Shown here: positions 1 to 64,000 of the stretch, piece after piece
Numbering within the stretch: position 1 is the first letter of the stretch
Layout of the letters: each line of letters opens with the position of its first letter
From: an uncultured Ignavibacteriales bacterium
Lineage (GTDB): Bacteria > Zixibacteria > MSB-5A5 > GN15 > FEB-12
Direction of reading: 5' to 3'
DNA: 64,000 bases
NCBI GenBank assembly: GCA_964627305.1
Contig: CAZVHP010000005.1
Location: 162,458 to 226,457 of the forward strand
Made by a program: the position numbers and the translations under genes
The notes under the pieces: model-generated
Told to the model about the DNA's origin: nothing
Seen by the model: the letters and a program-made list of their open reading frames with translations, nothing else
The model's database searches: none

Positions 1-855
1 GGCCGCCACCACCGGTGTGCCGAAGGCCGCTATCAGAGGCGTGATCACCAGCCTGGAACCGGAGAAGGACAACTCCCCGAGCCAGGCAGGAACACCGATC
101 CGGACAATCTGCCACATCGAACCCAGAGACACCGGGATCTTGCCAACAAGCCGCAGGCGGACGTTAGTGCGATGCCCGTAGAAGAGATACAGTCCCACTA
201 TGAGCGTAATCACGAAGCTTGTCACCGAGGCGACTGCGGCACCCTGAATGCCCATCGCAGGGAGTCCGGCGTAACCGAAGATGAAAAGCGGGTCCAGCAC
301 CAGATTGAGTAGATTGGACCCGATCATCAGTAGCATCGCCATCTGCGGGTTGGCTATAGAGCGCATGCCGGTGAAAATCGAGTAGGTGGCGAACATGACG
401 GGCAGGCCAACCAGCATCGTGGAGCCATACGTCACCCCCATCTGCAGGGCCTCTCCCCCCGCACCGAGCAATGTCAGGATGTGGCGAATCGAGAGGAAAC
501 CCGCTGCACCCAATATGGCACCGAAGAACAGCTTGAGTATGATGGTTTCCTTGATCGCCTTCTCGGTGCGGTCGTATTCCTTCTCGCCATAGCGTCGGGA
601 AATGACCGCGACTGAACCGGGCCCGACAAGCGAGTTGAACGAGAACACCATCCACTGCATGGTACCGAAGAACGTAATGGCGGCGACACCGGCTTCTCCA
701 TTCTCCAGCCGCGACACCCAGAAGGTGTCCACGAAGCGGTAGATGTTTTCGCTAAGGAAACCAAACATGGAAGGAAGCCCCATCCTGATGATGGCGCTGA
801 CAACCGACCCCTGAGTGTAGTCGGTCGGGACTCTCTGTGGTGCAATATTTCTCAT
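1..855 (-). CDS. MATE family efflux transporter, N-terminal 285 codons (gene continues past the window start)
   Basis: Absent from the ORF track because there is no stop in the window. Manual minus-strand translation from the ATG at 853-855 gives MRNIAPQRVPTDYTQGSVVSAIIRMGLPSMFGFLSENIYRFVDTFWVSRLENGEAGVAAITF... and stays open to position 1. It has multiple hydrophobic helices and a MATE-like N-terminal pattern (LP..xxxxxxxxxxxVDTFxV.RL). Confidence 0.7.
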   Translation of the reverse strand, partial: MRNIAPQRVPTDYTQGSVVSAIIRMGLPSMFGFLSENIYRFVDTFWVSRLENGEAGVAAITFFGTMQWMVFSFNSLVGPGSVAVISRRYGEKEYDRTEKAIKETIILKLFFGAILGAAGFLSIRHILTLLGAGGEALQMGVTYGSTMLVGLPVMFATYSIFTGMRSIANPQMAMLLMIGSNLLNLVLDPLFIFGYAGLPAMGIQGAAVASVTSFVITLIVGLYLFYGHRTNVRLRLVGKIPVSLGSMWQIVRIGVPAWLGELSFSGSRLVITPLIAAFGTPVVAA

Positions 856-1000
856 GCAAGGTGACCGAGCCGATAAGATAAAGTGCGCCTGATGTCTTCC
901 CAAGAGCAAAAATGGTCAACAGCCGGGAGGCGTTACGATAAGCCCCTGAATGCTGAGTACTGAGTTCGTCCTGTGCGGTCTCACGCGGCCGAAATGGTGC

Positions 1001-1028
1001 GGGAAAGGAAAACGCCCCGATCGGGGCG
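1001..1028 (-). terminator. Rho-independent terminator downstream of tRNA-Tyr
   Basis: Palindrome CGCCCCGATCGGGGCG (1013-1028), followed on the minus strand by UUUUCCUUUCCC. Confidence 0.5.
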
Positions 1029-1034
1029 CGAAAA

Positions 1035-1119
1035 TGGTGGTGGGGGGAGGATTCGAACCTCCGAAGGCTTCGCCGACAGATTTACAGTCTGTTCCCTTTG
1101 GCCGCTCGGGAACCCCACC
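1035..1119 (-). tRNA. tRNA-Tyr (anticodon GTA), long variable arm, CCA encoded
   Basis: The reverse complement reads GGTGGGGTTCCCGAGCGGCCAAAGGGAACAGACTGTAAATCTGTCGGCGAAGCCTTCGGAGGTTCGAATCCTCCCCCCACCACCA. The acceptor stem is GGTGGGG/CCCCACC, the anticodon stem is ACAGA/TCTGT with loop CTGTAAA, and there is a TTCGAAT T-loop. Confidence 0.93.
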
Positions 1120-1229
1120 GATGTCTTATCTAACCATCGGCCGCTAACCAGCCGCAGTTTAGACCTCCTAGTTAATGCAATCGCCATCAAAAAGCAATGG
1201 AAAAACTTGGCTCAGAAACCGGACGAGAC

Positions 1230-2480
1230 CTATTCCACGTCCCGGTAATACCATGCCGCGACGGACTTCGACACCAACAGGAGACTCATAGCCCCCAATG
1301 TCGCCCAGGCCGCCCCGGTAAGGCCCATTCTTGGTACGAGCAGGCCGTTGCCTGCGATGGCTACAACCATAGCGACGATTCCGACACTAATGATGGCCCC
1401 GTCGCGTCGACGAACGAAAAGGGCGTAGTGCGGCACATATGACAGGCACAAGGCAACCACCGAGGCCACCATGATATTGAAGACATCCGCCTCGGCGGCG
1501 TACTCCGGACGGTCAAGCAGGCTCAGTACCGGCCGAATAAGAAAGAGCGCGGCAGCCGCGAGTACAACCGACAACCCCACGACTCCCCGCACCAGCGACC
1601 GACGGTTTCTCTGATAGTCCTCCACAGCGCGCATCTGATAACTGCTGATGAGCCTCGGGAACAGGACCTGGCAGACGCCGGTAAAGACGATTACATGTAT
1701 GACATTTGCCATTCCTGCAAAAAAGGTATACACCCCGACTGCTTCCTCGCCGTGGAAGTGCTGGAGGAAGTAGCGATCGGCATAGTTGAGCAACTGAAAC
1801 GACAGCGTGGCCATCAGAAACGGCAGCGCCGTTTTCATTCCCCTGCGAATCCAGGCAAAGTCAACGGGTTGCTTCCTGGCGGCGTCCCAGGGGAGAGTGC
1901 GCAGATGCGAGACAGCTATCGCCAGTCCGACCACCGCCCCGGCCGCCCAGCAGGTCCAGACAAAGGGCAGGTGGCGCAGATCCGGCAACACCCAGGCCGT
2001 CGCAATTACCAGCCACGCCCACATACCGCTCCGTATGAATATGACGAGATTGGCAGCGGTTGACCTGGACAGCGTCACCAGCAGTTGCACGCTCTCGTGC
2101 GAGGCATGTTCGAGCACCAGCAGCAGGTAGAACCACCCCACATACTTCCACGGTATCACCCCTCCGGCGAAGATGAGAAGCAGGGCTGGGAGAACGACAG
2201 CGTACGCACACAGATGATACACCAACTGATTACGTATCAGCGCCGGTCGTCGTTCGGGAGTCGCGGCAAGGATCTCGCGGGAATTGAAGATATGGAAATC
2301 GGAACTGAGCAGATACAGCCCTATGGCAATGGTGATGTTGATCAACCCCCAGATTCCCACCTCGGCCACCTCGAAGTGGCGCGCCAGGAATACCAGCAGC
2401 AGGAACTTGCTGAGTTGTGTAAGACCACGCAAAGTGACGTTGCAGGTGCCGGTGCGCCACATGGCTGTCTCAATCCGCAC
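1230..2480 (-). CDS. Oligosaccharide/polysaccharide flippase (MOP superfamily, Wzx-like)
   Basis: 416-aa polytopic membrane protein with about 12 hydrophobic segments. It lies directly downstream of and overlaps rfbD in a dTDP-rhamnose cluster. The family call is made from architecture and context. Confidence 0.6.
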   Translation of the reverse strand: MRIETAMWRTGTCNVTLRGLTQLSKFLLLVFLARHFEVAEVGIWGLINITIAIGLYLLSSDFHIFNSREILAATPERRPALIRNQLVYHLCAYAVVLPALLLIFAGGVIPWKYVGWFYLLLVLEHASHESVQLLVTLSRSTAANLVIFIRSGMWAWLVIATAWVLPDLRHLPFVWTCWAAGAVVGLAIAVSHLRTLPWDAARKQPVDFAWIRRGMKTALPFLMATLSFQLLNYADRYFLQHFHGEEAVGVYTFFAGMANVIHVIVFTGVCQVLFPRLISSYQMRAVEDYQRNRRSLVRGVVGLSVVLAAAALFLIRPVLSLLDRPEYAAEADVFNIMVASVVALCLSYVPHYALFVRRRDGAIISVGIVAMVVAIAGNGLLVPRMGLTGAAWATLGAMSLLLVSKSVAAWYYRDVE

Positions 2481-3369
2481 GATCCCGCCCTATGAGGAAG
2501 TCATCCAATGCGGCCTGCCATTCGTCCATAACATCGAGTCCGGCCTGCCTCAGGCGCATGTTGTCCAGGGAAGAGTATTGAGGGCGCGGTGCCGGACGGG
2601 CAAGCTGTTCGGTGCTGCAGGGCCGGACCAGCACGGCGAGGCCCTGCCTGTCGAACATGCGACAGGCCCAACCGTACCAGGTCGTCTCTCCGTGACAGGT
2701 GGCGTGAACCACGCCCGTCAGTCGCTCATCCATAACCCGTAGAGTCTGGCGCACAAGCTGTGCGGTCGAGGTAGGATTGCCAACCTGATCATCGACTACC
2801 CTGATCGGCTCAACAAGCTGACCCTGAGCCTGTGCGATGAGTTGCTGCTGCGCGAGGCGCAGCATGGTACGAACAAAGTTCCGACCCTTGGGACCATACA
2901 GCCATGCCGTGCGAATGATCAGATGATTCTCCACTCCAAGGGCAACAGCCTCTTCCCCGCACAGTTTGGATTTGCCGTAGACACCCAGAGGAGACGGCCG
3001 GTCATCCTCAGTGTAAGCAGTCCCCTTGGTGCCATCGAAGACATAGTCAGTGGAGTAATACACGAGACGCGCCCCGATCTGGCGACAGGCAGCGGCAATT
3101 GCCCGGGTACCTTCGGCATTGACCTGCCAGGCCAGGTCCGGATCAGATTCCGCCCCGTCGACATTGGTGTACGCAGCGGCGTGCAGAACAAGCGACGGGC
3201 GCACCCGCCCGATCACCTCGCCGGCGGCATCAGGCATGGTTAGATTGAAGTCAGGCAGATCAACCCCAACCACTGACCGCCCAGCCCGCGAAAGCGCCCG
3301 AACAAGCTCAGAGCCAAGCTGCCCTTCGGAACCGGTGACGAGAATCTCAGAACCCACTGTCAATCTCAT
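2470..3369 (-). CDS. rfbD: dTDP-4-dehydrorhamnose reductase
   Basis: N-terminal ILVTGSEGQLGSEL Rossmann motif, YSTDYVFDG and YGKSK catalytic region, 299 aa, adjacent to rfbA and rfbC. Confidence 0.88.
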   Translation of the reverse strand: MRLTVGSEILVTGSEGQLGSELVRALSRAGRSVVGVDLPDFNLTMPDAAGEVIGRVRPSLVLHAAAYTNVDGAESDPDLAWQVNAEGTRAIAAACRQIGARLVYYSTDYVFDGTKGTAYTEDDRPSPLGVYGKSKLCGEEAVALGVENHLIIRTAWLYGPKGRNFVRTMLRLAQQQLIAQAQGQLVEPIRVVDDQVGNPTSTAQLVRQTLRVMDERLTGVVHATCHGETTWYGWACRMFDRQGLAVLVRPCSTEQLARPAPRPQYSSLDNMRLRQAGLDVMDEWQAALDDFLIGRDRAD

Positions 3370-4249
3370 CAGTGAGGCGCGTGAGGTAGTGCCGGTAATC
3401 GTTATCGCTCATATGCTCGATCAAGCGATCAAGTTGCGCGCGGCCAATAAACCCCATCCGGTAGGCCACTTCCTCAAGACAGGCAATCTTCAGCCCCTGG
3501 CGCTTCTCAATGGTGGCAATGAACTCGCTTGCTTCCAACAGGCTTTCATGGGTGCCGGTGTCCAGCCAGGCGATCCCCCGCCCCAGTCGCACGACCCGCA
3601 GCTTGCCACGCCGAAGGTACTCGCGGTTGACATCGGTTATCTCAAGCTCTCCCCGCACGGAGGGCTTAAGCTTACGCGCAATCGACACGACCTCACTGTC
3701 GTACAGATATAGCCCCGTCACCGCGTAGTTTGACGCCGGCCGGGAAGGCTTTTCGTCGATTGAAACCACACTCCCTGAGCGGTCATAACCAATCACGCCG
3801 TATCGTTGCGGCTGGTTGACCCAGTAACCAAAGACCAGTCCCCCGTCCGAGAAATGGCGGGCTTGTCTGATGAAGTCGTAGGCGCCATAGAAGATATTGT
3901 CGCCGAGTATGAGCGCCACCGGCTCCTCGCCAACAAAGTCCGCGCCGAGAATGAATGTCTGTGCGATCCCGCCCGGATGTGGTTGTACGGCGTAGGATAT
4001 GCTAACGCCGAGCTTGCTGCCATCCCCAAGAAGCTGCTGAAAACGCGGGGTATCGTCCGGCGTCGAAATCAGCAGAATGTCGCGGATGCCCATGAGCATG
4101 AGGGTAGAGAGCGGGTAGTAGATCATCGGCTTGTCATACACCGGCAGCAACTGCTTGCACACCACCATTGTGGCCGGGTGCAGTCGCGTACCCGCCCCGC
4201 CGGCCAGAACAATGCCGCGCCTCACTGTCTGCTCTGTGGTGTCGTTCAC
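3347..4249 (-). CDS. rfbA: Glucose-1-phosphate thymidylyltransferase
   Basis: GIVLAGGAGTRLHPAT...KQLLPVYDKPMIYYPLSTLMLMGIRDILLIS is a textbook RmlA N-terminus. Length is 300 aa. Confidence 0.92.
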   Translation of the reverse strand: MNDTTEQTVRRGIVLAGGAGTRLHPATMVVCKQLLPVYDKPMIYYPLSTLMLMGIRDILLISTPDDTPRFQQLLGDGSKLGVSISYAVQPHPGGIAQTFILGADFVGEEPVALILGDNIFYGAYDFIRQARHFSDGGLVFGYWVNQPQRYGVIGYDRSGSVVSIDEKPSRPASNYAVTGLYLYDSEVVSIARKLKPSVRGELEITDVNREYLRRGKLRVVRLGRGIAWLDTGTHESLLEASEFIATIEKRQGLKIACLEEVAYRMGFIGRAQLDRLIEHMSDNDYRHYLTRLTDEIDSGF

Positions 4250-4291
4250 CGGCCCACCATCGGCGAGAAACAGTCATCCATAGCCACTACC

Positions 4292-4861
4292 TCAGACTAC
4301 ACCATAATCGAAGTTGATCTCTGCATCCTTCAGAAACGGAGCGCTGCGATCCTTGTCGGAAAGAACCACATCTTCGATCGGCCACGCAATCTGGATATCC
4401 GGATCATTCCAGCGGATGGCCCGATCGTGCTTCGGAGAGTAGTAGCGGTCTACCTTGTATATCACCTCGGTACAAGGCGACAGCGTGCACAATCCATGAG
4501 CGAAGCCGCGTGCGATGAACACCTGCGTCTGGTCTGTCTCGGTCAGTTCGATACCGATCCACTGACCAAACGTCGGGCTGCCGCGTCTGATATCGACTGC
4601 CACGTCCAGCGCCGCACCCCGAACCACGCGAACTATCTTGGCTTGCGCCATCGGCTCAAGCTGATAGTGCAACCCTCGGACAGTCGCGGCACTCGTGCTG
4701 ACCGAATGATTGTCCTGTACCGGTGTGCAGTCGATTCCGGCTTCCTGCCACTGACGGGCCGACCACGTCTCACAAAACGACCCCCGATCGTCACGCACCA
4801 GCTTCGGCCTGACTATCAGGACACCGTCCAGTTTGGTCTTTGTCACCTCAAGAGACGCCAT
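4292..4861 (-). CDS. rfbC: dTDP-4-dehydrorhamnose 3,5-epimerase
   Basis: KLDGVLIVRPKLVRDDRGSFCETW...GLHYQ...KIVRVVRGAALDVAVDIR is RmlC-like. I start the gene at the internal ATG (4859-4861, MASLEVTK), because the 40-codon upstream extension of the track ORF has no homology-like content. Confidence 0.88.
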   Translation of the reverse strand: MASLEVTKTKLDGVLIVRPKLVRDDRGSFCETWSARQWQEAGIDCTPVQDNHSVSTSAATVRGLHYQLEPMAQAKIVRVVRGAALDVAVDIRRGSPTFGQWIGIELTETDQTQVFIARGFAHGLCTLSPCTEVIYKVDRYYSPKHDRAIRWNDPDIQIAWPIEDVVLSDKDRSAPFLKDAEINFDYGVV

Positions 4862-5119
4862 GATACTATCAGCTTGCGGCCCGAACCCGGCGCCTGCATT
4901 TCGTGTGCTCCATATGGTGGAAATATATAGCCGATCCCGGGACGATGCACAATGGTAAACTTCGCGGGGGCTTCGGAGCATAAGCAGTGAGAATGGCTGG
5001 GTAATTCGCGGAGTTTGGTTGACATGCGAACGTAGATTGTTGTATCTTCGTCGCGAATGACCCGGGCGAATTGACGGTTACAACATGAACACCTGAGTCT
5101 CCGACAGGAAACCTAAGAA

Positions 5120-6799
5120 GTGACAAAACGTACCGTATCGTTTGCCGACTTCCTTCCGTTCGACCACTCTCTCTACGTTGAGCTGCGTCGGAAGACCACC
5201 ATCCGTCTGCTGATTCTCTACCTTGGGCCTGTCCTGCTGCTCAGCGTCTTCTTCTTCATTCAGTATGACTCCATACTGGGCGAGAGCAAGCGCCTGCACC
5301 TGCAGGCCATTGCCGAAAGCCAGGCCAACACCCTTGATTTGTTTCTTTCGGAACGAGTAGTCAACCTGTCGAACTTGCTGAACGATCCGTCCTACCCCAT
5401 TCCCCCGACATCAGATCAGATAGACAGCCATCTCCGACGTTTGATGCGCAGCAGCGACGCCTTTGTTGATGTCGGTTTCTTCGACAACAATGGTATCCAG
5501 ATCGCTTACGCCGGTCCGTTTCCGGATTTGGAGCAGCGCAGTTATCTGCACGAGCGATGGTATGAACGCCTCCGAGAGGGCGGGCAACGATTCATTATTA
5601 CCGACATCTATCTGGGCTTTCGGCTGCGTCCTCACTTCACCATCGCCGTCAGCCGTGTGATCGGGGACCAGTTCTACGTCCTCAGAGCGACCCTCGAGCC
5701 TCAAAAGATCTACGATTATATCCGTTCACTCCGGGAGGACCGAGAGGTCTATACTTCGATTGTGAACAAAGACGGCCTGTACCAGTTGTCAGCCCCGGCG
5801 ATCGGTTCGCCGCTGGATACGGCATCGTTTGTGCCGCCGCTGGAGCCACCGGTCGGTGTCCAGTACGCCGAGATCAACGGACGGAAATCGATCTCCGCCC
5901 ATGCCTGGCTGAACACGGTCGAATGGGCACTCATTGTACAGGAACCGCCTACTGGGGGTCTGCCGACGCTTTCGGGGTTCCGGCTGATAATGCTGGCGAT
6001 TACCATCGTTATGAGCATCATTGGCACCGTTATCATCTTCTTCCGCGCCAAGCACACAACCGAAGTACAGATGGAGTCAGACCGCACCCGCGCCCAGTTG
6101 ACCCATGCAGCCAAGCTGGCCTCAGTGGGCGAGTTGGCGGCCGGAATCGCCCACGAGATCAACAATCCCCTGGCCTCGATCAGCGAGGAAGCCGGGCTGA
6201 TTCAGGACAAATCAAACCCTGCCTTCGGCAGAGACCTGACCACAGAGGAGCTTCAGGGGCACCTGGATTCGATCCAGCAGTCGGTCTATCGCTGCCGCGA
6301 TATCACTCACAAGCTGCTGGGATTCGTTCGCAAACACGATGTCGACCTGCGCCGCCATGACATTCACAAGCTGATCGACAGTGTCATCGACGGCCTGCTC
6401 CGCAACGAGCTCGCTGTGTCCAGCATCAAGGTGGAGCGCGACTACGCTCATGGCCTGCCGGAGATCACGACCGATGGCAATCAGCTCCAGCAGGTCTTCC
6501 TGAATATCATCAAGAATGCGATGGATGCCATCGGCGGCAAGGCCGGGCGAATCTCAATTCGCACCGAGAAGGAAGCCGACAACATCCTGATCACGATATC
6601 TGATACCGGCAAAGGGATGTCGCAGCCACAACTGGCCAACATCTTCCTGCCGTTCTTCACGACCAAGGAACCCGGCAAGGGAACCGGCCTTGGGCTTTCG
6701 ATAAGCTATGGAATCGTTGAGAGTCTGGGAGGGCATGTCAGTGTGAAGAGCACTCTCGGTGAGGGCAGCAGTTTCACGATATCCCTGCCGGCGAAATAG
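5120..6799 (+). CDS. Sensor histidine kinase with two TM helices flanking a roughly 240-aa extracytoplasmic (Cache-like) domain
   Basis: H-box AAGIAHEINNPL, then an N-box (NIIKNAMDA) and G-boxes (DTGKGM, GTGLGLS). TM segments lie near residues 25-50 and 290-310. GTG start. Confidence 0.85.
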   Translation: MTKRTVSFADFLPFDHSLYVELRRKTTIRLLILYLGPVLLLSVFFFIQYDSILGESKRLHLQAIAESQANTLDLFLSERVVNLSNLLNDPSYPIPPTSDQIDSHLRRLMRSSDAFVDVGFFDNNGIQIAYAGPFPDLEQRSYLHERWYERLREGGQRFIITDIYLGFRLRPHFTIAVSRVIGDQFYVLRATLEPQKIYDYIRSLREDREVYTSIVNKDGLYQLSAPAIGSPLDTASFVPPLEPPVGVQYAEINGRKSISAHAWLNTVEWALIVQEPPTGGLPTLSGFRLIMLAITIVMSIIGTVIIFFRAKHTTEVQMESDRTRAQLTHAAKLASVGELAAGIAHEINNPLASISEEAGLIQDKSNPAFGRDLTTEELQGHLDSIQQSVYRCRDITHKLLGFVRKHDVDLRRHDIHKLIDSVIDGLLRNELAVSSIKVERDYAHGLPEITTDGNQLQQVFLNIIKNAMDAIGGKAGRISIRTEKEADNILITISDTGKGMSQPQLANIFLPFFTTKEPGKGTGLGLSISYGIVESLGGHVSVKSTLGEGSSFTISLPAK

Positions 6800-6816
6800 A
6801 CATATATGAGGACATT

Positions 6817-7392
6817 ATGACCAAAGGAAAGACCGGCAACGATATTGACAACATGATCGTGCGGGACCTGATGATTCCCCTTGAGCAATACCCAGTGATA
6901 TCAACCGAGGCAACCCTGCTTGATGCCGTCATTGCGCTGGAGGAGTCACTGGAGGCGCTGGGGCCGAATCGTCAGCCACACCGCGCCGTCCTCGTCGCCG
7001 ACAAGAACAATCGCATAGTAGGCAAGATCGGCCAGTTGACTCTGCTCAAATCTCTTGAGCCACAGGTCGACCTGGCCGGCGATGAGGAGCGTCTGGCTCG
7101 GGCCGGCGTCAGCCCCGATCTGCTGACCACTGTCAAGAAACACGCACGGGACCTGGAACTCAATCTGTCGGACATCTGCTCCCGCGCCAGTGCCATCCGG
7201 GCTAAGGATGTCATGGTGCGTACGGCGCATTCCATCGACGCAGCCTCGCCACTTGCCGACGCCGTGCATCGGCTTGTTCAATGGCAGCAGTTGTCGTTGC
7301 TGGTTTCGGAGAAATCGCAGATAGTAGGCATCATCAGGCTGTCTGACCTGTTTGAGCTTATCGTGGACAAAATTCGGGAGCAGGCGTCTTGA
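6817..7392 (+). CDS. CBS domain pair protein
   Basis: 191 aa with two CBS-like repeats (VRDLMIP...VISTEATLLDAVIAL...AVLVADKNNRIVGKI and AKDVMVRTAHSIDAASPLADAVHRL...SLLVSEKSQIVGIIRLSDL). A GAGGA RBS precedes the ATG. Confidence 0.75.
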   Translation: MTKGKTGNDIDNMIVRDLMIPLEQYPVISTEATLLDAVIALEESLEALGPNRQPHRAVLVADKNNRIVGKIGQLTLLKSLEPQVDLAGDEERLARAGVSPDLLTTVKKHARDLELNLSDICSRASAIRAKDVMVRTAHSIDAASPLADAVHRLVQWQQLSLLVSEKSQIVGIIRLSDLFELIVDKIREQAS

Positions 7393-7411
7393 GGCCGCCG
7401 GGAGTGACACC

Positions 7412-9445
7412 ATGCCAAAAATTCTGATTGTTGACGACGAGCAAACCTTCCGAAGGAATCTTGCGGACCGCCTCAGGATGCGCGACTACCCGGTGATGGA
7501 TGTCGGTACCGGTGAAGAGGCGATTCAGGCGATCAGGCAGGACCCTGAGATAGACATTGTTCTGCTGGATTTGAAGATGCCCGGTATGCGGGGCGATCAG
7601 GTACTCAGGGAGATGAAGTCTTTCCGGCCGGAGCTTCAGGTGATCATGCTGACCGGCCACGGTTCACTGGATTCCGCCATGGAGATCGGCCGACTGGATG
7701 CCTACTCGTACCTGGCCAAACCGTGTGACCTGGAAAAGCTCCTTGAAGTAGTCAACCAGGCACGTGAGGACAAGGTGCATGTGATGGCCCGTCACGAGGT
7801 CCCGCATGTGGAGCGTGGATCGCTTTGGGCCTGGCTCAAAGGGTCACATAATTCGCGTCCGGGGATTATTCTCCTCGGAGTGTTGATTCTGCTAACGATG
7901 GCGCTCATCCCCACTCCGCAGCGATTGATGACTCTGCTGTCGGCACCGAAGACGGGGGCAATAACTGACGCCAACATGGGTTTTGCCAGCTACCGGAAGA
8001 TGCCCGACGGCCAGAACATAGCCGATTACTACGCCACCAAGTACGGAATCGGTGAGACCGTGACGGGCGATGATGGCAAGAGGGTGTTTATCCCGGCCAC
8101 TCCCGAGCAGGTTGCGTTCAAGGCACGAATCATGCTGGGGCTTCTGATCGTCGCCGCCTTGTTCTGGGCCTCCGGAGCTGTGCCGGTGGGAATCACGGCA
8201 CTGTTCGTCGGTGTCATCATGTACTTTTTCGGGATACTCAAGCCGGACGAGATAGCTGCTGCCTATGCCAAGGACGCAGTCATCTTCATTTTCGGGGTGC
8301 TGGCCATAGCATTGGCAATTAGTAAGACCGGACTTGACCGGAGAATCGGATTGCTGTTGCTGGGGCCGGCCAAAACATTGCCGCGGCTGTTGTTCATCTT
8401 CCTTCCCCTGCTGGCGATGGCGTGCTCGGTAGTTTCTGAGCACGCACTCGTGGCCTTCATTATGCCGCTGTTCATGATGGTCTATATGCTGTCCATCCGG
8501 GCCGCCGGGGTCAAGCAGGATAAAGCCCTTGCGGTGATGCTGGCCCTCATACTGTGTTACACCGCCAACTCGGGCGGGCCGGGGTCTCCGGCGGCAGGTG
8601 GGCGGAATGCCATCATGATGGGGATACTGCAGGACTACAATGTTGCACCCTCGTTCGGCGAATGGGTCATGTACGGTATGCCGTTCGTGCCGGTAATGGC
8701 CATTGTGGTCGGACTGTATTTCTATCTTGCCCTTGGTCGGAAGATCAAGGTGAAGAACCTCAATGTCTCCGCGATTGTCAAACAGGCCTCTGAGAAGATC
8801 GGCCCAATGACCCGCAACGAATACCTCACGGCCCTGGTGCTGGCCGGGGTGATAGCTCTGTGGATTGGCGCCAGCGACACTTTCGGTATGGGTGGACCGG
8901 TCATACTGGGGATTGTGACGCTGAATGTAATGCGTATTCTGAAGTGGCGCGATGTCGCCTCAATTCACTGGGAGGTGGTGGCTTTGTATGCCAGTGCCTC
9001 GGCGCTGGGAAAGGGTCTGGCCTCCACCGGCGCCGCGCTCTTCCTGGCCGACAGTTTCCTGTCAATTCTGCCTGATTTCTTCAGCCAGGGAACGGGGCTG
9101 GCGATGGCCGCGAGCCTGTTCACCGGGCTGGCGACCAATTTTATGAGCGATGGTGCCACAGTTTCTGCCATCGGCCCCATCACGGTACCAATGGCGACAA
9201 TTTCCGGCACGCACCCATGGATGGTTGGTTTTGCCACCGCGTTCGCATCTTCGTTCGCCCACATGCTGATTATCGGGACTCCGTCGAACGCCATCGCATA
9301 CGCAATGGCCAAAGACCAGCGAACCGGGGAACAACTGGTCACGCTGGGTGATTTCATGAAGCATGGAGCGGCGGTGCTCGTACTCTCGTTCCTCGTTCTG
9401 TGGTTCTGGCTGTTCCTTGGGTATTGGCAGTTTATCGGCTTTTGA
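7412..9445 (+). CDS. Response-regulator receiver domain fused to a DASS/SLC13-type anion:cation symporter
   Basis: The N-terminus MPKILIVDDEQ...DIVLLDLKMPGM...LTGHGS...KP is a REC domain. It is followed by about 520 aa of polytopic membrane domain carrying two DASS-type hairpin motifs (NSGGPGSPAAGGRNAIM and IIGTPSNAIAYA). The start is set at ATG 7412, preceded by GGGAG. Confidence 0.8.
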   Translation: MPKILIVDDEQTFRRNLADRLRMRDYPVMDVGTGEEAIQAIRQDPEIDIVLLDLKMPGMRGDQVLREMKSFRPELQVIMLTGHGSLDSAMEIGRLDAYSYLAKPCDLEKLLEVVNQAREDKVHVMARHEVPHVERGSLWAWLKGSHNSRPGIILLGVLILLTMALIPTPQRLMTLLSAPKTGAITDANMGFASYRKMPDGQNIADYYATKYGIGETVTGDDGKRVFIPATPEQVAFKARIMLGLLIVAALFWASGAVPVGITALFVGVIMYFFGILKPDEIAAAYAKDAVIFIFGVLAIALAISKTGLDRRIGLLLLGPAKTLPRLLFIFLPLLAMACSVVSEHALVAFIMPLFMMVYMLSIRAAGVKQDKALAVMLALILCYTANSGGPGSPAAGGRNAIMMGILQDYNVAPSFGEWVMYGMPFVPVMAIVVGLYFYLALGRKIKVKNLNVSAIVKQASEKIGPMTRNEYLTALVLAGVIALWIGASDTFGMGGPVILGIVTLNVMRILKWRDVASIHWEVVALYASASALGKGLASTGAALFLADSFLSILPDFFSQGTGLAMAASLFTGLATNFMSDGATVSAIGPITVPMATISGTHPWMVGFATAFASSFAHMLIIGTPSNAIAYAMAKDQRTGEQLVTLGDFMKHGAAVLVLSFLVLWFWLFLGYWQFIGF

Positions 9446-9462
9446 GATAAGGGATCGCAATC

Positions 9463-9951
9463 ATGTCGAATAGTATCAAGTTGCTTATTGTCGATGATGA
9501 AGTGAAGTTTCTGGAGTCAATCGCGCAACGACTTCAGATGCGCGACTTCGACGTCACTACCGCCACCAACGGTCCCGACGCAGTCGAGATCGCCAAGGAG
9601 GAGAAATTCGACCTGGCCCTGCTCGATCTGAAGATGCCCGGAATGGACGGCCAGCAGGTCCTGGAGATCCTCAAGAAAGAACACAGGTTTCTTGAGGTCA
9701 TCATTCTCACCGGTCACGGGTCGGTTGACTCTGCGGTGGAGTGCACAAAGCTCGGAGCGTTCTCCTACCTGCCCAAGCCGTACGAGCTGGACAAACTGCT
9801 CGAAGTGCTCCGCCAGGCTTATGAAGCGCGCCTGAACAAGAAGTTTCAGGCCGATAGCGCCCGTATGGAGAAGCTCGCCAAGATAGCCCAGGGATCCTCG
9901 CCACTGGGGATTCTTCGCGCCATGCGCGAACTGGACGACGACCAGAAGTGA
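9463..9951 (+). CDS. Stand-alone response regulator (receiver domain plus short helical tail)
   Basis: KLLIVDDE...DLALLDLKMPGMDG...LTGHGSVDSAVE...YLPKP. It has no DNA-binding output. It shares an extended C-terminal motif with the receiver at 7412. Confidence 0.85.
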   Translation: MSNSIKLLIVDDEVKFLESIAQRLQMRDFDVTTATNGPDAVEIAKEEKFDLALLDLKMPGMDGQQVLEILKKEHRFLEVIILTGHGSVDSAVECTKLGAFSYLPKPYELDKLLEVLRQAYEARLNKKFQADSARMEKLAKIAQGSSPLGILRAMRELDDDQK

Positions 9952-9957
9952 AATGGC

Positions 9958-9996
9958 GCCGGGCTGATCGCGATCAGGTCAGCCCGGCTTCTTTAT
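9958..9996 (+). terminator. Rho-independent terminator of the two-component/transporter operon
   Basis: GCCGGGCTGA-(11 nt)-TCAGCCCGGC, a 10-bp stem, followed by TTCTTTAT. Confidence 0.65.
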
Positions 9997-10061
9997 CAGC
10001 CTGTTAGTAACGGGACCTGCAAAGACCATTTCAGACACCAGCCCGACAACCCGAACGTCAC

Positions 10062-10085
10062 GAAAAATGCGACCGCATGGGTCGC
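10062..10085 (-). terminator. Rho-independent terminator downstream of tRNA-Phe
   Basis: Hairpin GCGACC-GCATG-GGTCGC (10069-10085), followed on the minus strand by AUUUUUCG. Confidence 0.5.
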
Positions 10086-10093
10086 GTTAGAAG

Positions 10094-10166
<73 letters not shown>

Positions 10167-10222
10167 GCTAAGATCGTTAAGGGCAGCAATCTATGTAGTT
10201 TTCGGTCGAAGTCAACCCTATT

Positions 10223-10612
10223 TTAACGCCCGCTCTGCAAATACTGCCTGGTGCTGCGCGACAACAGAGCATACAACGCACCCGCCGCAATCACCAACAG
10301 AACCACGCTCTCATAGCGCGTGATGTCAATCAGAGCAAAAAGCACGATGAGCGCGTTCACACCGATCAACCCGTACCAGCCCCACGTCCTCAACGCCCGA
10401 TAACCATAGACAACCACCATCAGCGCAATGCCGATTGCGGCGAACAGCATCGACTGGGCTAGTTCGTGATACTGGTTGTCCAGCACGCCCAGGATGATCT
10501 GCACCCCGCCATAGAGAATGAAGATCCCGGCGAAGATGAACCCCCACCAGGCAGCAAACCTGAACTCGATCGGTTGGTGGTCTGTCTTTTGTTCGGTGTT
10601 TTCCATGATCAT
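10223..10612 (-). CDS. Small integral membrane protein (about 4 TM), unknown function
   Basis: Hydrophobic segments (FAAWWGFIFAGIFILYGGVQIILGV, LFAAIGIALMVVVYGY, GWYGLIGVNALIVLFALI, VVLLVIAAGALYALL). The start is at ATG 10612, or 10606. The longer track ORF would overlap the ROK gene. Confidence 0.5.
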   Translation of the reverse strand: MIMENTEQKTDHQPIEFRFAAWWGFIFAGIFILYGGVQIILGVLDNQYHELAQSMLFAAIGIALMVVVYGYRALRTWGWYGLIGVNALIVLFALIDITRYESVVLLVIAAGALYALLSRSTRQYLQSGR

Positions 10613-10619
10613 CCTCTGG

Positions 10620-11591
10620 CTACAAGGCTTCTTCTCCCAATAGCCCGGCTCCGATGAACCCGGCATCATTGCCCAGCGACGCCTTCACAATCCGCAGTCG
10701 CTCCACAGCGGAGTCAAACGCGATCTTCCTGATAACCGCTGCGACCCCTTCCAAAAAACCACCACCACCGTCGACCACCCCCCCACCCAGAACTACGACC
10801 TCAGGATTCAAAAGATTCACTACTCCTGCCAAACCATAGCCTAAGTAGTGCGCCGTTTCGTCGAGCACCTCGCGCGCCACCTCATCCCCCTTCTTGAGAG
10901 CTGCGAACAACTTGCGAATCGTCAGGTTCTCCGGGTCTCCGTTCAGCACTTCTTCGAATGCCGGGGTCAGACCTCCTTTCAGGCGCTGCTTGACACGCTC
11001 CGTTATAGCCCGTGACGCGCAATAAGTCTCGATAGAACCGGGAACGCCGCTGTGAATCTCCTCGGCGTCAACATCGATTCCCATGTGCCCCAGCTCCCCG
11101 GCGGCACAAGTGGCGCCGTGCCAGACCTTGCCATCAATAATCACTGCCCCGCCTATGCCAGTACCAACCGTAACACAAATGACCGAACGAGCGCCATGAG
11201 CGGCCCCGAAACGCATTTCTGCCAGAGCCATGGCGTGGACGTCGTTGTCCACCCAAACAGGCATGTTGAGGCGGTCGCGCAGAGTCTCCCCTATCTCCAT
11301 CCCCTGCCAACCGGGGATATTCGGCGATGGACCGATCACTCTGCCGGTCCTGAAATCCACCGCCCCCGGGGTCCCGACCCCTAACCACCGCACCTCGTAG
11401 TCTTCTTCGGCAGCAGACAGCAGCAAGCGTTCGGCAATGTTTGTCACCATGTGCATCAGGGGTTTGGCCCCCTTCTCGCTCTGCGTTGGCCGCTGGTCTC
11501 TGAAGAGCACCTTCCCCGACTTGTCGGTGAGTCCGAATTTCACACTGGTTCCGCCAATGTCAATCCCGGCGTATACGTGGTTGTCCGACAT
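10620..11591 (-). CDS. ROK family sugar kinase (glucokinase-like)
   Basis: YAGIDIGGTSVKFGL N-terminal ATPase motif, VDNDVHAMALAE, GTGIGGAVIIDGKVWHG...AGELGH. The start is set at MSDNHVYAG (ATG 11589-11591). Confidence 0.85.
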   Translation of the reverse strand: MSDNHVYAGIDIGGTSVKFGLTDKSGKVLFRDQRPTQSEKGAKPLMHMVTNIAERLLLSAAEEDYEVRWLGVGTPGAVDFRTGRVIGPSPNIPGWQGMEIGETLRDRLNMPVWVDNDVHAMALAEMRFGAAHGARSVICVTVGTGIGGAVIIDGKVWHGATCAAGELGHMGIDVDAEEIHSGVPGSIETYCASRAITERVKQRLKGGLTPAFEEVLNGDPENLTIRKLFAALKKGDEVAREVLDETAHYLGYGLAGVVNLLNPEVVVLGGGVVDGGGGFLEGVAAVIRKIAFDSAVERLRIVKASLGNDAGFIGAGLLGEEAL

Positions 11592-11935
11592 ATCCCTGTT
11601 TTGGAAGTCCTTGTGGGTTTGTAGTTTATACTCCGGGCGTCGACTCTGTGGGCCCGCCTCATGCAACAGCCGGAATTATAGCCCCACCTCACAGATGGGT
11701 CAAGTTAAAAGGGTCAGCCTGAAGCGACGCCAGAGGTTCAGCGAGCAGAAGAGATGCACTCCTGTCGTGCCGTTCAGCCTCCGTATCGACAATGAACCTT
11801 GATCACCCGGCATGCTGCTCATAAGTCGATCAATCCGGGCAAGCCTATGAGACATGAGCGAGCGGCAGCTTATCAATGTGCTTTCCAGCGTCGACAAAGA
11901 AAAGGACCCAACACCCCAGCAATCGGGAGAGACCG

Positions 11936-12454
11936 ATGAAGATGACCACCATCTTGTTTGGCTTGATGCTTCTGATCACAGCGTGCAGCGATCATTCGGC
12001 TTCGACAGTCGAACTGAGGCATTTCCCGCTCGACGACCTCAGTAACCTGATCGCGCAGTCAGGCGTTGTCATCGACAGCGAGGTTAGCGCCGACGGTAAC
12101 GCGTCGCTGCGTATCGATGCCGAGCAACCGGTAACCATACGGCTGTACGAGCTTAGGGATGTTGAAGTGGATGATGCCACCCTGATGTATCAAGCTCGCG
12201 TCAGAACACATAGCATGCAGGGGGAAGTCTACCTTGAAATGTGGTGCGGCTTCAGCGGCCAGGGTGAGTTCTTCTCACGCGATCTGGAGACACCCCTGAC
12301 TGGAACCACCGACTGGTCGACCAAGTCGACCCCGTTCTATCTGCAGAAGGGCCAGAAGCCGGACTATATCAAGCTGAATCTGGTGATCAATGGCATTGGC
12401 CAGGCGTGGGTCGATGATATCCGACTGTTTGCGAGGCCACAACCAGCCACCTGA
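11936..12454 (+). CDS. Lipoprotein of unknown function
   Basis: MKMTTILFGLMLLITAC is a signal peptide with a lipobox (LITAC). The rest is predicted beta-rich with no recognisable catalytic motif. Confidence 0.55.
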   Translation: MKMTTILFGLMLLITACSDHSASTVELRHFPLDDLSNLIAQSGVVIDSEVSADGNASLRIDAEQPVTIRLYELRDVEVDDATLMYQARVRTHSMQGEVYLEMWCGFSGQGEFFSRDLETPLTGTTDWSTKSTPFYLQKGQKPDYIKLNLVINGIGQAWVDDIRLFARPQPAT

Positions 12455-12501
12455 GAAGTGGCTGACCTCCCTCAGATCGCCGGGTGAACTTCACAACAAC
12501 T

Positions 12502-12529
12502 AAGGCGGTCCCGACTTCGGGACCGCCTT
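12502..12529. terminator. Bidirectional hairpin terminator between convergent genes
   Basis: AAGGCGGTCCCG-ACTT-CGGGACCGCCTT, a 12-bp perfect stem. Confidence 0.6.
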
Positions 12530-12559
12530 CATTATCCAAACCTTACCAGTAGTTTCTGC

Positions 12560-13198
12560 TTACTTCTGACGGCGACGCCGAACAACACCGGCTGCTGCCA
12601 GACCAAGGCCCATCAGCAACATGGTCGACGGCTCCGGGACCACCGTATACTCGGTGTCGGGGCGAAGAATCTTGTTACCGATAGTGTCGTTGGCGGGGCC
12701 AACCATCGGATCGGGATCGTTGAAACCAGCGTTCCACATCGTTCCTGATACCTGTCCATTGGGGCTGCCACCCTTGGCGTAGAAGTCGCCCCAGGTAGGC
12801 ACGCGGTTGGAACGGAACGACCATTCCAGCTGGCCATCGTCGCCATAGTCGAGCTTCATCGCATTGGCAATTCCCTCGAAACTACCGAATTCCACCGAGC
12901 TGCTGTTGAAATCCCAGAAGTCGTTCTGAGTGTCCACATTGGGAGAAATCTCAAGCGTGAAGTGGCTGACCGCAGGTCTCTCGAGCGCACTGCCGTCCTC
13001 ACGAGACAGGTTGTAGACATACAGCCAGTTGGAACCCTCTTGCGTGACGGTCCAGGAAATCACGGCATTATTCGCCCAGTTCCCCGTGCCGACAAGTCCC
13101 CCACCGCTGATTGACAGGCTGCCCGTGTAGACCAAAGCATGTGCAGACAGCGGCACCACAAACATGATCAGCGCCAGTACCAGTAGTTTTTTCATCAT
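12560..13198 (-). CDS. PEP-CTERM sorting-domain secreted protein
   Basis: N-terminal signal peptide MMKKLLVLALIMFVVPLSAHA. The C-terminus VPEPSTMLLMGLGLAAAGVVRRRRQK has the PEP motif, a TM helix and a basic tail. Confidence 0.8.
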   Translation of the reverse strand: MMKKLLVLALIMFVVPLSAHALVYTGSLSISGGGLVGTGNWANNAVISWTVTQEGSNWLYVYNLSREDGSALERPAVSHFTLEISPNVDTQNDFWDFNSSSVEFGSFEGIANAMKLDYGDDGQLEWSFRSNRVPTWGDFYAKGGSPNGQVSGTMWNAGFNDPDPMVGPANDTIGNKILRPDTEYTVVPEPSTMLLMGLGLAAAGVVRRRRQK

Positions 13199-13439
13199 CT
13201 CGTGTTCCCTGTGTTCTATGGCCGTCAGGTGTACGGTGTCAGCACCCTGCAGCCGTGTTAGCTATAGTATTCCGCCCCGAAGATGAGCAAGGTTCATGCC
13301 TGAACCGCCACTTTGTTACGCATTACATAAGTGACTACCACTCAATATGATACATGAACCCAGCAGGAGATTGGAGATCACCGACTCCGAAACACGAAAC
13401 CACAATGCCTCTTTTGCGCAAACGGCTGCCTAACATTGA

Positions 13440-14894
13440 TCATGGAAGTCTATCTTTGAGGTACGCGATCAACTGCCTTCGCGGGATCGTTTCCTGAATC
13501 TCCTCGGCTTTCAACCACTCCTCGCGATCCTCGACCTGCTGTGCCTTCTCTCGTCCGGCGGCCAGATTCTTGACAGTCACCTGGCCGGCATCAAACTCAT
13601 CGGAGCCGATGATAACCGCAAACGGGATACCGACTTTGTCGGCATACTTGATCTGCTTGCTGAGATTCCTCGTGCCGCCCGAATAGATCTCCGCAGCGAT
13701 TCCTGCCGCGCGCAGATCATGCAGAATGGCCAGATAGTCGGCCAGTCGGTCTTTGTCCATCACCGTCACGATCGCCCGGCTCGTGCACGATCGAAGCTCC
13801 AGCGCGTTGAGTTCAATCAGAGCTGCCAGGAGGCGATCGATACCGATAGAGGAGCCGACCGCCGGCACTGGCTGGTTCAGGAACCGCTCGACCAGATTGT
13901 CGTAACGGCCGCCGGAGAAGATCGACCCGAAGGCCGGTAAATCGGTCAGGGTTGTCTCGAATACGGGGCCGGTATAATACCCAAGGCCACGGACGATGGT
14001 CAAATCGACCACCGTCTTGTCAAGGTCGACATTCATGGCACCAAGGTAGCCCTGAATCTCGCGAAGTTCGTCTATCCCCTGTCGCGATTCGTCAATGTCC
14101 GCCAGAAGTTCCAAAGCTCGGTCCAGCGGATCGCCCTTATGACTGTTATTGTCAGCGACTTCCAGAAAGCGCTCAATCCGGGCGATCTGACTGCTCTCGA
14201 GTTGCAGCCCGCGGATCTTGTCTCCCGACTGATCCACCCGCCCCGGTCCCAACTCCGCGACGACCGCCTCGTAGCCCTGTTTCTCGAGCTTATCGATAAC
14301 GCGGAACACATCGGGTCCTGTAGTCTCATCAATACCGGCGAACTCAATCAGCCCGTTGAGAATCCTGCGGTTGGAATAGCGGACCTGAAACCGCTCGATT
14401 CCGAGGTGCCGCAAAGTGGACACCATGGCGGCGATGATCTCGGCATCGGCCAAGAGGTTTCGCGTTCCTACGATATCAATATCGAACTGCATGAACTCCC
14501 GGTAACGCCCGGGGCCGGGTTTGTCGACTCGCCAGACATTGCCGTACTGGTAGCGCCGGAAGGGGAGCGGCAGCGTCGGCTGCGAGGCAACATAGCGGGC
14601 GAGCGAAAGGGTGAACTCGTAGCGAAGGGCCATATCCACCTCATCGGGACCGCGAAAGCCGAACAACTCGGCCAGCGAATCATCGGTGTAATGCGGCCCA
14701 AGCAGAGACTCTGCAAGCTCCAGCGAAGCTGTCTGCAGTGGGAGAAAGCCCATTAGCTCAACTGCTTCTCGAAGCCGTGACAACATCTTTTCGCGGGCCA
14801 GTTGCTCCGCGGGCGGATAATCTCGAAATCCCTTCACCAACTGCGGTTTGACCTTGTCACTACGGTTCCTGGCCATGACCTCCTCGACATTCAA
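13440..14894 (-). CDS. hisS: Histidine--tRNA ligase
   Basis: VKGFRDYPP...LRYEFTLSLARY...FRRYQYGNVWRVDKPGPGRYREFMQFDIDIVG are class II motifs. The C-terminal anticodon-binding domain includes KQIKYADKVGIPFAVIIGSDE. An alternative start is at 14876. Confidence 0.88.
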   Translation of the reverse strand: MNVEEVMARNRSDKVKPQLVKGFRDYPPAEQLAREKMLSRLREAVELMGFLPLQTASLELAESLLGPHYTDDSLAELFGFRGPDEVDMALRYEFTLSLARYVASQPTLPLPFRRYQYGNVWRVDKPGPGRYREFMQFDIDIVGTRNLLADAEIIAAMVSTLRHLGIERFQVRYSNRRILNGLIEFAGIDETTGPDVFRVIDKLEKQGYEAVVAELGPGRVDQSGDKIRGLQLESSQIARIERFLEVADNNSHKGDPLDRALELLADIDESRQGIDELREIQGYLGAMNVDLDKTVVDLTIVRGLGYYTGPVFETTLTDLPAFGSIFSGGRYDNLVERFLNQPVPAVGSSIGIDRLLAALIELNALELRSCTSRAIVTVMDKDRLADYLAILHDLRAAGIAAEIYSGGTRNLSKQIKYADKVGIPFAVIIGSDEFDAGQVTVKNLAAGREKAQQVEDREEWLKAEEIQETIPRRQLIAYLKDRLP

Positions 14895-15089
14895 TCAAAG
14901 GCTGTATTTGTGGATCATAGTTAAATCAAAACAGCTTTCAATGAAAGGCTTTTCTCAGCTAACATATCCCGACATCGATTGGCCAACAGGCAATTCCGGG
15001 GCTTGCTTTATCAGCACAATAGCATAGATTACGTGCCTTGCTGCGATTCCTGACTGTCGAATCTCAGACCTGCGAGAAGGACGCAAGAT

Positions 15090-16454
15090 ATGAACATCGC
15101 CGAACTGCTTGCCCAGTCTCTTACCGACCGCAAAGTGACCACTCAGGCTGATCAGATGGCGGTAGCCTCACGCGACGAATCAACCATGCCGGCCGTTGTG
15201 CCGGAAGCAGTGGTCTTAGCTGAAGCGACCGAAGATGTCATCGCCGTTGTCAGGTTATGTCGAGAACACGCTGTCCCAATCACTACGCGAGGCGCAGGCA
15301 GCGCTCTTGAGGGTTCGACGATTCCCTGCAAGGGGGGCATTGTGCTCGACCTCAGCCGCATGACGGGCATCCTTGAGTACTGGCCAGAAGACCTGCAGGT
15401 TCGTGTCCAGCCGGGGCTTGTCTACGACCATCTGAACGAACGCTTGAAACGCGACGGCCTATTCTTCCCACCCTCGCCGGGCGGGTCTGGTGACATCGCC
15501 ACTGTGGGCGGTATGGTTGCCACCAACGCCAGTGGTATTTACTCGGTGAAGTACGGCGGAACCAGGGAATATATCCTGCAACTGGATATTGTCACCGGCG
15601 AGGGCGAGCGGTTGACGATCGGCAATCGGGCGATCAAGCGGTCGTCCGGCTACAACCTCGTGGAATTGGTTGTCGGTTCGGAGGGTACGCTGGCCATCGT
15701 CACCGCTGTCACCCTCAAACTGGCCGGGTTGCCTGAAGGGCGGGAGAAGGCAGCCTATCGTTTTCCTGATGAAACGAAAGCAGCGGAGGCTGTGTCGCAC
15801 ATGCGGATGTACGGGCTGGACATCGCCGCTATCGAGTTTCTTGATCGCCAGCTCATTGCAGCTCTAAACAGATTGAAGGACTACGGCCTCGCAGAGGTCC
15901 CCTGCCTGTTCCTTGAGTTTCACGGCCCCAAGGAAGTGCTGAGATCAAGTGCCGATCTGGCTGCTGAGATCTGCGGCGAGCTTGGCGGCATAGCCTTCAC
16001 GCTCGCCCAGGGACAGAATCCCTGGGAGATACGTCATTGGGCAACTGACGCGGTTAAGCATCGGCAACCCGGCTTCACCATCATCCGCAACGATGTCGCC
16101 TTCCCCATCTCCAGATTACCCGAGATGGTTGCTTTCTGTCACGAGCTCGGGCAGCAGCATGGCCTGCTTATCCATACTTTTGGGCATGTCGGGCTGGGGT
16201 TGCTTCATGCGCTGATCCTTGCCAATAGGGAGAATGAAGACCAGTGGCAACAAGCTATGACGGTGAATGATCAGATAATCGAAAGAGCGCTGTCTCTGGA
16301 AGGCACTATCTCCGGTGAACACGGTGTCGGTCTGGGACACAAGAATTTGTTTGGCCGCGAACACAGTCCTCATGCCATAGAACTGATGCGCCGGATCAAG
16401 AATCAGTTTGACCCGGCGGGGATCCTTAACCCGGGGAAAATTTTCGACCTGTGA
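15090..16454 (+). CDS. FAD-linked oxidase (GlcD / D-lactate dehydrogenase family)
   Basis: FAD-binding PCMH-type region (PITTRGAGSALEGSTIP, GGMVATNASG, SSGYNLVELVVGSEGTLAIVT) and C-terminal GEHGVGLGHK...DPAGILNPGK. Confidence 0.82.
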   Translation: MNIAELLAQSLTDRKVTTQADQMAVASRDESTMPAVVPEAVVLAEATEDVIAVVRLCREHAVPITTRGAGSALEGSTIPCKGGIVLDLSRMTGILEYWPEDLQVRVQPGLVYDHLNERLKRDGLFFPPSPGGSGDIATVGGMVATNASGIYSVKYGGTREYILQLDIVTGEGERLTIGNRAIKRSSGYNLVELVVGSEGTLAIVTAVTLKLAGLPEGREKAAYRFPDETKAAEAVSHMRMYGLDIAAIEFLDRQLIAALNRLKDYGLAEVPCLFLEFHGPKEVLRSSADLAAEICGELGGIAFTLAQGQNPWEIRHWATDAVKHRQPGFTIIRNDVAFPISRLPEMVAFCHELGQQHGLLIHTFGHVGLGLLHALILANRENEDQWQQAMTVNDQIIERALSLEGTISGEHGVGLGHKNLFGREHSPHAIELMRRIKNQFDPAGILNPGKIFDL

Positions 16455-16546
16455 CAAGGTAATATCTTTCGGGCGAGCAAATCCCCGCATTGACTAAGTA
16501 CCTGCAACACAATATATTCAAATAGCAACTCTGGAACCGTCACCAG

Positions 16547-17263
16547 GTGCAAAACTATAATATGAATATGAAACCCATTGTGCTCACAGCGACCTTGCTT
16601 CTGGTGTCCGGAAGCATCTTGGGCGAACCGGTCCTGAAGATCGAACCAGAGGTGTTCCAGTTCGGCATGATCCCCCGCGAGGCCACTGTTGCTCACTATT
16701 TCTGGTTTGAGTCAGCCGGCACTGACACAGTTTTCATTGACAGCATCAAGACCGGGTGTGCCTGCGCGACGATGCCGATAGAGCAGGAACACCTTGCGCC
16801 CGGTGAGAAGATGCGGGTTGGCCTGTTCTGGGATGTCGGAAAACGGATTGGCTCGGTTTTGAGTCATCCCTATATTTTCTACAACGGCAAGGAGCTGCCC
16901 ACGTTTGCCGGCCTTCGGGGGCAATGTCTGCTGCACATGGACAGCCTGCGGCCGGTAACGGTGCGACCGCACCGCGTGGACTTCGTCCGCCTGCCCGCAA
17001 CCTCAAAGTCCATTGACGAGATCGAGTTAGCTTTCTTAAACCTCTCGGATGAGCGGCTGGACCTGACTGTTGTGGCGAACAGCGCCGAGGAACTGATCGA
17101 ACTGAGGCTTCCCAAATCGCTCAAAGCCGGCGCAAGTGTCACTGGCAGGGTGATTGTCCGGCCCGAGCATGCCGATGAACCATTTGAGCGGTCTTTTACG
17201 CTGGAATTCTCTGACGAGAACCGGACACGGCTTACAGTACCTGTCCGACGTAAGGTATATTAG
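16547..17263 (+). CDS. DUF1573 domain protein, paralogue 1
   Basis: Signal peptide, then FQFGMIPREATVAHYFWFESAGTDTVFIDSIKTGCACATMP (DUF1573 pattern with a Cys-x-Cys). The C-terminal module ends RLTVPVRRKVY. The start could also be ATG 16562 or 16568. Confidence 0.75.
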   Translation: MQNYNMNMKPIVLTATLLLVSGSILGEPVLKIEPEVFQFGMIPREATVAHYFWFESAGTDTVFIDSIKTGCACATMPIEQEHLAPGEKMRVGLFWDVGKRIGSVLSHPYIFYNGKELPTFAGLRGQCLLHMDSLRPVTVRPHRVDFVRLPATSKSIDEIELAFLNLSDERLDLTVVANSAEELIELRLPKSLKAGASVTGRVIVRPEHADEPFERSFTLEFSDENRTRLTVPVRRKVY

Positions 17264-17396
17264 ACTGTGTTTGCAAGGCTGAAAGAATACTGCAGTAGCC
17301 CCGACAGGTCCTTTGGCCGACCGCTTTCGGGGTTCGAATGTGCACGGAACTTGTATAATGATGACAACCCACATGAACCATGAAAGGTAGCCTACC

Positions 17397-18221
17397 GTGA
17401 ATCTGTCACGATACCGAATCGCCGTTTGTGTTCTGGTAGCATTACTGGGCGCCGCTTCGATGGCGACGGCGGCACCACGCCTGGATATCGAAGGAGACTC
17501 TTTCGATTTCGGCTTCGTACCGCAGAATTCCAAGATCACGCACTCCTTCTGGCTGAAATCGACAGGCGATGACACGCTGCGGATTGTCCGCGTGGTGCCT
17601 GGGTGAGGGTGCACGCAAGCGCCCTTGCAGAAGGACGCTATCGCTGTCGGTGACAGCGCAGAGCTTGAGATTATTTTCGACACGAGGCAGTACAACCGGA
17701 AGATGTCCAAACGACCGAAGATCATTACCAATATCGGTCCGCCGGACAAGCACGTTGCCATTAGTTGTACGCCGGTGGTGCGACCGGATTCGACATATCC
17801 GATCACCTTCAACCCGTACAAGCTTGATCTGACTCAGTTCGGCGAGAAGGTACGCGAGAATGTTACATTCGATATTACTAACGTCTCCGATCAGAAGGTC
17901 CAGTTCGAAGTCATTGCCACCCGCGATAATCTGTGGGAGATCGAGTTGCCGAAGTCGATTGATCCGGGAAAGACGAAGAAGGCAGTTCTCAAACTCACCA
18001 GGCAGGGTTTGGAGCAATCCTTCGAGAAGTCATTTACCATCCAGGTGAACGATGAGAACAAGAGCCGCTTCACAGTCCCGGTTAAGCGGTCAATCCATAC
18101 TGCTCGTCAGCACCGAGTCGTGACCCCCGCGACGACGACCAACCCGACAAGCGCGACTGGTACTGAGGGAAAAGCCGGCACCGGATCGACACAGAAAGAC
18201 AAGGGCAAAGGCGGCAAGTAG
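17397..18221 (+). CDS. DUF1573 domain protein, paralogue 2, with one in-frame TGA (17604-17606) at the conserved Cys position. Either a candidate selenoprotein or a recent pseudogene.
   Basis: Track ORFs 17397..17606 and 17625..18221 share a frame. The joined product reads ...FDFGFVPQNSKITHSFWLKSTGDDTLRIVRVVPG[TGA]GCTQAPLQKDAIAVGDSAELEIIFD... and is collinear with paralogues 1 and 3. Confidence 0.6.
17607..17658 (+). promoter_or_regulatory. Candidate SECIS-like hairpins downstream of the in-frame TGA
   Basis: GGGUGC-ACGCAA-GCGCCC (17607-17624), or alternatively GCAAG-CGCC-CUUGC (17615-17628), and CGCUGUC-GGU-GACAGCG (17642-17658). Folded by eye only. Confidence 0.3.
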
Positions 18222-18284
18222 GCGCGGGTCTCAAAGACAGGGTCCCTGCCTACCCAAAGGAATTCGGAAAACCTGGCAGAACTT

Positions 18285-18327
18285 GGCGCCACTCGACTCA
18301 GCAGTTGAGTGGCGCCATTCTTTGCTT
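18285..18327 (+). terminator. Rho-independent terminator after DUF1573 paralogue 2
   Basis: GGCGCCACTC-(12 nt)-GAGTGGCGCC, a 10-bp stem, followed by ATTCTTTGCTT. Confidence 0.6.
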
Positions 18328-18439
18328 CGCCGACCAGCGCCATGTCTTGCGCACTAATCTGCGCCGAGGCCTATGCCTCAACACACCATGGCGAGATCAC
18401 AACGGGTGATTTCGTGCCCGAGTATTCCGCAGGGGTGTC

Positions 18440-19909
18440 TTACTCGCCCTCGAACTCGGTGAAACCGCTCCTGAGGAGGTTCTCCCACGCTTGGTTGTAG
18501 ATCTCGCCATAGACGTTGGAGTGTACCAGACGGAAGTCGAAGTTTCCGGACCAGTCTTCGAAAATAAAGTACTTCCCCTCACGCATGCGGTGGTAGTACC
18601 ACACCTGATACGGATTGCCCGCTCGAGGAGCTTGCTTGTCCGTGATTTCATCGTAGAACCCGTAGGTCATCAGTACTCGTCCACGGTCGGTTGACCAGCC
18701 GTTGTCTCTGCCGGGATTGTTAGAGAACATCCTGTTCGCGTATCGCCAGAGCTGGATCGCCGCTATGCGGTTTTCGATCACGGAGGTTGCCGGATCTTCA
18801 TCGTTTTCAATCCAGAACTGCCTCAGGAAGTTCTGCTTTCCTTCGTCATTCAACCCCTTGAGGATTTCTCGCTGCTCCTCGCCTATGGACCAGTAGCTAA
18901 CCTGCACCTTCTGTTCGACACTCAGCGTGTCGTAGGGGTCCAGCACAGCTCCGGGGGTCCTGGCAAACTGCACGAACTGCTGCGATACAATTCGCACCGG
19001 TACCATAACCGTGTCACTCTGCCCACCCTCAAGGTCGCTGGCAACAATGCGAATCCTGTAACCTCCGGACGGCCACGAACTGATATTCAGTGTCTGGGCG
19101 ATTGAGGCATTCTGGCCCGGCACATCCATGACACGACCACCGAAGTTCTGATAAAACACGCCATCATCCCCATAGGCCTCAAAGGAAATGCGCCAGCGTG
19201 TCGTCCGATCCTCGTCATAGTCGAGGTTGTACACTTCGCCGAAGATGTAAGCAATTGAGTCTCTGTCGGCGTAGGTACCCGTGGGATTCGGGATGACAAG
19301 ATAACCATTGCGAAGCAACCTCTGATTAGGCCCGTCGTAACCCGGGCCGGCGTAGCTGATTCTGAAGGCTGTCTGCACACCCGCCAGTTCAAGCCGGTCG
19401 CGCTGAGACGGTTCCACCAGGATTTCGGACAGGAAGTATTCGCCATCACGCTTGGACACGGCATCGATAACAGTCACGCGAGCAGCGTACGTGCCGGGCT
19501 TAACCGTCAGCGCCAGCTTGTCAAAGACCATGTGGTCTTCGATTGCAGCCTCTGCCGAATCACTCACCTTGAGCGAGAAGTACGTGTTTGCCGAATCGAT
19601 GACCCAGCCGTCTTCGTCGTATAGATCGACCTGGGCAAACACTCGTCCGTACCAGGACGAATCGACTGAATCCGGACGGAAGAAATCAAACTGATTCCGA
19701 TTCATTCCGAACGGAAACTCGACCACGGCTACACTGTCATACACGGGGTTGTTATAGACCACAGCTGAGGCGTACACGCCTATCTTGCTTTTCTCCGATG
19801 CTGACACAGCCGAGGCTGCACAAAGCAGAACCAGCATCGACAGCAGAACTGAAGGCCTGAGTCTTGAAAGGATAGCCTTGTAGGTCGCATTGAGTATCAG
19901 CTTCTTCAT
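18440..19909 (-). CDS. GWxTD domain-containing secreted protein
   Basis: The C-terminal region GRDNGWSTDRGRVLMTYGFYDEI...NPYQVWYYH matches the GWxTD domain pattern. The start is set at MKKLILNA (ATG 19907-19909) with a signal peptide, because the longer track ORF overlaps the upstream gene. Confidence 0.75.
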   Translation of the reverse strand: MKKLILNATYKAILSRLRPSVLLSMLVLLCAASAVSASEKSKIGVYASAVVYNNPVYDSVAVVEFPFGMNRNQFDFFRPDSVDSSWYGRVFAQVDLYDEDGWVIDSANTYFSLKVSDSAEAAIEDHMVFDKLALTVKPGTYAARVTVIDAVSKRDGEYFLSEILVEPSQRDRLELAGVQTAFRISYAGPGYDGPNQRLLRNGYLVIPNPTGTYADRDSIAYIFGEVYNLDYDEDRTTRWRISFEAYGDDGVFYQNFGGRVMDVPGQNASIAQTLNISSWPSGGYRIRIVASDLEGGQSDTVMVPVRIVSQQFVQFARTPGAVLDPYDTLSVEQKVQVSYWSIGEEQREILKGLNDEGKQNFLRQFWIENDEDPATSVIENRIAAIQLWRYANRMFSNNPGRDNGWSTDRGRVLMTYGFYDEITDKQAPRAGNPYQVWYYHRMREGKYFIFEDWSGNFDFRLVHSNVYGEIYNQAWENLLRSGFTEFEGE

Positions 19910-19925
19910 TGTTCCCTTCCAGTAA

Positions 19926-21266
19926 TCAAAAATCCGGACGTTGCCCCCGACCGTCATAGGGGTACTGCAGACGGTAGTCGCCATCAAGATTGAGATCGAC
20001 AAAGGTGAATTTGCGATAGATGCCGTCGCGGTAATAGTGCCACTCCTGATACGGCACACTCGACAGCGAATAAGGGTAGTCATCGATCTCATCAGGCTCA
20101 CCGTGGCTGATGTAGATGCGTCCCCTGTCGGTCTTCCATCCCTCGCGGGTCATATGTCCGAAGCTCTCGTTGGCAACTCGCACGCGCCGGTAGAACTCGG
20201 TCTTGATCTCATTGGTGGTACTTCCGGGCGTCGGGTCAAGCTTGTTCCAGAACTCGTTGAACGCGGTCCGTCGTTCTTCGACAGTCTCAGCCTTCTTGAG
20301 TTCGTCTACTTCCTTGCGACTGGCAATGTATGAGATCTGCTCCACCAGCGTCTCATAGTCCTGATCCATGAGGCTTTCGACGGACCAGTAAACAGCGAAC
20401 TCTGCTCGCTGCCTGTCAAGCGTTCGGAGTCGACGGCCGAGCAATGACACCTCCAGTTCGTATTCTCCCGGGTCGAAGCCATCAACCGTGATGTTGCGCA
20501 GTTGCCGAGTAATCGGCTCGGTCAATTCGGTATGGAGCGAGTCTCGGTAGACCATGGAGCGGTTCTTCTTGCGTATCAGGGTCTCGACAACGACACTTTC
20601 GATGTCGGAGCTTCCGCGATAGATTTCGACATAGAACAACAGGGGATTGTCACCATCGCCCCCATAGCCATGATTCAAAGAAGGGACGACTACCATATTG
20701 CCCTTGTGAAATGCGCTGTGCTCGGCCTGCGTGGAATCCCAGGAACCAACGGCCTGGACCATCTCTATATCTGAAAGTCGGGGCGGCTTATCCCACCGCG
20801 GTGTCAAATCAACCTCGAAGTCGTGAGTATGAGTCGGCCCGCCATCGAGACTGCGGAGGGTTGCCCTGATCTTGTACCTCCCGGGCTGCAGAAGGAAGTT
20901 TGCCTGGTCAGTGCGATAGTCGAGGGCCGAGCGACCGGCGTCGGCCACCCGCACCGTTCCCTCCTTGGTGTATACATCGCCGGGCTGACCGCTTCTGCCC
21001 TGAACGTCTATCCTGACGTAGTAACGAGCCTGATCTACCCTGTCCTGCTTCTTGAACTTCAGCGCGTTGTTGAAGAACTGGAAATACACTTCAAGCCGAA
21101 CGAGCGAAGAATCCAGCGTGGAGAACTGCGCCCAGTCGACCAGAAACTTGGCGTTGTTGTCCGGTGTCTTCGTGACGATGCGCCCGGCCTGCGCCGACGT
21201 TCCCGCCAATCCCACGACCAGTAACGTCACCAACACCAATCTGAGTAGAGTATTCTTCATAGACAT
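19926..21266 (-). CDS. GWxTD domain-containing secreted protein
   Basis: Signal peptide (LVLVTLLVVGLAGTSAQA) and C-terminal REGWKTDRGRIYISHGEPDEIDDYP...VPYQEWHYY. Confidence 0.78.
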   Translation of the reverse strand: MSMKNTLLRLVLVTLLVVGLAGTSAQAGRIVTKTPDNNAKFLVDWAQFSTLDSSLVRLEVYFQFFNNALKFKKQDRVDQARYYVRIDVQGRSGQPGDVYTKEGTVRVADAGRSALDYRTDQANFLLQPGRYKIRATLRSLDGGPTHTHDFEVDLTPRWDKPPRLSDIEMVQAVGSWDSTQAEHSAFHKGNMVVVPSLNHGYGGDGDNPLLFYVEIYRGSSDIESVVVETLIRKKNRSMVYRDSLHTELTEPITRQLRNITVDGFDPGEYELEVSLLGRRLRTLDRQRAEFAVYWSVESLMDQDYETLVEQISYIASRKEVDELKKAETVEERRTAFNEFWNKLDPTPGSTTNEIKTEFYRRVRVANESFGHMTREGWKTDRGRIYISHGEPDEIDDYPYSLSSVPYQEWHYYRDGIYRKFTFVDLNLDGDYRLQYPYDGRGQRPDF

Positions 21267-21441
21267 CTAATCCGTTAAACGCGTTCAGCCGCCAAGCCGT
21301 TTCAATAAACGGCACTGCGGCAGACCACGCAACCTCTAACTAATGACGAGACGTGCGCCGATTGTATGCATAGCAAACACTGCTCGCGGTGGATCGGGCC
21401 AGGAATTGCGATGATATTAGATAATAACGGTGGTCGGACTG

Positions 21442-22692
21442 CTACTCGTAGCGCAGCGCTTCGATCGGATCGAGCCAAGCCGCCTTCGCTGCCGGATAGA
21501 TACCTGACACCAACCCCACCGATACCGAAACGGCAAATCCAACGATGATCCAGAAGAGCGATATCGATAATGGAAAACCGAGTGCGGCATTGAGGCCAAT
21601 TCCCCCCAGAACACCGATAATCACACCGACTATGCCACCAACGGCCGATAACGTGGTGGCCTCGGTAAGGAACTGCAGGATAATATTGGAGCGCTTGGCT
21701 CCAATAGCCTTCCGGATTCCTATCTCGCGGGTGCGTTCTGTCACCGAGACCAGCATGATGTTCATCACGCCTATGCCACCGACCATCAGTCCGACTGAGG
21801 TGATGATGATCATGGCCAGGTAGATGTATCTGGTGATGTTCGAGACCTGTTCCTTGATGCTGTCCTGCGTGGACAGGTGGAAATTATTCTCGCTTCCGAA
21901 CGGCACCCGACGGTAGACCCGCAGCGCCCCAATGATCTCTTCCTTTGCCTGATCAATCAGTTCAAAGCTCTTCGCTCTGGCCATCAGAGAGAGAGCCTCG
22001 TCCCAGGGGTGAAGCTTCTCGAATGTCGACAGCGGTATGGCGACTTTGTTGTTCTCGTACGAGTTGCCGAAATTGGAACTGATCTCCTCAAGTACTCCAA
22101 TCACGCTGAACCGGTTGCCGTTAACACGTACTTCCTTGTCGATAGGGTTTTCGTCCTCAAAGAGGGTTTTGGCCACATCGTGGCCGAGTACTACCACCAT
22201 CGCCCGCTGTTGCTCATCGATGTCCGTAATGAAACGCCCCGCACTGACGTTCTTGTCCTTCACCTTCAGAAAGTCCGGCCAGGTGCCCATCAACCCGATA
22301 TTGGTAGCCTTCCTGTTCTTGTACTTAGCGACATTGCCGCCCGGCGCCCAGTAATGATTCATCGGCGCCACCCCTTCTACCGATGGGCAGTTGTCTCTGA
22401 TGGCAACGGCCTCCCCCACTGTGATTTCGGGACGATTCCGCTCCGCCTCGGTCAGGCTGCTCCAGTCCACATCGTGCCCGAAACGCTCGATATCAATAAT
22501 GTTGCTGCCGATGCTGTCGATCTCCTGTGCCATGGCACCGTCCAGACCATTGATGATGGAGGCCAGTCCAATGACCGAACTGACGCCAATGAGCACCCCA
22601 AGAATAGTCAGAAAAGATCGTAGCTTGTTGCTCCTCAGCGACGACAGGGCCATCAGGACAGCATCCTTGATTTCGACACTGGTCAGCATCAT
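21442..22692 (-). CDS. ABC transporter permease, MacB/FtsX type
   Basis: N-terminal TM (LRSNKLRSFLTILGVLIGVSSV), a large periplasmic domain, and a C-terminal FtsX module ([18 protein letters not shown]). Confidence 0.85.
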   Translation of the reverse strand: MMLTSVEIKDAVLMALSSLRSNKLRSFLTILGVLIGVSSVIGLASIINGLDGAMAQEIDSIGSNIIDIERFGHDVDWSSLTEAERNRPEITVGEAVAIRDNCPSVEGVAPMNHYWAPGGNVAKYKNRKATNIGLMGTWPDFLKVKDKNVSAGRFITDIDEQQRAMVVVLGHDVAKTLFEDENPIDKEVRVNGNRFSVIGVLEEISSNFGNSYENNKVAIPLSTFEKLHPWDEALSLMARAKSFELIDQAKEEIIGALRVYRRVPFGSENNFHLSTQDSIKEQVSNITRYIYLAMIIITSVGLMVGGIGVMNIMLVSVTERTREIGIRKAIGAKRSNIILQFLTEATTLSAVGGIVGVIIGVLGGIGLNAALGFPLSISLFWIIVGFAVSVSVGLVSGIYPAAKAAWLDPIEALRYE

Positions 22693-22707
22693 AACACTGT
22701 CCCCTGA

Positions 22708-23931
22708 TTACTCATAGCTAAGTGCCTTGATTGGGTCAAGCCGTGCCGCTTTCATCGCCGGATAAATCCCGAATATCACACCAATCCCGATTGAGATCGA
22801 CAGCCCCATTGTGATTGCGAGCGCTGATGGTGAGATGTCGACATCGATCATGCCGACTAGTGATTTCGCAACAAGGAAGCCGGCAATGATGCCGATCAAC
22901 CCTCCCGAGAGCGTGGTCATCAGCGCCTCGAACAGAAACTGCAGGAGAATGTGGCTCTGCCTCGCTCCGACCGACTTGCGTATCCCGATCTCGCGTGTAC
23001 GTTCAGTCACCGATACCATCATGATGTTCATGACGACGATTCCGCCGACGACTACTGACACTGAAGAGATCCCTACCAGTCCCATACGGAACATACGGGT
23101 CACGTTGTTGAGAAACTCAAGAATATTGTCAGCCGTCAGAATGGCGAAATCGTCCGGTTTGTCATACGGCACCTGCCGCTTGGCCCGCAGCACCATGCGC
23201 ACCTCATCCATAGCCTGATCCATCGTTTCCAGGGAGGCCGCTTTAATGAAGTAGTTCAGCCGCGATCCCTGAAATCCATAGTGCTTGGTGAAGGTCTCAA
23301 AGGGAATGACGACGAAATTGTCACGCTGATTGCCCATCATCGAGCCCTGCTTCTTTGCGACACCAATGATGGTGTGCTTGACGCCGTCGATACGAAGCTC
23401 TCTGCCGATCGGGTCCAACCCCTCATACAATCGTTCCCTGATGGCGTCACCAATAAAAACTACTCGCCGACGATAGAAATCGTCTTCAAACGAGTGGAAA
23501 CGTCCTTCAGCCACCTCAACATCGACAATATCGATGTACTCGGCGGTGGTACCGAGAATATTGATGTTCTTAATGTTCTGTCCGCGATAACGAACATTGT
23601 CGGTAGCTGTACTGGCCGAATACGCAACTGTCTCGCACAGGTCGCACCCGGCCCTGATCAGATCGCCGGTTTCACGGTCGAAGGCCTTGCGCTTGGACAC
23701 CTCCAGCCACTGCTCGTGAGAAGTTACAATGCCCCATTTCTGCACAATAAATGTGGTGGGACCCAACCGACCCAAATCGGCTTCTATGGCCCCCATGATC
23801 CCCTCCAGGGCTGAGATAATTGTCATCACAGAGGTGAACCCCACTACCACCCCCAGAAGCGTCAGCCCTGAGCGGAGTTTGTTCGCCCACAGTGCGTGCC
23901 AGGCCAGCCCGATGAGTGGTAGAACGATCAT
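22708..23931 (-). CDS. ABC transporter permease, MacB/FtsX type (second paralogue)
   Basis: Same architecture as the adjacent permease: [22 protein letters not shown] ... [18 protein letters not shown]. Confidence 0.85.
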
Positions 23932-24638
23932 CCCGAGGTACCGTTTCGCTCCCCCACAGCGACTTGTTCATCAGAAGCAAGCTCACCATCGAGGATCGAC
24001 AGCACGCGATGGGCATGCAAGGCAATGTCCCGCTCGTGCGTCACCAGGATAATGGTATTGCCCCTGTCGTGGAGCAGGTTAAACAGCCTCATCATCTCCT
24101 GAGAGGTTTTGCTGTCAAGATTTCCGGTGGGCTCGTCGGCCAGCAGCAGCGACGGGTTATTTACCAGCGCTCTGGCAACCGCAACTCGCTGGCGTTGCCC
24201 GCCAGATAGCTCACTGGGCTTGTGGTACATTCTGTCGGCAAGTTCCACCTTCTCCAGAGCCTCCTCAGCCAGCCGCCGTCTCTCAACGGCACTGGTGCCA
24301 TTGTAGATCAACGGCAGCTCAACGTTGTGCAACGCCGTTGCCCGGGGCAGGAGGTTGAACGTCTGAAACACGAAGCCAATCTCGCGGTTGCGGATATTGG
24401 CCAACTCGTCGTCATTCATGTGGCTGACAGGCTTCCCGTTGAGCCTGTATTCACCCCTGGTCGGCGTGTCAAGACAACCAACGAGATTCATGAGGGTTGA
24501 CTTGCCTGAACCCGACGGCCCCATGATTGCCACGTACTCCCCTTTCTCAATCCGCATACTGACCCCGCGCAGTGCATGCACCTCCTCGGAACCCATAACA
24601 TAGGTTCTCCACAAGTTCTCAGTTTCTATCAGTGCCAT
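23928..24638 (-). CDS. ABC transporter ATP-binding protein (MacB/LolD-like)
   Basis: Walker [10 protein letters not shown], signature [15 protein letters not shown], Walker [13 protein letters not shown]. Confidence 0.92.
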
Positions 24639-24640
24639 GC

Positions 24641-25963
24641 TCAGACTCCGCTGCTGCTTTGTCGAGGTTGCGGTTTGACCGCCTCGCCATCATTAATCGT
24701 TCGCAGCACCCGGTAAGGACCGGAGATCACCGAGTCGCCATCGACCAGGCCGCTGCTAACCTCTATATACCGGCTGTCGGCAATACCCGTCTCAACCGGC
24801 ACGAAGACTGCTTTGCCGTCGCGAATCACAAACACGCCGCGGACATCCTCGCGCTTTTCATCATCATCGCCGGTTGGTCCAAGTTCTCCCTCTATGTCAT
24901 CAGAGGCGTGCACTCCCGAGGTTGACTGGTCGGTCCCCGCGCCTGATCTGGCGCGCTCCAGCGAATCCAGATCAATCGTCCGCATGACCACAGCACTATA
25001 GGGGATACTGACAACATCTGGTCTCTCGCTGGCGATTATATCAACGGTAGCCGACATCCCGGTGCGAATCTCAACATCGCGATCCTGGAACATCACTTTG
25101 ACGCGGAAATCCGTACTCTGGTCCTGAGAGCCGAAACCGGAAATCATAGCCGTATTCCCGACATCGACCACCTCGCCGCGGAACGTGGTGTCCGGGAAGG
25201 CATCGACCTCAATTTTTGCCTGCTGGCCGGGGCGTACTTTGGTTATCTCGGTTTCATCGACTCTGACCTCGACCTCAAAAACATCAAGATTAGACACCGT
25301 CATCAACGTCCGCCCCTGGGTAAAGGCTGTCTGGGCGGCCGCGATCTCGCCGACCTCGCAGTCTACCATAGTCACTACTCCGTCCATCGGGGAGTGAATA
25401 CGGGTCTTGCGAAGATTGTCCAGCGACTTGCTGTACATCGCCTGCATCTGGCTGGCCTGCGCTTGCATGGCCTCGTAATTGGCCCTGGCGTTCAGGTAGG
25501 CATACCGAGCGTTCTTGAAAGCCTGTTCAGAAGCTCCCTCCAGCTCAAACAGGCGCTTCTGCCGCTCATACTCCTCTTCGGCCTGCTCCAACTGAGCTTT
25601 GGCACCGTCGCGACGGGCAATGATCTCATCAACCCGGTATCGCGCCTGCTCCGCATCAGACTGGGCCTGCACTGTGTCCAGAAGGATCAGCAGATCGCCG
25701 GCGTTGACCCGGTCACCCTCGCGAACAAACAGCCCGATAATCTCACCATTGATCTCACTGGTGATATCGACCGCCGTTCGAGGCTGTATGCGACCCGAGG
25801 CGGACACGGTTGACACAATCGACCGCGTCTTGGCCACCTCCGCCTGAACAACCACGGAGGAATCCGTGCTGATCGCAAAATTCGCCACCACGATCGCCAC
25901 GACAACGATTGCCCCCAGTATGATCCACAGCAGCTTCTTTCTACTCCCCGACTTGTTCGCCAT
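24641..25963 (-). CDS. Efflux periplasmic adaptor (MacA/HlyD family membrane fusion protein)
   Basis: N-terminal TM anchor, a lipoyl-like/alpha-hairpin region with long coiled-coil heptads ([39 protein letters not shown]), and beta-barrel motifs. It sits between TolC and the ABC genes. Confidence 0.82.
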
Positions 25964-26039
25964 ATACCACTAACCTGCCCTTCACACTCAGACGCGACAA
26001 CGCTATGTGACCTCACACGCGTAACTCACGTCCTTTATA

Positions 26040-27464
26040 TCACATTTTACCCATTGCGTTCTCGAGTTTCGCCACTGCCAAATTCAGATCGAAATCTGCC
26101 TGAATGCTGGCCACCAGGGCCTGACGCAGAGATACCTGGGCATCGAGCAGGTCCAGTATGGTCGCAGCGCCGAGTGTATATCTCTCCTGCGTGATACGAA
26201 GGTCCTCCTGGGCCGCCTCAACATTCTCCGACGTCACCTGCTGTTTCTTCTCAAGCTGACGGATCTCAAGGAATGCCGTCTTGATATCACGCGAGACCAG
26301 ATTGCGCATATCCGAGAGCTGCGCCCGGGCATTGTTTCGTGCCACTTTGGCATAGCTCAGATTGCGTTCCCGACTAAAGCCGTCGAAGATGTTCCAGGTG
26401 ACCCGGAATCCAACCGTGGTGCTTCTTTCGGAAAAGTCAAAGGTGACCGTATCGCCACGAGTGCCGCTGGAATACCCAAGATTGGCATACCCGATCACGC
26501 TTGGCAGATACTCGGACTGACGGGCGCGGACCGATTGCCGGGAAGCGTCAAAGTACTTCTCAGCGGCCAGCAAACCGGGCTGGTGCGCCATCCCGAACGC
26601 GATCGCTTCTTCAAGTGATGTATCATAACGACGCTCCAGATACTCAGTTGAGAACTCAACATCGGAGGCCGGGTCAATGCCAACGGTATAAGCCAGAAGC
26701 GCACGGGACGTCACGACAGAGTTCTCCGCAGTCAGCAGATTGAGTTGGTCATTCCCGTACTGTACCTTCTGCTTGAGCAGGTCGGACCGCGAGGCTGAAC
26801 CAAGGTCGAACTTGGACTGGATGAGTTTCAGCTGCTCTTCGCTTCGCTTGACGGCATCGTGCTGAACCTCCAGATTTTCCATCGAGGCAAGGTACGCGTA
26901 GTACACGGCCTTGACCGAGTAGATCAGATCCTGTTCGGAAGCCATCACATCCAGTCTGGCCTGCTCACGCTGGGCACGGGCCGAAGCGTAGCTGAAGAAG
27001 TTCGACAGTCGAAACAGCGACATGCTGGCGTCGAAAGACAGGCTCTTGCCCGTTCTGTCCTGATCGCCGAGATCCTGCTCGACAATTCGATAGCCACTGA
27101 TAGAGTCACGCGGCAACGGATAATTCACTGCCTCTCCACTGCGAAGATCAACGAACGAGATCGTGTCCATGTAGAACCCGGCCACGGTCGGCACCTCGAC
27201 CTCGGATTTCACATCGCGCGATTTGGAGTCAGAGTACGAGTAGGAGGCGCTTACCTGCGGCAGGAATGCGCCCAGGGCAGCGCGCTTATCCGCTGAGGCC
27301 ATAGCCTCACTACCTCTGGCAGCTATGATGGAAGCCCTGTTTTTCAGGGCAAGTTCAATGCAGTCATCCAGCGTCAGCGGCTCGGATGAGGCCGATACTG
27401 CAGTCAATGCGATCGTTAGCAGGATGGTGGCGACCAGAAGGGCCATCAACGGCTTCATAAACAA
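26040..27464 (-). CDS. TolC family outer-membrane efflux protein
   Basis: Signal peptide, LTLDDCIELALKNRASIIAA start, and two TolC-type repeats. Length 474 aa. Confidence 0.85.
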   Translation of the reverse strand: MFMKPLMALLVATILLTIALTAVSASSEPLTLDDCIELALKNRASIIAARGSEAMASADKRAALGAFLPQVSASYSYSDSKSRDVKSEVEVPTVAGFYMDTISFVDLRSGEAVNYPLPRDSISGYRIVEQDLGDQDRTGKSLSFDASMSLFRLSNFFSYASARAQREQARLDVMASEQDLIYSVKAVYYAYLASMENLEVQHDAVKRSEEQLKLIQSKFDLGSASRSDLLKQKVQYGNDQLNLLTAENSVVTSRALLAYTVGIDPASDVEFSTEYLERRYDTSLEEAIAFGMAHQPGLLAAEKYFDASRQSVRARQSEYLPSVIGYANLGYSSGTRGDTVTFDFSERSTTVGFRVTWNIFDGFSRERNLSYAKVARNNARAQLSDMRNLVSRDIKTAFLEIRQLEKKQQVTSENVEAAQEDLRITQERYTLGAATILDLLDAQVSLRQALVASIQADFDLNLAVAKLENAMGKM

Positions 27465-27470
27465 ACTCCT

Positions 27471-28214
27471 CTACATTAGTATCTGCCCGATGGCTGTCAC
27501 GACGATGTGCAGGATTGACAGCAACCCGACAGACAGGACCGACAGCAGATAACCTTTGTTTCGCGGCATGTCATATATTATGGACAAACCAATCCCCACA
27601 ACGATTATCTCCCAGATGTTGAAAACCCCGACTTTCGACAGAGCCACATAGAGCACATGCTGAGGCCCAAGATTTGGTACGAGCGCCGCCAACGAAAGCG
27701 ACACCATGACACTCCCCTTTGCCAAAGCCAGCGGGATGAGGACCAGCATACCGACCGCGTAGAGAAACGCTCCATACAACATGACTGACCACACCTGCTT
27801 GAAGCGGGCATTGCCGGCCATGACGAAATTGCCGAAGAACAGCGCCAGCAGAGCCGTCAGCAATGGTCCGAGAACCATCGCCAGGGTGCCCCCTGCGAGT
27901 GTCTGGATCTTCATCACAGTGCGAATCTGTTCACCCGGTGGCCACATCCCCTGCAACTCCAGTTGATTGCGCACCTGAGGCATCTCCAGTTGCATCTGTA
28001 CCAACATATCGCCCAGTGCCAGGAAGAAGACGGCGACCACAATCAGCAGCGCCAGCAGGGGAATGAGAACTCTGGGACGATTCCTGACACCTTGAAACAA
28101 CTCGGTTGGACGATAGAATACGTCAACCAGCCCTCGAAGGCTCCCCACTGTCTCTGTTTCAGCCTGCGGCCCGGCCGCAGGTGGCATAACCTGCTCCATC
28201 TTGTTATCCCTCAT
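27471..28214 (-). CDS. Yip1-domain-like integral membrane protein
   Basis: Soluble N-terminus (LVDVFYRPTELFQGV) followed by 5 hydrophobic helices. First gene of the efflux operon. The family call is tentative. Confidence 0.5.
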   Translation of the reverse strand: MRDNKMEQVMPPAAGPQAETETVGSLRGLVDVFYRPTELFQGVRNRPRVLIPLLALLIVVAVFFLALGDMLVQMQLEMPQVRNQLELQGMWPPGEQIRTVMKIQTLAGGTLAMVLGPLLTALLALFFGNFVMAGNARFKQVWSVMLYGAFLYAVGMLVLIPLALAKGSVMVSLSLAALVPNLGPQHVLYVALSKVGVFNIWEIIVVGIGLSIIYDMPRNKGYLLSVLSVGLLSILHIVVTAIGQILM

Positions 28215-28348
28215 GCGTCTTACTAACGTGAACCGAAGCGAAATGTTTCACCCGGAAACTTCGCCGTCGGCCCGTTTCAGGTTCTACTCGGCCTGAGTCA
28301 CCGATATTCACTGCAAAATAGAGAAACTGGATATCGGATAGCAACTGG

Positions 28349-28388
28349 CAAAAGAGACAGGGTGCTATCGGACTGACGATGACACCCT
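28349..28388 (-). terminator. Putative terminator downstream of hppA
   Basis: AGGGTG...CACCCT stem (28359-28388), followed on the minus strand by GUCUCUUUUGCC. Confidence 0.4.
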
Positions 28389-28426
28389 AAATTCACAGAT
28401 CATAACCTGTATAGCGATCGGCAGAC

Positions 28427-30418
28427 TTAGTTAAACAGGGCCGGGCCAATCACCAGAGATACGATAGCCATAAGCTTGATGAGAATGTTCATCGAGGGGC
28501 CGGAAGTGTCCTTGAAGGGATCACCAACGGTATCGCCAACGACCGCCGCCTTATGGGCGTCAGAGCCCTTGCCGCCATGCAGACCGGCTTCGATCGACTT
28601 CTTGGCGTTATCCCAGGCACCGCCGGCGTTGGCCATCATCAGGGCCATCATCACACCGGACATTGTGGCACCACCGAGAAATCCACCCAGAGCCTCTTTG
28701 CCCAGCAGCGATCCGACAATGATAGGCGAGAACACAGCCACCAATCCGGGGGCCACCATCTGGGCCAAAGCGCCGGTTGTGGCAATATCAACGCACCGCT
28801 CGGTATCCGGCTTGGCTTTGCCTTCCATCAGGCCCTTGATTTCCTTAAACTGACGGCGCACTTCCTCAACCATCTTCTGCGCCGCCTTGCCGACAGCGGT
28901 CATCGTCAGAGCCGCTACGAAGAATGGCAGTACACCACCGATGAAGAAGCCAATCACAACATTGACGCTCAGCATATTGATGCTCTCAAGGCCGACACTG
29001 GTGGCATAGGCTGAGAAGAGAGCCAGCGCGGTCAAGGCGGCAGAACCAATGGCGAAACCCTTGCCGATGGCGGCCGTGGTGTTGCCGAGAGCGTCGAGAG
29101 CATCGGTAATCTTGCGGACATCCGGGCCGAGCCCACTCATTTCGGAGATGCCGCCCGCATTGTCTGCGATTGGGCCGTAGGCGTCGACTGACATGGTAAC
29201 ACCGATAGTGGCCAACATGCCAACACCGGCGATGCCGATACCGTACAGACCGGCCAGCGAGTATCCGGCAAAGATGGCACCGCAGATGACGATGACGGGC
29301 ATAAGCACCGACTCCATACCGACAGCGAGACCACTGATAATGTTTGTGGCCGCACCGGTTTCCGAGGATCGTGCGATTCTTCGCACCGGGCCGGCTGCCG
29401 TATAGTATTCAGTGAGCAGACCAAGTACAATACCAGCCAGATTACCGGCAAGAATGGCATAGAAGACCTTGTTGTCTACACCGAGTTTGTCAATAATGAA
29501 GTATGCCGCAATGAGCATGACTACCGCGCCCACATAGGTAACCAGGCGCAGGGTCGCAGCCGGGTTCATGGTGGAGAACAACCGCACCGACAGCACCCCG
29601 AGCATCGAGGCCAGCGCGCCAAACGCGACGATCAGCAGCGGCAACTGCATGTAGGCCTCTCTGGCGGTGTTGGGAATCGCCATTGAGGTGGCACCAATAG
29701 CCATAGTGGCGATAACCGAACCGACATACGATTCGAACAGGTCGGCCCCCATGCCGGCGGTATCACCCACGTTGTCGCCGACGTTGTCGGCGATCACAGC
29801 CGGGTTGCGCGGATCATCCTCAGGGATACCGGCCTCTACCTTACCTACCAGATCAGCGCCGACATCAGCGGCCTTGGTATAGATACCGCCACCAACACGA
29901 GCGAAAAGCGCGATTGACGAAGCTCCCATGGCGAAACCGTTGATGATCCACTGCTGATCGGGGTTTCCAAAGAAGTAGTAGGCTACGCCGACACCGATCA
30001 ATCCGAGCGAAGCAACGGACATTCCCATCACAGCGCCACCCGAAAAGGCGATCGAGAGCGCCTGAGGCTGACCAGATTCCTTGGCCGCATTGCAGGTACG
30101 AACATTCGCCCTGGTAGCAGCCTTCATGCCAATGAAGCCGGCAAGCATCGAGCAGGCAGCACCGCCCAGAAAAGCCAGCGCCGAATACTGGCCGATTTTC
30201 CAGAAGAGCAGTACCGCGACGACGATCACGAATACTATCAGGATGGAATACTCGCGCCTGAGAAACACCATGGCGCCCTTGTGAATCTGTTCCGAGATCT
30301 CTTTCATCAGGTCACTGCCCGCGGACCGTGATCGGATCCACATGAACAGCCCAAGAGCGAACACCAAGCCCGCCACCCCGATGATTGCAGCTAAAATACC
30401 ATAGTTCATCAGCAGCAA
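28427..30418 (-). CDS. hppA: Membrane-bound ion-translocating pyrophosphatase
   Basis: 663-aa polytopic protein with hallmark motifs [40 protein letters not shown] and [15 protein letters not shown]. Confidence 0.93.
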
Positions 30419-30617
30419 CTCCCGTTTGAATTAGGTATGTTTGAACGTGTAGTGTGCAAGCGTATAACCCTGTTTAATTTAAGACGGGAATATAGGTTAG
30501 CCCCAGGACAAGGGCAAGCCAAAATTGACTTTTGGATAGACCTTAGCCCCATTACAGCAATGGCCCGGCACGAGCCGGGCCAGCTTATGGACAAAACGGA
30601 CGATTTGCAGTAAAGGC

Positions 30618-31997
30618 CTATTGGGACAAGCGAGTAACCTCAACCACAATGGATGGGAAGCCGTACAGGGGGTCGTTCGATCGCGACCAGTTGGTCATGT
30701 AGTAATTCTGGACAACCAGCCCCCCCTCCTTGTACTGGAGCTGGGAACGATACTGCGGCAGCGAACCGGCCAGTAGTATCAAGGGGAAGTTGGCATCCGA
30801 ATCGAAATTGATCGGCTCCAGCGTAATCATGGCGGAACCGCGAGAGACACCGTCCACCAAGACCAACTGGGCAGGAGAGCATGGAGTGTTGAAGAAATCC
30901 ATGCCCGGATACGGCGGAACACGGTCGCTCATCGAATAGGAGTTGTCATCATCGGGACCGTCGATTATGTCAAAGAATCCGGTGCTGATCAGTCGCCCCG
31001 AACTGGCACCGGGGATCCAGCTATTCTGGCCAACATCCACCGGCCATCCCGGAAAATTCATAGCAGCACCGCAGTTCTCAGGGATAGCATCCGACACGGC
31101 CCATCCGCGATAACGCCACCCGAAGTCGGCAGAGTAGTCGATGAAGAGCGTATCCAAAAGCAGATACTCACCATAGACAGTAATGGTGGAGTCGCTGGCA
31201 ACGGTGTATACGAGATCGAAGGTTCTATTGTAGATAAACGGAGGAGAGGTAGCGACCTTCACTTCGGCATCATAGCGCACGACGGTCCGAGGTACGGTAT
31301 CCCAGAAACCGAAAACAGTATCCACAATCTCGGTTCTGATGTTGTAAATCGACTCGACATACGTGGTGAATGTCGTATCCCCGACAAAGGTATCCAATAC
31401 CAGAGTCCAGCTGGACAGGGCCAGCGTATCGCGAACAACACCGCGCCTCTCTCGGTAGCTCGTGAACCATAGGCCGGAGCCGTCGTTCTCGTCGCGGTTG
31501 CCATCGGAAGGCGTTTCAAGATTGAACATGGCCGTATTGAACCATAGTGAATCAGATAAGGGGAAACGCAGCTTGATGGGGTTTTCATAGAACGTAGTAA
31601 CGGTATCCCATAGCATGACCGGGCCGGGGCCGATCGAAGGAACATCCGTCTGCTCGACACTCACCAGCATCACTTCGTAGTTGAGCACATCCTCCTCAAG
31701 AAGGAACCTGCCCCCATCGGCGCGATCGGAGCCGTCCGCGTTGAGGAACACCCGTCGGTCGAAGTCATAGCCGAACCGGCCCAACGACACAGCACTGACA
31801 GCCCAATTGCTGAAGCTCTCAGCTACCCACAACTCGTAGACCATCCCGTCCGGCAGGGTGGGCAGTCTTTGCGGCTGAAGATTCAGTTCGGTGCTGCTGG
31901 CGGGGACGAAGACATCGTCAGGCTGATCGCACCCCCAGATCAGACCGAGCGACAGTAGTAACAAACAACCGACCAACCACTTAAAACGATTTGGCAT
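30618..31997 (-). CDS. Lipoprotein of unknown function
   Basis: MPNRFKWLVGCLLLLSLGLIWGC is a signal peptide with a lipobox. I recognise no catalytic motif. Confidence 0.5.
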   Translation of the reverse strand: MPNRFKWLVGCLLLLSLGLIWGCDQPDDVFVPASSTELNLQPQRLPTLPDGMVYELWVAESFSNWAVSAVSLGRFGYDFDRRVFLNADGSDRADGGRFLLEEDVLNYEVMLVSVEQTDVPSIGPGPVMLWDTVTTFYENPIKLRFPLSDSLWFNTAMFNLETPSDGNRDENDGSGLWFTSYRERRGVVRDTLALSSWTLVLDTFVGDTTFTTYVESIYNIRTEIVDTVFGFWDTVPRTVVRYDAEVKVATSPPFIYNRTFDLVYTVASDSTITVYGEYLLLDTLFIDYSADFGWRYRGWAVSDAIPENCGAAMNFPGWPVDVGQNSWIPGASSGRLISTGFFDIIDGPDDDNSYSMSDRVPPYPGMDFFNTPCSPAQLVLVDGVSRGSAMITLEPINFDSDANFPLILLAGSLPQYRSQLQYKEGGLVVQNYYMTNWSRSNDPLYGFPSIVVEVTRLSQ

Positions 31998-32226
31998 CTA
32001 CCTTTTCCTCCTCCGACCGACGGTGGTCGGATAACCACTATTCAACCAATAATCGCGAAGTATAACACCGCTTCTTAGCAACTGTCAACCCCATTTTGTA
32101 AGCCGTTTCGGCCTTTAGTGACAGGACGACCCTGAGGACCGTCTTATCTAAAGAAAACTGCAAGGGCAGTCGATAATTGGGAAAAGCATGCTTTCTGTTT
32201 AGCCTTCAGATGAAAGGTATGATCCA

Positions 32227-34401
32227 GTGAAGAGCTGCTCCCGCTGCGGACAAGAGATTCCTCTCACCAATTCCAGATATTGCCCGAACTGCGGCAACGA
32301 GTTAGACAGCCGGCCCTATTCTGAGTCCCCAACTGACTATGATGATCTTGAGTTCCAGGTCACTGAGGCTGCCGAGGATGACCGGCATCTGGTCGGACAG
32401 GACACCGTGCCCGAGCCGATCGGTGAGGAGTTGGGCGTTCTTCCGCCCCATGAGGAGATCTCCGAGCCGCAATCGTACCATGAAGACCGCCGGCCCGGGG
32501 ACGTGCCTATCAACGACCTGAACCCGGCAGAGGGTCTGGCACCCATTCTGTCCGAGCCGTCTGGGTCCAGCCAACAGGAGCAACCACCGCTGCTGTCATC
32601 TGACTCTCCGTTTGACTCTGAGGAGCTGAGCGAAACTTCTCGTCAGCAACTCAAGAAACTGAGTGAAGACGAGATCAAGCAGATCAACCAGCAAATGTAT
32701 GCCAGGGAACAAGTGCCGGATCCGTCCGCCGCCGCCCTGAGCGAACAGCAGAAACAAGAGCTGGTAACCAAACTCAAAGGTATTGAACGCCCCTTCGGCA
32801 ATGAACCAATCAGGCCGGGCGATGCCTCGTCGCCTGCGCCCCCGGATAGATCCAGTGTCGACAGGAACTCGTCCACGACGGAATCAGTCGCCCCAGCCCA
32901 ACCAGCCGAAGACCGGTCAGGTGTTAAAATGGCAACCCACGGCCAGGGAACTGCCTTCTTCTGGAAGAACTACATCCAGATCATGAGCAATCAATCGCTG
33001 AAGTCTGAGGACACAATTACCATAGGCAATCGCATATACTCTCTGAGGCCGAAGCAGATCAACATGCCCATGGTCATTGGTGGGGGTAGTGCTGTTGTTG
33101 CGCTCCTGCTGATTCTGATCGCAGTAGCCGTGTTCTCAGGCGGCGACTCCGGCACGGGCAAGATATTCGGCATCGCTTTGGATGCCTATGATCAGCCGTA
33201 TGTCCAATCCGCCATCATACGTTTCCCCGAACTGGGGCGGGAACTACGCTCCGACGCACAGGGTTTCTTCGCTCTTGACGGCCTGAACACCGGGACCTAC
33301 AAGATTGAGTATGTCATCGGCGCGCAAATCGTAAGGACTGATTTTGCCACGGTTGTCAACGACAAGATCACCACAGTGGCACTGCGGCCGGAGTATGCAA
33401 ATGACGACAGCGGGGACCAAGAGCTGTCTGACTCCGATATGGATTCGGAGTCTCACGCCGCGGATCGCACAACGCTTGTTTCCGCCCCGAAACAGAAGCC
33501 CAGTCAAGGTACTCGCTCGTCCAACCGTCCGGGAAGTCTCGTCCTCTCGGCCAATGTCGACAATGCGCGGCTGAGCATCGACGGTGACATCCTTGGCGTC
33601 GGCAATCTCACATATACAGGCATCAAGGCCGGCAAGCGCCGCTGGGAAGTCAGTGCTGATGGATACAAGACAGCCAGCGGTAGTCTCACCCTGGCCTCGG
33701 GCGACCAGCAGACTATCAAGGTAACCCTTCAGCCGCTCGAAAGAGAGAAGCCCCCGGCCGAACGCGCTATGGACCTCCTGGTTGAAGGCCAGGAAGCGCT
33801 CAAAGCGGATGATTACATGCTGGCCACAGAGCAGTTGAAGAAAGCTATCAAGCTCGACCCCTCTTTGGCTGAGGCCCATTTCGAACTCGGAGAGGCAATG
33901 CGCTACGCGGCCGAGCACGAAGCAGCCTACGATCACTATCTGAAGGCAGCCGATATTTTCCGCTTACGGCAGCAGCGTAATGCGGCCCTGACCGCTCTGA
34001 ACCGAGCGATCGAACTCAATGGCAGCCGTACCGATGCCTATGTCGGGCGAGCCGGAGTGTATCTTGACAATAACTCCGTGCAAATCGCAATCGATGATCT
34101 GGAGACGGCCGAGAAGATCGACAAAAATGACCCACAGGTTCAGTATGGCCTCGGGGAAGCCTACTACACACTCGCTGACTACAAGAAGGCCACCAAGTAC
34201 TTCGACAAAGCTCGCAAGCTGTCACCGCAGGATCCGCTGCCCTATCAGGCGCTCATGCTTTGCTATGCTGCCCGTGAGGATCACAAGAGGGTTCGCAGAA
34301 CGCACGAGGAGTTCATGTCGATTGCGTCTGATCAGGACGTCAAGCGCTTCCGTACCGACAATGCGTACAGCTCGGTGTGGAAGGTGGTCGATTCGGAATA
34401 A
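32227..34401 (+). CDS. Multidomain membrane protein: N-terminal zinc ribbon, disordered linker, TM helix, CarboxypepD_reg-like and PEGA-like beta-sandwich domains, C-terminal TPR repeats
   Basis: CSRCGQEIPLTNSRYCPNCGNEL (zinc ribbon); TM VIGGGSAVVALLLILIAVAVF; GKIFGIALDAYDQP...GFFALDGLNTGTYKIEY; LVLSANVDNARLSIDGD...YKTASGSLTL; TPR-like AEAHFELGEAMRY.../QVQYGLGEAYYTLADYKKATKYFDKARKLSP. GTG start. Confidence 0.65.
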   Translation: MKSCSRCGQEIPLTNSRYCPNCGNELDSRPYSESPTDYDDLEFQVTEAAEDDRHLVGQDTVPEPIGEELGVLPPHEEISEPQSYHEDRRPGDVPINDLNPAEGLAPILSEPSGSSQQEQPPLLSSDSPFDSEELSETSRQQLKKLSEDEIKQINQQMYAREQVPDPSAAALSEQQKQELVTKLKGIERPFGNEPIRPGDASSPAPPDRSSVDRNSSTTESVAPAQPAEDRSGVKMATHGQGTAFFWKNYIQIMSNQSLKSEDTITIGNRIYSLRPKQINMPMVIGGGSAVVALLLILIAVAVFSGGDSGTGKIFGIALDAYDQPYVQSAIIRFPELGRELRSDAQGFFALDGLNTGTYKIEYVIGAQIVRTDFATVVNDKITTVALRPEYANDDSGDQELSDSDMDSESHAADRTTLVSAPKQKPSQGTRSSNRPGSLVLSANVDNARLSIDGDILGVGNLTYTGIKAGKRRWEVSADGYKTASGSLTLASGDQQTIKVTLQPLEREKPPAERAMDLLVEGQEALKADDYMLATEQLKKAIKLDPSLAEAHFELGEAMRYAAEHEAAYDHYLKAADIFRLRQQRNAALTALNRAIELNGSRTDAYVGRAGVYLDNNSVQIAIDDLETAEKIDKNDPQVQYGLGEAYYTLADYKKATKYFDKARKLSPQDPLPYQALMLCYAAREDHKRVRRTHEEFMSIASDQDVKRFRTDNAYSSVWKVVDSE

Positions 34402-34423
34402 AGTTCCAGGAGTACGTTATACT

Positions 34424-34726
34424 ATGCACCACAAGATCAACTGCTGGCAATTCAACAATTGCGGTCGCGAGCCCGGCGGACTGATGGCCGAACACGACGG
34501 CGTGTGCCCGGTGGCAACAGCCATGAAGTTTGACGGACTGAACGGCGGCCAGAAGGCTGGACGCGTGTGCTGGCTGGTCAAGGCCCAGAGCCACGATCAC
34601 GCTCGTCAAATGCGCTGCTTCGGCAGGAGTTGTCACACCTGTGACTTCTATCGTCGAGTCATGTTCGAAGAGGCCGATGTCGCCATAGCCAGATTCAGCA
34701 GTGAAATGGCCAGGCTGGGCGAGTAG
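34424..34726 (+). CDS. Small Cys-rich protein resembling the 'two-CW' domain
   Basis: MHHKINCWQFNNCGREPGG...GVCPVAT...NGGQKAGRVCWLV...CFGRSCHTCDFY carries 8 Cys and two CW dipeptides. An AGGAG RBS lies 11 nt upstream. Only the last 100 codons of track ORF 34019..34726 are taken. Confidence 0.6.
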   Translation: MHHKINCWQFNNCGREPGGLMAEHDGVCPVATAMKFDGLNGGQKAGRVCWLVKAQSHDHARQMRCFGRSCHTCDFYRRVMFEEADVAIARFSSEMARLGE

Positions 34727-34949
34727 TCTCGCTCTCACAAATCAGACGACGCTTTCCGACGACGACGCTACAACACATATGTTAGAACACATGTGGCGTC
34801 GTCACCTGACGCTCTTTCCACACCACGGACGTTGCCTCTGCTGCGGCAGCAGATTACCACCTCCACGACAATTCACTTGCCCGCGGAACTCTGTCGGTCT
34901 ATCCTTCGTACCAAATCACAGAACACCAGGCACAACCGATGGAGGAACC

Positions 34950-36893
34950 ATGTTTCGGAGATCCAATACGTTACTGATCGCAGCAGTTGTGATCCTCATG
35001 ACAGGTTTGGCTGCAGCGCAAACCAGCGGCGAAGCCACCTCACTACTTCACAAGGGCAAGTACGTTCCCGACATAGCTACGTTCCTGCAAATCGGTGCCA
35101 ACTCGCCGGCGGGAGTTTGCTGGGATGACGGAACGATCTTTATCACATCAGGTGCCTCGGGAGCCACTCAGGTGTATCGGCTCACTCCTGAAGGCTGGCC
35201 CTATCAGCTGACGATGTTCGAAGACGGGATTAGTTTCTTCGAACTTAGCCATGCGGGCCATCTTGCCATCGTCGGCGCAGATGTTGGCGGATCGGAGCAG
35301 TCGCAGTTGTACCTCATGGACACCCAGACCGGCCGCATTCTGCAGCTGACCCACTATGAGGACATCCAGTTCGGCTCAGTGGTGTGGTCACGGGACGATT
35401 CGAAGATCTACTTTCGATCCAATGAAGAGAACGGTCGTGATTTCCATATCTACGAAATGGACATTGCTACTGGCGAACACAAGAAGATCTTCGGCGATAC
35501 CAGCGGCGTGCACGGCTATCTGGCTATCGCCAATATCAACCATGACAATACCAGGATGATTATCTACCGCTTCAACAGCAATGTCGACAACGAACTATAT
35601 TTGCTGGACGTGGCCAGCGGTCAATACCAACGGCTGACCGAGGACGATAGCGACGTCATGTACATGTCCCCAACACTCATGCCCGATGGCCGCACGATAT
35701 GGTTGGTGTGCAACGACAACGAGGACGGCATGGGCCGTCTGGCCAGGCTGACTGTCGGCAGCACGAAGATCGAGTTCGTCGATGATGGTTGGCTGGATCC
35801 CCGCTGGGAAGTCGAGGGTGTCGCCTTCTCCCGCGACTACAGGATTATGATTGCCGGCATCAACGAGGAGGGTTATGTCCGACTGCGTATTCGTGAAGTG
35901 GAGACAGGCAAACAGCTGCCCTCTCCCCCGTTGGACGGCATTATGGGCGGCGGCCTGACAGACAGGGCCGGCAACATCGTGCTCTCGTTCAACGGCCCCA
36001 CGCGCGCACCTGACGTGTGGCGATGGAACCCGTACACCGAAGAGCTTACGCAGCTTACGTTCTCCAGCTATGCCGGTATCGACCAGAGCATCTTCTCCGA
36101 CCCGACGCTGGTGAAGTTCGAGAGCTTCGATAACCTCGAGATCCCCGCCCTGCTCTACCTCCCCCCTGGGTACACCGAGGGTGAGCCGATACCCTTCATA
36201 GTCCATGCCCATGGTGGCCCTGAGAGTCAGTTCCAGCCGTACTTCCAGCGCAATATCCAGTACCTGATACTCAATGGCTACGGTCTGCTGGCTGTCAACC
36301 CACGTGGTTCGAGCGGTTATGGCCGGGACTACCTGAACCTTGACAACTACAAGAACCGCAAGCATTCGCTGTACGACTACAAGGCCGCTGTCGACTGGCT
36401 CATCGACAACGGATACACCGAGCAGGGAATGATCGGCATCAGGGGCGCATCGTATGGCGGCTACGTCGTACTGGGCATGATTACCGAGTATCCAGACCTC
36501 TTCTCTGCAGCGGTCAACGTTGTCGGAATTGCCAATTTCGAGACCTTCCTCAAGAATACAGCCGACTATCGACGCGCACTGCGCGAATCCGAATACGGTC
36601 CCCTCTCGGACACCGCCTTTCTGCGTGAGATATCCCCCATCCACAAGGCGCACTTGATCAAAACGCCGCTGCTGGTGGTGCACGGAGAAAACGATCCCCG
36701 CGTCCCGGTCAGCGAGGCACGTCAGATCATATCCGCCGTGAGCGAAAACGGTGGCATTGTGGATTCGTTGATCTTCCCCGATGAAGGTCACGGTACCAGT
36801 AAGCGTGTCAATATAATCGCCGAGTACCGCAAGCAGGTCGAATTCTTCGATCGCCACCTGAAGAAGTTAACCGTGGAGAAATCGGAGGGATAG
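34950..36893 (+). CDS. S9 family serine peptidase (prolyl oligopeptidase / acylaminoacyl-peptidase type) with N-terminal beta-propeller
   Basis: Signal peptide MFRRSNTLLIAAVVILMTGLAAAQ and a catalytic triad context of GIRGASYGGY (Ser), HGENDPRV (Asp) and FPDEGHG (His). The start at ATG 34950 is preceded by GGAGGA. Confidence 0.85.
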   Translation: MFRRSNTLLIAAVVILMTGLAAAQTSGEATSLLHKGKYVPDIATFLQIGANSPAGVCWDDGTIFITSGASGATQVYRLTPEGWPYQLTMFEDGISFFELSHAGHLAIVGADVGGSEQSQLYLMDTQTGRILQLTHYEDIQFGSVVWSRDDSKIYFRSNEENGRDFHIYEMDIATGEHKKIFGDTSGVHGYLAIANINHDNTRMIIYRFNSNVDNELYLLDVASGQYQRLTEDDSDVMYMSPTLMPDGRTIWLVCNDNEDGMGRLARLTVGSTKIEFVDDGWLDPRWEVEGVAFSRDYRIMIAGINEEGYVRLRIREVETGKQLPSPPLDGIMGGGLTDRAGNIVLSFNGPTRAPDVWRWNPYTEELTQLTFSSYAGIDQSIFSDPTLVKFESFDNLEIPALLYLPPGYTEGEPIPFIVHAHGGPESQFQPYFQRNIQYLILNGYGLLAVNPRGSSGYGRDYLNLDNYKNRKHSLYDYKAAVDWLIDNGYTEQGMIGIRGASYGGYVVLGMITEYPDLFSAAVNVVGIANFETFLKNTADYRRALRESEYGPLSDTAFLREISPIHKAHLIKTPLLVVHGENDPRVPVSEARQIISAVSENGGIVDSLIFPDEGHGTSKRVNIIAEYRKQVEFFDRHLKKLTVEKSEG

Positions 36894-36931
36894 TATAGTA
36901 CAGTACCGATAGCACCCCGGTAACCTAAGAT

Positions 36932-36976
36932 ACAAGTTCGGCCGGTCGGAGACCTTCTCCGACCGGCCGAACTTGT
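36932..36976. terminator. Long perfect hairpin between convergent genes (bidirectional terminator)
   Basis: ACAAGTTCGGCCGGTCGGAGA-CCT-TCTCCGACCGGCCGAACTTGT, a 21-bp perfect stem. Confidence 0.65.
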
Positions 36977-37012
36977 GCCGGTTGACGTCAAAGTTCAGTC
37001 GCAAGCAACTGG

Positions 37013-37429
37013 CTACTCGCCAATCACCTTCACCAGAACCCGCTTATCGCGGTTGCCGTCGAACTCCCCGTAGAAGATCTGCTCCCAGGGCCCGAAGTCG
37101 AGCTTTCCCTCGGTGACGGCCACCACCACCTCCCGCCCCATGATCTGCCGCTTCATGTGAGCGTCGGCGTTGTCTTCACCGACATTGTGGCGATACATCG
37201 ACACCGGTTCGTGCGGAGCCAACTTCTCCAGCCACACCTCGTAATCGTGGTGCAGCCCGGACTCGTCATCATTGACAAAGACGCTGGCGGTGATGTGCAT
37301 GGCATTGACCAGCACCAGTCCCTCGGTGACTTTGCTCTCGGCCAGCACCTTCTCGACGTGAGGTGTGATATTGATGAACCCGCGTCGTCCCTTCACATGG
37401 AATGTCAGATACTTACGGTGGCTTTTCAT
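37013..37429 (-). CDS. YjbQ/UPF0047 family protein (secondary thiamine-phosphate synthase-like)
   Basis: [25 protein letters not shown]...[25 protein letters not shown]...[19 protein letters not shown] matches the YjbQ pattern. The start is at the internal ATG (37427-37429). Confidence 0.78.
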
Positions 37430-37584
37430 AATCGTCTCCCTTATTGTCTTCCTTGTGACCAGCACCAGGCAACTGCTGTGCCGCACAGGAGAAACACAAC
37501 GACCGCACATGGCCGCTGCGGAGCCCGTCAGAAACTACTGGAAATGATTAGGATGTAACTGCCATCTGCCCGAACACCACCAGG

Positions 37585-38067
37585 TCAGGATGCCAGGTCA
37601 TCAATCCAGGCGTTGACAGAGAAACGATCCAGCAACTCTGCCTGCAGCAACTTGGCGTCGGCTCTGCTGGCAAAACTGCCGATCCGGATACGGTAGTACG
37701 TCTCGCCGCCTACCTGTGCCGTCGTCACAAACGGATCATATCCGCGCTGCCGGTAGAGCTCTATCAACTCACTGGCATAATCCATATCGATGGTGGCCGC
37801 AACCTGAACCGTGAAACCCTCGTCTGCGGGAGCCTGCGGCATCGGTGTTGATGGACGCGGTTCTCTGGGGACGGCCTGGGCGTCGGCCTGCCTTTTAGCC
37901 ACGGTGACAGTGTCGGCTGGGGTTGTTGCTCCAGGCAGTGTATCGCCGGCCTTTCGTTCGAGCAGCTCCATTTCCAGCTTGGCGGCCTCTTCCTTCTTCT
38001 CCTTGGAGCATCCCAATCCCAGCATCATGACGCCAACAGCAAGCAACGTAAGCGCAAACAGCCTCAT
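37585..38067 (-). CDS. SPOR domain lipoprotein
   Basis: Signal peptide with lipobox (MMLGLGCS). The C-terminal FTVQVAATIDMDYASELIELYRQRGYDPFVT...YYRIRIGSFASRADAKLLQAEL is a SPOR fold pattern. Confidence 0.75.
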   Translation of the reverse strand: MRLFALTLLAVGVMMLGLGCSKEKKEEAAKLEMELLERKAGDTLPGATTPADTVTVAKRQADAQAVPREPRPSTPMPQAPADEGFTVQVAATIDMDYASELIELYRQRGYDPFVTTAQVGGETYYRIRIGSFASRADAKLLQAELLDRFSVNAWIDDLAS

Positions 38068-38302
38068 GTCTCCTCCAGCGAGCAGCGACCGGATGCCCCA
38101 GCGCCAGCCCTGTCTAATTGTCCTTCACCGATTCGTCAGCAGAAATGTGTCAGGTCCTTCTAACATTCTGCACCACAACGATATTAACACCCCTCAGGGG
38201 GAGTTGTCAACCTAAAATCCGACTGAGAATTTAGCACGATTTCTTGTTGAATCATGTATAACAAATGAATACTATGCCAAAACCTTGAGAAGACAGACGA
38301 TC

Positions 38303-39292
38303 ATGCGAGCTTACGAAGACATACTGCAACTTGTCGGCCATACCCCCCTGTTGAGGCTGAAGACCGGGATACCAGACCCGGGACCACGGGCATACGTCAA
38401 ACTCGAATTCTTCAACCCAACCGGTTCGATCAAAGACCGGATGACGTTCCACATTCTCAGGAAGGCCCTCGCCGAAGGACACCTGAAGCCGGGCGACACG
38501 GTCATCGACAACACCTCCGGCAATACCGGATCAGCCCTCGCCATGATGGCTTCCGTGATGGGCCTGAAAGCCATCCTGACAACGCCGGAGAAAACCAGCA
38601 AAGAGAAGACGGACCTGATTCACTCCTACGGTGCCGAGGTGATCGTCACGCCCTCCGACCTCCCGCATGAACACCCGGAGGGATGCTTCATGGTGGCCCG
38701 TCGACTGGCCCAAGAGAACGGCTATTTCGACCTGAACCAGTACCACAGCCCGGAGAACATCGAGGCCCACTACGTAAGCACGGGACCCGAGATCTGGGAA
38801 GATACTCGCGGCAGCATTACTCACTTCGTGTGCGGCATTGGTACCGGCGGAACCTTCTCCGGGACTGCCCGTTTCCTGAAAGAGAAGAATCCGCACATCA
38901 GGTGCATCGCGGTCGACCCGGAGGGATCAGTGTTGGCGGACTACATCAAGGATCGACGGGAAGTCGAGGGCCACGCATACAAGGTTGAGGGCATCGGGTC
39001 CGATGTCATCACGCGCGCCCTGTTGCCCGAGCTGGTCGATGAAGTAATCACGGTCTCGGACCGTGACTCCTTTGAACGCGCCCGGCTGGTGGCCCGCAAC
39101 GAGGGCCTTCTCGGCGGCGGGTCATCGGGATCAGTGGCGTTTGCCATGGAACAGGTCGCCCGCAGCGTGAGCGAACGGTCCGTCATTATCGGGATTTTCG
39201 CCGATGCCGGAATCCGCTACCTGAGCAAGTGCTATAATGATGACTGGATGCGGGCGCAGGGATACCTGCCGGCACTGGAACTGGAAAAGTGA
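38303..39292 (+). CDS. PLP-dependent cysteine synthase family protein (CysK/CysM/CBS-like)
   Basis: HTPLLRL...KLEFFNPTGSIKDRM (PLP Lys), SGNTGSALA, GIGTGGTFSG. Start at ATG 38303. Confidence 0.85.
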   Translation: MRAYEDILQLVGHTPLLRLKTGIPDPGPRAYVKLEFFNPTGSIKDRMTFHILRKALAEGHLKPGDTVIDNTSGNTGSALAMMASVMGLKAILTTPEKTSKEKTDLIHSYGAEVIVTPSDLPHEHPEGCFMVARRLAQENGYFDLNQYHSPENIEAHYVSTGPEIWEDTRGSITHFVCGIGTGGTFSGTARFLKEKNPHIRCIAVDPEGSVLADYIKDRREVEGHAYKVEGIGSDVITRALLPELVDEVITVSDRDSFERARLVARNEGLLGGGSSGSVAFAMEQVARSVSERSVIIGIFADAGIRYLSKCYNDDWMRAQGYLPALELEK

Positions 39293-39294
39293 TC

Positions 39295-40011
39295 ATGACA
39301 ACGAACCTGAGTACAACATTCACAATCACTATGGCGCTGATGCTTCTGCTCACCAGTGCCATTCACGCGGCGGGTCAGGAGTATTCACGGGACGACCTGG
39401 TGTTTCAGCCACAGGTATTCGAGTACGGGAGTATCGGTATCGACTACTCCGTTCATCATGACTTTCACCTGATCAACCAAGGCAGGATGCCCGTTAGAAT
39501 TCTGGACACCGAGATTGACTGCGATTGCACTACCCTGCGACTTTCCGACAGCGTCGCGGCACCGGGGGACACCATCGTCCTCAAGACAAAGCTCAAAACG
39601 AGCAATCTCTATGGCCCGACAGGCAAATCTGTTATTGTTGTTACCGATCACCCCCTTCTCGAGCGAATCGAGTATCGGTTTCCGGCCGAGGTTGGTCAGT
39701 GGAGCCAGGGGTTCAAGCCCCTGCCACTCGGTCTGATGTTCCTGCCGGGAGCCAAGCCCCAGGAAGTCCGTATCTGGAACCGGCACTTCCCCAGAGCGAC
39801 AATGGAAATCGCCGATCAATACGACAGCACTTTCACCGTGGAGCTGGTCAAGGCCAGTGTAGCAAAGGGTGAGATGCTGACGCTTAGTGTATCACCGAAC
39901 AAGGACTTGCCACCCGGCACGCACACTTCGAACTTCACTCTCAGCATTGTACGTGAGGGTAAGGAAACGCCCGTCCGTCTGACGATTCCGGTCAAAGCGG
40001 TCAAATACTAA
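39295..40011 (+). CDS. DUF1573 domain protein, paralogue 3
   Basis: Signal peptide, FEYGSIGIDYSVHHDFHLINQGRMPVRILDTEIDCDCTTLRL, and a C-terminal module ending RLTIPVKAVKY. The start overlaps the cysteine-synthase stop (GTGATCATG). Confidence 0.75.
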   Translation: MTTNLSTTFTITMALMLLLTSAIHAAGQEYSRDDLVFQPQVFEYGSIGIDYSVHHDFHLINQGRMPVRILDTEIDCDCTTLRLSDSVAAPGDTIVLKTKLKTSNLYGPTGKSVIVVTDHPLLERIEYRFPAEVGQWSQGFKPLPLGLMFLPGAKPQEVRIWNRHFPRATMEIADQYDSTFTVELVKASVAKGEMLTLSVSPNKDLPPGTHTSNFTLSIVREGKETPVRLTIPVKAVKY

Positions 40012-40159
40012 GCGCTCTCAGCGCTAATCACATTGGAAATCAATGCCGCGAGTGCACTTAGCTGCTGAATTAGTTCCGGGAGAACTCTGTGGGCATGGCA
40101 ATACACAACTACACATTAGAATAGTGTGAGAAAACGACGATATTTTGTTGTAAAACGGC

Positions 40160-40188
40160 TTGACAAGTCCGGTTTGTGCAGCAATATT
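40160..40188 (+). promoter_or_regulatory. Sigma70-like promoter (TTGACA-17 nt-AATATT) in an otherwise gene-less spacer
   Basis: TTGACA at 40160-40165, a 17-nt spacer, then AATATT at 40183-40188. Confidence 0.4.
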
Positions 40189-40194
40189 GAAAAC

Positions 40195-40272
40195 TGACGA
40201 GGGTGACTCTCTGCTGTCCCTGGGTAGTTTCCTAGCCCCCTCTACCCAACCAGAGGAGCGCCCTCTTTTTTT
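40195..40272 (+). ncRNA. Candidate small RNA (about 75-80 nt) between the promoter-like element and a T-tract terminator
   Basis: Internal hairpin GGGTAG-(14 nt)-CTACCC (40222-40247). Terminal hairpin AGAGG-AGCGC-CCTCT (40252-40266) followed by T7. There is no plausible ORF and no plus-strand gene downstream. Confidence 0.35.
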
Positions 40273-40413
40273 ATGCCAGTTTGCCGGGTTAGACCGCACA
40301 GTATACGTATAGACGAGTACGCATTGTGCTTGCAGATGATCACTAACGTGGTGCCGAAACAGTCCTGAGTTGCAGTTGCGGTTACAGCTGCAGCTCAATC
40401 CAACTCACACGGT

Positions 40414-40452
40414 AGAAACAAAACGCCGCCGGAACAACAGCTCCGGCGGCGT
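40414..40452 (-). terminator. Rho-independent terminator of the ferredoxin gene
   Basis: ACGCCGCCGGA-(8 nt)-TCCGGCGGCGT, an 11-bp stem, followed on the minus strand by UUUGUUUCU. Confidence 0.7.
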
Positions 40453-40482
40453 ATACAGCGTTTGTAAACGCTGAATGATCGA

Positions 40483-40668
40483 TCAAGCCTTCTCTATGCA
40501 GTCAACCGGGCAGACCTCAATGCAGTGCGGACCATCATCCTGGTCTTCGCATTCATTGCACGTATCCGGGTTGATGACGTAGATATCACCTTCCTCGATA
40601 GACTCGGTCGGACATTCCGGGAGGCACAGGCCGCAGGCCGTGCACTCGTCGGTGATCTTCATCGCCAT
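40483..40668 (-). CDS. Small 2x[4Fe-4S]-type ferredoxin (YfhL-like)
   Basis: MAMKITDECTACGLCLPECPTESI...NPDTCNECEDQDDGPHCIEVCPVDCI has two Cys clusters. A strong GGAGGA RBS precedes the internal ATG (40666-40668). Confidence 0.85.
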   Translation of the reverse strand: MAMKITDECTACGLCLPECPTESIEEGDIYVINPDTCNECEDQDDGPHCIEVCPVDCIEKA

Positions 40669-41094
40669 GGTGTTATCCTCCAGTTCGAAACGGTTGTCGC
40701 CGCACGCGGATTTTTTCAGGGCGCAATATATAGGATAAACGGGTGAACACAAGGGAATATTTGAAGAAAGTACCTATCAGTCCAAATTCGTAACACACAG
40801 GCGCACTGTGTCTTACAAAAAATTACCTTTACGTAAAGGTGGGCATTGTTACCCATCCGGGACACCATGCCATGCGCGTTGTCTTCGCAACCGTTGAGAC
40901 AGAGTTAACGTGACTCCTGACCGATGTCCCCTGATCGAGGTGCGATCGCATCCAGGCAGAGCTGAGGCTGCGCGAACCACCACACCGCGGTCGCCGTGTC
41001 TGTGCGATGTGTTTCATGCGAACGGCCGCCCGCGATGAGCGGACGGCCGTTGCAAAATGTAAGTGGGAAAACCCACTGATTCGAAGCTACAGGT

Positions 41095-44000
41095 CTACGG
41101 ACAAGGCAGTGGCGCCGGTCCTCCGCTGAAGAGGTACGCCACCAGATACGTCATATCCGAGATATTGATCACCATATCCGCGTTGACATCAGCCTCCGGG
41201 AAGCATGGCGGCGCAGCGCCTCCGCTAAACAGGAACGCCACCAGATAGGTCATATCTGAGATGTTGATCAGGTCGAGCGGATCGTAGTCGACGTTCCCTC
41301 GAATCGGAGGAATGCAGCACCCTCCGGTATCAGCCGGACAGATTATCAGGGCAGCATCGATCAACACAATGATCGGCCCTCCCTGATACTGCACGGGGAT
41401 GAATATCGGATCAAGCGGGTTCTGGCTTTCAAAAGTGAAGATACCATCTGCGAACCACTGGTTCGGATAGTCAACAAGCTGCCAGGTTGCCGGGGTCGGA
41501 CACGGGAACATGGCCGGAATGGCCGTGTAAATGTCATGCCAGTTGGTGCCGTGCGGACCGGAGACAAGCGAAGCATCGTCATGCACTGTCGGACCGTGTG
41601 CTGAACCCGGGGGCGGGTCTCCCTCCGATTTGTCAAAGAACGGATCGGAGATGCAGATCTGGGTCGACGTTGTACACACGCCGGCTGAGGTCACATAGTG
41701 CCCTCCTAACCACTGGCACATCGGCTCCTCATCGAGCAGTTCATAGAACCCGAGCAGAAGGATGACATCCTGGCTGGAAAGGATGGAGTCGCGCAGCAAA
41801 TAGTAATCCGGACCTATGACCGGTGTGATGGTGTACTCCTGGTCAAGACCCACCATCGTCAGCCAGTTGTTGGCGCCCATGACCATGTCTGCAAACGACG
41901 TCCCGGGCACAATACCGTCGGTATTGCATGCGGCCGCAAGCTGCGAGATGAACGGAACCACGTTGCTCGTGTCGTGGTCGTCCCAGATGCCGGCGGGGTC
42001 ATAGGATGAGACCAACGGGTAGCCATCATTGGCCGGCGGGCTTATCGGACTCGGGTAGAACGGCCGCGGATCAACCGGGTTCGGTTCGAACTTCGAGTCA
42101 AACCACCAGAAGCAGTTGGCCAGTGACACCGGGCCACACCAACTGAAGTTGCCCGTGAAAGGCGACCACCAGGTACCGCGCTTCTGATCGAAATCAGGCA
42201 TGCCGTTCGGGCAGTAGTCGAGATAACCCTGCTTGAAGTACTCGCAGGTATCATCCGGCTGCGGGCACTCGCACGGATAGCAATTGATCACCAGAAGGTA
42301 GGGACCGACCGTTTCCATACTTCCCGCCACCCGGATGTTCAAAGTGGTACCCGGCAGATGGCAGTTGACGGTCGGATCGAGACAGTCGTACTGAGAATCC
42401 GTACCGACCGCATCCGGGAAGACGCCATTGTAGTCGTCGTTGCTGTAGATCATTGTCTGACACGTGGCATCCCATATCTCCAGATAAGTGTTCAATCCGC
42501 CACCATAGGCATACTGCCCGGGAGTGGCATCACCGAACAACCGCACGTGCAGACAATAGCACGTGTCCTCAGGAAGTGTGACAACCCACCAGTCCTCATC
42601 CAGCGGGTGGGATATCCAACCGCAATAGGCCGTCTCGCAGGATGCGGGATTGGCTTGGTGGCAGACGTCATTCGGTTCCATCTCCTGTCCCCCGCCAACC
42701 TTGTCCGGCGGTGGATTTTCCCAGCAATCCCATGGCTCCTCGCCGGTGGTCACTGCCACACAGGCCGAGAACTCAGAGGTGTTGCCGTTCACATCGGTCG
42801 TTGTCGCAGTCACGGAATCTCCCGCCGTCAGAGCGGCGGTCGTGAAAACCCAATTGCCCATAGCATCCGGCGTGGCAAACCCAAGGTAGACAGCCCCCTC
42901 GCCATAGCCAGTGGGATCCAGTGCTGCCTTGAAAAGCTCGACCGTGGCCTGGTTGGGCGGGGTGTCGATGTCAATCGTACCACCGATGTTGGTCGTACCG
43001 GAAGTAATGACGGCTCCAAAGATGACGGGGAAATTCAGTTCCTCATTGGCCCGGGTATCCAGATCCCCCGGATCATTGGGCGTGACACCGTCGTTGTTCA
43101 GATCGATACCCAGCCCCCCGTTGTCGAATATGGCATTCTGGGTAATGGTGTTGCGGTCAGCGTTGATGTTGTCCAGCGGGTGCTCCCAGACAGTAACACC
43201 GGCCCCGATGTTATACGCTATGCGGTTGTTCTCAATGCGGTTATCAATAGCGTAACCCCACTGAGAGGGGCCGTACTCACCGACAGCCACACCTGCGAAC
43301 ATATTGGGCAGCGGTGCACCGGTCAGATCCAGTCCGATGCTGTTACCCATGATCATGTTCTGATACGTGAATATCGGTGGTGCCGGGTACGGCTCGTTGT
43401 CGAAACCCTGGATCCCGATGCCATCGTAGCCGTTGGCGCAGATGAGATTGTCCAGTACGTGGTTGTCGTGGGTCCCCTCGGAAAGACAGACACCCTCATG
43501 ATCATTGCCGATCCCCAACGTCCCTGATATGTCGGTGCCGATGTAGTTTGCCAAGACATGGTTGTCGAACACGTCGCCAGGAACCTTTGGCCCCTCGATA
43601 TGAACCCCTTCAGCATAGTTGCCACTGATGAGATTGGCATCAATGATCGTCTGACTGGTTGTTCCTCCCGGCTGGTTGCCCACATAGATGCCAGCCCACA
43701 ACGAGGCTTGGTTGCGGCCATTGCCCATATCTGCGGTGCCGGATAGATCAGTGCCGACAAAACAACAGTAGATGATGTTATTGGCAATGAAGGGCTCGAA
43801 AGATCCGGATTCGACGCAGATGCCGTCCTGCTCGAAGTTGTTGATACACAGCCCCTGAATGTGATTGTTCGAGGAGACCACCCACAGACCATGCGCCGGC
43901 CCGGCCGCCATGCCGTTGATCTCTATCAGGAGCACGGCAGTTGAGGGCGGGTTGGTGCCAGCGGTGGCGCCGCCGGGCTGTGACAGACCGTCGATAAACA

Positions 44001-44298
44001 CTCCCGCGGGATCGGTCAGTGGTGGCAGCTGCGCCAGCGGCATGATCACATGTGGACCCGGCGGCGTAATATTGAACGTGATGATGTCGTTGCCGGGGTT
44101 GGCGTTGGCAGAGTTGATGGCGTCGCGAAGGCTCCCTGGACCAGCATCGGCCGTGTTTGTCACGACGAAAATGGCACGCGAGTCGGTGGCTTCCTGTCCC
44201 TGACTCTCAGCACTTCTGCTGTCCTGCGACGCGTGAACAAGGCACGTTACCAGCAACAGCAAGGCCCCCAAAGTCACGAGTATGACTTTTGGTCGCAT
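41095..44298 (-). CDS. Large secreted multidomain protein: signal peptide, right-handed parallel beta-helix repeats, PPC (pre-peptidase C-terminal)-like domain, papain-like cysteine-peptidase-like domain, two dockerin-like Ca-binding repeats
   Basis: VVTNTADAGPGSLRDAINSANANPGNDIITFNI plus many NxxxGxxI-type beta-helix turns; EPNDVCHQANP...GWISHPLDEDWWVV (PPC-like); WCGPVSLANCFWW ... GGHYVTSAG (Cys/His dyad-like); C-terminal GNVDYDPLDLINISDMTYLVAFLFSGG...ADVNADMVINISDMTYLVAYLFSGGPAP. Confidence 0.7.
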   Translation of the reverse strand: MRPKVILVTLGALLLLVTCLVHASQDSRSAESQGQEATDSRAIFVVTNTADAGPGSLRDAINSANANPGNDIITFNITPPGPHVIMPLAQLPPLTDPAGVFIDGLSQPGGATAGTNPPSTAVLLIEINGMAAGPAHGLWVVSSNNHIQGLCINNFEQDGICVESGSFEPFIANNIIYCCFVGTDLSGTADMGNGRNQASLWAGIYVGNQPGGTTSQTIIDANLISGNYAEGVHIEGPKVPGDVFDNHVLANYIGTDISGTLGIGNDHEGVCLSEGTHDNHVLDNLICANGYDGIGIQGFDNEPYPAPPIFTYQNMIMGNSIGLDLTGAPLPNMFAGVAVGEYGPSQWGYAIDNRIENNRIAYNIGAGVTVWEHPLDNINADRNTITQNAIFDNGGLGIDLNNDGVTPNDPGDLDTRANEELNFPVIFGAVITSGTTNIGGTIDIDTPPNQATVELFKAALDPTGYGEGAVYLGFATPDAMGNWVFTTAALTAGDSVTATTTDVNGNTSEFSACVAVTTGEEPWDCWENPPPDKVGGGQEMEPNDVCHQANPASCETAYCGWISHPLDEDWWVVTLPEDTCYCLHVRLFGDATPGQYAYGGGLNTYLEIWDATCQTMIYSNDDYNGVFPDAVGTDSQYDCLDPTVNCHLPGTTLNIRVAGSMETVGPYLLVINCYPCECPQPDDTCEYFKQGYLDYCPNGMPDFDQKRGTWWSPFTGNFSWCGPVSLANCFWWFDSKFEPNPVDPRPFYPSPISPPANDGYPLVSSYDPAGIWDDHDTSNVVPFISQLAAACNTDGIVPGTSFADMVMGANNWLTMVGLDQEYTITPVIGPDYYLLRDSILSSQDVILLLGFYELLDEEPMCQWLGGHYVTSAGVCTTSTQICISDPFFDKSEGDPPPGSAHGPTVHDDASLVSGPHGTNWHDIYTAIPAMFPCPTPATWQLVDYPNQWFADGIFTFESQNPLDPIFIPVQYQGGPIIVLIDAALIICPADTGGCCIPPIRGNVDYDPLDLINISDMTYLVAFLFSGGAAPPCFPEADVNADMVINISDMTYLVAYLFSGGPAPLPCP

Positions 44299-44634
44299 TG
44301 CACTCCTCCTGTGTAGATTTGTTTTCTCTCGTCAGCCGTGCGTTTCGGCTGCGAAGTAGTTCATGATACTCGGCTTGTCGCAATCAGATGAGAACCCAGA
44401 GCCGGCCCGCCCGTCTGGGTCAACAGCCAACGGGTACAGTGTTGTGCCGGCATCAATCAACAAGCAGGAAGCAGTAGTCCACAATGAAAAGTCCGTATCC
44501 CTGCATACGTAATATATGCCGCCAACCACAGAGCGTCAAGACAATTGTGGACTCGGGGGGCCGTGTTTTGAAGGTTGCAGAAGAAGTCGGGTTGTTGAAG
44601 CGTTTTGTGAAGAAACCTATGACCTGGGTTGAAA

Positions 44635-44709
<75 letters not shown>

Positions 44710-44721
44710 CAATAACATGAG

Positions 44722-44798
<77 letters not shown>

Positions 44799-44866
44799 TT
44801 TTTTACATAAGTGCCTCACGGCGTGGTTGAAATATATTACTGGTGGCTTGTCTGTCAACTGAATTC

Positions 44867-46798
44867 TTAGCGGCCGCTGGTGCCGCGACTCTGCTGCATC
44901 CTCTGGCGAGCCTTTGCTACCTCGGCTTCAACCAGCGAATCCAGCCGCGGCCAATACCACGGCGCCAGTTGCTTCACCCATGTTTCATGCACAGCCGCCT
45001 TGACGGTATCCGAGAAGAACCTCGCGTATAGATACAGGTCCTTGTGTGCCTCGAAGACCATCGAATCCTGCGCCACCGCCTGATTCATGAGCTCCATAGC
45101 CCGGTCGTGCTGACCCGCCCGCATGTACAGCGACCCCATCTGGTAGAGAAGCTGCTCGTAAGGCTCGCCCTCGACGTATTGACGAGCAGAGGCGAACTCG
45201 CGCAGGGCCTCGGCAGCGGACCCGGCGTTGGAGAGCTCTATGCCGCGCTTATAATGCTGCACGAACTCGACCGGATAGTCCGGCTCCAGGGGACCCGTGA
45301 GGGGCCTGACTTTCTTGTGAGCAACAATCAGACTCCCATCGCCGGGTCGACTCTGCGGATCCGGCTGATAGTACCACCCGACAGAACGGTAGGCCTCGCG
45401 GAACGGCCGATACAGAAGCAGTGCCTGTTCGGCGGGGGCTGACGGTTTGATGTCGGTCGAGAACACGATATAGTCCGGCGCCCTTTGCAACAGATAGCGA
45501 GTGTTGTGGCTGCGTTCTTTCCAGGTGCTGGCCAGTCCCGGAACAGGTGGTTCGGAATGACGCGCAATAGTGGAGTCGGTCAGCCCAACCAGATCGACCA
45601 CGTCATGCCCCACCAAGGTGTAGCCGAAAATGCCGATCGTGGGAATCGCCACAGAAAAGCCGCTGGAGTCTGACTGCTTCAGTTGCGTCGCCATGAATTC
45701 CATCTTGCGGATGAATCCCCGCTCAAGCTCATTGTATTGCAGTACGAAGTCGCGGGGCAACCAGACAGTCAACACAACCAACACCAGACCCACAACGGTG
45801 TACGCTATGAGTCGTACCCGACGCAGCCAATGCGTCGTGATCAGGTGCAACGATACCATGTGAAGAACTGCGTACATGGCCACGAACGGCAGGAAGAACC
45901 GATGAACCTGCAGTACATCTCCCCCAACCAGCACGATATAGGCCGTGTACAGAAAGGTGAACAGCCAGACGACTCGCATTGGCTGACCGAGTCGCTGCCA
46001 GAACAACAGCGGGACTACCAGCCCGGCACCATAGAATCCGTAGTGAGCACAGAAGCGACCCACGTACTCAAGACCACTCTCCAGCTGACCGGCGGAGAAC
46101 CCCGTTTTGGCATAGAACGGATTGGGGAGAATAGAGCCATAGTAGGCCAGCTTGAAGCCGACCATCGGTAGGCTGGCGATTAGCGCGACTGCCGCAGCCG
46201 TAACCGTAAAACGCGGGAAACGGCGACAGATGACCGCCTCACAGACAATCAGCAGCCCGGTGATCAGTGCCCCTTCGGGCCGTAACCAGACCGCCCATGT
46301 CAGGGTCAGCACGAGAAGCCAACTACGCTGCAGGAACAGCAGCAGCGATGCCACTGTCATAAACGCAAATGCCGCCGTCTCCAGGCCGGCAGGCGACCAG
46401 TAGGCGAGCGACATGTTCAATCCCACCAGCAGCGGCACCAGAACCGCGAAGAGCCGTTCTCGTTCGGGAAGCATCCTCAGAGCCATCATCAGCGACAGGA
46501 TCACTATTCCCGCCCCCATCGCAAACCCGAGCAGCTGCGACGCAATAATGTAATCCAGGCCCAGTGACCCGATGAAAACCATCAGGATCACCCAGCCGAA
46601 ATTGGTGAATCCCTCAACCCGCTCACCGACATTGAACACCAGCCCGTCGCCATTGAGGTAGTTGGCAACATAGCGGTAGGAAATGTAGGCGTCATCCTGA
46701 ACGAAATTGAGGGACACCGCCAGATAGACGAACCCGCCTAACGCCAGAAGAACGGCAATCCAATACGGGGCACTCTGTCGTGAGAGACGCAATATCAT
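44867..46798 (-). CDS. Polytopic membrane protein of GT-C glycosyltransferase-like architecture with C-terminal soluble TPR-like domain
   Basis: N-terminal loop motif VQDDAYISYRYVANYLNGDGLVFNVGERVEGFTNFGW followed by more than 10 TM helices. The C-terminal roughly 200 aa are soluble with TPR-like helices (YEQLLYQMGSLYMRAGQHDRAMELMNQAVAQD). The function is inferred from architecture only. Confidence 0.5.
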   Translation of the reverse strand: MILRLSRQSAPYWIAVLLALGGFVYLAVSLNFVQDDAYISYRYVANYLNGDGLVFNVGERVEGFTNFGWVILMVFIGSLGLDYIIASQLLGFAMGAGIVILSLMMALRMLPERERLFAVLVPLLVGLNMSLAYWSPAGLETAAFAFMTVASLLLFLQRSWLLVLTLTWAVWLRPEGALITGLLIVCEAVICRRFPRFTVTAAAVALIASLPMVGFKLAYYGSILPNPFYAKTGFSAGQLESGLEYVGRFCAHYGFYGAGLVVPLLFWQRLGQPMRVVWLFTFLYTAYIVLVGGDVLQVHRFFLPFVAMYAVLHMVSLHLITTHWLRRVRLIAYTVVGLVLVVLTVWLPRDFVLQYNELERGFIRKMEFMATQLKQSDSSGFSVAIPTIGIFGYTLVGHDVVDLVGLTDSTIARHSEPPVPGLASTWKERSHNTRYLLQRAPDYIVFSTDIKPSAPAEQALLLYRPFREAYRSVGWYYQPDPQSRPGDGSLIVAHKKVRPLTGPLEPDYPVEFVQHYKRGIELSNAGSAAEALREFASARQYVEGEPYEQLLYQMGSLYMRAGQHDRAMELMNQAVAQDSMVFEAHKDLYLYARFFSDTVKAAVHETWVKQLAPWYWPRLDSLVEAEVAKARQRMQQSRGTSGR

Positions 46799-46874
46799 CT
46801 GCAGTCAACGAGTTTCGGTAGCATCAGTCAGATCCCCAGACTCACATCACGGGAGCCATCGTAAGAGTGGGCAA

Positions 46875-48350
46875 CTATGTCGGGGTCACCAACTGGCCGA
46901 AGAGCTCCTGATATCTGGCTGCCGACGACGCCCACGAAAAGTCCTGCTTCATCCCCGACTTCATCAGACGCGTCCATGCCCGTTTGCGTGTGAACAGCTC
47001 TGAGGCCCGGTCAACCGCAGCGAGCATGGCTTCCGGTGTGTAGTCTGTGAACACGAAGCCGGTTCCTTCCCCTGTATCGGGATTGTAATCATCCACCGTA
47101 TCGGCCAGCCCGCCAACGAGGTGCACGATGGGCACAGTCCCGTACTTCAGCGAGTACATCTGATTCAGGCCGCATGGCTCGAATCTGGACGGCATCAGGA
47201 AGATATCAGACCCGGCCTCAATCCAGTGGGCCAGATCGTCATCGAAGGTGAGCCACACTTTCAGTTTGTCCGGATACTGCTTCTGGAGTCTCAGCAACTG
47301 ATCATGGTAGCGTTGTTCGCCGGTGCCCAGAACAAGCATCTGTATATCTCGTCCGAACAACCGATCGGCCGCGGCGTCAATCAGATCGAGTCCTTTCTGA
47401 TCGACCAGGCGGGAAATCATACCGATAACCGGGGTGCGTTCGCGTACCGGCAGCCCGGCGCGGTTGAGAAGCTCAACCTGCGTAGACCGCTTTCCGGAAA
47501 GGTTTGGAAGGTGATAGCGATACGGGATTACTCGATCGCGTGAGGGCGACCAGACGGTATAGTCTACGCCATTGAGGATCCCGACAACGTCATTGGCCCG
47601 GTTCCGTAGTACTCCCTCCATGCCGCAGCCAAACTCCGGGTCCGACTGGATCTCGCGGGCGTAGTTTGGCGAAACGGTCGTTATGCGATCAGCGAACATG
47701 ATGGCACCCTTCAGAAAGTTCACCTTCTCGTAGAACTCCAGCGGGCCGGTGGCGTAGAAAAGCTCCTCAGGAAGCGACAGGTTGGTGAAGCGTTCCCGCG
47801 GGAAGACACCCTGATACGCCAGGTTGTGAATGGTCAGTACTGACTTCACGCCCCTGAAGAAGCTATCGGAGGCGTAGACCGTGCGCAGCAGAACCGGAAT
47901 GATGCCGGCCTGCCAGTCGTGAACATGGATGATATCAGGTTTCCAGCCGAGCTCCCTGAGCGATTCCATCACGGCGCGAGCAAAGAAGCTGTAACGCAGG
48001 TCGTTGTCGACATAGTCAGTACCAGTACGTGGATCTACATAGATACCGTCACGGCCAAAAAGCGGCTCGTTGTGGACGAAGTAGTGTGTCAGAGGCAGCT
48101 TTCGATCCCGCACCGATTCGAGCTGTGCGCCTTGGTTCTTCCCCGCCACCGGAATGGTAACGGTCCAGTCGAGCTTCTGCGTGCGGTGTGCCTGCAAGTC
48201 AACAGACTTGTATTGAGGGAGAAAGACAACAACCTCGTGGCCCAGTCTCGCCAATTCCTTTGGCAGGGCGCCGACCACATCCCCGAGCCCACCGGTCTTG
48301 GCGAACGGCGTTGCCTCGGAGGCGGCAACAAGTATTCTCATTCTATCCAT
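46875..48350 (-). CDS. glgA: Glycogen/starch synthase
   Basis: MRILVAASEATPFAKTGGLGDVVGALPKEL (KTGGL motif), HDWQAG, and a GT5-type C-terminus (SRFEPCGLNQMYSLKYGT). Confidence 0.92.
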   Translation of the reverse strand: MDRMRILVAASEATPFAKTGGLGDVVGALPKELARLGHEVVVFLPQYKSVDLQAHRTQKLDWTVTIPVAGKNQGAQLESVRDRKLPLTHYFVHNEPLFGRDGIYVDPRTGTDYVDNDLRYSFFARAVMESLRELGWKPDIIHVHDWQAGIIPVLLRTVYASDSFFRGVKSVLTIHNLAYQGVFPRERFTNLSLPEELFYATGPLEFYEKVNFLKGAIMFADRITTVSPNYAREIQSDPEFGCGMEGVLRNRANDVVGILNGVDYTVWSPSRDRVIPYRYHLPNLSGKRSTQVELLNRAGLPVRERTPVIGMISRLVDQKGLDLIDAAADRLFGRDIQMLVLGTGEQRYHDQLLRLQKQYPDKLKVWLTFDDDLAHWIEAGSDIFLMPSRFEPCGLNQMYSLKYGTVPIVHLVGGLADTVDDYNPDTGEGTGFVFTDYTPEAMLAAVDRASELFTRKRAWTRLMKSGMKQDFSWASSAARYQELFGQLVTPT

Positions 48351-49389
48351 CGCTTCCTGCTGATGCTGGGGTTGACTTCGATTGTGCGCTTGTGCCGTTA
48401 AGCTCCTTCAGAAACGCGGCGGCCTCCTCCGGAGTTGTCGGGTTAATGTAGAATCCTGACCCCCACTCAAACCCCGCCATCTTGGTCAGCTTGGGAATAA
48501 TCTCAAAATGCCAATGGTAGTACTCGTGATGCTCCTTTGTGATAGGGGCAGTGTGCAGCACGTAATTGAAGGGGGGATCATTCAGGGCCTCCTTCAGGCG
48601 ACGAAGCGTGTCCTTCATGGCTCGTGCCAGTACTGCGTAGTCAGCGTCGCTCATCTCAAGAAAACTCGACTGATGCGTCTTGGGAATCAACCAGGTCTCG
48701 AACGGGAAACGCGAGGCAAAGGGCTGAATGGTGATAAACGAATCATAGTCGGCCACCAGCCGCTCCTCGTCGTCGAGCTCCTGCCGGACAATATCACAGA
48801 AGATGCACCGCTCTTTGTACTCGAAATACCGCCGGGCACCGACTATTTCCTCGATCACTTTTTTGGGTATTATTGGTGTGGCAATAAGCTGACTATGTGA
48901 ATGTTCCAGCGATGCGCCCGCGGCTTCTCCATGATTCTTGAAGATGAGCACGTACTGGAAGCGCCGATCACGCTCAAGGTCAACGATGCGCTCGCGGTAT
49001 GCCCAGAACACGTTGCGCACCTGCTCGTCGGACATATCGACCAAATCATGCGCGTGCTCCGGGGTCTCTATGAAGACCTCGTGAGCGCCGATCCCGTTCA
49101 TCTTGTCATACAGCCCATCACCCACCCGATTGAGATCACCCTCGACGCGCAACGCCGGGTACTTATTGGAAATGACGCGCAATGACCACCCCGGCCGGTT
49201 TGGCTCCGTTCCGGGCGTGCGATACGACAGGATCTCCGGCGGAGTGCTGTCCTCGTGCCCCGGACAGAACGGACACAGCTTGGCTTGCGTCCGTTTCGAC
49301 ACACTTCGAAACGAAGATGGTCTCCTCCCCCGCTCGGTCGAAATAATGACCCACCGTCCCGTGATGGGGTCCTTCCGAAGTTCGGGCAT
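48343..49389 (-). CDS. galT: Galactose-1-phosphate uridylyltransferase family (HIT-type nucleotidyltransferase)
   Basis: RKDPITGRWVIISTERGRRP, zinc-site CPFCPGHE and active site HSHSQLIA. It overlaps the glgA start by 8 nt. Confidence 0.8.
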   Translation of the reverse strand: MPELRKDPITGRWVIISTERGRRPSSFRSVSKRTQAKLCPFCPGHEDSTPPEILSYRTPGTEPNRPGWSLRVISNKYPALRVEGDLNRVGDGLYDKMNGIGAHEVFIETPEHAHDLVDMSDEQVRNVFWAYRERIVDLERDRRFQYVLIFKNHGEAAGASLEHSHSQLIATPIIPKKVIEEIVGARRYFEYKERCIFCDIVRQELDDEERLVADYDSFITIQPFASRFPFETWLIPKTHQSSFLEMSDADYAVLARAMKDTLRRLKEALNDPPFNYVLHTAPITKEHHEYYHWHFEIIPKLTKMAGFEWGSGFYINPTTPEEAAAFLKELNGTSAQSKSTPASAGSDG

Positions 49390-49467
49390 AGCTACTCCAC
49401 TTTCATGCTATGTAACGCACCGTCGGTAGCCTTGTCAAGCAGGATGCCGACGCGCTTGCCAGAGAAG

Positions 49468-50739
49468 CTAAAGCGCAATTACCCCCTCGTCGCTCACTTC
49501 TCCCTGATACAGCTGCCGGAGCAGCTCGATATCGTGTTCGGTCAGTTTGACACTGCGCCGGGCACAGGTCCGCTGGGTGGTATCGATTGCCTTGTCAATG
49601 TTATAGCGATCCCACTGCCCCCCGCTTCCCCAGCTGAAAGAAGGGACCTCTTTATCGGCCACAAGGATGCCGCCGAATATGTTGCAGCAGACGCCGATCG
49701 AAATGCCCGTATTCAGCAGTGTCCCTATTCCGAATTTAGTGTGATCCCCGATGAACGAACCGACCTTGATGCTGCCGGTGTCAACAGACTCGCCGCCTAC
49801 TGTGACGCGGATATTCGAGTAGTTGTTCTTCAAATCCGAATTGGTCGTCATGGCCCCGAAATTCACCCAGGAACCTACGTAGCTGTGGCCGATGAAGCCG
49901 GCGTGGTACTTGTTCACAAATGACTCAAACACCGATTCTTCCAGCTCCCCCCCCACTCGGCAGGTGTGCCCAACCGAGCTGGCCGTGATCTTACCGGCCA
50001 GCACAACTGAGTTCGGGCCGATGTAGGTCGGCCCGAAGACTGCAGCATGCGGTTCTATGCGGGTCCCCTTGCCAATGCACACCGGGCCATTGGTGGCATC
50101 AATAACCGCTCCCGGCAACACCTCCACGCGATCTCCCAGAGAGATGAAGCTGGCGTTGACCAGGTGGGCACCATCGTGAACGACAGCCTTGGTGTGACCC
50201 ATTCGCGGCGGATTCAGGAACTTGAAGTCCAGCTCAATCTCTTTCTCAATGTCCGCGACGACTTCCCACAGGCGCTCGTAAAGAGTCGCGCTGGTGTCGC
50301 GCTGTACGATCATCTCGGCGTGCTCCTCGACCGCATTGACAAACGCACCCGGCGTGAACACCGATGGTAAGGATTCCGAGTGCTTTGCATCGAGAAACAA
50401 CGCCACAGACTGATCTCCATTAACGAAGCGTGTGCTGATTCTGGCCTGGTTGATCTGCTCCGGCAGGTCGCCGAAATCCCGAATTCGCCCGTTGAGAAAC
50501 AGAACGCCCCCGTTACCCTTCTTGATTATGTTCACCGGATAGTCTGGATGGGTATGGGCATAGGTGACCGATAGTTGTTCGCGTACTACCAGTGCCATCT
50601 CGGCCTGTGGCCAGTGGCGCTCAATCCGCTTGTAGATCGGGGCGATCCCTGACCTGAGCGAGAACACCGGGCGCATATAGGTCGCAGGAAAGAACTGGCG
50701 AAAACGTTCGTCTTCATACAGACAGATCTGTGGGGTCAT
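49468..50739 (-). CDS. Sugar nucleotidyltransferase-like protein with C-terminal left-handed beta-helix (GlmU/GlgC-like architecture, degenerate N-terminal motif)
   Basis: The C-terminal hexapeptide-repeat region is visible (IGKGTRIEPHAAVFGPTYIGPNSVVLAGKI...VGGELEESVF...IGHSYVGSWVNFGAMTTNSDL). The N-terminus lacks the canonical GGxGxRL loop. Confidence 0.5.
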   Translation of the reverse strand: MTPQICLYEDERFRQFFPATYMRPVFSLRSGIAPIYKRIERHWPQAEMALVVREQLSVTYAHTHPDYPVNIIKKGNGGVLFLNGRIRDFGDLPEQINQARISTRFVNGDQSVALFLDAKHSESLPSVFTPGAFVNAVEEHAEMIVQRDTSATLYERLWEVVADIEKEIELDFKFLNPPRMGHTKAVVHDGAHLVNASFISLGDRVEVLPGAVIDATNGPVCIGKGTRIEPHAAVFGPTYIGPNSVVLAGKITASSVGHTCRVGGELEESVFESFVNKYHAGFIGHSYVGSWVNFGAMTTNSDLKNNYSNIRVTVGGESVDTGSIKVGSFIGDHTKFGIGTLLNTGISIGVCCNIFGGILVADKEVPSFSWGSGGQWDRYNIDKAIDTTQRTCARRSVKLTEHDIELLRQLYQGEVSDEGVIAL

Positions 50740-51055
50740 AGAATAGCCTTATAGCTGTCCAGGCGGGTTACGTGGCCCTCGTCATGTTCTCAATATCGAC
50801 CATAAGCGCTTAGACCTAAACTACTTAATTTATCGGAAACTGATACCACAGAGCAAGTACTTTCGGGCCCTGTAGTGAGTTATTTATCTCACGGGCACGC
50901 GCTACGGCAAACACGGGAATTTGCGGAAACTTTTGTGGCACAAAGTGCTTTGAGATAGAACAAAGACGACTATTTTTGAATCATCTGCCCGTCAAAGGGT
51001 ATCAAAGATGGTAATGGGCAGAATGAAGTAACAAGACAAGTGAGGTGACAACAAA

Positions 51056-51388
51056 GTGTTAGCAGTGTCGAATTCAGCGAGTCAGGAGCTCTCCAAGGTC
51101 CTGGAGCAGGATATGGCCCGGGACAAAGTATTGGTCATCTACTTCCAGGGTTATGGCTGAGGTGGTCCCGTTCTGGGAATGGCTCTGGATGAGTCAAAGG
51201 ACCAACTCGAGGCGCTCGAATCCAACGGCATCACAGCCTATATTGACCCACGACTAAAAGAGCAGCTTGATCAGATGGGCGATATTTTTGTCGACTACCA
51301 AGATCACGGCATCGGCGCCCGCGGCTTCTCAATCCGTGTGGGTCAGGATGGCGACTGTTCTGCCAAGGGCTGTGAAGGTTGCGGCTAA
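51056..51388 (+). CDS. HesB/IscA-like protein with in-frame TGA (51158-51160) at the IscA Cys35-equivalent position; candidate selenoprotein
   Basis: Manual translation from GTG 51056 (GAGGTG RBS 8 nt upstream) gives VLAVSNSASQELSKVLEQDMARDKVLVIYFQGYG[TGA]GGPVLGMALDESKDQLEALESNGITAYIDPRLKEQLDQMGDIFVDYQDHGIGARGFSIRVGQDGDCSAKGCEGCG. The track shows only the 69-aa C-terminal piece (51179..51388). Confidence 0.65.
51168..51182 (+). promoter_or_regulatory. Candidate SECIS-like hairpin after the HesB-like TGA
   Basis: CCGUUC-UGG-GAAUGG, 6 bp including one G-U, beginning 7 nt after the TGA. Folded by eye only. Confidence 0.3.
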
Positions 51389-51418
51389 GGCAAAACTCAG
51401 ATGGCGATCGATCGATCA

Positions 51419-51450
51419 AGGCCCGGAGCCGACTCCGGGCCTGTTTGCTT
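51419..51450 (+). terminator. Rho-independent terminator after the HesB-like gene
   Basis: AGGCCCGGAG-CCGA-CTCCGGGCCT, a 10-bp stem, followed by GTTTGCTT. Confidence 0.65.
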
Positions 51451-51529
51451 CGTCCGATTCGCCTGCCTGATCACCGGCCCAATCCGGCATGATCCTCGCC
51501 GCGCCCGCAGCCCACGGGCAACTTCAGTC

Positions 51530-52255
51530 TCACTGTGTCAGCACCTCCGGCTTTGTCAGCCGGGGGACGGTTTCGATGAGCAGACGGCAGGTCAACTCCG
51601 AGGCGTGTTCCAGAAACAGCACGAACTCCCCGGCTGCACCGCCCTCGGATGAGTCAGAGATAACCCTGACAACCACAAATGGGACACGGTTCATGACGCA
51701 TACCTGACCGACAGCGCCCCCCTCCATCTCCGTGGCAACCGCCCCGAACTCGCGCTGCAGGTACCGAATTCGCCGCGCATCCGCGATAAATGAATCGCCG
51801 GTGGCAATGGTCCCGACCAGGAGCTGTGAGTCCACCTCTCCCCGTTCCTCAAGCCCCTCCCAGGCTTCGCAGACAGTTCTCACCAGTCGGGGATCGGCTT
51901 CAAACATGCGGGTAAGCTCCGGGATTTCGCCGGGGCGCCGACCGAACGCTGTCAGGTCGATATCGTGCTGCACGACGAAGCTGGAAACAACCACATCTCC
52001 CTGACACAGATTCGGAACCAGGGCGCCCGCCAGTCCGGTGAAGACAACCGAGTTGACCCCGAACCGATCAATCAGAATCTGGGTGGCAACCGCGGCGTTG
52101 ACTTTTTCCACGCCGGTGCGAAGCAGGATGGCTTTGCGTTGCTCAAACGTGCCCAGATAGAAGGTGATTCCCGACTGGACGACGGTCTGCTCAATGTCAG
52201 CGTGCTGCAACAGCCGCTGAAGTTCCTCCTCGAGAGCACTAATGAGTCCGATCAT
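51530..52255 (-). CDS. mtnN: 5'-methylthioadenosine/S-adenosylhomocysteine nucleosidase
   Basis: MIGLISALEEE..., GVEKVNAAVATQILIDRFGVNSVVFTGLAGAL, ATGDSF, AVATEMEGGAVGQVC. The start is set at the internal ATG (52253-52255). Confidence 0.85.
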   Translation of the reverse strand: MIGLISALEEELQRLLQHADIEQTVVQSGITFYLGTFEQRKAILLRTGVEKVNAAVATQILIDRFGVNSVVFTGLAGALVPNLCQGDVVVSSFVVQHDIDLTAFGRRPGEIPELTRMFEADPRLVRTVCEAWEGLEERGEVDSQLLVGTIATGDSFIADARRIRYLQREFGAVATEMEGGAVGQVCVMNRVPFVVVRVISDSSEGGAAGEFVLFLEHASELTCRLLIETVPRLTKPEVLTQ

Positions 52256-52314
52256 ATCAATTTCCCCGGAAAGTTGGTTTGTCGATGTATCGGCCATTCT
52301 GCGTGATGGCTCGA

Positions 52315-53079
52315 CTATCGCGGCCGACGAGCAGCAAGGACCAGATCGCGGGATTTCCGACCAAAACGCCGGGTGAAGAGCAGATTACCAAACTTCTGTA
52401 TCGGCGAGAATCCCGCCCCCTCAGCGGCGGCGATCAGGTACTCCGGGTCGAAATTGTCGAACTCATGACGAAAGACTTCGAATGCCGGCGGCCTCTGGTT
52501 CAGATCGAGCCTTGTCACATATACTGACAAGCGGCGCCCGCGGCGTTCGCTGAATCGTTCGTAAACGATGCCTTCGTTCTCGGTAGCCTTGATGGGCATG
52601 ACCTGTCCCTCCCCTATCACGCTGTAATTGAGGGCCTGCAGCACCAGCCAGCCGCCCGGGCGGAGCACGCGCAGGAAGCTACGACAGGCCCTGCGAACAC
52701 CGTCCCGACTCCCAACACCGGTTATCGCGTTGGCAAGGCACACGACCAAATCGAACTGCTCTGTCATGTGTCGCGGCAAGGACTCGAAACGTCCGGTGAC
52801 CCACGTCACCGGCAAGCCCTCCGCATCGGGGTGATCCTTCGCTACCTGAATCATGGACGTCTGGCAGTCAAGCCCCACGGCCTCCACTTCCTGCCGGGCA
52901 AACAGCCGGGTGGTCAGGCCGCTCGCGCAGCCGGCATCGAGCACACGAGCTGGGTGAAAGCGATCGATCATCGCCTGCACTTCCCGTGCATGGTGCGTTT
53001 CACGAGCCGCGGCGTTGGTGATCAGATCGTATTCATCAGCGTAGACTTCGAAGGCGGAAGGTTGCCTGCTTCTGGTCAT
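52315..53079 (-). CDS. Class I SAM-dependent methyltransferase
   Basis: Motif I VLDAGCASGLTT, the post-I acidic residue (GLD), and LRPGGWLVLQ. Start at ATG 53077-53079. Confidence 0.8.
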   Translation of the reverse strand: MTRSRQPSAFEVYADEYDLITNAAARETHHAREVQAMIDRFHPARVLDAGCASGLTTRLFARQEVEAVGLDCQTSMIQVAKDHPDAEGLPVTWVTGRFESLPRHMTEQFDLVVCLANAITGVGSRDGVRRACRSFLRVLRPGGWLVLQALNYSVIGEGQVMPIKATENEGIVYERFSERRGRRLSVYVTRLDLNQRPPAFEVFRHEFDNFDPEYLIAAAEGAGFSPIQKFGNLLFTRRFGRKSRDLVLAARRPR

Positions 53080-53117
53080 GATTGGTCCGTTCTGTTGAAG
53101 GATCGCGTTGTCGGCTG

Positions 53118-53897
53118 TCACACACCGAGTACTTCGCGTTCGTGCTCGAAGCGAGAAGGCTTCAGCTTGATCAACCACCCCTCGCCATAGGTATCCTGGA
53201 GAGCGGCACCGGGATGGTCAACGACCCGTTCGTTGACTTCGACAACCGTGCCGGACAGGGGTGACTGCACCGGATGCGAGCGCATATCAGAGGTGAATAT
53301 CTGCATAAACACGCTGCCCTGACGGATCTCATCGCCGACAGTTGGCAAATAGACGTTCTGCACCTTGCCGATGGTCGACACGAACGCGTGCTCCACACCA
53401 AGCAGTACCAGACCGTCGGTCTGCATCACCATCCAGCAATGATCGCCAACCGAGGTGAGCCTGCCGGTCAGGCCATCGGAGGTTCTGTCAGTCGCATCGG
53501 ATTTGCCATCGACACAATCTGAGCCCCGCACCAGTTCGGCGGCACGGCCAACAACCGCCAGCAGTTCCTTTCGGGAAAATGGCTTGGCGATATAGTCGAA
53601 CGCCCCCAGTTGAGTCGCCTGCAGGGCGGTGTTGATTGTGGCATAGCCCGTAATCATGATGACCGGTATGCAGGGATGGGCCTCGCGTACTTTGCGCATA
53701 AACTCCAGGCCATCGATCTCCGGCATCATCAAGTCGGTCAGGACAATATCGATCTTCTCCCGGTCAATCACATCCAGCCCGTCCTGAGCCGACAGCACCG
53801 TCCTGATCTGGTACTCTTCTTTGCCGAGATGCTTGCTGACGCTGTCGAGCACGATTTGCTCGTCATCGACAACCAGTATGGTCATGTCGCTGGCCAT
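53118..53897 (-). CDS. Response-regulator receiver domain fused to a glycine-cleavage-H-like (GcvH-like) domain lacking the lipoyl-lysine
   Basis: REC: ILVVDDEQ...DIVLTDLMMPEIDG...ITGYAT...KP. C-terminal: GDHCWMVMQTDGLVLLGVEHAFVSTIGKVQNVYLPTVGDEIRQGSVFMQIFTSDMRSHPVQSPLSGTVVEVNERVVDHPGAALQDTYGEGWLIKLK follows the GcvH pattern, but FTSDM replaces ESVKA. Confidence 0.75.
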   Translation of the reverse strand: MASDMTILVVDDEQIVLDSVSKHLGKEEYQIRTVLSAQDGLDVIDREKIDIVLTDLMMPEIDGLEFMRKVREAHPCIPVIMITGYATINTALQATQLGAFDYIAKPFSRKELLAVVGRAAELVRGSDCVDGKSDATDRTSDGLTGRLTSVGDHCWMVMQTDGLVLLGVEHAFVSTIGKVQNVYLPTVGDEIRQGSVFMQIFTSDMRSHPVQSPLSGTVVEVNERVVDHPGAALQDTYGEGWLIKLKPSRFEHEREVLGV

Positions 53898-53918
53898 CGC
53901 CGTACCTCCATATACAAT

Positions 53919-55751
53919 CTATGCCGTAGCGGTTGGCAGAACAATCCTAAAAACAGCACCCCCGGCTCGTCCCATATCGATCTCGATCTCACCCTTATGC
54001 CGCTCGACAATACCCCAGCTCACCGCGAGACCCAAACCGTTGGTCCCCTTGGTCGAGAAGAATGGTTCGAACACCTTGTCGATCAGGTTTTCCGGAATTC
54101 CCGGACCGGTGTCCTCAACCGAGATCACACAGCGTCGGGCTCGCCTGTCGTAGTCGATGCCAATGTATATAGTTCCCTTGCCCTTCATGGCGTCGGAAGC
54201 GTTGAGCATGAGATTCAGCAGTACCTGGCTCAATTGGTGCGTGTCCCCCATGATATCAGGGATCTTCCCGCCAATCTCCTTCTCGATTCTGATATTGTGA
54301 AACTGCGGCAACCGTTCCACCAGAGACAGAGCCTGGTCGACCACCTCTGTCGGCTTCAGTCGGCTGAGCCTGGGTGCATCCTGCCGGGCGAAGTCCAGAA
54401 GATTCCTGACGATGTCGCGGCAGCGCAGAGTCTCTCTGATGATGACTTTCAGATCGACCTGGTGCGGCGAATCCTCGGGAATGTCATCGAGCATATCCTC
54501 AGCGTAGGCGAGAATACCGGTCAGGGGGTTATTGATTTCGTGCGCCACGCCGGCCGCCAGCTTTCCCAACGCTCCCAGTTTCTCTGCCTGTACCAGTTGA
54601 TCGCGAAGCTCCCGCTCGCGGCTGATATCGCGCATGATGGTACAGGTACCGGTGACAGTGCCTTCATAGTCGAACAACGGAAAGCGGACGGTCTGGAAGT
54701 AATGCGCCCGGCCATCAATCTCCACCTGCTCCTCATACGTGTGGTAGCTGTTGTCCCGGAGCACCTCCAGATCGTGCTGCTTGATTGTCCGAGCGAGGCT
54801 TTCGGGCAGGATGTCCTCGGGTCTCTTGCCCACGAAATCTTCCGGCGCACGGTGAAACGCCCTGGCGATGACCGGATTGACAATCAGGTAGCGACCCTCG
54901 AGGTCCTTGATGGAGATCCAGTCATGAGCCGAGTCAATGAAACTGCGGAAGCGATACTCGGCGCTTTGGATTTCTCGCTGCAGTCTCACTTGTTCGGTTA
55001 TCCGGTGCCAGGTGGCCAGCACCGTCTCGACCTCTCCCTCGCTGTTGAGCAGGGGCTTGCGCGTGACCTCCCAGTAGGCCTCATTGGGGGGGGCGGTGTA
55101 CCAGACCATCATCTGCGGCCGAGCATCGCGAATCACATCATCGAAACCCGGCTCGGACCGTCGACACTGCTCGGCCAGAGGTGTGTGGGCGAGAATCTCC
55201 TGACACGTCATCCCGACAACATCACGTTCGGCACGGCCGACGAATTCAGCGAAGCTCCTGTTGATGCGCAGAATCTCCCTGTCACGCCCCAGTACTACTG
55301 CCAGATCAGGCAGGCTGTCGAACAATTGCTGGAGGAACTGCCGCTCGGACTCAATCTTTCGTTCCAGCTCCGTCTTTTCGATAAGCTGTCTTTTCTGCTC
55401 TTCCTGGGCGTTGAGCAGATCCCAGAAGATGTGGGCGGTGGCGTGGTCGATCAGCTTGGTACCCGAGGGAATAATCCGATATAGCTCATCCAGTACTTCA
55501 TCGCGTCCGGTCAGCTCAATGAAAAGCTCTGCGTTCGGCAGCCACATTGCCTCTGCAAAGTCCGTGGTTGTGTAGATTGCGTTTTCTCTTGCGAACTGCA
55601 TACCGGGGGCATCATTGTCGGGATCGTGCACACATCGCACGTCAAGCGGCAACTCGCGCAGGAAACCGCCCAGCGCCAACCTGACGATCGCCCGGCAACC
55701 CCGTCCGCCCCCAATGATCACTGTTCGCAGCGGCTTGCGTTCCATCGCCAC
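53919..55751 (-). CDS. PAS-domain sensor histidine kinase with N-terminal Rossmann-like domain
   Basis: N-terminal RTVIIGGGRGCRAIV, two PAS-like segments, H-box AAGVAHEINNPL, and N/G boxes LNLMLNASDAM, DTGPGI, GLGLAVS. Confidence 0.85.
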   Translation of the reverse strand: MAMERKPLRTVIIGGGRGCRAIVRLALGGFLRELPLDVRCVHDPDNDAPGMQFARENAIYTTTDFAEAMWLPNAELFIELTGRDEVLDELYRIIPSGTKLIDHATAHIFWDLLNAQEEQKRQLIEKTELERKIESERQFLQQLFDSLPDLAVVLGRDREILRINRSFAEFVGRAERDVVGMTCQEILAHTPLAEQCRRSEPGFDDVIRDARPQMMVWYTAPPNEAYWEVTRKPLLNSEGEVETVLATWHRITEQVRLQREIQSAEYRFRSFIDSAHDWISIKDLEGRYLIVNPVIARAFHRAPEDFVGKRPEDILPESLARTIKQHDLEVLRDNSYHTYEEQVEIDGRAHYFQTVRFPLFDYEGTVTGTCTIMRDISRERELRDQLVQAEKLGALGKLAAGVAHEINNPLTGILAYAEDMLDDIPEDSPHQVDLKVIIRETLRCRDIVRNLLDFARQDAPRLSRLKPTEVVDQALSLVERLPQFHNIRIEKEIGGKIPDIMGDTHQLSQVLLNLMLNASDAMKGKGTIYIGIDYDRRARRCVISVEDTGPGIPENLIDKVFEPFFSTKGTNGLGLAVSWGIVERHKGEIEIDMGRAGGAVFRIVLPTATA

Positions 55752-55795
55752 TTGTCCTCACTTGACTGGTGCCGGATGTATGACACCTTCACCAC

Positions 55796-56761
55796 TCAGG
55801 ACGAGGGGAAGTCGGCATCCAGCATATCGGTATAGTCTTCAATCACCTGTGCCATGCTCTCATAGTATCCGGTGGGCTGAATGGTGAAATGCTTCAAAAT
55901 GCGAGCCAGCCGGTCGGTGACATACGGGTATATCTTCTGCAAGTTCATGATCCGATATTCATAGAACGCTCCGGCGTCGGCGCGCGACAGACTCTTCTTG
56001 ATCTCTTCGGGGATATCCCGGCTGTCCAGCACTGACTTGAACGAGAGTATCCCCTTGGCGAGCGCATAGTTGAAGATATTCCCGATACTCCAGACATCGA
56101 AGTCCGCCACATTCTGGTTCAGGTCGAAATCGATCCACCGGAAGCAACCGGAATCCGAATCCATGATTATGTGATCGTTGCGAATATCGCCATGACACGT
56201 CCCGTTCTGGTGCAGAAACTCAATGGCCTCCAGACACGGCAGCAGCTTGCGAAGAATCCACGGGAGGTCCTGGAAGAAATACTGACGGTGCGTCTTGTTG
56301 ATGTTGTGAATCATGTTGAACAGGCTCTGCCCCCGGATGAAGTCAATCACACGAACGTGGTTACCGGCAGCATCGGTGGTCGTGTATCCCTGCATGAAGC
56401 GATGATCCCCGCGCACCAGGTCAAGCACCTGCGCTTCCTTCTCGGGACTGCGGTAGCAGTGAACGCGAAATACACCGATGTGCACGTGGAAGTCCTCGTG
56501 GAACTCTGTCTTGAGGATCTTCTGCTGACCATTGTCAAGCTGATATGCTCCCAGCACCCAGTACTTCGGCTGGTCACCAATGCCGAACCGTGTTTCATAC
56601 TTGTGGCCGGTTATGAGGAACTGCCGACCATCGAGACAGAGTACATCGCCACGCGTGATCCGCATGGTATCGGTGGTGTCCTCGATGATGTTGGGCGGCG
56701 GCACCATCGCCCAGCCCGTCAACTCCCTGATGCGCTCCGTAAGCTGCTTTTTGTCCATCAT
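55796..56761 (-). CDS. Protein-kinase-like fold protein with atypical catalytic motifs
   Basis: The catalytic-loop-like HGDIRNDHII and IDFD (in place of DFG) are present. A candidate beta3 Lys lies in QKILKTEF. There is no GxGxxG loop. Confidence 0.55.
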   Translation of the reverse strand: MMDKKQLTERIRELTGWAMVPPPNIIEDTTDTMRITRGDVLCLDGRQFLITGHKYETRFGIGDQPKYWVLGAYQLDNGQQKILKTEFHEDFHVHIGVFRVHCYRSPEKEAQVLDLVRGDHRFMQGYTTTDAAGNHVRVIDFIRGQSLFNMIHNINKTHRQYFFQDLPWILRKLLPCLEAIEFLHQNGTCHGDIRNDHIIMDSDSGCFRWIDFDLNQNVADFDVWSIGNIFNYALAKGILSFKSVLDSRDIPEEIKKSLSRADAGAFYEYRIMNLQKIYPYVTDRLARILKHFTIQPTGYYESMAQVIEDYTDMLDADFPSS

Positions 56762-56954
56762 AGACAGGCCTCGACAACGCCGGTTGGTTCAGGATTCGGT
56801 CGGCCGGGTTTGCCGGTAAGCTATGGCCGTTGGTTACTGGCCGCAAGGTTTAAACACCAGCGACGCAACCATAACTCGTGGTCGGCACAGAAGAGCGGCT
56901 GACCCGACCGGATCAGCCGCCGCATAACACCCAATGTGCTTCAATCGCCCCGGA

Positions 56955-57410
56955 TCAGCATGGGCACGGCGACGGTCCGCCGCTGAACAGAAAAGCGATC
57001 AGGTAGGTCATATCTGTGATATTGATGAGGCCGTCGCAGTTGACATCACCGTGCGCATGAAGACACGGTGCAAGACCACCACTGAAGAGGTACGCGATCA
57101 GGTAGGTCATATCTGTGATATTGATGAGGCCGTCGCAGTTCATGTCACCACGGAGAGTGCACCCACCGGAGCCGGCGGCGAAGACTTGCCAAAACCCCTG
57201 ATTGAGTGCGTAGCTGGCAGAACCGACCGTCCCCACCGCCGCCTGACCGACCGTTCCTGAAAGCGAATAGCTCGCCGATGACATACTGCCCCCACCGCTT
57301 CCGATCACGTACCAGTCGATCGTTTCACCGGTCTTGCTCTCCGCCTGCGCAGAGCCGATCAGCATCAGCAGACATGCAACGATAGCACCAGCGTTCAGAA
57401 TATGCGTCAC
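56955..57410 (-). CDS. Small secreted protein with two dockerin-like repeats
   Basis: Signal peptide (ACLLMLIGSAQA), a Gly/Ser-rich module SGGGSMSSASYSLSGTVGQAAVGTVGSASYALNQGFWQ, then GDMNCDGLINITDMTYLIAYLFSGG and GDVNCDGLINITDMTYLIAFLFSGGPSPCPC. Confidence 0.75.
   Translation of the reverse strand: MTHILNAGAIVACLLMLIGSAQAESKTGETIDWYVIGSGGGSMSSASYSLSGTVGQAAVGTVGSASYALNQGFWQVFAAGSGGCTLRGDMNCDGLINITDMTYLIAYLFSGGLAPCLHAHGDVNCDGLINITDMTYLIAFLFSGGPSPCPC
56995..57140 (-). repeat. Intragenic direct repeat: two identical 47-nt copies, 99 nt apart
   Basis: GCGATCAGGTAGGTCATATCTGTGATATTGATGAGGCCGTCGCAGTT occurs at 56995-57041 and 57094-57140. It encodes the two dockerin-like repeats. Confidence 0.9.
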
Positions 57411-57422
57411 AACCCGCTCCTC

Positions 57423-58703
57423 TTACCTCGACGTTAGCTCACCCGTAATTCTACTATCGGCCTTTTCTGCTGCCAGAAGCACCCTGACCAACTGAGAAAG
57501 CTCCGACACCTGCTCCTGCAGTTCGTCCAACTTCAGGCTCATCTGCTCCATCTGCCGGACTTTGCTGGCCAGTTCCTGCTGGGTCCGGTCCAACTCCTTG
57601 ATCGCCGCCAGGGCAACACCGGCAGGGTCAATCGAGGAAATCGCGGTGCTGTCCTGACCCACACCGAAGGCGGCGCGGAAGTCCTGTGCCGTCGGCCCGA
57701 TATGCGTAATCTCAGGGGTCTGGCTCTTGTAGTTCCATCTCAATATATCCACACTCTGCAGTTGTAGCAAGATCTCCCGACCGCTCACCCTGGCGAAATT
57801 CTCCTTGAGGTTCCTGTCAGAGGCGTTCGTCCAGTCACCACCTTCGGACAGGTACGCCCCGACAATCGTGTTGATCAGTTTGTCGGGTTCGTATGATGCT
57901 GTCCCACCCGTGTTCGTAACGAAGATGCCGCCGTCAGCGCGAATGACCACCTGTTCGGCACCACCGGTGCCGATGAAATCCCCTCACGTGACGCAGTCAT
58001 TGGCAGCAAGTACAATGCAGCCATCGTGCGCCGCATTGCCGTTGTTGCCCATCGCTAACGACATCAGTCCGGCCGCCTGACATCCCTTGCCTCCCGGGAC
58101 CGATGAATACGCACCGGCGGCAACATTGTTGGTACCCGCCAGCACGCCGGAGTAGTCGCCGTAGGCATAGTTATCGAATCCGCCGATGACGGCTGAGTTG
58201 TCACCCAAAGTGCTGTTGCCGGCTCCGGCACAGAAGGCGGACTTGCCGGGATTGTAGTTGGAACTGCCCACAGTCAGCTTATCGCTGATGACCAGATCGC
58301 CCTTGATCGATCCCGCCAGAGCGCCATCCACCGAGGCCACCTTGAACGCAAATGGCACGGTCACAAGCTGGGCTCGCGGCGAGAGTTCTGCCGCACCGTT
58401 GACGCTGACTCCGAGCCAGCACAAACTGTCTGCGAAGAGGCCGACGTCCAGTGGAGTGAGTGCTCCCAGACGGGTGCTGAACAAACCATCAGCAATCTGC
58501 ATACCGCTTTGCGTTTCCTGCCAAATGGCCGTGCCACCAACAGGATCGTTATACAATGAAAAAGTCAGGTTGTGATTGCCGCTGACCGGATCGCCGCTGC
58601 TGTCATACAGCATCCCTTGGTAGGAGATCTGTGCCGGTACCCCGGCATAGATGTTGAGGGCCAGCAGGACAACACCGCCCAGGGCCAGAAGAATCGCTCG
58701 CAT
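57423..58703 (-). CDS. Tail-fibre-type surface protein (YadA-head-like repeats plus C-terminal S74 intramolecular-chaperone domain) with one in-frame TGA (57984-57986)
   Basis: Track ORFs 57984..58703 and 57423..57950 share a frame. The junction reads ...NAAHDGCIVLAANDCVT[TGA]GDFIGTGGAEQVVIRADGGIFVTNTGG. The C-terminal SDRNLKENF...HIGPTAQDF...IDPAGVALAAIKEL plus a coiled coil is the S74 chaperone pattern. The N-terminal piece has the signal peptide and the C-terminal piece has none. Confidence 0.55.
57955..57973 (-). promoter_or_regulatory. Candidate SECIS-like hairpin after the tail-fibre TGA
   Basis: On the minus strand UCGGCACC-GGU-GGUGCCGA, an 8-bp perfect stem with a GGU triloop, beginning 10 nt after the TGA. 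Folded by eye only. Confidence 0.3.
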
Positions 58704-58920
58704 GTTATGCCTCCATAGGTGATGAATCTCGATGACCCTGAGGTCAGGGCCATGTGGTGTAATGTTCGGTCGTAGTCGTGGCGGGCTATACTCGGCGGCT
58801 CAACCGATGTCAGGCCGGCGCACAGTCACTGGCAGTAGATCTGTGTGAATCTCGGTCGGACGTCAGGAAACGGTTGCGGTAATTCCGATACTCAACTGCC
58901 TTCGACCCGAGCAGCCAGGA

Positions 58921-60108
58921 TCAAAACGTCAGCGAGACGCCAGCAGCGGCCGTGACATCTTCGTAGTCATACAAGATGTGGTTGGACGAGTTGCTGGTGT
59001 AGTCAACACTGACACTCAGCCGAAGAATGCTGCCTGCCACTGAACAGGGACGTTCGACACTCACGTAGGTGCGGCGCTGGTTGTCGACGCGTTCAACGAA
59101 CGTCCAGAAGTCTACCATAACCGATCCTCGCTGCTCGGCACGAATCTCCCACGCCGGCAAATACTCCCGGTGCCAGTACCCCGCACCCCAGGTCAGGATG
59201 ATCCGGGGAATCATGAAGGTCTTGATGTTGACGGAGAAGGAGTAGCCCTCCCAGACCGAAGACCACGGCGACACAACATCCGAGTTAATCCCCTGAACGG
59301 TCTTGCTGCCGGATTGGGGTAGCTTCCGCCACGTAACCGTGGCGCTGATCCCGGTTCTGTCACCAAGTGGCCGCGAGAACCGCTTTGACATGTACAGCAG
59401 ACTAAGGGCTTCAGAGTCGTCGGCTTCGGTCGGCGTGAGGAAGCTCGCCTGAACGACACTCGGATCTGACAGTGTATCACCGGTGATACGGTGGACAAAC
59501 AGCCCCGTCATGAAGGTTGCCCTCGTCAGGGAGACACCAAACTCCCCGTCTATGACATTGCGGCCAGGAAGCGTCCAGTTCAGCCCCCCGAACACATCGT
59601 ACTCGCTGCGATCAAGATCATCAGAATTCCCATAGGCCGTCCGGCGCACACTTCCCCCGGCCCTCAGGCGCAGGTTGTCGGCAGGAGCTGTCCCGGCGGT
59701 AACGGTCAGCGCTCCATCGCTGTTGCTGTACTCGTCGAACGCATCCCGATATTCCTGGTGATCAAGGCGGCCTTCCATGACAACCGATACTCCGTCATCG
59801 GACTGGCGTGGAATAAACGACACGGCCACTCCCCCGCGAAAGTTGGACAAGTCCTCAAGTTCCGTCAGACCGCTGTCGAGACCGTAGTAGAACGTATACT
59901 GCCCAGTGAGCGAAATCTCCATAGTGGGCACCGGGTACAACCGGAGCGCCGCGCGCGGGTTGGTGTACCATGCAGCAGCCTCACCGGCGTTCTTCAGCAG
60001 GTTGGAGGTATGGGCCTGATCGAGACCGAATTCCAGTTCGGCTCCGGTTGCTTTGCCCGAGGAGCAGACCAGCAAGGCTACCGAGAGAAGTATTGCGATA
60101 CATCTCAT
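58921..60108 (-). CDS. Outer-membrane beta-barrel-like protein, unknown function
   Basis: Signal peptide (LLVCSSGKATGA), alternating amphipathic beta-strand pattern with frequent aromatic girdle residues, and a C-terminal ...AAGVSLTF ending in Phe. Confidence 0.5.
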   Translation of the reverse strand: MRCIAILLSVALLVCSSGKATGAELEFGLDQAHTSNLLKNAGEAAAWYTNPRAALRLYPVPTMEISLTGQYTFYYGLDSGLTELEDLSNFRGGVAVSFIPRQSDDGVSVVMEGRLDHQEYRDAFDEYSNSDGALTVTAGTAPADNLRLRAGGSVRRTAYGNSDDLDRSEYDVFGGLNWTLPGRNVIDGEFGVSLTRATFMTGLFVHRITGDTLSDPSVVQASFLTPTEADDSEALSLLYMSKRFSRPLGDRTGISATVTWRKLPQSGSKTVQGINSDVVSPWSSVWEGYSFSVNIKTFMIPRIILTWGAGYWHREYLPAWEIRAEQRGSVMVDFWTFVERVDNQRRTYVSVERPCSVAGSILRLSVSVDYTSNSSNHILYDYEDVTAAAGVSLTF

Positions 60109-60117
60109 CCGGCGGCC

Positions 60118-60558
60118 TCAGAAGCAGATGCCACCGACACAAACCTTGCCGGAGGCGCCCGCAGCTATGCCGTTTCCGGGGCCGAAATCCTCCCCGGCGT
60201 AGAAACCACCCCGGAACGTGCCAAGATCGCGCACCGTACTTTGGCGCAGCTTGAAGCGTTCCTGCCGCGAAAGTCCAGCCAGCAAATCAGCCGACTTCAC
60301 CTCGACAGCGTCAAACATACCGGCGATCTGAGTGCCACCTGCGGCTAGGAACGGAGTCTCACCGGACCTGCCGCCGGAGAACTCATCGGGGATGCCATCG
60401 TTGTTGCTGTCGGTCAGGTTGTCGTTGATGCCATCGCCGTCTAAGTCCACGAACCGAGCGGCTACAGACCCGGCATTCGGACTGCCGACTGGACACACGA
60501 ACAGAAACAGCAGGAAAGTCAGAATTGCGGTTGCATACCTCGCCATCATCCACTCCAC
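60118..60558 (-). CDS. Small secreted protein with Asp-rich Ca-binding-like repeats
   Basis: Signal peptide, DLDGDGINDNLTDSNNDGIPDEF (TSP3/EF-hand-like DxDxDG repeats), and a Cys-containing C-terminus VCVGGICF. Confidence 0.5.
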   Translation of the reverse strand: MEWMMARYATAILTFLLFLFVCPVGSPNAGSVAARFVDLDGDGINDNLTDSNNDGIPDEFSGGRSGETPFLAAGGTQIAGMFDAVEVKSADLLAGLSRQERFKLRQSTVRDLGTFRGGFYAGEDFGPGNGIAAGASGKVCVGGICF

Positions 60559-60659
60559 GATACTGAGGCCCGGGCAAGGACGTTAACCTGTCTTCGTTGC
60601 GACCGGGCCAGATTCACGTACTCAGCTAGCTCAGCGATCTATTCAGAGACCCGCTCAGA

Positions 60660-62042
60660 TCAGAAGCACACGGGAGCAGGCCCGCCACTGAAAAGAAAGC
60701 TGATCAAGTACGTCATGTCACTAACATTTACTACCGTATCATTGTTGACGTCGGCAGCACCGGGGAACAGAGGCGCCGGACCGCCACTGAAGAGATACGA
60801 GACCAGAAATGTCATGTCCGAGACGTTGACCCCGTCATTCTGGCCGTTGACATCGCCACACAGGTACGTGGTCACCGACTTGGTCTCCGTCCAGCCGGAC
60901 TCTTCCTCCCATTGATCGCGAGCTTTGACCATAACCTCGAAACTGCCCGAACCTGGGAACTCATAGGTGTGCTCGCACACGGTATTCGAAGCAAATGGGC
61001 CAACCCAGCCGCTTGTCTCTCCGTTGCCGTAATCAAACATGAAATGAACTTCGTTGCCGTCGGGATCGGCGGCGTAGGTCTGGAAAGTCAACGTCTCCCC
61101 TGCCGCCAGCGTAGTCTTGTCAAGATTCAGGGTACCAGGAGTCTCAGGTGGCGAGTTCTGCTGGTTGCTGATGGTAACGGTTACTTTGATTTCATTAGTG
61201 CCGACCCAGTCAGTTTGAAGTGTCATGTCCAGATCGTGCACGCTGCTGCGCTGACCGGCGGCAAGGATGGCATTTCGGTAACTTGTCTCGTTGAAGTCAC
61301 TGGCCCCGACGACAACACCATGCCCACCATCGAAATACACTGTGGGAAAGCCAGCGAGATTGAACTCTTCGACGCGCTCAGCCGCGAGCGGGTTCTTGTC
61401 ATCGACCAGCGCGACATAATACATCGGATAGTCACCCGAGCCTTTGATAGAGCGGAGACGACCGGCGGCATAGGGACAATATCCACACCAGGTAGCTGTG
61501 GCCTGCTCCAGAAATACACCATGATTGCAGCCGCCAAAGGCGGTATCGCGCGCCACCTGCCCCGGAGCGGCTTCGGCGGCGGCGTCAACCCAGTACGCCG
61601 TGAACGGATAGCCCGCAGGTGGATAGGAGTAGCCCGTGTGCGCGGTGGCGTTGAAGACCGCGGCGACGGCAACAATGTTCGTTTGCTGAATATTCCCGAA
61701 CCCGGCCACAGCCGAATTCCAGTTGGCTTCGTACGTCACGGTGTCGAATTGCGAGAGACTCAGGACCTCGGTAAGTGCGAAATCAAGAAACGGCATCTCG
61801 TAGGGGCTACCCCAGGCGTCAAACCAGTTCTTTGATGACTGGTACTCGGCTACGTACACCTTCAGCGTACCTTGGTAATCGCCGGATCGTTCAGCCACCG
61901 ACCCTTGAGCAGTCGGACGATTCGCGTCTGCTGGGTCAAGATCCGGACGCATCTCGAAATCCTGGGCGGTAAACGCTGTCACACCCAGCAGGGCGATCGC
62001 TGCCGCCACTGCCAAGACATAAGACTTAGCATTGTGCATCAT
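60660..62042 (-). CDS. Secreted thioredoxin-like (CGYC) / PKD-like / dockerin-like protein
   Basis: Signal peptide; ATWCGYCPYAAGRL...FNLAGFPTVYFDGG (Trx fold with a cis-Pro); PKD-like DPDGNEVHFMFDYGNGETSGW; C-terminal GDVNGQNDGVNVSDMTFLVSYLFSGGPAP and ADVNNDTVVNVSDMTYLISFLFSGGPAPVCF. Confidence 0.7.
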   Translation of the reverse strand: MMHNAKSYVLAVAAAIALLGVTAFTAQDFEMRPDLDPADANRPTAQGSVAERSGDYQGTLKVYVAEYQSSKNWFDAWGSPYEMPFLDFALTEVLSLSQFDTVTYEANWNSAVAGFGNIQQTNIVAVAAVFNATAHTGYSYPPAGYPFTAYWVDAAAEAAPGQVARDTAFGGCNHGVFLEQATATWCGYCPYAAGRLRSIKGSGDYPMYYVALVDDKNPLAAERVEEFNLAGFPTVYFDGGHGVVVGASDFNETSYRNAILAAGQRSSVHDLDMTLQTDWVGTNEIKVTVTISNQQNSPPETPGTLNLDKTTLAAGETLTFQTYAADPDGNEVHFMFDYGNGETSGWVGPFASNTVCEHTYEFPGSGSFEVMVKARDQWEEESGWTETKSVTTYLCGDVNGQNDGVNVSDMTFLVSYLFSGGPAPLFPGAADVNNDTVVNVSDMTYLISFLFSGGPAPVCF

Positions 62043-62452
62043 GGAATGATTCTCCCTCTATAGAGTATAGGCGTGTATTTGGCAGACCGACCAACATGTG
62101 GAATATACTGGATGTGCCTTCTATGTCAACTAATTTTATCCACATTGTCAGAATACCCACACTACCTAAGTTGTGTAGCATAAGCGACTTCGACGGCTTA
62201 ATCACTACTAACAAGTACGCTTTTGCGTGCCCTGCTGCTCTGTACCTCACCGACAACAGCCCCGGTGAACGGTTTCGAGTGCCCCGGTCAACGTCGTCCT
62301 CACCGTCCCCGGCTGTGACCGACTGAAATGAGGAGCTCTCGCGACTTATCAGCAACGCATCCGTTCGGCACGGCTGGTCTCCCACGCTATCCGGCTCAGT
62401 CGCGGTGGAGATTGAGAGTTGACAAATCTGTGTCTCCTTGTTTTTTGCGACA

Positions 62453-63997
62453 ATGCCTACGAGTGCCACCAGCATCATCCGACAAGCGATACGAGCTCAC
62501 CCGCTAATCTTTGTGTTGATGGTGGCAATCGGTATCCGTCTGGTGGCGGTGCTCTTTTCCAGGGGTTTTCTCCATTCGGATGATCATTACGATACCATCG
62601 CCCCGGCCTGGGACTGGATCGCCAATGGGATGACAGGCGAGAACGGATACCTCCGCTGGAAGGGCAGCAGTTCTTCGCTGACTGTAAATCGGTTTCCGCT
62701 GTATGTCCTGACTCTTTGGGCGTTAATCAAATCGTTTATGATTCTCGGGTTAACTTCCCTTGACGCCATCATGTATGGTATCCGGGCTGTCCATGCGGCG
62801 GTATCGCTGATTCCTGTGTGGGCAGGATTCTCGATCACACGTCTGGTGACGCGCTCCGACCGCTGGGCAGTGGCCGCCGGGTTGATCATGGCCCTGCACT
62901 TCGCCATGCCGTTCCTCGGTGTCCGAAATCTGATTGAAGTTGTCGGCGGCAGTATCTGGATGCTGGCCTTGTACCACCTCTATCGTTGGGAACAAAAAAG
63001 ACAGGTAAGGTCACTGTACCTTGCTGGGATATGTGCCGGCCTCGCGTGGATGATTCGGTTCCAGATTGCACTTGCCGTGCTGCCGGTGCCTGTGGTGCTA
63101 TGGTGGAGAGACGGTAACCCGCGGGCGGCGATCCACTTCTCAATGGCTGTTGGCATCATGATTCTGGCGTCGGCTTTCGCAGACTGGGCCATCCTTGGGC
63201 GTTTCGCGGGTTCAACCATCAACATCGTGATGAACACCGGACTGGGCGGCTCAATGTACCAGACCATCCCCTTGATGTATACGGTGGTTCTACTGGGGCT
63301 GCTGATCCCGCCGGTCTCGTTTGTGGCGCTGTGGCTTTGGGCACGACGGTCGTTTCGGAGTACTCATCTGCTGCTGCTCGCCAGTTCCCTGTCCTTCTTC
63401 ATCTTTCATGCATTGCACGACAATCAGCAGGAGCGCTTTTTGCTTCCGATGCTGCCCCAGGTACTGCTCATGACGGTGCTGGCCCTCTACCACAAGGTTC
63501 GTGACGACGGGTATCTGTTTCGACACATGTCCCTTACCCGTGCGACATTGGTCTGGGTGCTTGGTGTAAACCTGATCGTGCTGATATTCCTGACACCTGC
63601 CTATGGTCACAAGGGTTTGATCGAGCCGTTGGTTGCGCTGGGGCAAATGGACCCCGAACCTCGCGTTCTGATTGTGCAACCCAATGTGCGCCACTGGCCA
63701 CCGCGCGAATACGCTGACGCCGGTGTCAAGACTGTGGTCGTTCGCCGTTGGGATGCTCTCCATACGGATGAAGTTCGAAGGCAAAACTACGACTACATCA
63801 TCGTCTACCCCGTTCCACCCTCAGCACACAGGGCACATGTTGACTCGATCGAAAGTGTCCTCGGCCCCACGACACCAGCATGGCACATCGAACCATCCGC
63901 GTATGACTGGCTCCTGGCCCGCCTCAACCCCAGGCACAACAGAAGCTATGAGGGCTGGGTCCTGCGTCCTGCGACTGCGGCCGAAAGTGGCCGTTAA
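62453..63997 (+). CDS. Polytopic membrane glycosyltransferase-like protein (GT-C fold, mannosyltransferase/PIG-B-like)
   Basis: A first-loop acidic motif FLHSDDHYDTIAPAWDW after TM1, then about 10 further TM helices and a soluble C-terminal tail. Start at ATG 62453 (the track uses TTG 62438). Confidence 0.5.
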   Translation: MPTSATSIIRQAIRAHPLIFVLMVAIGIRLVAVLFSRGFLHSDDHYDTIAPAWDWIANGMTGENGYLRWKGSSSSLTVNRFPLYVLTLWALIKSFMILGLTSLDAIMYGIRAVHAAVSLIPVWAGFSITRLVTRSDRWAVAAGLIMALHFAMPFLGVRNLIEVVGGSIWMLALYHLYRWEQKRQVRSLYLAGICAGLAWMIRFQIALAVLPVPVVLWWRDGNPRAAIHFSMAVGIMILASAFADWAILGRFAGSTINIVMNTGLGGSMYQTIPLMYTVVLLGLLIPPVSFVALWLWARRSFRSTHLLLLASSLSFFIFHALHDNQQERFLLPMLPQVLLMTVLALYHKVRDDGYLFRHMSLTRATLVWVLGVNLIVLIFLTPAYGHKGLIEPLVALGQMDPEPRVLIVQPNVRHWPPREYADAGVKTVVVRRWDALHTDEVRRQNYDYIIVYPVPPSAHRAHVDSIESVLGPTTPAWHIEPSAYDWLLARLNPRHNRSYEGWVLRPATAAESGR

Positions 63998-64000
63998 CCC

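Follow-up and report, generated by a model that had tools for sequence, protein, structure and literature searches.

Our analysis indicates that the gene at 17397-18221 is very probably a real selenoprotein gene. Judging from sequence, there is little doubt that it would encode one exported protein of 274 aa with two Ig-like domains, in which the UGA of codon 70 is read as selenocysteine (Sec) and U-G-C replaces C-G-C. The gene lies in a stretch of 64 kb, hereafter the window. The initial annotation proposed Sec for the first Cys in the C-x-C motif of DUF1573, and the comparison with homologues strongly supports this reading: the TGA is conserved, purifying selection is seen on both sides of it, and a conserved SECIS-like RNA is found only in the TGA forms.

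A single in-frame TGA divides an ORF of 69 aa with a GTG start (17397..17606) from a second ORF (17625..18221) in the same frame of the + strand, and the sequence check bore out that nothing but this codon (17604-17606) separates them. After read-through the site stands in the context ...RIVRVVPG-U-GCTQAPL.... The gene, the codon and the two paralogues of the window are as follows:

17397..18221, + strand: full selenoprotein coding sequence as proposed here, with GTG start, Sec-TGA 17604-17606 and TAG stop 18219-18221; 274 aa.
17604..17606, + strand: in-frame TGA, codon 70, read here as selenocysteine and aligned with the first Cys of C-G-C-T.
16547..17263, + strand: Cys-form DUF1573 paralogue directly upstream (IKTG-C-A-C-A), assigned by sequence, domain match and synteny.
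39289..40011, + strand: distant Cys-form paralogue (TEID-C-D-C-T), assigned by homologue alignment.

With Cys placed at the TGA, Pfam PF07610 (DUF1573) matches residues 31-122 with 88.7 bits against a cut-off of 26.1 (2.7e-25), and PF22544 (HYDIN/VesB-like Ig) also matches the read-through protein (6.8e-18). Since the PF07610 match covers residues on both sides of residue 70, one domain spans the TGA. An alignment of 26 sequences, which included both in-window paralogues and 23 database homologues, places the TGA in the column of the first Cys of a nearly invariant PG-C-G-C-T, and Cys occupies this column in the two paralogues of the window. Two statements of the initial annotation are confirmed in this way: that the 274-aa read-through product is collinear with the in-window paralogues (by the homologue alignment and the DUF1573 match), and that the TGA falls on the first Cys of the motif (by the 26-sequence alignment). 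Also, about 30 related loci have a KTG-C-x-C paralogue ahead of the Sec gene, so that the tandem arrangement recurs.

The presence of Cys paralogues in the same window, which could compensate for a lost copy, together with the splitting of the gene by gene callers, would fit a pseudogene or a sequencing or assembly error, that is, a change from TGC or TGT to TGA inactivating one of several DUF1573 paralogues. The distribution of the codon among relatives argues against this. We surveyed orthologues by scanning one genome per species, which gave 80 related loci from Zixibacteria/GN15-type MAGs. Tabulating Cys against TGA in orthologues, as had been recommended, gave TGA at the codon in 75 of these 80 loci, which are the closest matches to the Sec-type query, so that the proportion describes that orthologous group and not all DUF1573 genes; the count by accession prefix is 74 assemblies with TGA out of 75. 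Of the five loci with Cys only, four belong to genomes that also hold a TGA copy. An identical 198-aa fragment occurs on 20 contigs from independent assemblies and several JGI samples, and the TGA was present in all six loci that were fetched. The recurrence of the split gene, over 20 independent contigs and most of the related loci, exceeds chance. The TGA was likewise found in the relatives' loci L001-L013, and relatives at 55-76% identity have their gene split in the same way. Two relatives with 73-76% protein identity share with the window both this TGA and the order of the genes, namely a FAD oxidase, a Cys-form DUF1573 paralogue, the split gene and two GWxTD genes. Complete genomes with the TGA form are also available (CP070674.1, CP070756.1 and OY760907.1).

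The coding sequence itself points in the same direction. Compared with its relatives, the window gene has a dN/dS of 0.07-0.2 both in the part before the TGA and in the part after it, which argues that both halves are translated in this frame and, again, against an inactivated copy. Further decay of the orthologues around the site had been named in the initial annotation as evidence against a selenoprotein, and we found no extra stops or frameshifts.

Downstream of the TGA, two RNA helices deserve attention:

17642..17658, + strand: hairpin c, putative SelB-binding SECIS apex, with core GCUGUC-GGU-GACAGC at 17643-17657 and loop GGU at 17649-17651.
17619..17638, + strand: helix b, variable covarying spacer helix, GCG-C-CCUU / GCAG / AAGG-A-CGC, -7.5 kcal/mol, with its loop 20 nt after the UGA.

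From the UGA to the loop of hairpin c there are 42 nt, and the core of the hairpin encodes A-V-G-D-S. The stem has 6-7 bp and an energy of -6.8 to -9.2 kcal/mol, the latter value with an extra C-G pair. We compared 80 distinct TGA-bearing sequences in a gap-free RNA alignment, from which RNAalifold recovered the hairpin. Five of its six pairs are invariant and 99.4% of the cells are paired; the closing pair is mostly G-C (74 sequences), with G-U in three cases and a mismatch in three, and the loop reads GGU in most sequences and GGC in four. This invariance fixes three synonymous sites although the proteins share only about 50% identity. The hairpin is absent in the 17 closest Cys-form homologues (p = 1e-8), which use varied codons for A-[P/A/V]-G-D-S (e.g. 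GCC GTG GGC GAC AGC), and the mean MFE of the region is -8.9 kcal/mol in Sec forms versus -4.6 in Cys forms (Mann-Whitney p = 1e-8). A lack of conserved RNA structure behind the TGA of other orthologues had been regarded as a refutation of the Sec reading; what we observe instead is a nearly invariant hairpin in the 80 sequences. An RNA structure that is conserved in the TGA forms only also speaks against a pseudogene or an error, a reading that we consider effectively refuted and to which we give next to no probability.

The initial annotation had proposed three hairpins behind the TGA. Only the one at 17642-17658 with the GGU triloop exists as a conserved element, while those at 17607-17624 and 17615-17628 are not conserved. 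As to 17607-17624, which is particular to the window sequence, its energy is -13.6 kcal/mol in the window and -6.5 in L001, owing to a G-to-A change in close relatives, and its columns are without covariation, so we rejected it as a conserved element. A permissive Rfam scan of 17560-17720 returned chance-level matches only, with no bacterial SECIS family among them.

In helix b, the A-P-L codons pair with K-x-x codons. The helix spans, in most sequences, from 11-12 nt to 35-36 nt after the UGA and adjoins hairpin c; in the window's own clade its register is shifted by 2 nt. The columns concerned (21-28 with 37-44 of the alignment) contain 59 double-change cells, versus 25.3 +/- 4.3 in shuffles (none of 500 shuffles reached this number). 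The pair 24-41, for example, occurs as AU in 23 sequences, UA in 21, GU in 14 and GC in 11. The register was better than all slid controls, and the MFE of the region is -9.95 kcal/mol in Sec forms versus -6.3 in Cys forms (p = 1.4e-5). RNAalifold unaided did not predict helix b; the covariation emerged in an explicit structure test.

In the published bSECIS model (PMC13188914), the stem has 4 bp or more, the small apical loop opens with G and then G/U, and this loop is 16-37 nt away from the UGA. We applied these limits for stem and distance together with a G within the first two positions of the loop and an MFE of -7.5 kcal/mol or lower. Measured in this way, the stem and loop of hairpin c, and its energy when the extra C-G pair is included (-9.2 kcal/mol), lie within the limits and its 42 nt lie beyond the range of distance, whereas helix b falls within the spacing. 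In this sense, helix b, and not hairpin c, could be what a bSECIS search would call. It could be argued that helix b itself is the SECIS bound by SelB, since its loop lies about 20 nt after the UGA, inside the published range, and usually starts with G, and hairpin c is too distant; in that case the conservation of hairpin c would serve another purpose, e.g. translational pausing or mRNA stability. We consider this arrangement unlikely, though it deserves to be kept in mind. Helix b varies in sequence and register, whereas the nucleotides of hairpin c are invariant, and the only hairpin of a second candidate gene, described below, has a C-GGU-G apex like that of hairpin c. We therefore favour hairpin c as the SelB-binding apex, because invariance of nucleotides fits an apex recognized by a protein and because the same C-GGU-G apex is found on the SECIS of the second gene. 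According to the mechanism that we favour, SelB with Sec-tRNA(Sec) would bind GCUGUC-GGU-GACAGC of hairpin c, and helix b, folded between the UGA and this hairpin, would act as a spacer that brings the effective distance to about 16-18 nt. With helix b collapsed, the distance from the UGA to the loop of hairpin c has a median of 17 nt (IQR 16-22).

The second candidate selenoprotein gene of the window lies on the opposite strand:

57423..58703, - strand: second candidate selenoprotein gene, 426 aa, with TGA 57984-57986 in C-V-T-U.
57955..57973, - strand: canonical bSECIS of this gene, an 8-bp stem UCGGCACC-GGU-GGUGCCGA, -13.2 kcal/mol.

Here the ORF 57984..58703 (-) ends at the TGA (57986-57984), and the frame continues for 186 codons into a Peptidase_S74 domain ('chaperone of endosialidase'). 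The order of the whole product is a signal peptide, G-x-x-N-x-A-x-G repeats, C-V-T-U and the Peptidase_S74 domain. The hairpin begins 10 nt after the TGA and its loop starts 18 nt after the UGA, as in a textbook bSECIS. The collapsed spacing in the DUF1573 gene (median 17 nt) matches these 18 nt. The split of the second gene recurs in independent assemblies, and its TGA and hairpin are kept in two relatives at 71-76% identity, where both stem substitutions are C-to-U changes that keep the pairing as G-U. A keyword search of those parts of the selenoprotein literature that we consulted did not find this candidate, which is apparently unlisted. The second TGA, with a textbook SECIS and the same GGU loop, suggests that the organism decodes UGA as Sec.

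As regards the decoding machinery, Pfam scans of 20 ORFs of the 64-kb window, together with the Pfam tables for about 10 kb of its right flank, showed no selA, selB or selD, ARAGORN reported no tRNA-Sec in the window or the flank loci, and Rfam at gathering thresholds gave only four tRNAs for the whole window. In the literature we found no link between Zixibacteria and the use of Sec. The lack of visible Sec machinery within the window would also suit an alternative code (4 or 25, with TGA translated as Trp or Gly) or a general read-through by a near-cognate tRNA, in either case without selenium. In the same direction, two database homologues (P0003 and P0013) have W (Trp) at the site. Their DNA has TGA, however, and these entries are code-4 gene calls on short contigs, that is, gene-caller artefacts; the site aligns with Cys and not with Trp or Gly. 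Besides, TGA ends 18 of the 45 long non-overlapping ORFs of the window, at lengths typical of their families (one of the 18 being the Sec-TGA of the second candidate), which indicates that TGA is an ordinary stop and that the code in the window is standard. The association with hairpins is also difficult to reconcile with a general read-through. Counting both strands, the window has seven hairpins with a GGU triloop and a stem of 6 bp or more, and two of the seven sit behind these in-frame TGAs; a scan for a TGA followed by such a hairpin, with the frame open on both sides, returned exactly two sites, and both apical loops are G-G-U, of the bSECIS type. We thus judge a non-selenium translation of TGA to be very improbable. 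The other in-frame TGAs of a crude window-wide list were mostly antisense noise, and only the two pass the hairpin filter.

The protein expected from the Sec reading can be divided as follows:

17397..17474, + strand: predicted signal peptide MNLSRYRIAVCVLVALLGAASMATAA, from the sequence and from an N-terminal helix at residues 3-22 of the AlphaFold2 (AF2) model; homologues share a hydrophobic N-terminus and then AAP.
17487..17762, + strand: DUF1573 / HYDIN-VesB-like Ig domain, residues 31-122, holding U70-G71-C72 (PF07610, PF22544 and the AF2 beta-sandwich).
17778..18092, + strand: second Ig-like beta-sandwich, ending in RFTVPVKR (AF2 strands 136-231, pLDDT above 90; conserved PYKLDL, FEKSFT and RFTVPVKR).
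18093..18218, + strand: low-complexity, T/G/K-rich C-terminal tail (pLDDT 54-72), differing among homologues in length and sequence.

The AF2 model (mean pLDDT 88.5, pTM 0.75) consists of the signal helix, two tandem beta-sandwiches and the disordered T/G/K-rich tail, and residues 68-72 (P-G-U-G-C) are placed in a loop that follows strand 61-67. The predicted signal peptide implies export from the cytoplasm; we infer the position of its cleavage site. Every automated annotation calls two separate products, namely a 69-aa exported peptide that stops at the TGA and a 198-aa protein that starts from the TTG at 17625. Such a division would cut the DUF1573 domain, and one beta-sandwich, in half, and would leave the downstream part without the signal peptide common to all full-length homologues; the TTG and the 18-nt gap, moreover, fall inside the RNA-constrained coding sequence. 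We consider two independent products to be extremely unlikely, and retain the single read-through selenoprotein.

DUF1573 is a large family without an assigned function. A PDB search with the window protein gave no solved relative by sequence. The best matches of a fold search with Foldseek were tandem Ig domains of the ASH/HYDIN type (E-values 1e-8 to 1e-11), and 2qsv, an uncharacterised P. gingivalis protein, was among them; these matches are generic ASH/Ig tandems and the fold gave no enzymatic assignment. The U-x-C site would lie exposed in a loop of a scaffold outside the cytoplasm. It probably acts as a redox-active selenenylsulfide or binds a metal or metalloid, and its exposure suggests redox or metal chemistry in the cell envelope. 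The Sec-form protein may work alongside the Cys-form paralogues encoded in tandem with it.

The initial annotation considered that DUF1573 had gone unreported as a selenoprotein family, which is wrong. 'OS_HP2, pfam07610, UxC' appears among the known selenoprotein families, with 354 Cys homologues, in Zhang & Gladyshev 2008 (PMC2398784), and a model for the 'OS_HP2 family (seleno)protein' exists in NCBIfam (NF041425). With this precedent, the idea of a candidate new selenoprotein family has no support; the gene belongs to a known one, and the discovery at the level of the family is old. Against NF041425, whose cut-off is 100 bits, the window protein scored 77 bits and did not reach it; four other Zixibacterial Sec forms scored 57-72, a Cys form 70 and the upstream paralogue 32. 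Going by these scores, the Zixibacteria/GN15 clade is related to the curated OS_HP2 subfamily yet outside it, and its position below the cut-off fits the fragmented gene calls of the protein database. The gene calls that we saw for the window gene and its closest relatives all split or mis-translate the protein, either as the 198-aa fragment or with W at the site. Since in addition NF041425 misses the clade, a selenoprotein that dozens of Zixibacteria-type genomes have conserved is invisible in databases.

Three points seem to us modestly new, namely a two-helix SECIS whose spacing is 42 nt, the predominance of Sec forms within the lineage, and the second, apparently unlisted candidate selenoprotein. 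The two-helix SECIS is, at this spacing, a testable example outside the standard bSECIS search model. The fuller proposal would be that the lineage holds a distinct bacterial SECIS class, in which an invariant C-GGU-G hairpin at 42 nt is brought to the canonical distance by a covarying spacer helix, that the Sec form is near-universal and un-annotated there, and that a surface selenoprotein with tail-fibre-like repeats, Peptidase_S74 and a lineage-specific C-x-x-U has likewise remained unlisted. We advance it tentatively, with slightly less than even confidence.

Compared with known systems, the window gene shares with the OS_HP2 family the Pfam domain and the position of Sec, where the first Cys of C-x-C becomes U in U-G-C (the motif published for the family is UxC/UGC), and Cys-form homologues are abundant. 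Unlike curated OS_HP2, the Zixibacteria/GN15 clade scores 57-77 bits on NF041425 and is left split by annotation pipelines, and its protein has two domains, with a conserved second Ig-like module. The likeness to the ASH/HYDIN tandem Ig proteins (chains of PDB 9ijj and 7sqc; 2qsv) lies in the two tandem beta-sandwiches, which are predicted for the window protein; sequence identity is 10-16%, and no redox or selenium site is known from any of these proteins. The Cys-form paralogues (e.g. 16547..17263 and L039) have the same architecture, signal peptide and C-x-C-T position and are often in tandem with the Sec form, but they carry TGC or TGT for TGA, lack the GGU hairpin, vary in their A-x-G-D-S codons, and mostly have Pro or Ala where the Sec forms have Val. 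Finally, the RNA element resembles bacterial SECIS of the E. coli fdhF type in being a coding-region stem-loop just 3' of the UGA whose apical loop begins with G and then G/U. In contrast to that type, the loop of the invariant hairpin of the window gene lies at 42 nt, and the space before it is occupied by a covarying helix of its own, so that the element would consist of two helices, an arrangement which conservation and covariation support.

Besides the DUF1573 gene with an in-frame TGA at 17604-17606 (the Sec gene, 17397..18221), the window encodes a second candidate selenoprotein, and a further GGU-triloop hairpin is also present:

57423-58703, minus strand: second candidate selenoprotein of 426 aa, with an in-frame TGA at 57984-57986
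57955-57973, minus strand: canonical bSECIS of this candidate, an 8-bp stem capped by a GGU loop that starts 18 nt after the UGA
21231, minus strand: GGU-triloop hairpin with a 7-bp stem, inside the GWxTD-domain gene 19926..21266

The 426-aa candidate comprises a signal peptide followed by YadA-head-like G-x-x-N-x-A-x-G repeats, a C-V-T-U motif and a Peptidase_S74 chaperone domain, and both its TGA and its hairpin are kept in two relatives (loci L096 and L097). The CxxU motif is lineage-specific, because full-length homologues carry Q, I, T, L, G or P, never Cys, at the Sec column, and Ser in place of the upstream Cys found in the window's clade. A keyword search of three papers returned no match for this candidate.

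The hairpin at 21231 lies about 35 nt past the ATG of its host gene. Upstream of it on the minus strand, the window scan found no in-frame TGA by its criteria (stem of at least 6 bp, behind a TGA open on both sides).

Two-domain DUF1573 genes form tandem arrays in the window (16547-18221) and in L013, L016, L027, L043, L077 and other related loci. About 30 related loci have a KTG-C-x-C paralogue upstream of their Sec gene, and an additional VPG-C-G-C-T Cys copy often follows downstream. In the window's clade the neighbours of these arrays are a pair of GWxTD-domain genes and an export cluster (MacB/FtsX-RND-OEP). The records of many MAGs with the Zixibacteria-type DUF1573 gene bear the names 'uncultured Ignavibacteriales bacterium', 'Calditrichota' or 'Candidatus Deferrimicrobium' (e.g. 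L014, L023, L033), which are probably loose or wrong taxonomic labels.

In the public protein entries of two TGA-bearing DUF1573 orthologues, P0003 (L012:258) and P0013 (L013:1238), Trp stands at the Sec position, since gene callers applied translation table 4 to short contigs. This artefact masks selenoproteins, which then look like Cys-to-Trp variants.

Follow-up and report, generated by a model that had tools for sequence, protein, structure and literature searches.

Three genes with single in-frame TGA codons

The window, by which we mean the whole 64-kb stretch of DNA analysed here, comes from a Zixibacteria-like bacterium, has a G+C content of 56% and carries about 54 genes in our gene map, with stop codons distributed as TGA (25), TAG (16) and TAA (12). 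Three genes, designated genes 1, 2 and 3 below, are interrupted by one in-frame stop codon each, and this codon is always TGA, as described in an initial annotation of this DNA; the coordinates could be confirmed, and same-frame open reading frames (ORFs) were joined at each site (Table 1). Signal peptides are found in two of the three proteins (genes 1 and 3). The gene map of the window contained no gene interrupted by TAA or TAG, and the comparison of interruption counts that the initial annotation had called for came out within the window as TGA 3, TAA 0 and TAG 0. An apparent fourth interrupted ORF pair (+20445/20772) was rejected because it lies antisense to an intact GWxTD gene. The further claim that UGA is still a stop by default was borne out: about 23 uninterrupted genes stop at TGA with products of the expected length, rfbD, rfbA, rfbC, the gene for the CBS protein and both receiver genes all terminate at TGA, and for rfbD, rfbC and OEP, genes ending at TGA, the Pfam match reaches the end of the domain profile.

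Table 1. Interrupted genes, TGA codons and associated hairpins, in positions of the window (U of UGA = nucleotide 1 for loop positions)
Feature	Position	Strand	Remarks
Gene 1, exported DUF1573/OS_HP2-type predicted selenoprotein	17397..18221	+	read-through translation with signal peptide, 274 codons, P-G-U-G-C-T
Predicted Sec codon (TGA), gene 1	17604..17606	+	first Cys of conserved C-G-C motif; context VVPG-U-GCT
Spacer helix H1 of putative site 1 SECIS	17618..17639	+	starts 11 nt past UGA; covariation
Apical hairpin H2 of putative site 1 SECIS	17642..17658	+	CGCUGUC-GGU-GACAGCG, 7-bp stem, GGU loop
Gene 2, HesB/IscA-like predicted selenoprotein	51056..51388	+	GTG start, 110 codons, G-U-G-G-P, Cys-rich C-terminus
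Predicted Sec codon (TGA), gene 2	51158..51160	+	27/28 loci TGA; context QGYG-U-GGP
Putative site 2 SECIS hairpin	51180..51196	+	UGGCUC-UGGAU-GAGUCA, loop nt 29-33
Gene 3, secreted tail-fibre-like protein	57423..58703	-	read-through translation, 426 codons
Candidate Sec codon (TGA), gene 3	57984..57986	-	C-x-x-U motif; context NDCVT-U-GDF
SECIS-like hairpin, site 3	57955..57973	-	UCGGCACC-GGU-GGUGCCGA, 8-bp stem, loop G22 G23 U24

A GC-rich hairpin had been reported after each TGA. This was confirmed for sites 1 and 3, both with GGU loops; at site 2, the proposed UGG-loop hairpin (loop nt 17-19) is present in the window but unconserved in other loci and was discarded as a SECIS candidate; the next hairpin is the conserved one. 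The distance of the loop from the UGA differs between the genes (22, 29 and 46 nt). Across the window, only 5.8% of the 2427 TGA trinucleotides have such a hairpin 15-50 nt 3' of them. If a GGU triloop and 6 or more stem base pairs are required, the two window strands together contain only three hairpins, two of these being those of sites 1 and 3. In 445 kb of fetched DNA, 66 of the 80 GGU-triloop hairpins stand after an in-frame TGA with an open frame on both sides, a specificity sufficient to start a SECIS model for this lineage. When the 65 nt after each TGA were folded as single sequences, the resulting z-scores (-1.65, -0.25 and -0.17) were not significant, and our argument is a comparative one, drawn from related sequences. 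The genes selA, selB and selD and a tRNA-Sec are absent from the 64-kb window and the fetched flanks; neither the window nor loci L001-L032 gave a tRNA-Sec with ARAGORN, and the Rfam search returned four tRNAs, without any SECIS family match.

Sites 1 and 2 in relatives of known selenoprotein families

DUF1573 proteins with a UGC motif and HesB-like proteins are both published selenoprotein families (PMC9312934, PMC2398784, PMC1976440), and the DUF1573/OS_HP2 family (pfam07610, UxC/UGC) was first described in the Olavius symbiont and the GOS metagenomes (Zhang and Gladyshev, 2007 and 2008). Gene 1 carries the family domain (88.7 bits against Pfam DUF1573, cutoff 26.1), places its predicted Sec at the same motif position (U-G-C), in agreement with the U-x-C (UGC) motif of the family, and has abundant Cys homologues. 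It differs in its score against NCBIfam NF041425, OS_HP2 (seleno)protein, which with U replaced by C is 77 bits and thus below the cutoff of 100; judged by this threshold, gene 1 is related to the curated subfamily without being a member of it, and belongs to a related subfamily found mostly in Zixibacteria-type assemblies. A second difference is the two-part arrangement of the putative SECIS, in which a covarying spacer helix (H1) is followed by a GGU-triloop hairpin (H2) 45 nt from the UGA. We found no description of such an arrangement in a non-exhaustive literature search.

Orthologues of gene 1 (L033-L037) share both the frame and the TGA, and the corresponding column is Cys in full-length protein homologues. 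Among 91 homologous codons from metagenome loci, 71 were TGA and 20 were Cys codons (TGC or TGT). Every one of the 71 TGA forms has the hairpin GCUGUC-GGU-GACAGC or a one-base variant of it, and all 20 Cys forms lack it; the 15-mer GCTGTCGGTGACAGC was found in 55 of the 71 TGA forms, the remainder being one-base variants, and again in 0/20 Cys forms. In relatives, the basal pair of H2 changes from C-G to U-A. The H2 loop occupies nt 46-48 (U of UGA = 1), about 45 nt from the UGA and further than in E. coli. In H1, pair 18-35 covaries in the family alignment (A7: UA 26, AU 17, GC 9, GU 4) with a score reached by 0 of 500 shuffles, and the two-hairpin fold of the site 1 sequence in the window has a z-score of -2.5; in the window itself, H1 is slightly shifted in register and includes one C·A mismatch. 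We rejected as uninformative the hairpin directly after the UGA (nt 2-23) that is obtained as the minimum-energy fold, since it uses invariant Gly, Cys, Ala and Pro codon positions common to the Cys forms; it also competes with H1. As a side observation, the spacer helix is an RNA structure that shapes protein sequence: a silent position in an Ala codon covaries with one, eleven codons past the predicted Sec, at which substitutions change the amino acid (E, V or A). One public gene call (P0123) has W at the site 1 position, and the codon there is TGA in L037.

The two top-scoring NCBIfam families for gene 2 are NF038090 (IscA_HesB_Se), with 59.9 bits at a cutoff of 85, and TIGR01911 (HesB_rel_seleno), with 46.6 bits at a cutoff of 66.35, both scored with U replaced by C. 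Like these HesB-like selenoproteins, gene 2 encodes a small IscA/HesB-like protein with the predicted Sec probably at the N-terminal conserved Cys position and with rare Cys forms; it differs from them in remaining below both curated cutoffs, in the near-universal TGA (27/28 loci) and in an invariant 17-nt hairpin. Its GTG start aligns with an ATG start in 27 homologous loci. Across the 28 loci, mostly labelled Zixibacteria, the only codon other than TGA was a single TGT (L017). Two full-length homologues (P0245 and P0246) have Cys at this column and a third (P0244) has W, which is probably a TGA read with genetic code 4, and the column hence alternates between predicted Sec and Cys within the relatives retrieved. 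In 22 loci, the 17-nt sequence ATGGCTCTGGATGAGTC shows no change even at synonymous sites; variants in 5 loci keep the pairing (G·U to A-U), with 96.9% of cells paired. In the Cys forms L118 and L120, an identical M-A-L-D peptide is encoded by other codons and without the hairpin. The Cys form L017 retains it, and the hairpin is thus lost in two of three Cys forms.

A secreted fibre protein with a candidate C-x-x-U motif

From its N- to its C-terminus, the gene 3 product consists of a signal peptide, a repeat-rich fibre, the motif A-N-D-C-V-T-U and a Peptidase_S74 intramolecular-chaperone domain, which opens at a conserved S-D-R-N-L-K-E motif and matches the Pfam profile at residues 295-346 with 36.4 bits (cutoff 22). 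The N-terminus resembles the MAT (mosaic adhesive trimer) N-terminal domain NF053851 in a weak match of 31.4 bits, below the cutoff of 60. In this architecture the protein is similar to S74 tail fibres, tailspikes and MAT fibres such as endosialidase and the Bdellovibrio MAT proteins; it differs in that no selenocysteine is known in those proteins, and A-N-D-C-x-T-U is restricted to the small gene 3 subfamily.

Full-length homologues are colinear with gene 3 across the TGA, and two orthologues, L001 (76% amino acid identity) and L002 (71%), have the TGA at the same codon and in the same frame. Among the three orthologues, all 8 of 8 hairpin pairs are kept, with two substitutions that both change G-C to G·U, and substitutions in the flanks fall chiefly on third codon positions on either side of the TGA. 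Two non-TGA homologues encode an identical TGGAEQ peptide, and the hairpin is absent from both (2/2). No in-frame start is conserved after the TGA: the first lies at +12, +22 or +72 codons, depending on the orthologue. Four more clusters of truncated proteins (50%-identity clustering; 39-51% identity) likewise end at the TGA column, preceded by AN(D/L)C-x-(T/L), and the Cys three residues upstream of this column is kept in every subfamily member. The identical truncated product is indexed in 49 blocks of an assembly collection, and the 24 contigs examined include ENA and JGI assemblies. A metagenome scan with the alignment of the site 3 segment yielded no relatives, and viral-contig scans yielded none either.

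The initial annotation had assigned two of the three TGAs to conserved Cys columns and proposed a search for Cys-containing homologues at the aligned positions. Sites 1 and 2 bear this out, whereas the site 3 column is not a Cys column: Cys was found in 0 of the 274 relatives retrieved, and full-length relatives vary there (P, I, T, L, G, Q). The usual Sec/Cys criterion consequently fails at site 3, and at this site alone the TGA could instead be a programmed stop, or a leaky stop read through by a standard tRNA with stimulation by the hairpin, the outcome being either a 239-residue protein accompanied by a small amount of full-length fibre or two polypeptides made separately. The variable column without a Cys homologue would fit such a stop, as would the fact that the subfamily is mostly known from proteins ending at that position; against it, at least 11 codons past the TGA are under coding constraint, with no start conserved there. 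Since an S74 chaperone domain works on the chain of which it is part, a fused product would be needed. The hairpin, moreover, has a GGU triloop as in the putative SECIS of site 1 and a spacing near that of E. coli fdhF, and the upstream Cys present in every member would turn the site into a classic C-x-x-U. On balance, we consider a non-Sec stop at site 3 unlikely and favour selenocysteine here as well.

GrdA, HdrA and FrhD have the same Cys-x-x-Sec spacing, which serves them as a selenylsulfide redox centre or for metal binding. These proteins are cytoplasmic oxidoreductases, whereas gene 3 has an unrelated fold and encodes an extracellular fibre, and a redox role of its C-x-x-U may be envisaged. 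About 55 residues separate the motif from the self-cleaving S74 chaperone domain that follows, a position that would be close to the distal end once the fibre is mature.

Probable selenocysteine recoding and the predicted selenoproteome of the lineage

Two explanations that would apply to all three genes fare far worse. If the genes were pseudogenes that arose by random nonsense mutation, or products of sequencing or assembly errors, it would be expected that standard gene callers split each of them into two ORFs and that public databases hold fragments only, as is the case; however, the same TGA recurs in orthologues that are 50-76% identical and come from dozens of independent assemblies and species-level genomes, purifying selection acts on either side of the TGA at site 3, and TAA or TAG interruptions are at zero in the window. 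The conservation data thus effectively refute decay and error, and the identical truncated products in many independent assemblies speak against an assembly error in particular. A changed code, with UGA as a sense codon everywhere (Trp or Gly), would explain the public gene calls with W at the TGA (P0123 and apparently P0244), but these calls come from short contigs and a gene caller apparently using code 4, the G+C content is 56%, and this reading is effectively refuted by stop codon usage in the window, where about 23 of roughly 51 genes end at TGA and rfbD, rfbC and OEP are full to the profile end.

Local Sec recoding is supported at sites 1, 2 and 3 over a changed code or gene decay, and we put at roughly 85% the probability that all three TGAs are selenocysteine codons in intact genes, each with its downstream hairpin as a SECIS. 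This agrees with the SECIS-dependent reading first proposed from the window sequence and has its observed basis in TGAs conserved in orthologues at all three sites, in the Cys found instead in part of the site 1 and site 2 homologues, in coding constraint flanking each TGA and in hairpins that track the TGA forms; the hairpins are missing from most, not all, non-TGA forms. Mechanistically, a hairpin in the coding sequence close 3' of the UGA would serve as a bacterial SECIS element and, with the UGA in the ribosomal A site, would recruit SelB·GTP·Sec-tRNA(Sec), upon which Sec would be inserted in place of termination, and UGA would remain a stop in the rest of the genome. In this way, Sec would replace the first Cys of the C-G-C motif in an exported DUF1573 (OS_HP2-type) protein (gene 1) and the N-terminal conserved Cys in a HesB/IscA-like protein (gene 2), and would enter a lineage-specific C-x-x-U motif in a secreted, probably trimeric, tail-fibre-like protein (gene 3). 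Binding of SelB, real incorporation of Sec and a selenol chemistry that is redox-active or metal-binding are what we infer from this model.

The stem-loop of E. coli fdhF is 17 nt long, starts at a distance of 11 nt from the UGA and has G23 and U24 (PMC8659212). The hairpins described here are similar in being located in the coding sequence just 3' of the UGA and in having small apical loops that include G and U. At site 3, with a stem beginning 10 nt past the UGA and a loop of G22 G23 U24, the geometry is close to that of fdhF. They differ from fdhF in that an equivalent of the bulged U17 is not evident, in their loops of 3-5 nt (GGU, UGGAU) and in the varying distance between UGA and loop.

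The recoding mechanism is thus an ordinary one, and the value of the finding lies in annotation. In public protein collections, the entries for all three genes are either fragments or carry W where Sec is predicted, and the annotation of Zixibacteria-type genomes therefore lacks a near-universal HesB-like and a very common DUF1573 selenoprotein. With three such genes in 64 kb, the selenoproteome of the lineage may, if the Sec reading is true, be large and systematically truncated by gene callers, and a GC-rich stem with a GGU triloop would be the lineage-typical SECIS, making the selenoproteome predictable genome-wide. Sites 1 and 2 fall into known selenoprotein families and site 3 looks like a new one; neither a review of prokaryotic selenoprotein families nor our literature search contained a fibre, adhesin or S74 selenoprotein. 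We give even odds to the proposal that gene 3 founds a new selenoprotein family of secreted surface fibres, with A-N-D-C-x-T-U near the distal end and without Cys counterparts, in a lineage whose large selenoproteome is systematically truncated. Gene 3 would then be a rare extracellular and apparently Sec-only selenoprotein on a structural or adhesive scaffold. If confirmed, it would place Sec in an extracellular, probably trimeric, adhesin-like structure that has no Cys version, and would widen the roles of Sec past the active sites of oxidoreductases.

In-frame TGA codons and the genetic code of the window

The initial annotation had reported three genes that are each interrupted by a single in-frame stop codon, always TGA, and attributed them to local insertion of selenocysteine (Sec, U). 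We found all three TGAs, and the open reading frames flanking each of them lie in the same frame. A scan of every stop codon with coding-like flanks revealed no gene in the window that is interrupted by TAA or TAG, and the restriction to TGA therefore holds. A fourth TGA candidate (20445/20772, +) was rejected; it is antisense to an intact gene encoding a 446-residue GWxTD-domain protein (19926..21266). According to the codon-usage gene map, the window contains about 54 genes, with TGA serving as stop in 25, TAG in 16 and TAA in 12 cases. As had been stated, rfbD, rfbA, rfbC, the gene for the CBS protein and two receiver genes terminate at TGA, and for rfbD and rfbC the Pfam match reaches the end of the domain profile. 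Since these genes terminate at TGA, UGA is the default stop, and a genome-wide change of the genetic code is excluded. For the Sec explanation as a whole, comprising all three sites, we estimate a probability of about 0.85.

Coordinates of the predicted Sec genes, their TGA codons and associated RNA elements (positions in the window; U, Sec)
Feature	Position	Strand	Description
Gene 1, DUF1573	17397..18221	+	motif P-G-U-G-C-T
Sec-codon TGA, site 1	17604-17606	+	two same-frame ORFs joined; VVPG-U-GCTQAPLQK
H1, site 1	17618-17639	+	spacer helix; starts 11 nt past UGA; window sequence folds into H1 and H2
H2, site 1	17642-17658	+	GGU-loop hairpin
Gene 2, HesB-like	51056..51388	+	best NCBIfam families obtained with U replaced by C
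Sec-codon TGA, site 2	51158-51160	+	two same-frame ORFs joined; FQGYG-U-GGPVLGMALDESK
SECIS hairpin, site 2	51180-51196	+	UGGCUC-UGGAU-GAGUCA; invariant bases and retained pairing
Gene 3, fibre protein	58703..57423	-	read-through product with signal peptide, repeat-rich fibre and C-terminal Peptidase_S74 from residue 295
Candidate Sec-codon TGA, site 3	57986-57984	-	two same-frame ORFs joined; LAANDCVT-U-GDFIGTGGAEQ
Sec-fibre block	56955-62042	-	PKD/dockerin protein (460 aa), 142-146-aa unknown, 395-aa unknown with signal peptide, fibre gene, 151-aa dockerin protein, Pkinase-like protein

The window contains 2427 TGA trinucleotides, of which 5.8%, all three sites among them, are followed after 15-50 nt by a hairpin whose stem has 6 bp or more and whose loop of 3-5 nt contains G; this is a rough figure, with the hairpin definition chosen after the sites had been seen. 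A GGU triloop on a stem of 6 bp or more occurs three times in the window, both strands counted, and sites 1 and 3 account for two of the three. Across the 445 kb examined, 66 of 80 such GGU-triloop hairpins follow an in-frame TGA with the frame open on both sides, and all 66 belong to the DUF1573 or fibre families. Single-sequence folding energies of the three sites were not significant, and the argument is built on the comparison of related sequences. Two true terminal TGAs also precede strong hairpins: at +21 nt from the one at 51530 (-) there is a GGC loop on an 8-bp stem, and at +49 nt from the one at 56955 (-) a GGTC loop on a 12-bp stem. Both are probably transcription terminators and would be false positives in a naive SECIS scan.

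Conserved RNA elements in the DUF1573 and HesB-like genes

The product of gene 1 matches Pfam DUF1573 well over the cutoff and scores 77 bits, under the cutoff of 100, against the NCBIfam OS_HP2 (seleno)protein family. For pfam07610, which published lists include among the selenoprotein families, the motif is given as UxC/UGC (PMC1976440, PMC2398784, PMC9312934). The site 1 codon is TGA in the close orthologous loci L033-L036 and in the 54%-identical homologue L037, and in 80 loci from a metagenome scan the column was TGA 71 times and TGC or TGT 20 times. Among the 71 TGA forms, 55 carry the 15-mer GCTGTCGGTGACAGC and the others a one-base variant of it; the 15-mer is missing from all 20 Cys forms, including those that encode the identical A-V-G-D-S peptide.

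Analysis of 64 distinct TGA-form sequences supported two adjacent helices, H1 and H2 (z = -2.5 for the two-hairpin fold of the window sequence). The basal pair of H2 was found as U-A 46 times and as C-G five times. Within H1, which is formed by columns 16-20 with 33-37 of the family alignment of TGA forms (A7), one pair covaries over three Watson-Crick types (UA in 26, AU in 17 and GC in nine sequences, plus GU in four), and the covariation score was reached by none of 500 shuffles. This pair (A7 columns 18 and 35; window 17621 and about 17636-17638) ties a silent wobble position in an Ala codon to the middle base of a codon that specifies Glu, Val or Ala by turns and lies eleven residues past Sec. 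Judged from this alignment, an RNA helix appears to constrain amino-acid choice in the DUF1573 selenoprotein family.

Two more DUF1573 paralogues in the window carry Cys (16547-17263 and 39289-40011, both +; motifs G-C-A-C-A and D-C-D-C-T), one of them immediately upstream of the Sec-DUF1573 gene. In the orthologous contigs L033 and L035 the Cys-DUF1573 and Sec-DUF1573 genes again form a block with the two divergent genes for GWxTD-domain proteins (18440-20101 and 19926-21266 in the window, -).

Gene 2 scored 59.9 bits against NF038090 IscA_HesB_Se and 46.6 bits against TIGR01911 HesB_rel_seleno, both under cutoff. Public protein collections contain mainly C-terminal fragments of 64-72 residues, and the three full-length homologues have Cys (two) or W (one) at the Sec column. 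Scanning one genome per species yielded 27 loci, most of them labelled Zixibacteria and some Ignavibacteria; with the window included, the G-U-[S/G]-G-P column holds TGA in 27 of 28 loci and TGT in one (L017). The claim that two of the three TGAs occupy Cys columns was thus borne out, by the 20 Cys codons at site 1 and by L017 and two full-length proteins at site 2, with none at site 3.

Downstream of the site 2 TGA, 17 bases (ATGGCTCTGGATGAGTC, encoding M-A-L-D-E-S) are identical in 22 loci, all synonymous positions included, and the adjoining conserved codons vary freely. The five differing loci share a G25 to A substitution (counted from the U of UGA) that converts a G·U pair into A-U, and in three of them the loop also changes from UGGAU to UGUAU. 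Two Cys forms, L118 (GCC TTA GAC GAA) and L120 (GCT CTC GAC), encode the same M-A-L-D peptide with other codons and without the hairpin; L017, a Cys form near L015 in sequence, retains it. Of the hairpins initially proposed after each TGA, those at sites 1 and 3 proved to be conserved, but the UGG-loop hairpin at site 2 lies just upstream of the real element and is unconserved. We regard Sec at sites 1 and 2 as nearly certain.

Public protein records with Trp at the Sec position exist for both families (P0123, DUF1573; P0244, HesB-like). The DNA of P0123 is L037 (GCA_000315315.2, AMWB02066452.1), which has TGA at the Trp codon, and the stored protein differs from the table 11 translation. Evidently, genes on these short contigs had been called under genetic code 4.

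A candidate Sec codon in a fibre protein

The N-terminus of the gene 3 product weakly matches Bdellovibrio MAT fibre proteins. An identical 239-residue fragment occurs in 49 blocks of the assembly collection, with ENA and JGI assemblies among the 24 contigs read. Syntenic orthologues in L001 (76% identity) and L002 (71%) have TGA at the same codon followed by a highly similar in-frame continuation, and substitutions are mainly in third positions, for example 118 of 173 upstream and 88 of 141 downstream of the TGA. Past the TGA, no in-frame start comes before codons +12, +22 and +72 in the three sequences, so that the distal part cannot be a conserved separate gene.

The site 3 hairpin, UCGGCACC-GGU-GGUGCCGA, retains all eight pairs, the sole two substitutions changing G-C to G·U, and non-TGA homologues with the identical T-G-G-A-E-Q peptide form no such hairpin. 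Its stem starts 10 nt past the UGA and its loop is G22 G23 U24, a geometry close to that of E. coli fdhF, in which the stem-loop starts 11 nt past the UGA and SelB binding needs G23 and U24 (PMC8659212). By the standard bacterial mechanism, SelB would read such a SECIS element within the coding sequence.

In distant full-length homologues the site 3 column is occupied by P, I, T, L, G or Q and not by Cys, so that the alternation of Sec with Cys is missing at this site; none of the 274 relatives retrieved contains a Cys version of the C-x-x-U motif. An exhaustive search of cluster representatives identified four further clusters (P0259, P0265, P0268 and P0281; 39-51% identity) that end exactly at this column after AN(D/L)C-x-(T/L). 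Taken on its own, Sec at site 3 is likely.

By analogy with other S74 proteins, the chaperone domain is predicted to be cleaved off at a conserved Ser (residue 295); Sec-240 would then be a distal residue of the fibre, about 55 positions short of its mature C-terminus. The Sec-fibre gene resides in a block conserved in L001-L005, the content of which suggests a cell-surface assembly.

Sec machinery, lineage and selenoprotein families

Pfam searches of the window genes detected no selA, selB or selD, and ARAGORN and Rfam found tRNAs for Tyr, Phe, Cys and Gly only and no tRNA-Sec in the window; loci L001-L032 also contained no tRNA-Sec. tRNA-Cys(GCA) and tRNA-Gly(GCC) are arranged in tandem, 15 nt apart (44635-44799, -), with no tRNA-Sec nearby. 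The Zixibacteria assignment was taken from source labels of homologues and loci. Zixibacteria-type orthologues are found in MAGs titled 'uncultured Ignavibacteria', 'Ignavibacteriales' and 'Ignavibacteriaceae' (L002, L006, L011, L013, L021, L023, L027 and L031), and the taxonomic labels of the clade are inconsistent between records.

Elsewhere in the window, a single ORF (7352-9445, +) combines an N-terminal response-regulator receiver domain with a Na+/sulfate-symporter or CitMHS-type transporter, an uncommon architecture, and is followed by a second, stand-alone receiver gene (9463-9951). Another receiver is fused to a lipoyl-type glycine-cleavage H-protein domain (GCV_H; 53118-53897, -) directly downstream of a PAS histidine kinase gene (53919-55751), a pair also present in L001 and L003.

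On sequence grounds, genes 1 and 2 are predicted to extend published selenoprotein families by new members specific to this lineage. The Zixibacteria-type SECIS elements and a HesB-like selenoprotein that is near-universal in these loci add useful detail and no conceptual novelty. As far as review tables and literature searches show, gene 3 would represent a selenoprotein family not described before, and its context, structural and extracellular, would be an unusual one.

Follow-up and report, generated by a model that had tools for sequence, protein, structure and literature searches.

The HesB-like family (TIGR01911) is listed among the prokaryotic selenoproteomes with the selenocysteine (Sec) motif UxGP, and its function is called unclear (PMC13188914, a 2026 review). 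Known HesB-like selenoproteins come from Geobacter, Desulfovibrio, Syntrophus, Syntrophobacter, Desulfitobacterium, Symbiobacterium and others. Within the window, the whole 64,000-nucleotide stretch of DNA that was analysed, positions 51056–51388 of the plus strand very probably constitute a single monocistronic gene, which encodes an A-type-carrier-like selenoprotein of 110 residues (IscA/HesB fold), with an in-frame UGA read as Sec by means of a downstream hairpin. The predicted protein resembles the known HesB-like selenoproteins in size (about 100–110 aa), in the position of the Sec column, in the motif U-x-G-P followed by x-L-G-M-A-L-D-E, and in a Cys-rich C-terminal tail. As in that family, Sec and Cys forms occur side by side, and the downstream hairpin is also present in L026, a Sec form that scores above the cut-off of the curated model NF038090. 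The clade to which the window protein belongs differs from the known HesB-like selenoproteins in a signature of its own (SNGITAYIDP, with a C-x2-C-G end) and in its occurrence in Ignavibacteria and Zixibacteria MAGs. That HesB-like proteins constitute a selenoprotein family is already known; what is new here is a mis-annotated branch that the curated models miss.

The frame across the TGA and its relatives

Read directly from the sequence, the frame is open over 51044–51388, with TGA at 51158–51160 as its sole break. The upstream in-frame stop occupies 51041–51043, the GTG at 51056 is the first start codon after it, and a Shine-Dalgarno-like GAGGTG (51042–51047, plus strand, read from sequence) lies 8 nt before this GTG. 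The ribosome would start at GTG 51056 and, with Sec inserted as residue 35 at the UGA, would continue to the TAA at 51386–51388, giving a coding sequence of 110 codons plus the stop codon. The read-through product of 110 residues is MLAVSNSASQELSKVLEQDMARDKVLVIYFQGYG-U-GGPVLGMALDESKDQLEALESNGITAYIDPRLKEQLDQMGDIFVDYQDHGIGARGFSIRVGQDGDCSAKGCEGCG, in which the segments VLVIYFQGYG-U-GGPVLGMALDE and, towards the C-terminus, DCSAKGCEGCG can be recognised; the peptide that spans the UGA is VLVIYFQGYG-U-GGPVLGMALDESK, and the proposed Sec codon (U35) lies in the motif G-U-G-G-P. The listing of open reading frames holds two pieces instead, one of 34 aa (51056–51160) and one of 69 aa (51179–51388, plus strand), because gene callers treat the UGA as a stop and so split the gene. 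The 69-aa ORF is an artefact of this treatment; its AUG encodes Met42 in the full-length protein and lies partly within the base of the candidate SECIS hairpin described below.

Downstream of the gene, 31 nt past the stop codon, an intrinsic-terminator-like hairpin with a T-rich tail (AGGCCCGGAG-CCGA-CTCCGGGCCT) extends over 51419–51452 of the plus strand. A terminator scan placed the site at 51419–51442, with 10 pairs (8 of them G-C) and the tail GTTTGCTTCG. The hesB-like gene stands single on the plus strand between minus-strand genes for a sugar-nucleotide enzyme (NTP_transf_4, 49468–50739) and a nucleosidase (PNP_UDP_1, 51530–52297), and no isc, suf or nif operon surrounds it. An earlier note on this DNA had described the frame with its GTG start, GAGGTG ribosome-binding site, single TGA and upstream stop at 51041–51043, and had assigned the gene a terminator of its own; all of these coordinates hold, and the terminator was recovered by the scan with its T-rich tail.

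A protein search yielded only ten relatives, of which seven were calls of 64–72 aa, two were full-length proteins with Cys (P0005, with GQGCAGP, and P0006, with GASCSGP, each Cys falling at the TGA column), and one carried Trp. The DNA upstream of each short call contains a conserved in-frame N-terminal segment of 34 codons that ends in TGA at the same column. In a scan of one genome per species, 38 loci were found, divided into 14 TGA forms (from Ignavibacteria, Zixibacteria, two unclassified MAGs and a Bacteriovoracaceae/"delta proteobacterium" pair) and 24 Cys forms (from Syntrophales, Smithella and other Desulfobacterota). The locus closest to that of the window came from an Ignavibacteriales MAG and was 85% identical. 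Altogether 17 distinct sequences, taken from independent assemblies, have TGA at this codon, a recurrence well outside what chance would give, and 26 Cys forms, P0005 and P0006 among them, have TGC or TGT there; the partner of the TGA column in these 26 relatives is Cys, and never Trp or Gly. The relatives share the start column, with M-L-x-V/I-S/T, in all cases. Four independent metagenome assemblies of near-identical loci contain the same TGA, which excludes a sequencing error.

Between the window and the locus L014 most codon differences were synonymous, before the TGA as well as after it (upstream, 13 synonymous and 4 non-synonymous; downstream, 26 synonymous and 10 non-synonymous), and the same pattern in close pairs marks purifying selection on both halves. 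The 33 codons before the TGA thus change in the manner of coding sequence, which means that the N-terminal stretch of 34 codons is translated in this frame. Such a pattern bears directly on the possibility of a pseudogene or nonsense allele, in which the TGC or TGT of a Cys-type hesB/iscA gene would have become TGA and the decaying gene would yield nothing or fragments. Gene callers do see two small ORFs here, and the Sec machinery is not visible in the 64 kb window, as a decaying gene would allow, but the TGA is kept in 17 distinct sequences from several phyla, both halves show purifying selection and, across the relatives, neither has acquired another stop or a frameshift, and the downstream hairpin is conserved specifically together with the TGA. 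Protein identities of 51–85% and differing gene neighbourhoods argue against a mobile sequence that spread recently among the relatives, and decay of this kind is regarded as extremely improbable.

A split HesB, made up of two small proteins (34 aa up to the UGA and 69 aa from AUG 51179) that act together, would agree with the calls of a 64–72 aa ORF by JGI, ENA and NCBI alike and with the conservation of ATG 51179 as Met in most relatives. That Met, however, belongs to the family motif GMALD and is also found in the undivided Cys forms, which are single chains; the Sec form L024 has Leu (TTG) in its place; and no Shine-Dalgarno sequence is evident before 51179. The cut would also fall at the ligand residue itself, between two neighbouring strands of the IscA fold, and a split protein appears very unlikely compared with one continuous selenoprotein.

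A candidate SECIS hairpin downstream of the UGA

For the UGA to be read as Sec, the mRNA hairpin UGGCUC-UGGAU-GAGUCA (51180–51196, plus strand) would recruit a SelB-type elongation factor carrying Sec-tRNA(Sec). This candidate bacterial SECIS core, delineated by comparison of relatives, consists of a 6-bp stem (UGGCUC/GAGUCA) and the apical loop UGGAU (51186–51190); it opens with the UG of the AUG that was mis-called as a start, and 25 nt (51161–51185) separate the UGA from the loop. The published bSECIS model (bSECISearch) describes a loop of 3–9 nt, an upper stem of 4–16 bp, a G at one or both of loop positions 1 and 2, a UGA-loop spacing of 16–37 nt, and a free energy of −7.5 kcal/mol or lower. 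The window hairpin falls within these ranges for loop (5 nt), stem (6 bp), G (at position 2, followed by another G) and spacing (25 nt). Its free energy alone is −6.5 kcal/mol (17 nt) or −7.3 kcal/mol (19 nt), and becomes −14.1 to −17.1 kcal/mol with a lower stem that is specific to the window, so that its standing against the −7.5 threshold varies with the length of sequence taken.

The pairing of this hairpin follows the identity of the codon at the TGA column. Among the distinct Sec forms (n = 17), all six pairs are present in 15 and five of six in the remaining 2, compared with at least five pairs in 6 of the 26 Cys forms (Fisher p about 2e-7, kinship ignored). The two Cys forms closest to the window keep 2 of 6 pairs, and in three other Cys forms (L028, L033 and L051) all six are still present. 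One pair (27–35) has changed from U-A to C-G, a compensatory replacement seen in L012b and L017 (two sequences, possibly one event), and another (25–37) has changed from G-U to A-U in three sequences. RNAalifold recovered the same hairpin unaided, with a consensus energy of −10.5 kcal/mol.

Freezing of synonymous sites is limited to codons +8 to +12, those of the hairpin. Here Leu is CTG in 17/17 sequences, Glu is GAG in 15/15, Ser is TCA in 15/17 and Ala is GCT in 12/14, compared with three to six codons in use for equally conserved residues outside the hairpin. Wherever the paired Ala codon is GCC, E46 is replaced by G. The peptide GMALDES is itself conserved, and part of the nucleotide conservation is protein-driven. 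The locus offers, through comparison of relatives, a clear case in which a SECIS hairpin would constrain both synonymous sites and the choice of amino acid (E46 to G with GCC), while leaving knowledge of Sec decoding itself unchanged.

The minimum-free-energy fold of 51158–51205 (−14.1 kcal/mol) includes the lower stem, in which GGUCCC (51163–51168) pairs with GGACC(A) (51199–51204) and encloses the hairpin (51163–51204, plus strand); the lower stem was looked for in the folds of the relatives and was absent from them. Compared with shuffled sequences the region showed no extra stability (z = −0.64 and +0.35), so that the case for a SECIS rests on comparative data and not on thermodynamics. 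A small conserved helix of 3 bp in the RNAalifold consensus, with CCC (51167–51169) opposite GGG (51175–51177) on the plus strand, was followed by pair counts; it is made by Pro and Gly codons, occurs in Cys forms too, and is probably a by-product of the peptide motif GPxLG.

The earlier note had pointed to a different hairpin, CCGUUC-UGG-GAAUGG (51168–51182, −4.0 kcal/mol), and had suggested a search for a SECIS near the UGA. The hairpin it named occurs in the window, but relatives do not keep it (over the 17 Sec forms 59% of cells are paired, no more than the mean of shuffled sequences), and it was rejected as the SECIS; the conserved SECIS-like hairpin, at 51180–51196, lies 12 nt further downstream. 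Like the bacterial SECIS of the E. coli fdhF type, the window element is located within the coding sequence, immediately 3' of the UGA, and has a 6-bp stem and a small apical loop bearing G, whereas it has no sequence similarity to the fdhF element. Unlike the bacterial SECIS model, its conserved part amounts to a 17-nt hairpin only, with an unconserved lower stem and, for the hairpin alone, a free energy of −6.5 to −7.3 kcal/mol, marginally above the −7.5 threshold. In an Rfam search of the whole window four tRNAs alone reached the gathering score and the locus had no match, a result that is neutral with regard to a bacterial SECIS.

Family membership and ligand positions

The joined translation, searched with U replaced by C, matched the NCBIfam model NF038090 (IscA_HesB_Se; E = 2.3e-16, residues 1–97) and TIGR01911 (HesB_rel_seleno; E = 4.1e-12), and more weakly the general models of A-type carriers (TIGR00049; ErpA; Pfam PF01521, E = 3.6e-4), while the 69-aa piece searched alone matched no family. 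That the family matches span the TGA supports reading the 69-aa ORF as the C-terminal part of a 110-residue HesB/IscA-like protein, as the earlier note had suggested from the layout of the frame. Its proposal of a HesB/IscA search with U replaced by C was partly rewarded, in that the E values are significant and the scores remain below every curated threshold: 59.9 bits for NF038090 (cut-off 85), 46.6 bits for TIGR01911 (cut-off 66.35) and 21.2 bits for Pfam PF01521 Fe-S_biosyn (gathering score 26.3). The whole window clade, including the Cys forms P0005 and P0006, scores 54–60 bits with NF038090 and 32–47 bits with TIGR01911, compared with 100–126 bits for deltaproteobacterial relatives above the NF038090 cut-off (L026, Sec, 108; L028, Cys, 126; L047, Cys, 100). 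The window clade is clearly homologous to the known HesB-like selenoproteins; these scores, with the Sec column, motif and hairpin that it shares with L026, mark it as a sister branch beyond the boundaries of the curated models.

Because the Ignavibacteria/Zixibacteria-type branch scores under their cut-offs, TIGR01911 and NF038090 fail to rescue the gene, and the position of the branch outside the model boundaries explains why only fragments are on record: in JGI, ENA and GenBank this gene and those of the relatives appear solely as pieces of 64–72 aa or as "hypothetical proteins". A selenoproteome survey based on the curated models would undercount the branch, which escapes them in its entirety.

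The motif of the window protein, G-Y-G-[TGA]-G-G-P (U-G-G-P), fits the published Sec motif UxGP of HesB-like proteins. The statement in the earlier note that HesB-like proteins belong to the surveyed selenoprotein families agrees with their listing under that motif (PMC13188914), and the comparison with known members that it called for showed U-G-G-P to be an instance of UxGP and both the LGMALDES motif and the hairpin to be common to the window and L026.

A profile of the clade searched against the PDB matched the IscA-like protein Aq_1857 (1nwb; E = 2.5e-11) and HI1723 (2apn; E = 2.1e-9), and in both the U column aligns on the Cys of GGCSG, the first ligand Cys of A-type carriers (Cys35 in E. 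coli IscA). An AF2 model of the Cys form P0006, used as a proxy (52% identical; pLDDT 79), retrieved 2apn, 1r94, 1x0g, 1s98 and 2d2a in Foldseek with a probability of 1.00; of these, 1r94, 1s98 and 1x0g are IscA (1x0g with a [2Fe-2S] cluster), 2d2a SufA and 2apn HI1723. The C-terminal tail of the P0006 model has a pLDDT below 50. Within the clade the invariant C-terminal cysteines are C106 and C109 (CEGC, C-x-x-C), and some relatives have C-S-C. The window protein is comparable to IscA, SufA and ErpA in fold (from the clade profile against the PDB and from Foldseek by way of P0006), in the first ligand position and in the possession of a C-terminal Cys pair. It differs from them in having Sec rather than Cys at ligand 1, in a C-terminus of CEGC with an extra upstream Cys where A-type carriers have C-G-C, in its PF01521 score below the gathering threshold, and in the location of its gene outside isc, suf or nif operons. 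The IscA-like layout drawn in the earlier note accordingly stands for the U column, which falls on the ligand Cys, and not for a C-terminal C-G-C, the place of which is taken by CxxC (C106, C109). Its placement of the UGA at the first cluster-ligand Cys, probably as Sec, is borne out by TGC or TGT in the Cys forms, by TGA in at least three lineages, by the PDB alignment and by UxGP.

Sec35 would thus take the position occupied in IscA, SufA and ErpA by the first Cys that ligates the cluster or iron, and by analogy with these carriers Sec35 and C106-x-x-C109 most likely form a site for binding a metal or an Fe-S cluster, or else a redox-active selenol/thiol site. Between these, a role like that of an Fe-S or iron carrier is preferred on the basis of fold and ligand positions only; whether as Fe-S or as redox chemistry, the activity is what we infer for the protein from its likeness to A-type carriers. 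A more speculative and rather doubtful extension is that the Ignavibacteria/Zixibacteria-type proteins constitute a distinct subfamily of Sec-containing A-type carriers, in which the selenolate and CxxC would ligate iron or Fe-S and the hairpin would dictate the GMALDES sequence. If true, selenium would serve as a natural ligand in an Fe-S carrier, and lineages unmentioned in PMC13188914 and PMC9312934 (for Zixibacteria, in PMC13188914) would be added to those with the Sec trait.

Probable Sec decoding in this organism

Searches for the decoding machinery were confined to the window and to related loci. No tRNA-Sec was found in the 64 kb window (ARAGORN), and no SelA, SelB or SelD among its 40 large ORFs (Pfam); tRNA scans at 22 related loci likewise found no tRNA-Sec, although these are short stretches and uninformative. 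Two selenoproteome reviews (PMC13188914, PMC9312934) make no mention of Ignavibacteria, and the first makes none of Zixibacteria, which is weak evidence; a wider full-text literature search for Sec use in either lineage returned nothing relevant. The Sec trait of this genome, the insertion of Sec and the binding of SelB are accordingly predicted from sequence comparison.

The alternative that a standard tRNA (Trp, Cys or Gly) reads the UGA, by near-cognate suppression or through a change of code in the lineage, would give a full-length protein free of selenium. It draws on the Sec machinery of the genome not being in evidence in the 64 kb searched, on one ENA record in which the relative P0004 is translated with Trp at this codon, and on the capacity, in principle, of a hairpin to stimulate generic read-through. 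The P0004 translation, however, also crosses a true stop (CEGCG*YN*) and is an artefact of code 4, and in 26 relatives the residue opposite the codon is Cys, in no case Trp or Gly. As an ordinary stop TGA is used more than any other codon in the window, at the end of 23 of its 47 large ORFs, by which a global reassignment of TGA is ruled out. In a recognised selenoprotein family, with the motif UxGP (PMC13188914), Sec is annotated at this very column, the hairpin fits the SelB-type bSECIS model, and a second gene of a known Sec type lies within the window. Decoding by a standard tRNA is on these grounds considered improbable, and Sec at the UGA remains the preferred reading.

The second gene with an in-frame TGA encodes a DUF1573 protein (frame 17391–18221, TGA at 17604–17606) with the motif PG-U-GCT; its Pfam match spans the TGA (E = 1.9e-25), and in a paralogue the residue aligned with it is Cys. 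Among the listed selenoprotein families is DUF1573, with UGC as its motif. With two genes of recognised families that each have TGA at the Sec position of the family, Sec decoding is the economical reading for this genome, a trait suggested by these two TGA genes at the level of sequence. Together with the DUF1573 UGC gene, the hesB-like gene indicates the use of Sec by this uncultured organism. Other frames of the window that are split by TGA (10223–10792, 44200–44616, 19752–20305, 37552–38163 and 40024–40773) were set aside, with translations that resemble non-coding sequence or TGA codons that resemble ordinary stops.

Sec and Cys forms of the HesB-like gene

Both forms of the HesB-like subfamily occur in tandem on a short metagenome contig (L012, 162-497 and 679-918), where the Sec form (TGA) lies 180 nt downstream of the Cys form (TGT). 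The SECIS-like hairpin is present in the Sec copy, with a compensatory C-G pair, and in the Cys copy only 2 of its 6 pairs are kept. Three other Cys forms, from Syntrophaceae, Syntrophus and Desulfobacteraceae MAGs (L028, L033 and L051), still possess all 6 of the 6 pairs after their TGC/TGT codon, and these hairpins may be fossil SECIS elements, remnants of Sec-to-Cys conversion. For the HesB-like protein of Desulfitobacterium hafniense, a published figure legend describes a SECIS-like structure drawn with the Cys codon marked (PMC1794560). The ENA record of one relative's protein (P0004, from loci L011 / L022) renders the TGA as Trp and also passes the gene's real TGA stop (...CEGCGWYN), evidently a genetic-code-4 call applied to a code-11 organism.

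In several Zixibacteria MAGs, a tRNA-His was found within ~200 nt after the HesB-like Sec gene (L015, 3503-3578; L017, 1532-1606; L024, 3468-3543), with a histidyl-tRNA synthetase occurring there instead in one of them (L008, 3941-4379). The histidyl-tRNA synthetase of the window (13440-14894) is 36 kb from the HesB-like Sec gene.

A DUF1573 gene with an in-frame TGA

A second candidate selenoprotein gene in the window encodes a DUF1573 protein (17391-18221, + strand), with an in-frame TGA (17604-17606) that sits in the motif VVPG-U-GCTQAP and is spanned by the Pfam DUF1573 match (E 1.9e-25). ORF lists give only 17625-18221 of this gene, compared to the full frame of 17391-18221. The TGA aligns to the first Cys of the CDCT motif in a DUF1573 paralogue (39289-40011), and a Cys-type DUF1573 gene (16547-17263) is located directly upstream. 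Listed selenoprotein families include DUF1573, with the motif UGC. The gene carries an 8-bp hairpin (GAGGGUGC-ACGCAA-GCGCCCUU) that begins within the UGA itself; its loop-to-UGA distance is shorter than the published bacterial SECIS consensus (bSECIS) model permits.

Other ORFs in the window

Two adjacent ORFs with GWxTD domains (18440-20101 and 19926-21266, both - strand) have a listed overlap of 176 nt, which is probably not genuine but the result of placing the start of the downstream ORF (GTG 20101) too far upstream; the TGA ending the upstream ORF (19926-21266) looks like an ordinary stop. Three large ORFs on the - strand, of 643 aa (44867-46798), 459 aa (30618-31997) and 395 aa (58921-60108), matched no family at E ≤ 1e-5 in a Pfam scan. 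Dockerin, PKD and PEP-CTERM, as well as a 1067-aa secreted protein, are encoded nearby, suggesting that these ORFs lie in a neighbourhood of cell-surface genes.

Follow-up and report, generated by a model that had tools for sequence, protein, structure and literature searches.

A response regulator with a GcvH-like output domain that lacks the lipoyl lysine

The window (the whole 64,000-nucleotide stretch of DNA analysed here) carries a gene for a response regulator of 259 amino acids at 53118..53897 on the minus strand, in which a receiver (REC) domain is joined through a flexible linker to a lysine-less GcvH-like domain. The lysine that carries lipoate in true H-proteins is systematically lost in the family of this regulator, and the hairpin that should present it has acquired a conserved signature of its own. 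The gene is the last member of a conserved three-gene cassette. Its features are best read as those of a protein whose output domain plausibly binds a protein or a ligand under the control of phosphorylation.

Architecture of the regulator and its receiver domain

The gene was delimited from its open reading frame and from Pfam matches. A Shine-Dalgarno sequence, GGAGG, was read at 53905..53909 on the minus strand, 7 nt 5' of the ATG at 53897, and this ATG lies 21 nt from the stop codon of a histidine kinase gene. We found 1722 homologues of the regulator. The best 120 of them, which constitute the set of close relatives in the following, all share its architecture. Pfam showed neither a DNA-binding nor an enzymatic output domain in the regulator. 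A sequence search of the PDB returned no solved structure of the fused REC-GcvH architecture, and Foldseek with the regulator model returned REC matches and GcvH matches separately, none of them fused.

The REC domain (residues 7-116; 53550..53879, minus strand) matched the Pfam family Response_reg, PF00072, with an E-value of 9.4e-31 and 106.7 bits against a cut-off of 30.2. The catalytic quintet of receivers comprises two acidic residues after β1, an Asp after β3, a Thr or Ser after β4 and a Lys after β5. The quintet is complete in the regulator (D11, D12, D55, T83 and K105) and unvaried in the best 120 of the 1722 homologues. The codon of the phospho-acceptor, Asp55, is located at 53733-53735 on the minus strand. 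In the AlphaFold2 (AF2) model, the domain has a pLDDT of ~85-95, and its top Foldseek REC match was NtrX (4d6y) with a TM-score of 0.93. Judged by these residues, the receiver appears functional.

The receiver is followed by a variable linker of ~25 amino acids (residues ~126-149; 53451..53522, minus strand), which was delimited from the AF2 model and the alignments and is predicted to be disordered. Residues 130-149 have pLDDT values below 50, and the linker differs in both length and sequence between relatives. The whole model has a pTM of 0.54. This value and the disorder of the linker suggest that the GcvH-like output is tethered to the receiver and not packed on it, as far as the model can be followed.

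The GcvH-like domain and the loss of the lipoyl lysine

The C-terminal domain (residues 152-255; 53133..53444, minus strand) is a barrel-sandwich domain of the GcvH type, as indicated by Pfam, PDB and Foldseek searches. It matched the Pfam family GCV_H, PF01597, with an E-value of 1.3e-18 and 67.5 bits against a gathering cut-off of 22.2. The C-terminal 114 amino acids alone matched 13 solved H-proteins in the PDB (best 2ka7/1zko, E 3e-12), and Foldseek aligned the domain to Thermotoga maritima GcvH (1zko) with a TM-score of 0.76 and 27-32% identity. Its identity as a GCV_H domain is far beyond chance. With the NCBIfam GcvH model NF002270, the regulator scored 69.2 and did not reach the cut-off of 117.

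Both the PDB alignments and a MAFFT alignment with Escherichia coli GcvH place Met205 in the column of the lipoyl lysine, so that ESVKA of the H-protein is matched by TSDMR of the regulator. Because Met replaces the lipoyl lysine, the GcvH-like domain cannot carry lipoate. The hairpin of the regulator (residues 196-211) contains no Lys at any position. Among the best 120 of the 1722 homologues, the turn (residues 200-208) contains a single Lys, at the K+1 position of 1/120 sequences, and the K column itself contains Leu in 79, Met in 38, Thr in 2 and Phe in 1, with Lys in 0/120. Lys is likewise missing from 63/64 divergent REC-fused cluster representatives and from 57/57 members of a second family set. 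In the REC-fused representatives, the residue in the K column is hydrophobic or Gly and is variable. Such systematic loss, as read from the alignments, excludes the canonical swinging-arm chemistry of a lipoyl group.

An earlier note on this DNA, made from the sequence alone, had given the same open reading frame, had recognised a GcvH-like C-terminus and had proposed an HMM search for it; the PF01597 match agrees with that assignment. It had also stated that swinging-arm chemistry is impossible, which the absence of the lipoyl lysine across the family bears out, and had suggested a survey of REC+GCV_H proteins for systematic loss of this residue, which the three sets above provide (120/120, 63/64 and 57/57). 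A Lys elsewhere in the hairpin taking over the lipoylation position, which the note had named as evidence against its view, was found neither in the regulator nor in its relatives. The note had given FTSDM as the replaced lipoyl segment. The loss of Lys stands, and the register was one residue off, the true counterpart being TSDMR; the offset is harmless because residues 196-211 hold no Lys.

A re-specialised hairpin

The tip of the hairpin (T202-S-D204-M205-R206-S-H208; 53274..53294, minus strand) was assigned from the alignment columns, with M205 in the lipoyl-lysine column. In the AF2 model, predicted strands 196-202 and 207-211 border the turn. Among the best 120 of the 1722 homologues, D204 is conserved in 119/120, R206 in 101/120 and H208 in 120/120. 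The conservation extends to more distant members: the His at K+3 (H208) occurs in 51/65 domain rows of the REC-fused set and in 55/57 sequences of the second set, and the Asp at K-1 (D204) occurs in 35/65 and 55/57, respectively. The resulting signature is S-x-D-[LM]-R-S-H. Its K+3 His is unvaried among the close relatives, and ~80-96% of the sequences in the wider family have it. The same His occurs in 0/16 of the Lys-containing H-proteins and in 17/77 of the other lysine-less members, mostly short proteins that may stem from truncated gene calls. The conservation of the K+3 His and the K-1 Asp had not been mentioned in the earlier note.

The C-terminal domain as a whole is conserved to the same degree as the REC domain, with 20 unvaried positions in the 120 homologues, including the hairpin His, and the REC-GcvH architecture is kept to ~30% identity over several phyla. 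By this pattern of conservation, the hairpin is re-specialised, not merely degenerate, and is under selection.

A conserved three-gene cassette

Judged by synteny, the conserved unit is a kinase-like protein followed by a histidine kinase and the REC-GcvH-like regulator. The soluble histidine kinase (610 amino acids; 53919..55751, minus strand) contains two PAS domains, HisKA and HATPase_c according to Pfam, and lies directly upstream of the regulator in 17/20 related loci. Its N-terminus is Rossmann-like: a profile of 19 sequences weakly matched the NAD-binding (Rossmann) domain of DmpF, while single-sequence searches of Pfam and the PDB gave no match for this region.

The first gene of the cassette (55796..56761, minus strand) encodes a divergent Hanks-type kinase-like protein of 321 amino acids, assigned from the Pkinase HMM, the AF2 model and its motifs. 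The HMM score of 28.8 bits is under the gathering cut-off of 31.7. The AF2 model (pLDDT 89.9) has a bilobal kinase fold, and its best Foldseek matches were PknB, Stk1 and Abl with TM-scores of 0.55-0.62. K84, E109, D192 and D211, which correspond to the β3 Lys, the αC Glu, the catalytic Asp and the Mg-binding Asp, are unvaried in 46 orthologues, as are the motifs HGDIRNDH and IDFD, and the catalytic loop aligns to that of PAK1. Compared with the canonical HRDxKxxN, the loop HGDIRNDH has Arg in place of Lys and His in place of the metal-binding Asn, with the Asn moved to +3. The gene is syntenic in 12/20 genome loci and additionally in L081-L083 and L087. It is absent from about a quarter of the otherwise syntenic loci (L013, L017 and L020; in L011, only a remnant of 47 residues matched). 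Since it is missing from L013, L017 and L020, the kinase-like protein cannot be an obligate target of the regulator. This conserved upstream partner was not part of the earlier note.

In the inspected loci, the gene 3' of the regulator is convergent. The flanking genes vary between genomes; therefore, the cassette is autonomous. No gcvT, gcvP, lpd or hdr gene was found beside it, here or in the inspected Zixibacteria loci, and the Zixibacteria cassette adjoins no redox enzyme and contains no second receiver. A scan for operon terminators and promoters gave no more sites than shuffled sequence. The best explanation is that the cassette is a self-contained cytoplasmic signalling unit with the regulator as its terminal member.

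Distant relatives of the lysine-less domain

A profile search, in which the best 8000 candidates were scored, gave a family of at least 1754 clusters (90% identity) at E <= 1e-10. The members are labelled as Zixibacteria/GN15, Planctomycetota, KSB1, Nitrospira and 'Deltaproteobacteria'. Response regulators of unknown output are mostly rare oddities. By contrast, the REC-GcvH family is large, spans several phyla and is widespread in uncultured bacteria.

REC is the partner of the lysine-less domain in 62/150 of the nearest clusters. Elsewhere, the domain stands at the N-terminus of a histidine kinase as its input (P0256), or it is joined to a periplasmic-binding-protein-like domain (P0242), to an Fe-S dicluster (P0157) or to a GlcD-Fer4-CCG enzyme (P0127). 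From these fusions, it appears to behave as a modular binding unit. In distant lineages, gene clusters with the lysine-less domain contain Hdr-like/CCG, NuoEF-like, NrfD and multihaem cytochrome genes. The redox clusters, with HAMP kinases, form one branch of the family, and the cassette with the PAS kinase forms the other. These contexts suggest that two-component signalling could act directly, at the post-translational level, on redox and energy metabolism in little-known uncultured bacteria. The Hdr/CCG association was seen only in relatives at 30-38% identity, and its transfer to the Zixibacteria cassette may fail. A link to 2-oxoacid dehydrogenases or other lipoyl enzymes was rejected, because the adjacency to a 2-oxoglutarate dehydrogenase in one locus (L086) does not recur. 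Three loci (L018, L022 and L084) are rich in receiver proteins and have few kinases, and no HPt domain was found among their annotated genes; L018 combines three REC-GcvH paralogues and one REC-STAS regulator in one cluster.

Proposed function and alternatives

The binding-output reading, which the earlier note had also proposed, is favoured because the receiver is intact, the linker is flexible, and the domain recurs as a histidine kinase input and in other fusions. In its specific form, to which we give an even chance, the regulator is a phosphorylation-gated, non-catalytic docking output. The histidine kinase would phosphorylate Asp55, as the intact catalytic residues and the adjacency of the genes suggest. 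Through the flexible linker of ~25 residues, the receiver is tethered to an H-protein fold that, having lost its Lys, cannot carry lipoate and that, as the alignments show, bears the re-specialised and strongly conserved hairpin S-x-D-[LM]-R-S-H. Phosphorylation of Asp55 may then alter the availability or the dimerisation of the GcvH-like domain. This domain would keep the way in which H-proteins offer their hairpin to partners, and it would dock onto a target and regulate it post-translationally instead of shuttling an intermediate. One candidate target is the co-conserved kinase-like protein. Another is a redox enzyme encoded away from the cassette, of the Hdr/CCG or the flavoprotein type, which is considered because the contexts and fusions of distant members suggest it.

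The strictly conserved His and Asp at the hairpin tip would fit a catalytic, metal-binding or ligand-binding role as well as docking. The fold may be a sensor whose ligand could be a small molecule, for example free lipoate, lipoamide or a thiol, or else a metal bound by Asp204 and His208. The ligand might sit in the cleft that receives the lipoamide arm in true H-proteins, and a second signal would then be joined with phosphorylation. The conserved Asp and His are of a kind that often binds metals or other ligands, the domain serves as a kinase input in P0256 and is joined to a periplasmic-binding-protein-like domain in P0242, and the surroundings of distant members are rich in redox proteins. 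However, the conserved residues lie on an exposed hairpin tip in the AF2 model and not in an obvious pocket, the residue in the K column varies and is either hydrophobic or Gly, and the histidine kinase already has three candidate sensor domains. To our knowledge, there is no precedent for ligand binding by the H-protein fold, which also counts against a sensor. We consider this alternative unlikely.

A special case of the docking model is a pseudo-substrate decoy that imitates the H-protein in its apo or holo form and, in competition with it, occupies the P, T or L protein of glycine cleavage, a lipoate ligase or LipB, or an Hdr-like CCG subunit. If so, the occupied enzyme would come under direct two-component control. 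The H-protein scaffold is indeed kept (LP.xG, P.SG.V.E.N and DPYG.GW), fusion or adjacency to HdrC-like Fer4, CCG and HdrA-like proteins is repeated among relatives, and the lipoylated GcvH-like protein LbpA is a partner of Hdr-like complexes (PMC6067878). The recognition hairpin is far from that of real H-proteins, however (TSDMRSH versus ESVKAAS), the genes of the presumed targets (gcvT, gcvP, lpd and hdr) are not found beside the cassette in this or the inspected Zixibacteria loci, and the L086 adjacency is a single case. A decoy is quite improbable as the specific form of docking.

His208 could also take a phosphoryl group from Asp55 and hand it on, either to other receivers or to a target enzyme. 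The lipoyl swinging arm would then have become a β-fold, non-helical equivalent of HPt, which would explain both the tie of the His to REC fusion and the absence of HPt from the annotated receiver-rich clusters. The K+3 His is the most conserved family-specific residue and is enriched with REC fusion (51/65 versus 0/16 and 17/77), it is present in 55/57 of the second set, and L018, L022 and L084 are receiver-rich and kinase-poor with no HPt among the annotated genes. Nevertheless, about 20% of the REC-fused representatives lack the His, the Zixibacteria cassette offers no second receiver, and His208 starts a β-strand in the AF2 model and is not at the extreme tip. We know of no precedent for phosphotransfer by the H-protein fold, which counts against this role as well, and we regard it as very improbable. 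It is equally hard to credit that the GcvH-like part is an inert relic, a passive dimerisation or solubility tail on a CheY-like protein: the cofactor site is gone and AF2 gives no confident inter-domain arrangement, but the domain equals the receiver in conservation (20 unvaried positions in 120 sequences, the hairpin His included) and the architecture survives to ~30% identity over several phyla.

Comparison with known systems

Response regulators that bind proteins and not DNA include REC-STAS, stand-alone CheY-like and CpdR-type proteins. The regulator resembles them in its canonical receiver, its adjacent cognate kinase and its presumed protein-protein output, and it differs in that the output is an H-protein fold. 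It shares with GcvH (PF01597) the fold and the scaffold motifs H.W, LP.xG, P.SG.V.E.N and DP.G.GW. In contrast to GcvH, its domain has Met205 in place of the lipoyl lysine, has its own Asp, Arg and His in the hairpin, and follows a REC domain, whereas GcvH stands alone at ~130 amino acids. The immediate neighbours are also different: they are the genes of the kinase-like protein, the histidine kinase, the methyltransferase and the MTA nucleosidase, without gcvT or gcvP.

Eukaryotic Simiate/Abitram (FAM206A) binds actin, and it likewise re-uses the H-protein fold in a non-metabolic role. GcvH, to which it has ~20% identity, has been proposed as its ancestor (PMC3859600). Unlike the regulator, it is confined to eukaryotes and carries no fused signalling domain. 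LbpA, from the Hdr-like systems of sulfur oxidation, is a lipoate-binding protein of the GcvH type; it keeps its lipoylated Lys, which is strictly conserved, together with two signature Cys (Cao et al. 2018, PMC6067878). Both LbpA and the regulator are derived from GcvH and recruited outside glycine cleavage, and distant members of the regulator family are also fused or adjacent to HdrC-like Fer4, CCG (HdrB-like) and HdrA-like proteins. However, the Lys is absent from the regulator family, LbpA acts alone as a carrier and is no signalling fusion, and no hdr cluster adjoins the cassette here or in the Zixibacteria loci.

The searchable literature contains no description or functional study of a REC-GcvH regulator; the surveys by Galperin (2006, 2010) fell outside this scope and could list the architecture. 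The family represents a clear case of exaptation, in which the attachment Lys of a cofactor-carrier fold was lost and a conserved Asp/His hairpin newly arose. The name 'glycine cleavage system H lipoate-binding protein' misleads for the lysine-less genes. Their products cannot bind lipoate; therefore, they should not be counted as components of glycine cleavage in metabolic reconstructions.

The downstream methyltransferase and nucleosidase genes

Downstream of the regulator lie the genes of a SAM-dependent methyltransferase (52315..53079, minus strand; Pfam Methyltransf_25/11) and an MTA/SAH nucleosidase (51530..52297, minus strand; NCBIfam NF004079, 221 bits against a cut-off of 169). The earlier note had placed the regulator between a PAS histidine kinase and this pair. 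All of these neighbours are present, and only the kinase is conserved. The pair occurs downstream in the nearest GN15 relative, of 87% identity (L001), and in 0/19 of the other loci, so it is lineage-specific, lies outside the conserved cassette and was discarded as a functional partner. From the sequence context, the probable start of the methyltransferase is the ATG at 53079 and not the GTG at 53178. Its homologue in L001 aligns only from residue 29 onward, which fits this reading of the start.

Domain architecture of the regulator

The REC-GcvH proteins constitute a large, uncharacterised class of response-regulator output. They are rated as such because annotation pipelines already name the architecture (e.g., 'CheY-like chemotaxis protein/glycine cleavage system H lipoate-binding protein') but no description or functional study of a REC-GcvH regulator was found in the literature searched, with older response-regulator surveys outside its scope. 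The finding is broader than first noted, and its genomic context needed correction. It is of interest because the family is widespread and conserved, its hairpin is strikingly re-specialised, and associations with redox genes recur; the mechanism is inferred.

The regulator is encoded at 53118-53897 on the minus strand (259 aa). A GGAGG motif lies 7 nt before its ATG, and the stop codon of the histidine kinase gene is located 21 nt upstream. In Pfam, residues 7-116 match Response_reg (E = 9.4e-31) and residues 152-255 match GCV_H (E = 1.3e-18; 67.5 bits vs the gathering score of 22.2), so the GcvH-like domain claimed in the earlier note is firmly supported. The C-terminal 114 residues alone matched 13 solved H-proteins (best E = 3e-12), and the NCBIfam GcvH model scored 69 bits, under its cut-off of 117. 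The catalytic residues of the receiver (D11, D12, D55, T83, and K105) are invariant, every sequence-testable feature of the response-regulator superfamily is present, and no DNA-binding or enzymatic output domain was detected in the regulator. It is a member of this superfamily. LbpA, a lipoylated GcvH-like protein and an established partner of Hdr-like complexes, has a strictly conserved Lys (PMC6067878); in contrast, the regulator lacks it. Because this defining residue is absent, the regulator is neither a functional GcvH nor an LbpA.

In an AlphaFold2 model built with 120 sequences, the receiver is confidently predicted and the beta-sandwich of the GcvH-like domain has a pLDDT of about 80; residues 130-149 between them fall below a pLDDT of 50 and form a disordered linker. 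The hairpin strands are predicted at residues 196-202 and 207-211; therefore, D204-M205-R206 would be placed at the turn. The pTM of the model is 0.54, and a fixed packing of the two domains is therefore not predicted. A Foldseek search against the PDB returned receivers (NtrX, TM 0.93) and H-proteins (1zko, TM 0.76) as separate matches, and the fused architecture was not found among these solved proteins.

Loss of the lipoyl-lysine

Met205 falls at the column of the lipoyl-Lys (K column) both in the alignments with solved H-proteins and when E. coli GcvH is aligned by MAFFT, and no Lys is present throughout the hairpin (residues 196-211). The loss of the lipoylation site is thus upheld. The replacement of ESVKA by FTSDM stands as a replacement, but its register was off by one residue, since ESVKA pairs with TSDMR. 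The GCV_H match is strong and the hairpin offers no alternative Lys; therefore, the observation of a receiver fused to a GcvH-like domain incapable of lipoylation is confirmed.

A homologue search gave 1722 matches, of which the best 120 (55-100% identity, 252-269 aa) were examined. All of these are REC-GCV_H proteins from Zixibacteria or GN15 assemblies. Their K column is occupied by Leu (79), Met (38), Thr (2), or Phe (1) and never by Lys, while the surrounding positions are strongly conserved: Asp at K-1 (D204) in 119/120, Arg at K+1 (R206) in 101/120, and His at K+3 (H208) in 120/120. An exhaustive search of 1.84 billion representative proteins with the C-terminal domain alone yielded 3105 matches. 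Among the best 150 clusters (50% identity), 62-64 have an N-terminal receiver, and the K column of this REC-fused set contains Gly, Leu, Glu, Asp, and other residues, with Lys occurring once. His at K+3 is found in 51/65 REC-fused domain rows, vs 0/16 Lys-containing H-proteins and 17/77 other lysine-less rows; most of the latter 17 are short and may stem from truncated gene calls. In a second set of 57 REC-GcvH proteins with new identifiers, obtained by a profile search, none has Lys at the lipoyl column, and Asp at K-1 and His at K+3 are each present in 55. The survey of this architecture suggested in the earlier note thus indicates that the loss of Lys is systematic in the family, and these alignments argue for a hairpin that is re-specialised, not decayed.

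A conserved three-gene cassette

Synteny was compared among 20 reference-genome loci with full-length relatives of the regulator. The histidine kinase gene lies immediately upstream of the regulator in 17 loci, and a 321-aa kinase-like gene precedes the histidine kinase in 12. Pfam-annotated contigs of three further members (L081/L082, L083, and L087) contain the same three genes in otherwise unrelated surroundings. The three genes form a self-contained cassette. The methyltransferase and MTA/SAH nucleosidase pair, hinted at as the functional context, is downstream of the regulator only in L001, an 87%-identical GN15 relative, among the 20 loci, and this context is not retained; the downstream gene is convergent in the other loci inspected.

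In the window, the cassette, methyltransferase, and nucleosidase genes all run in one direction at close spacing, and terminator signals between the five do not exceed chance. The nucleosidase gene (minus strand) is followed by a GC-rich hairpin, a 10-bp perfect inverted repeat at 51419-51442 (AGGCCCGGAG...CTCCGGGCCT) that lies between the end of this gene and a 69-aa plus-strand ORF (51179-51388) and may terminate transcription in both directions, marking the end of the operon. The methyltransferase ORF was mechanically called at 52315-53178 (minus strand) from a GTG, with a 61-nt overlap with the regulator. This overlap was rejected as an ORF-calling artefact, because the alignment with the closest homologue begins only at residue 29 and position 53079 offers an ATG (M34); the latter is probably the start, leaving a 38-nt gap.

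The histidine kinase (53919-55751, minus strand) has two PAS domains, HisKA, and HATPase_c in Pfam. Its conserved N-terminal domain (55347-55751, minus strand; about 125-135 aa) has a VIIGGGRGC motif and no Pfam match; all 19 orthologues compared share G14, G16, G18, and D43. Their profile gives a weak match to the NAD-binding Rossmann domain in the acylating acetaldehyde dehydrogenase DmpF (1nvm_B, E = 0.004), and the domain may be an NAD(H)-sensing input. In L013, a 'Bacteroidetes' MAG locus without the kinase-like gene, the orthologous domain contains an in-frame stop (6150-6542), which could reflect a pseudogene, an assembly error, or recoding.

The kinase-like protein (55796-56761, minus strand; 321 aa) is a divergent Hanks-type protein that scores just under the Pfam Pkinase threshold (28.8 vs 31.7 bits). 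Its catalytic loop HGDIRNDH aligns with HRDIKSDN of PAK1, and IDFD aligns with DFG; the loop is unusual in having Arg for Lys and His for the metal-binding Asn. All 46 orthologues compared have K84, E109, D192, R194, N195, D196, H197, D211, and D213. The confident model (pLDDT 89.9, pTM 0.86) best matches the Hanks-type kinases PknB, Stk1, and Abl (TM 0.55-0.62) with only 12-16% identity. The 732 matches in its family bear Zixibacteria or FCB group labels, and the family diverges in parallel with the regulator.

Several loci among L007-L015, with cassette genes that are 50-59% identical, are labelled by NCBI as Ignavibacteriales, Kapabacteria, Phycisphaerales, Hyphomicrobiales, and Bacteroidetes, which are not one lineage. 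These labels are probably automated mislabels of Zixibacteria-like MAGs; therefore, taxonomic spread read from such titles needs caution.

Redox associations in the wider family

In L018 (CP070770.1, 1-16831; 'Deltaproteobacteria bacterium bin23', a complete MAG chromosome), three REC-GCV_H paralogues, one of which is extended by an HdrC-like 4Fe-4S dicluster (Fer4), are clustered with redox genes for a CCG (HdrB-like) protein and an HdrA-like flavoprotein and with signalling genes for a GAF kinase, a HAMP kinase, two sigma-54 regulators, two stand-alone receivers, and a REC-STAS protein. L084 and L085 (KSB1) each contain a HAMP kinase and two REC-GCV_H genes, surrounded by Fer4, NrfD, and multihaem cytochrome genes in the former and by multihaem cytochrome and formate-dehydrogenase accessory genes in the latter. 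In L022, a Nitrospira MAG locus, the region directly downstream of the REC-GCV_H gene (10905-14185) encodes a fusion of a receiver with a NuoE-like thioredoxin-like [2Fe-2S] ferredoxin and then a NuoF-like subunit of the FMN/4Fe-4S type; therefore, redox-enzyme subunits themselves bear receiver domains.

Metagenome proteins with GcvH-like domains show other architectures. P0127 (1391 aa) combines three copies with a GlcD-like FAD oxidase, a Fer4 dicluster, and two CCG domains; P0256 (505 aa) is a histidine kinase with a lysine-less domain as its N-terminal input; P0242 (535 aa) carries a periplasmic-binding-protein-like domain; and in P0148 and P0140 the GcvH-like domain is repeated in tandem and is the only one recognised. 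Lys is missing from most copies and is present at the lipoyl column in one copy each of P0148 and P0242. In the wider family, the evidence suggests a connection with redox enzymes and a modular binding role. A link to 2-oxoglutarate dehydrogenase genes, which adjoin in L086, was discarded as a single, non-recurrent case.

Possible mode of action

What is directly observed is an intact receiver adjoining its kinase and, on a tether, an H-protein fold incapable of lipoylation that has a strongly constrained new hairpin. We give an even chance to the reading that the regulator is a phosphorylation-gated docking output acting via this hairpin. Phosphorylation of Asp55 would gate the availability or dimerisation of the GcvH-like domain, which would dock on its target through the Asp/Arg/His hairpin, re-using the way in which H-proteins offer a hairpin to the enzymes they partner. 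The target may be either the kinase-like protein, which is co-conserved, or a redox enzyme of the Hdr/CCG or flavoprotein type that is not linked to the cassette.

Asp204 and His208 might instead sense a ligand or a metal, which we consider possible and rather unlikely; the conservation of these two residues suits such a site and the docking surface alike. The lysine-less fold might also act as a specific pseudo-H-protein decoy, a doubtful proposal. That His208 serves as a phospho-acceptor arm is very improbable, despite the constancy of this residue, and an inert relic is scarcely credible because it is contradicted by the conservation of the GcvH-like domain. Besides this regulator, two more receiver proteins are found in the window with the family REC HMM, at 7328-9442 (plus strand, E = 4e-24) and 9451-9948 (plus strand, E = 6e-30), with stop-to-stop reading frames of 705 aa and 166 aa, respectively. 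Just upstream of the cassette, a 151-aa protein (56955-57410, minus strand) begins with a signal-peptide-like segment and contains two dockerin-like repeats that are nearly identical (D-x-N-C-D-G-L-I-N-I-T-D-M-T-Y-L-I-A-x-L-F-S-G-G).
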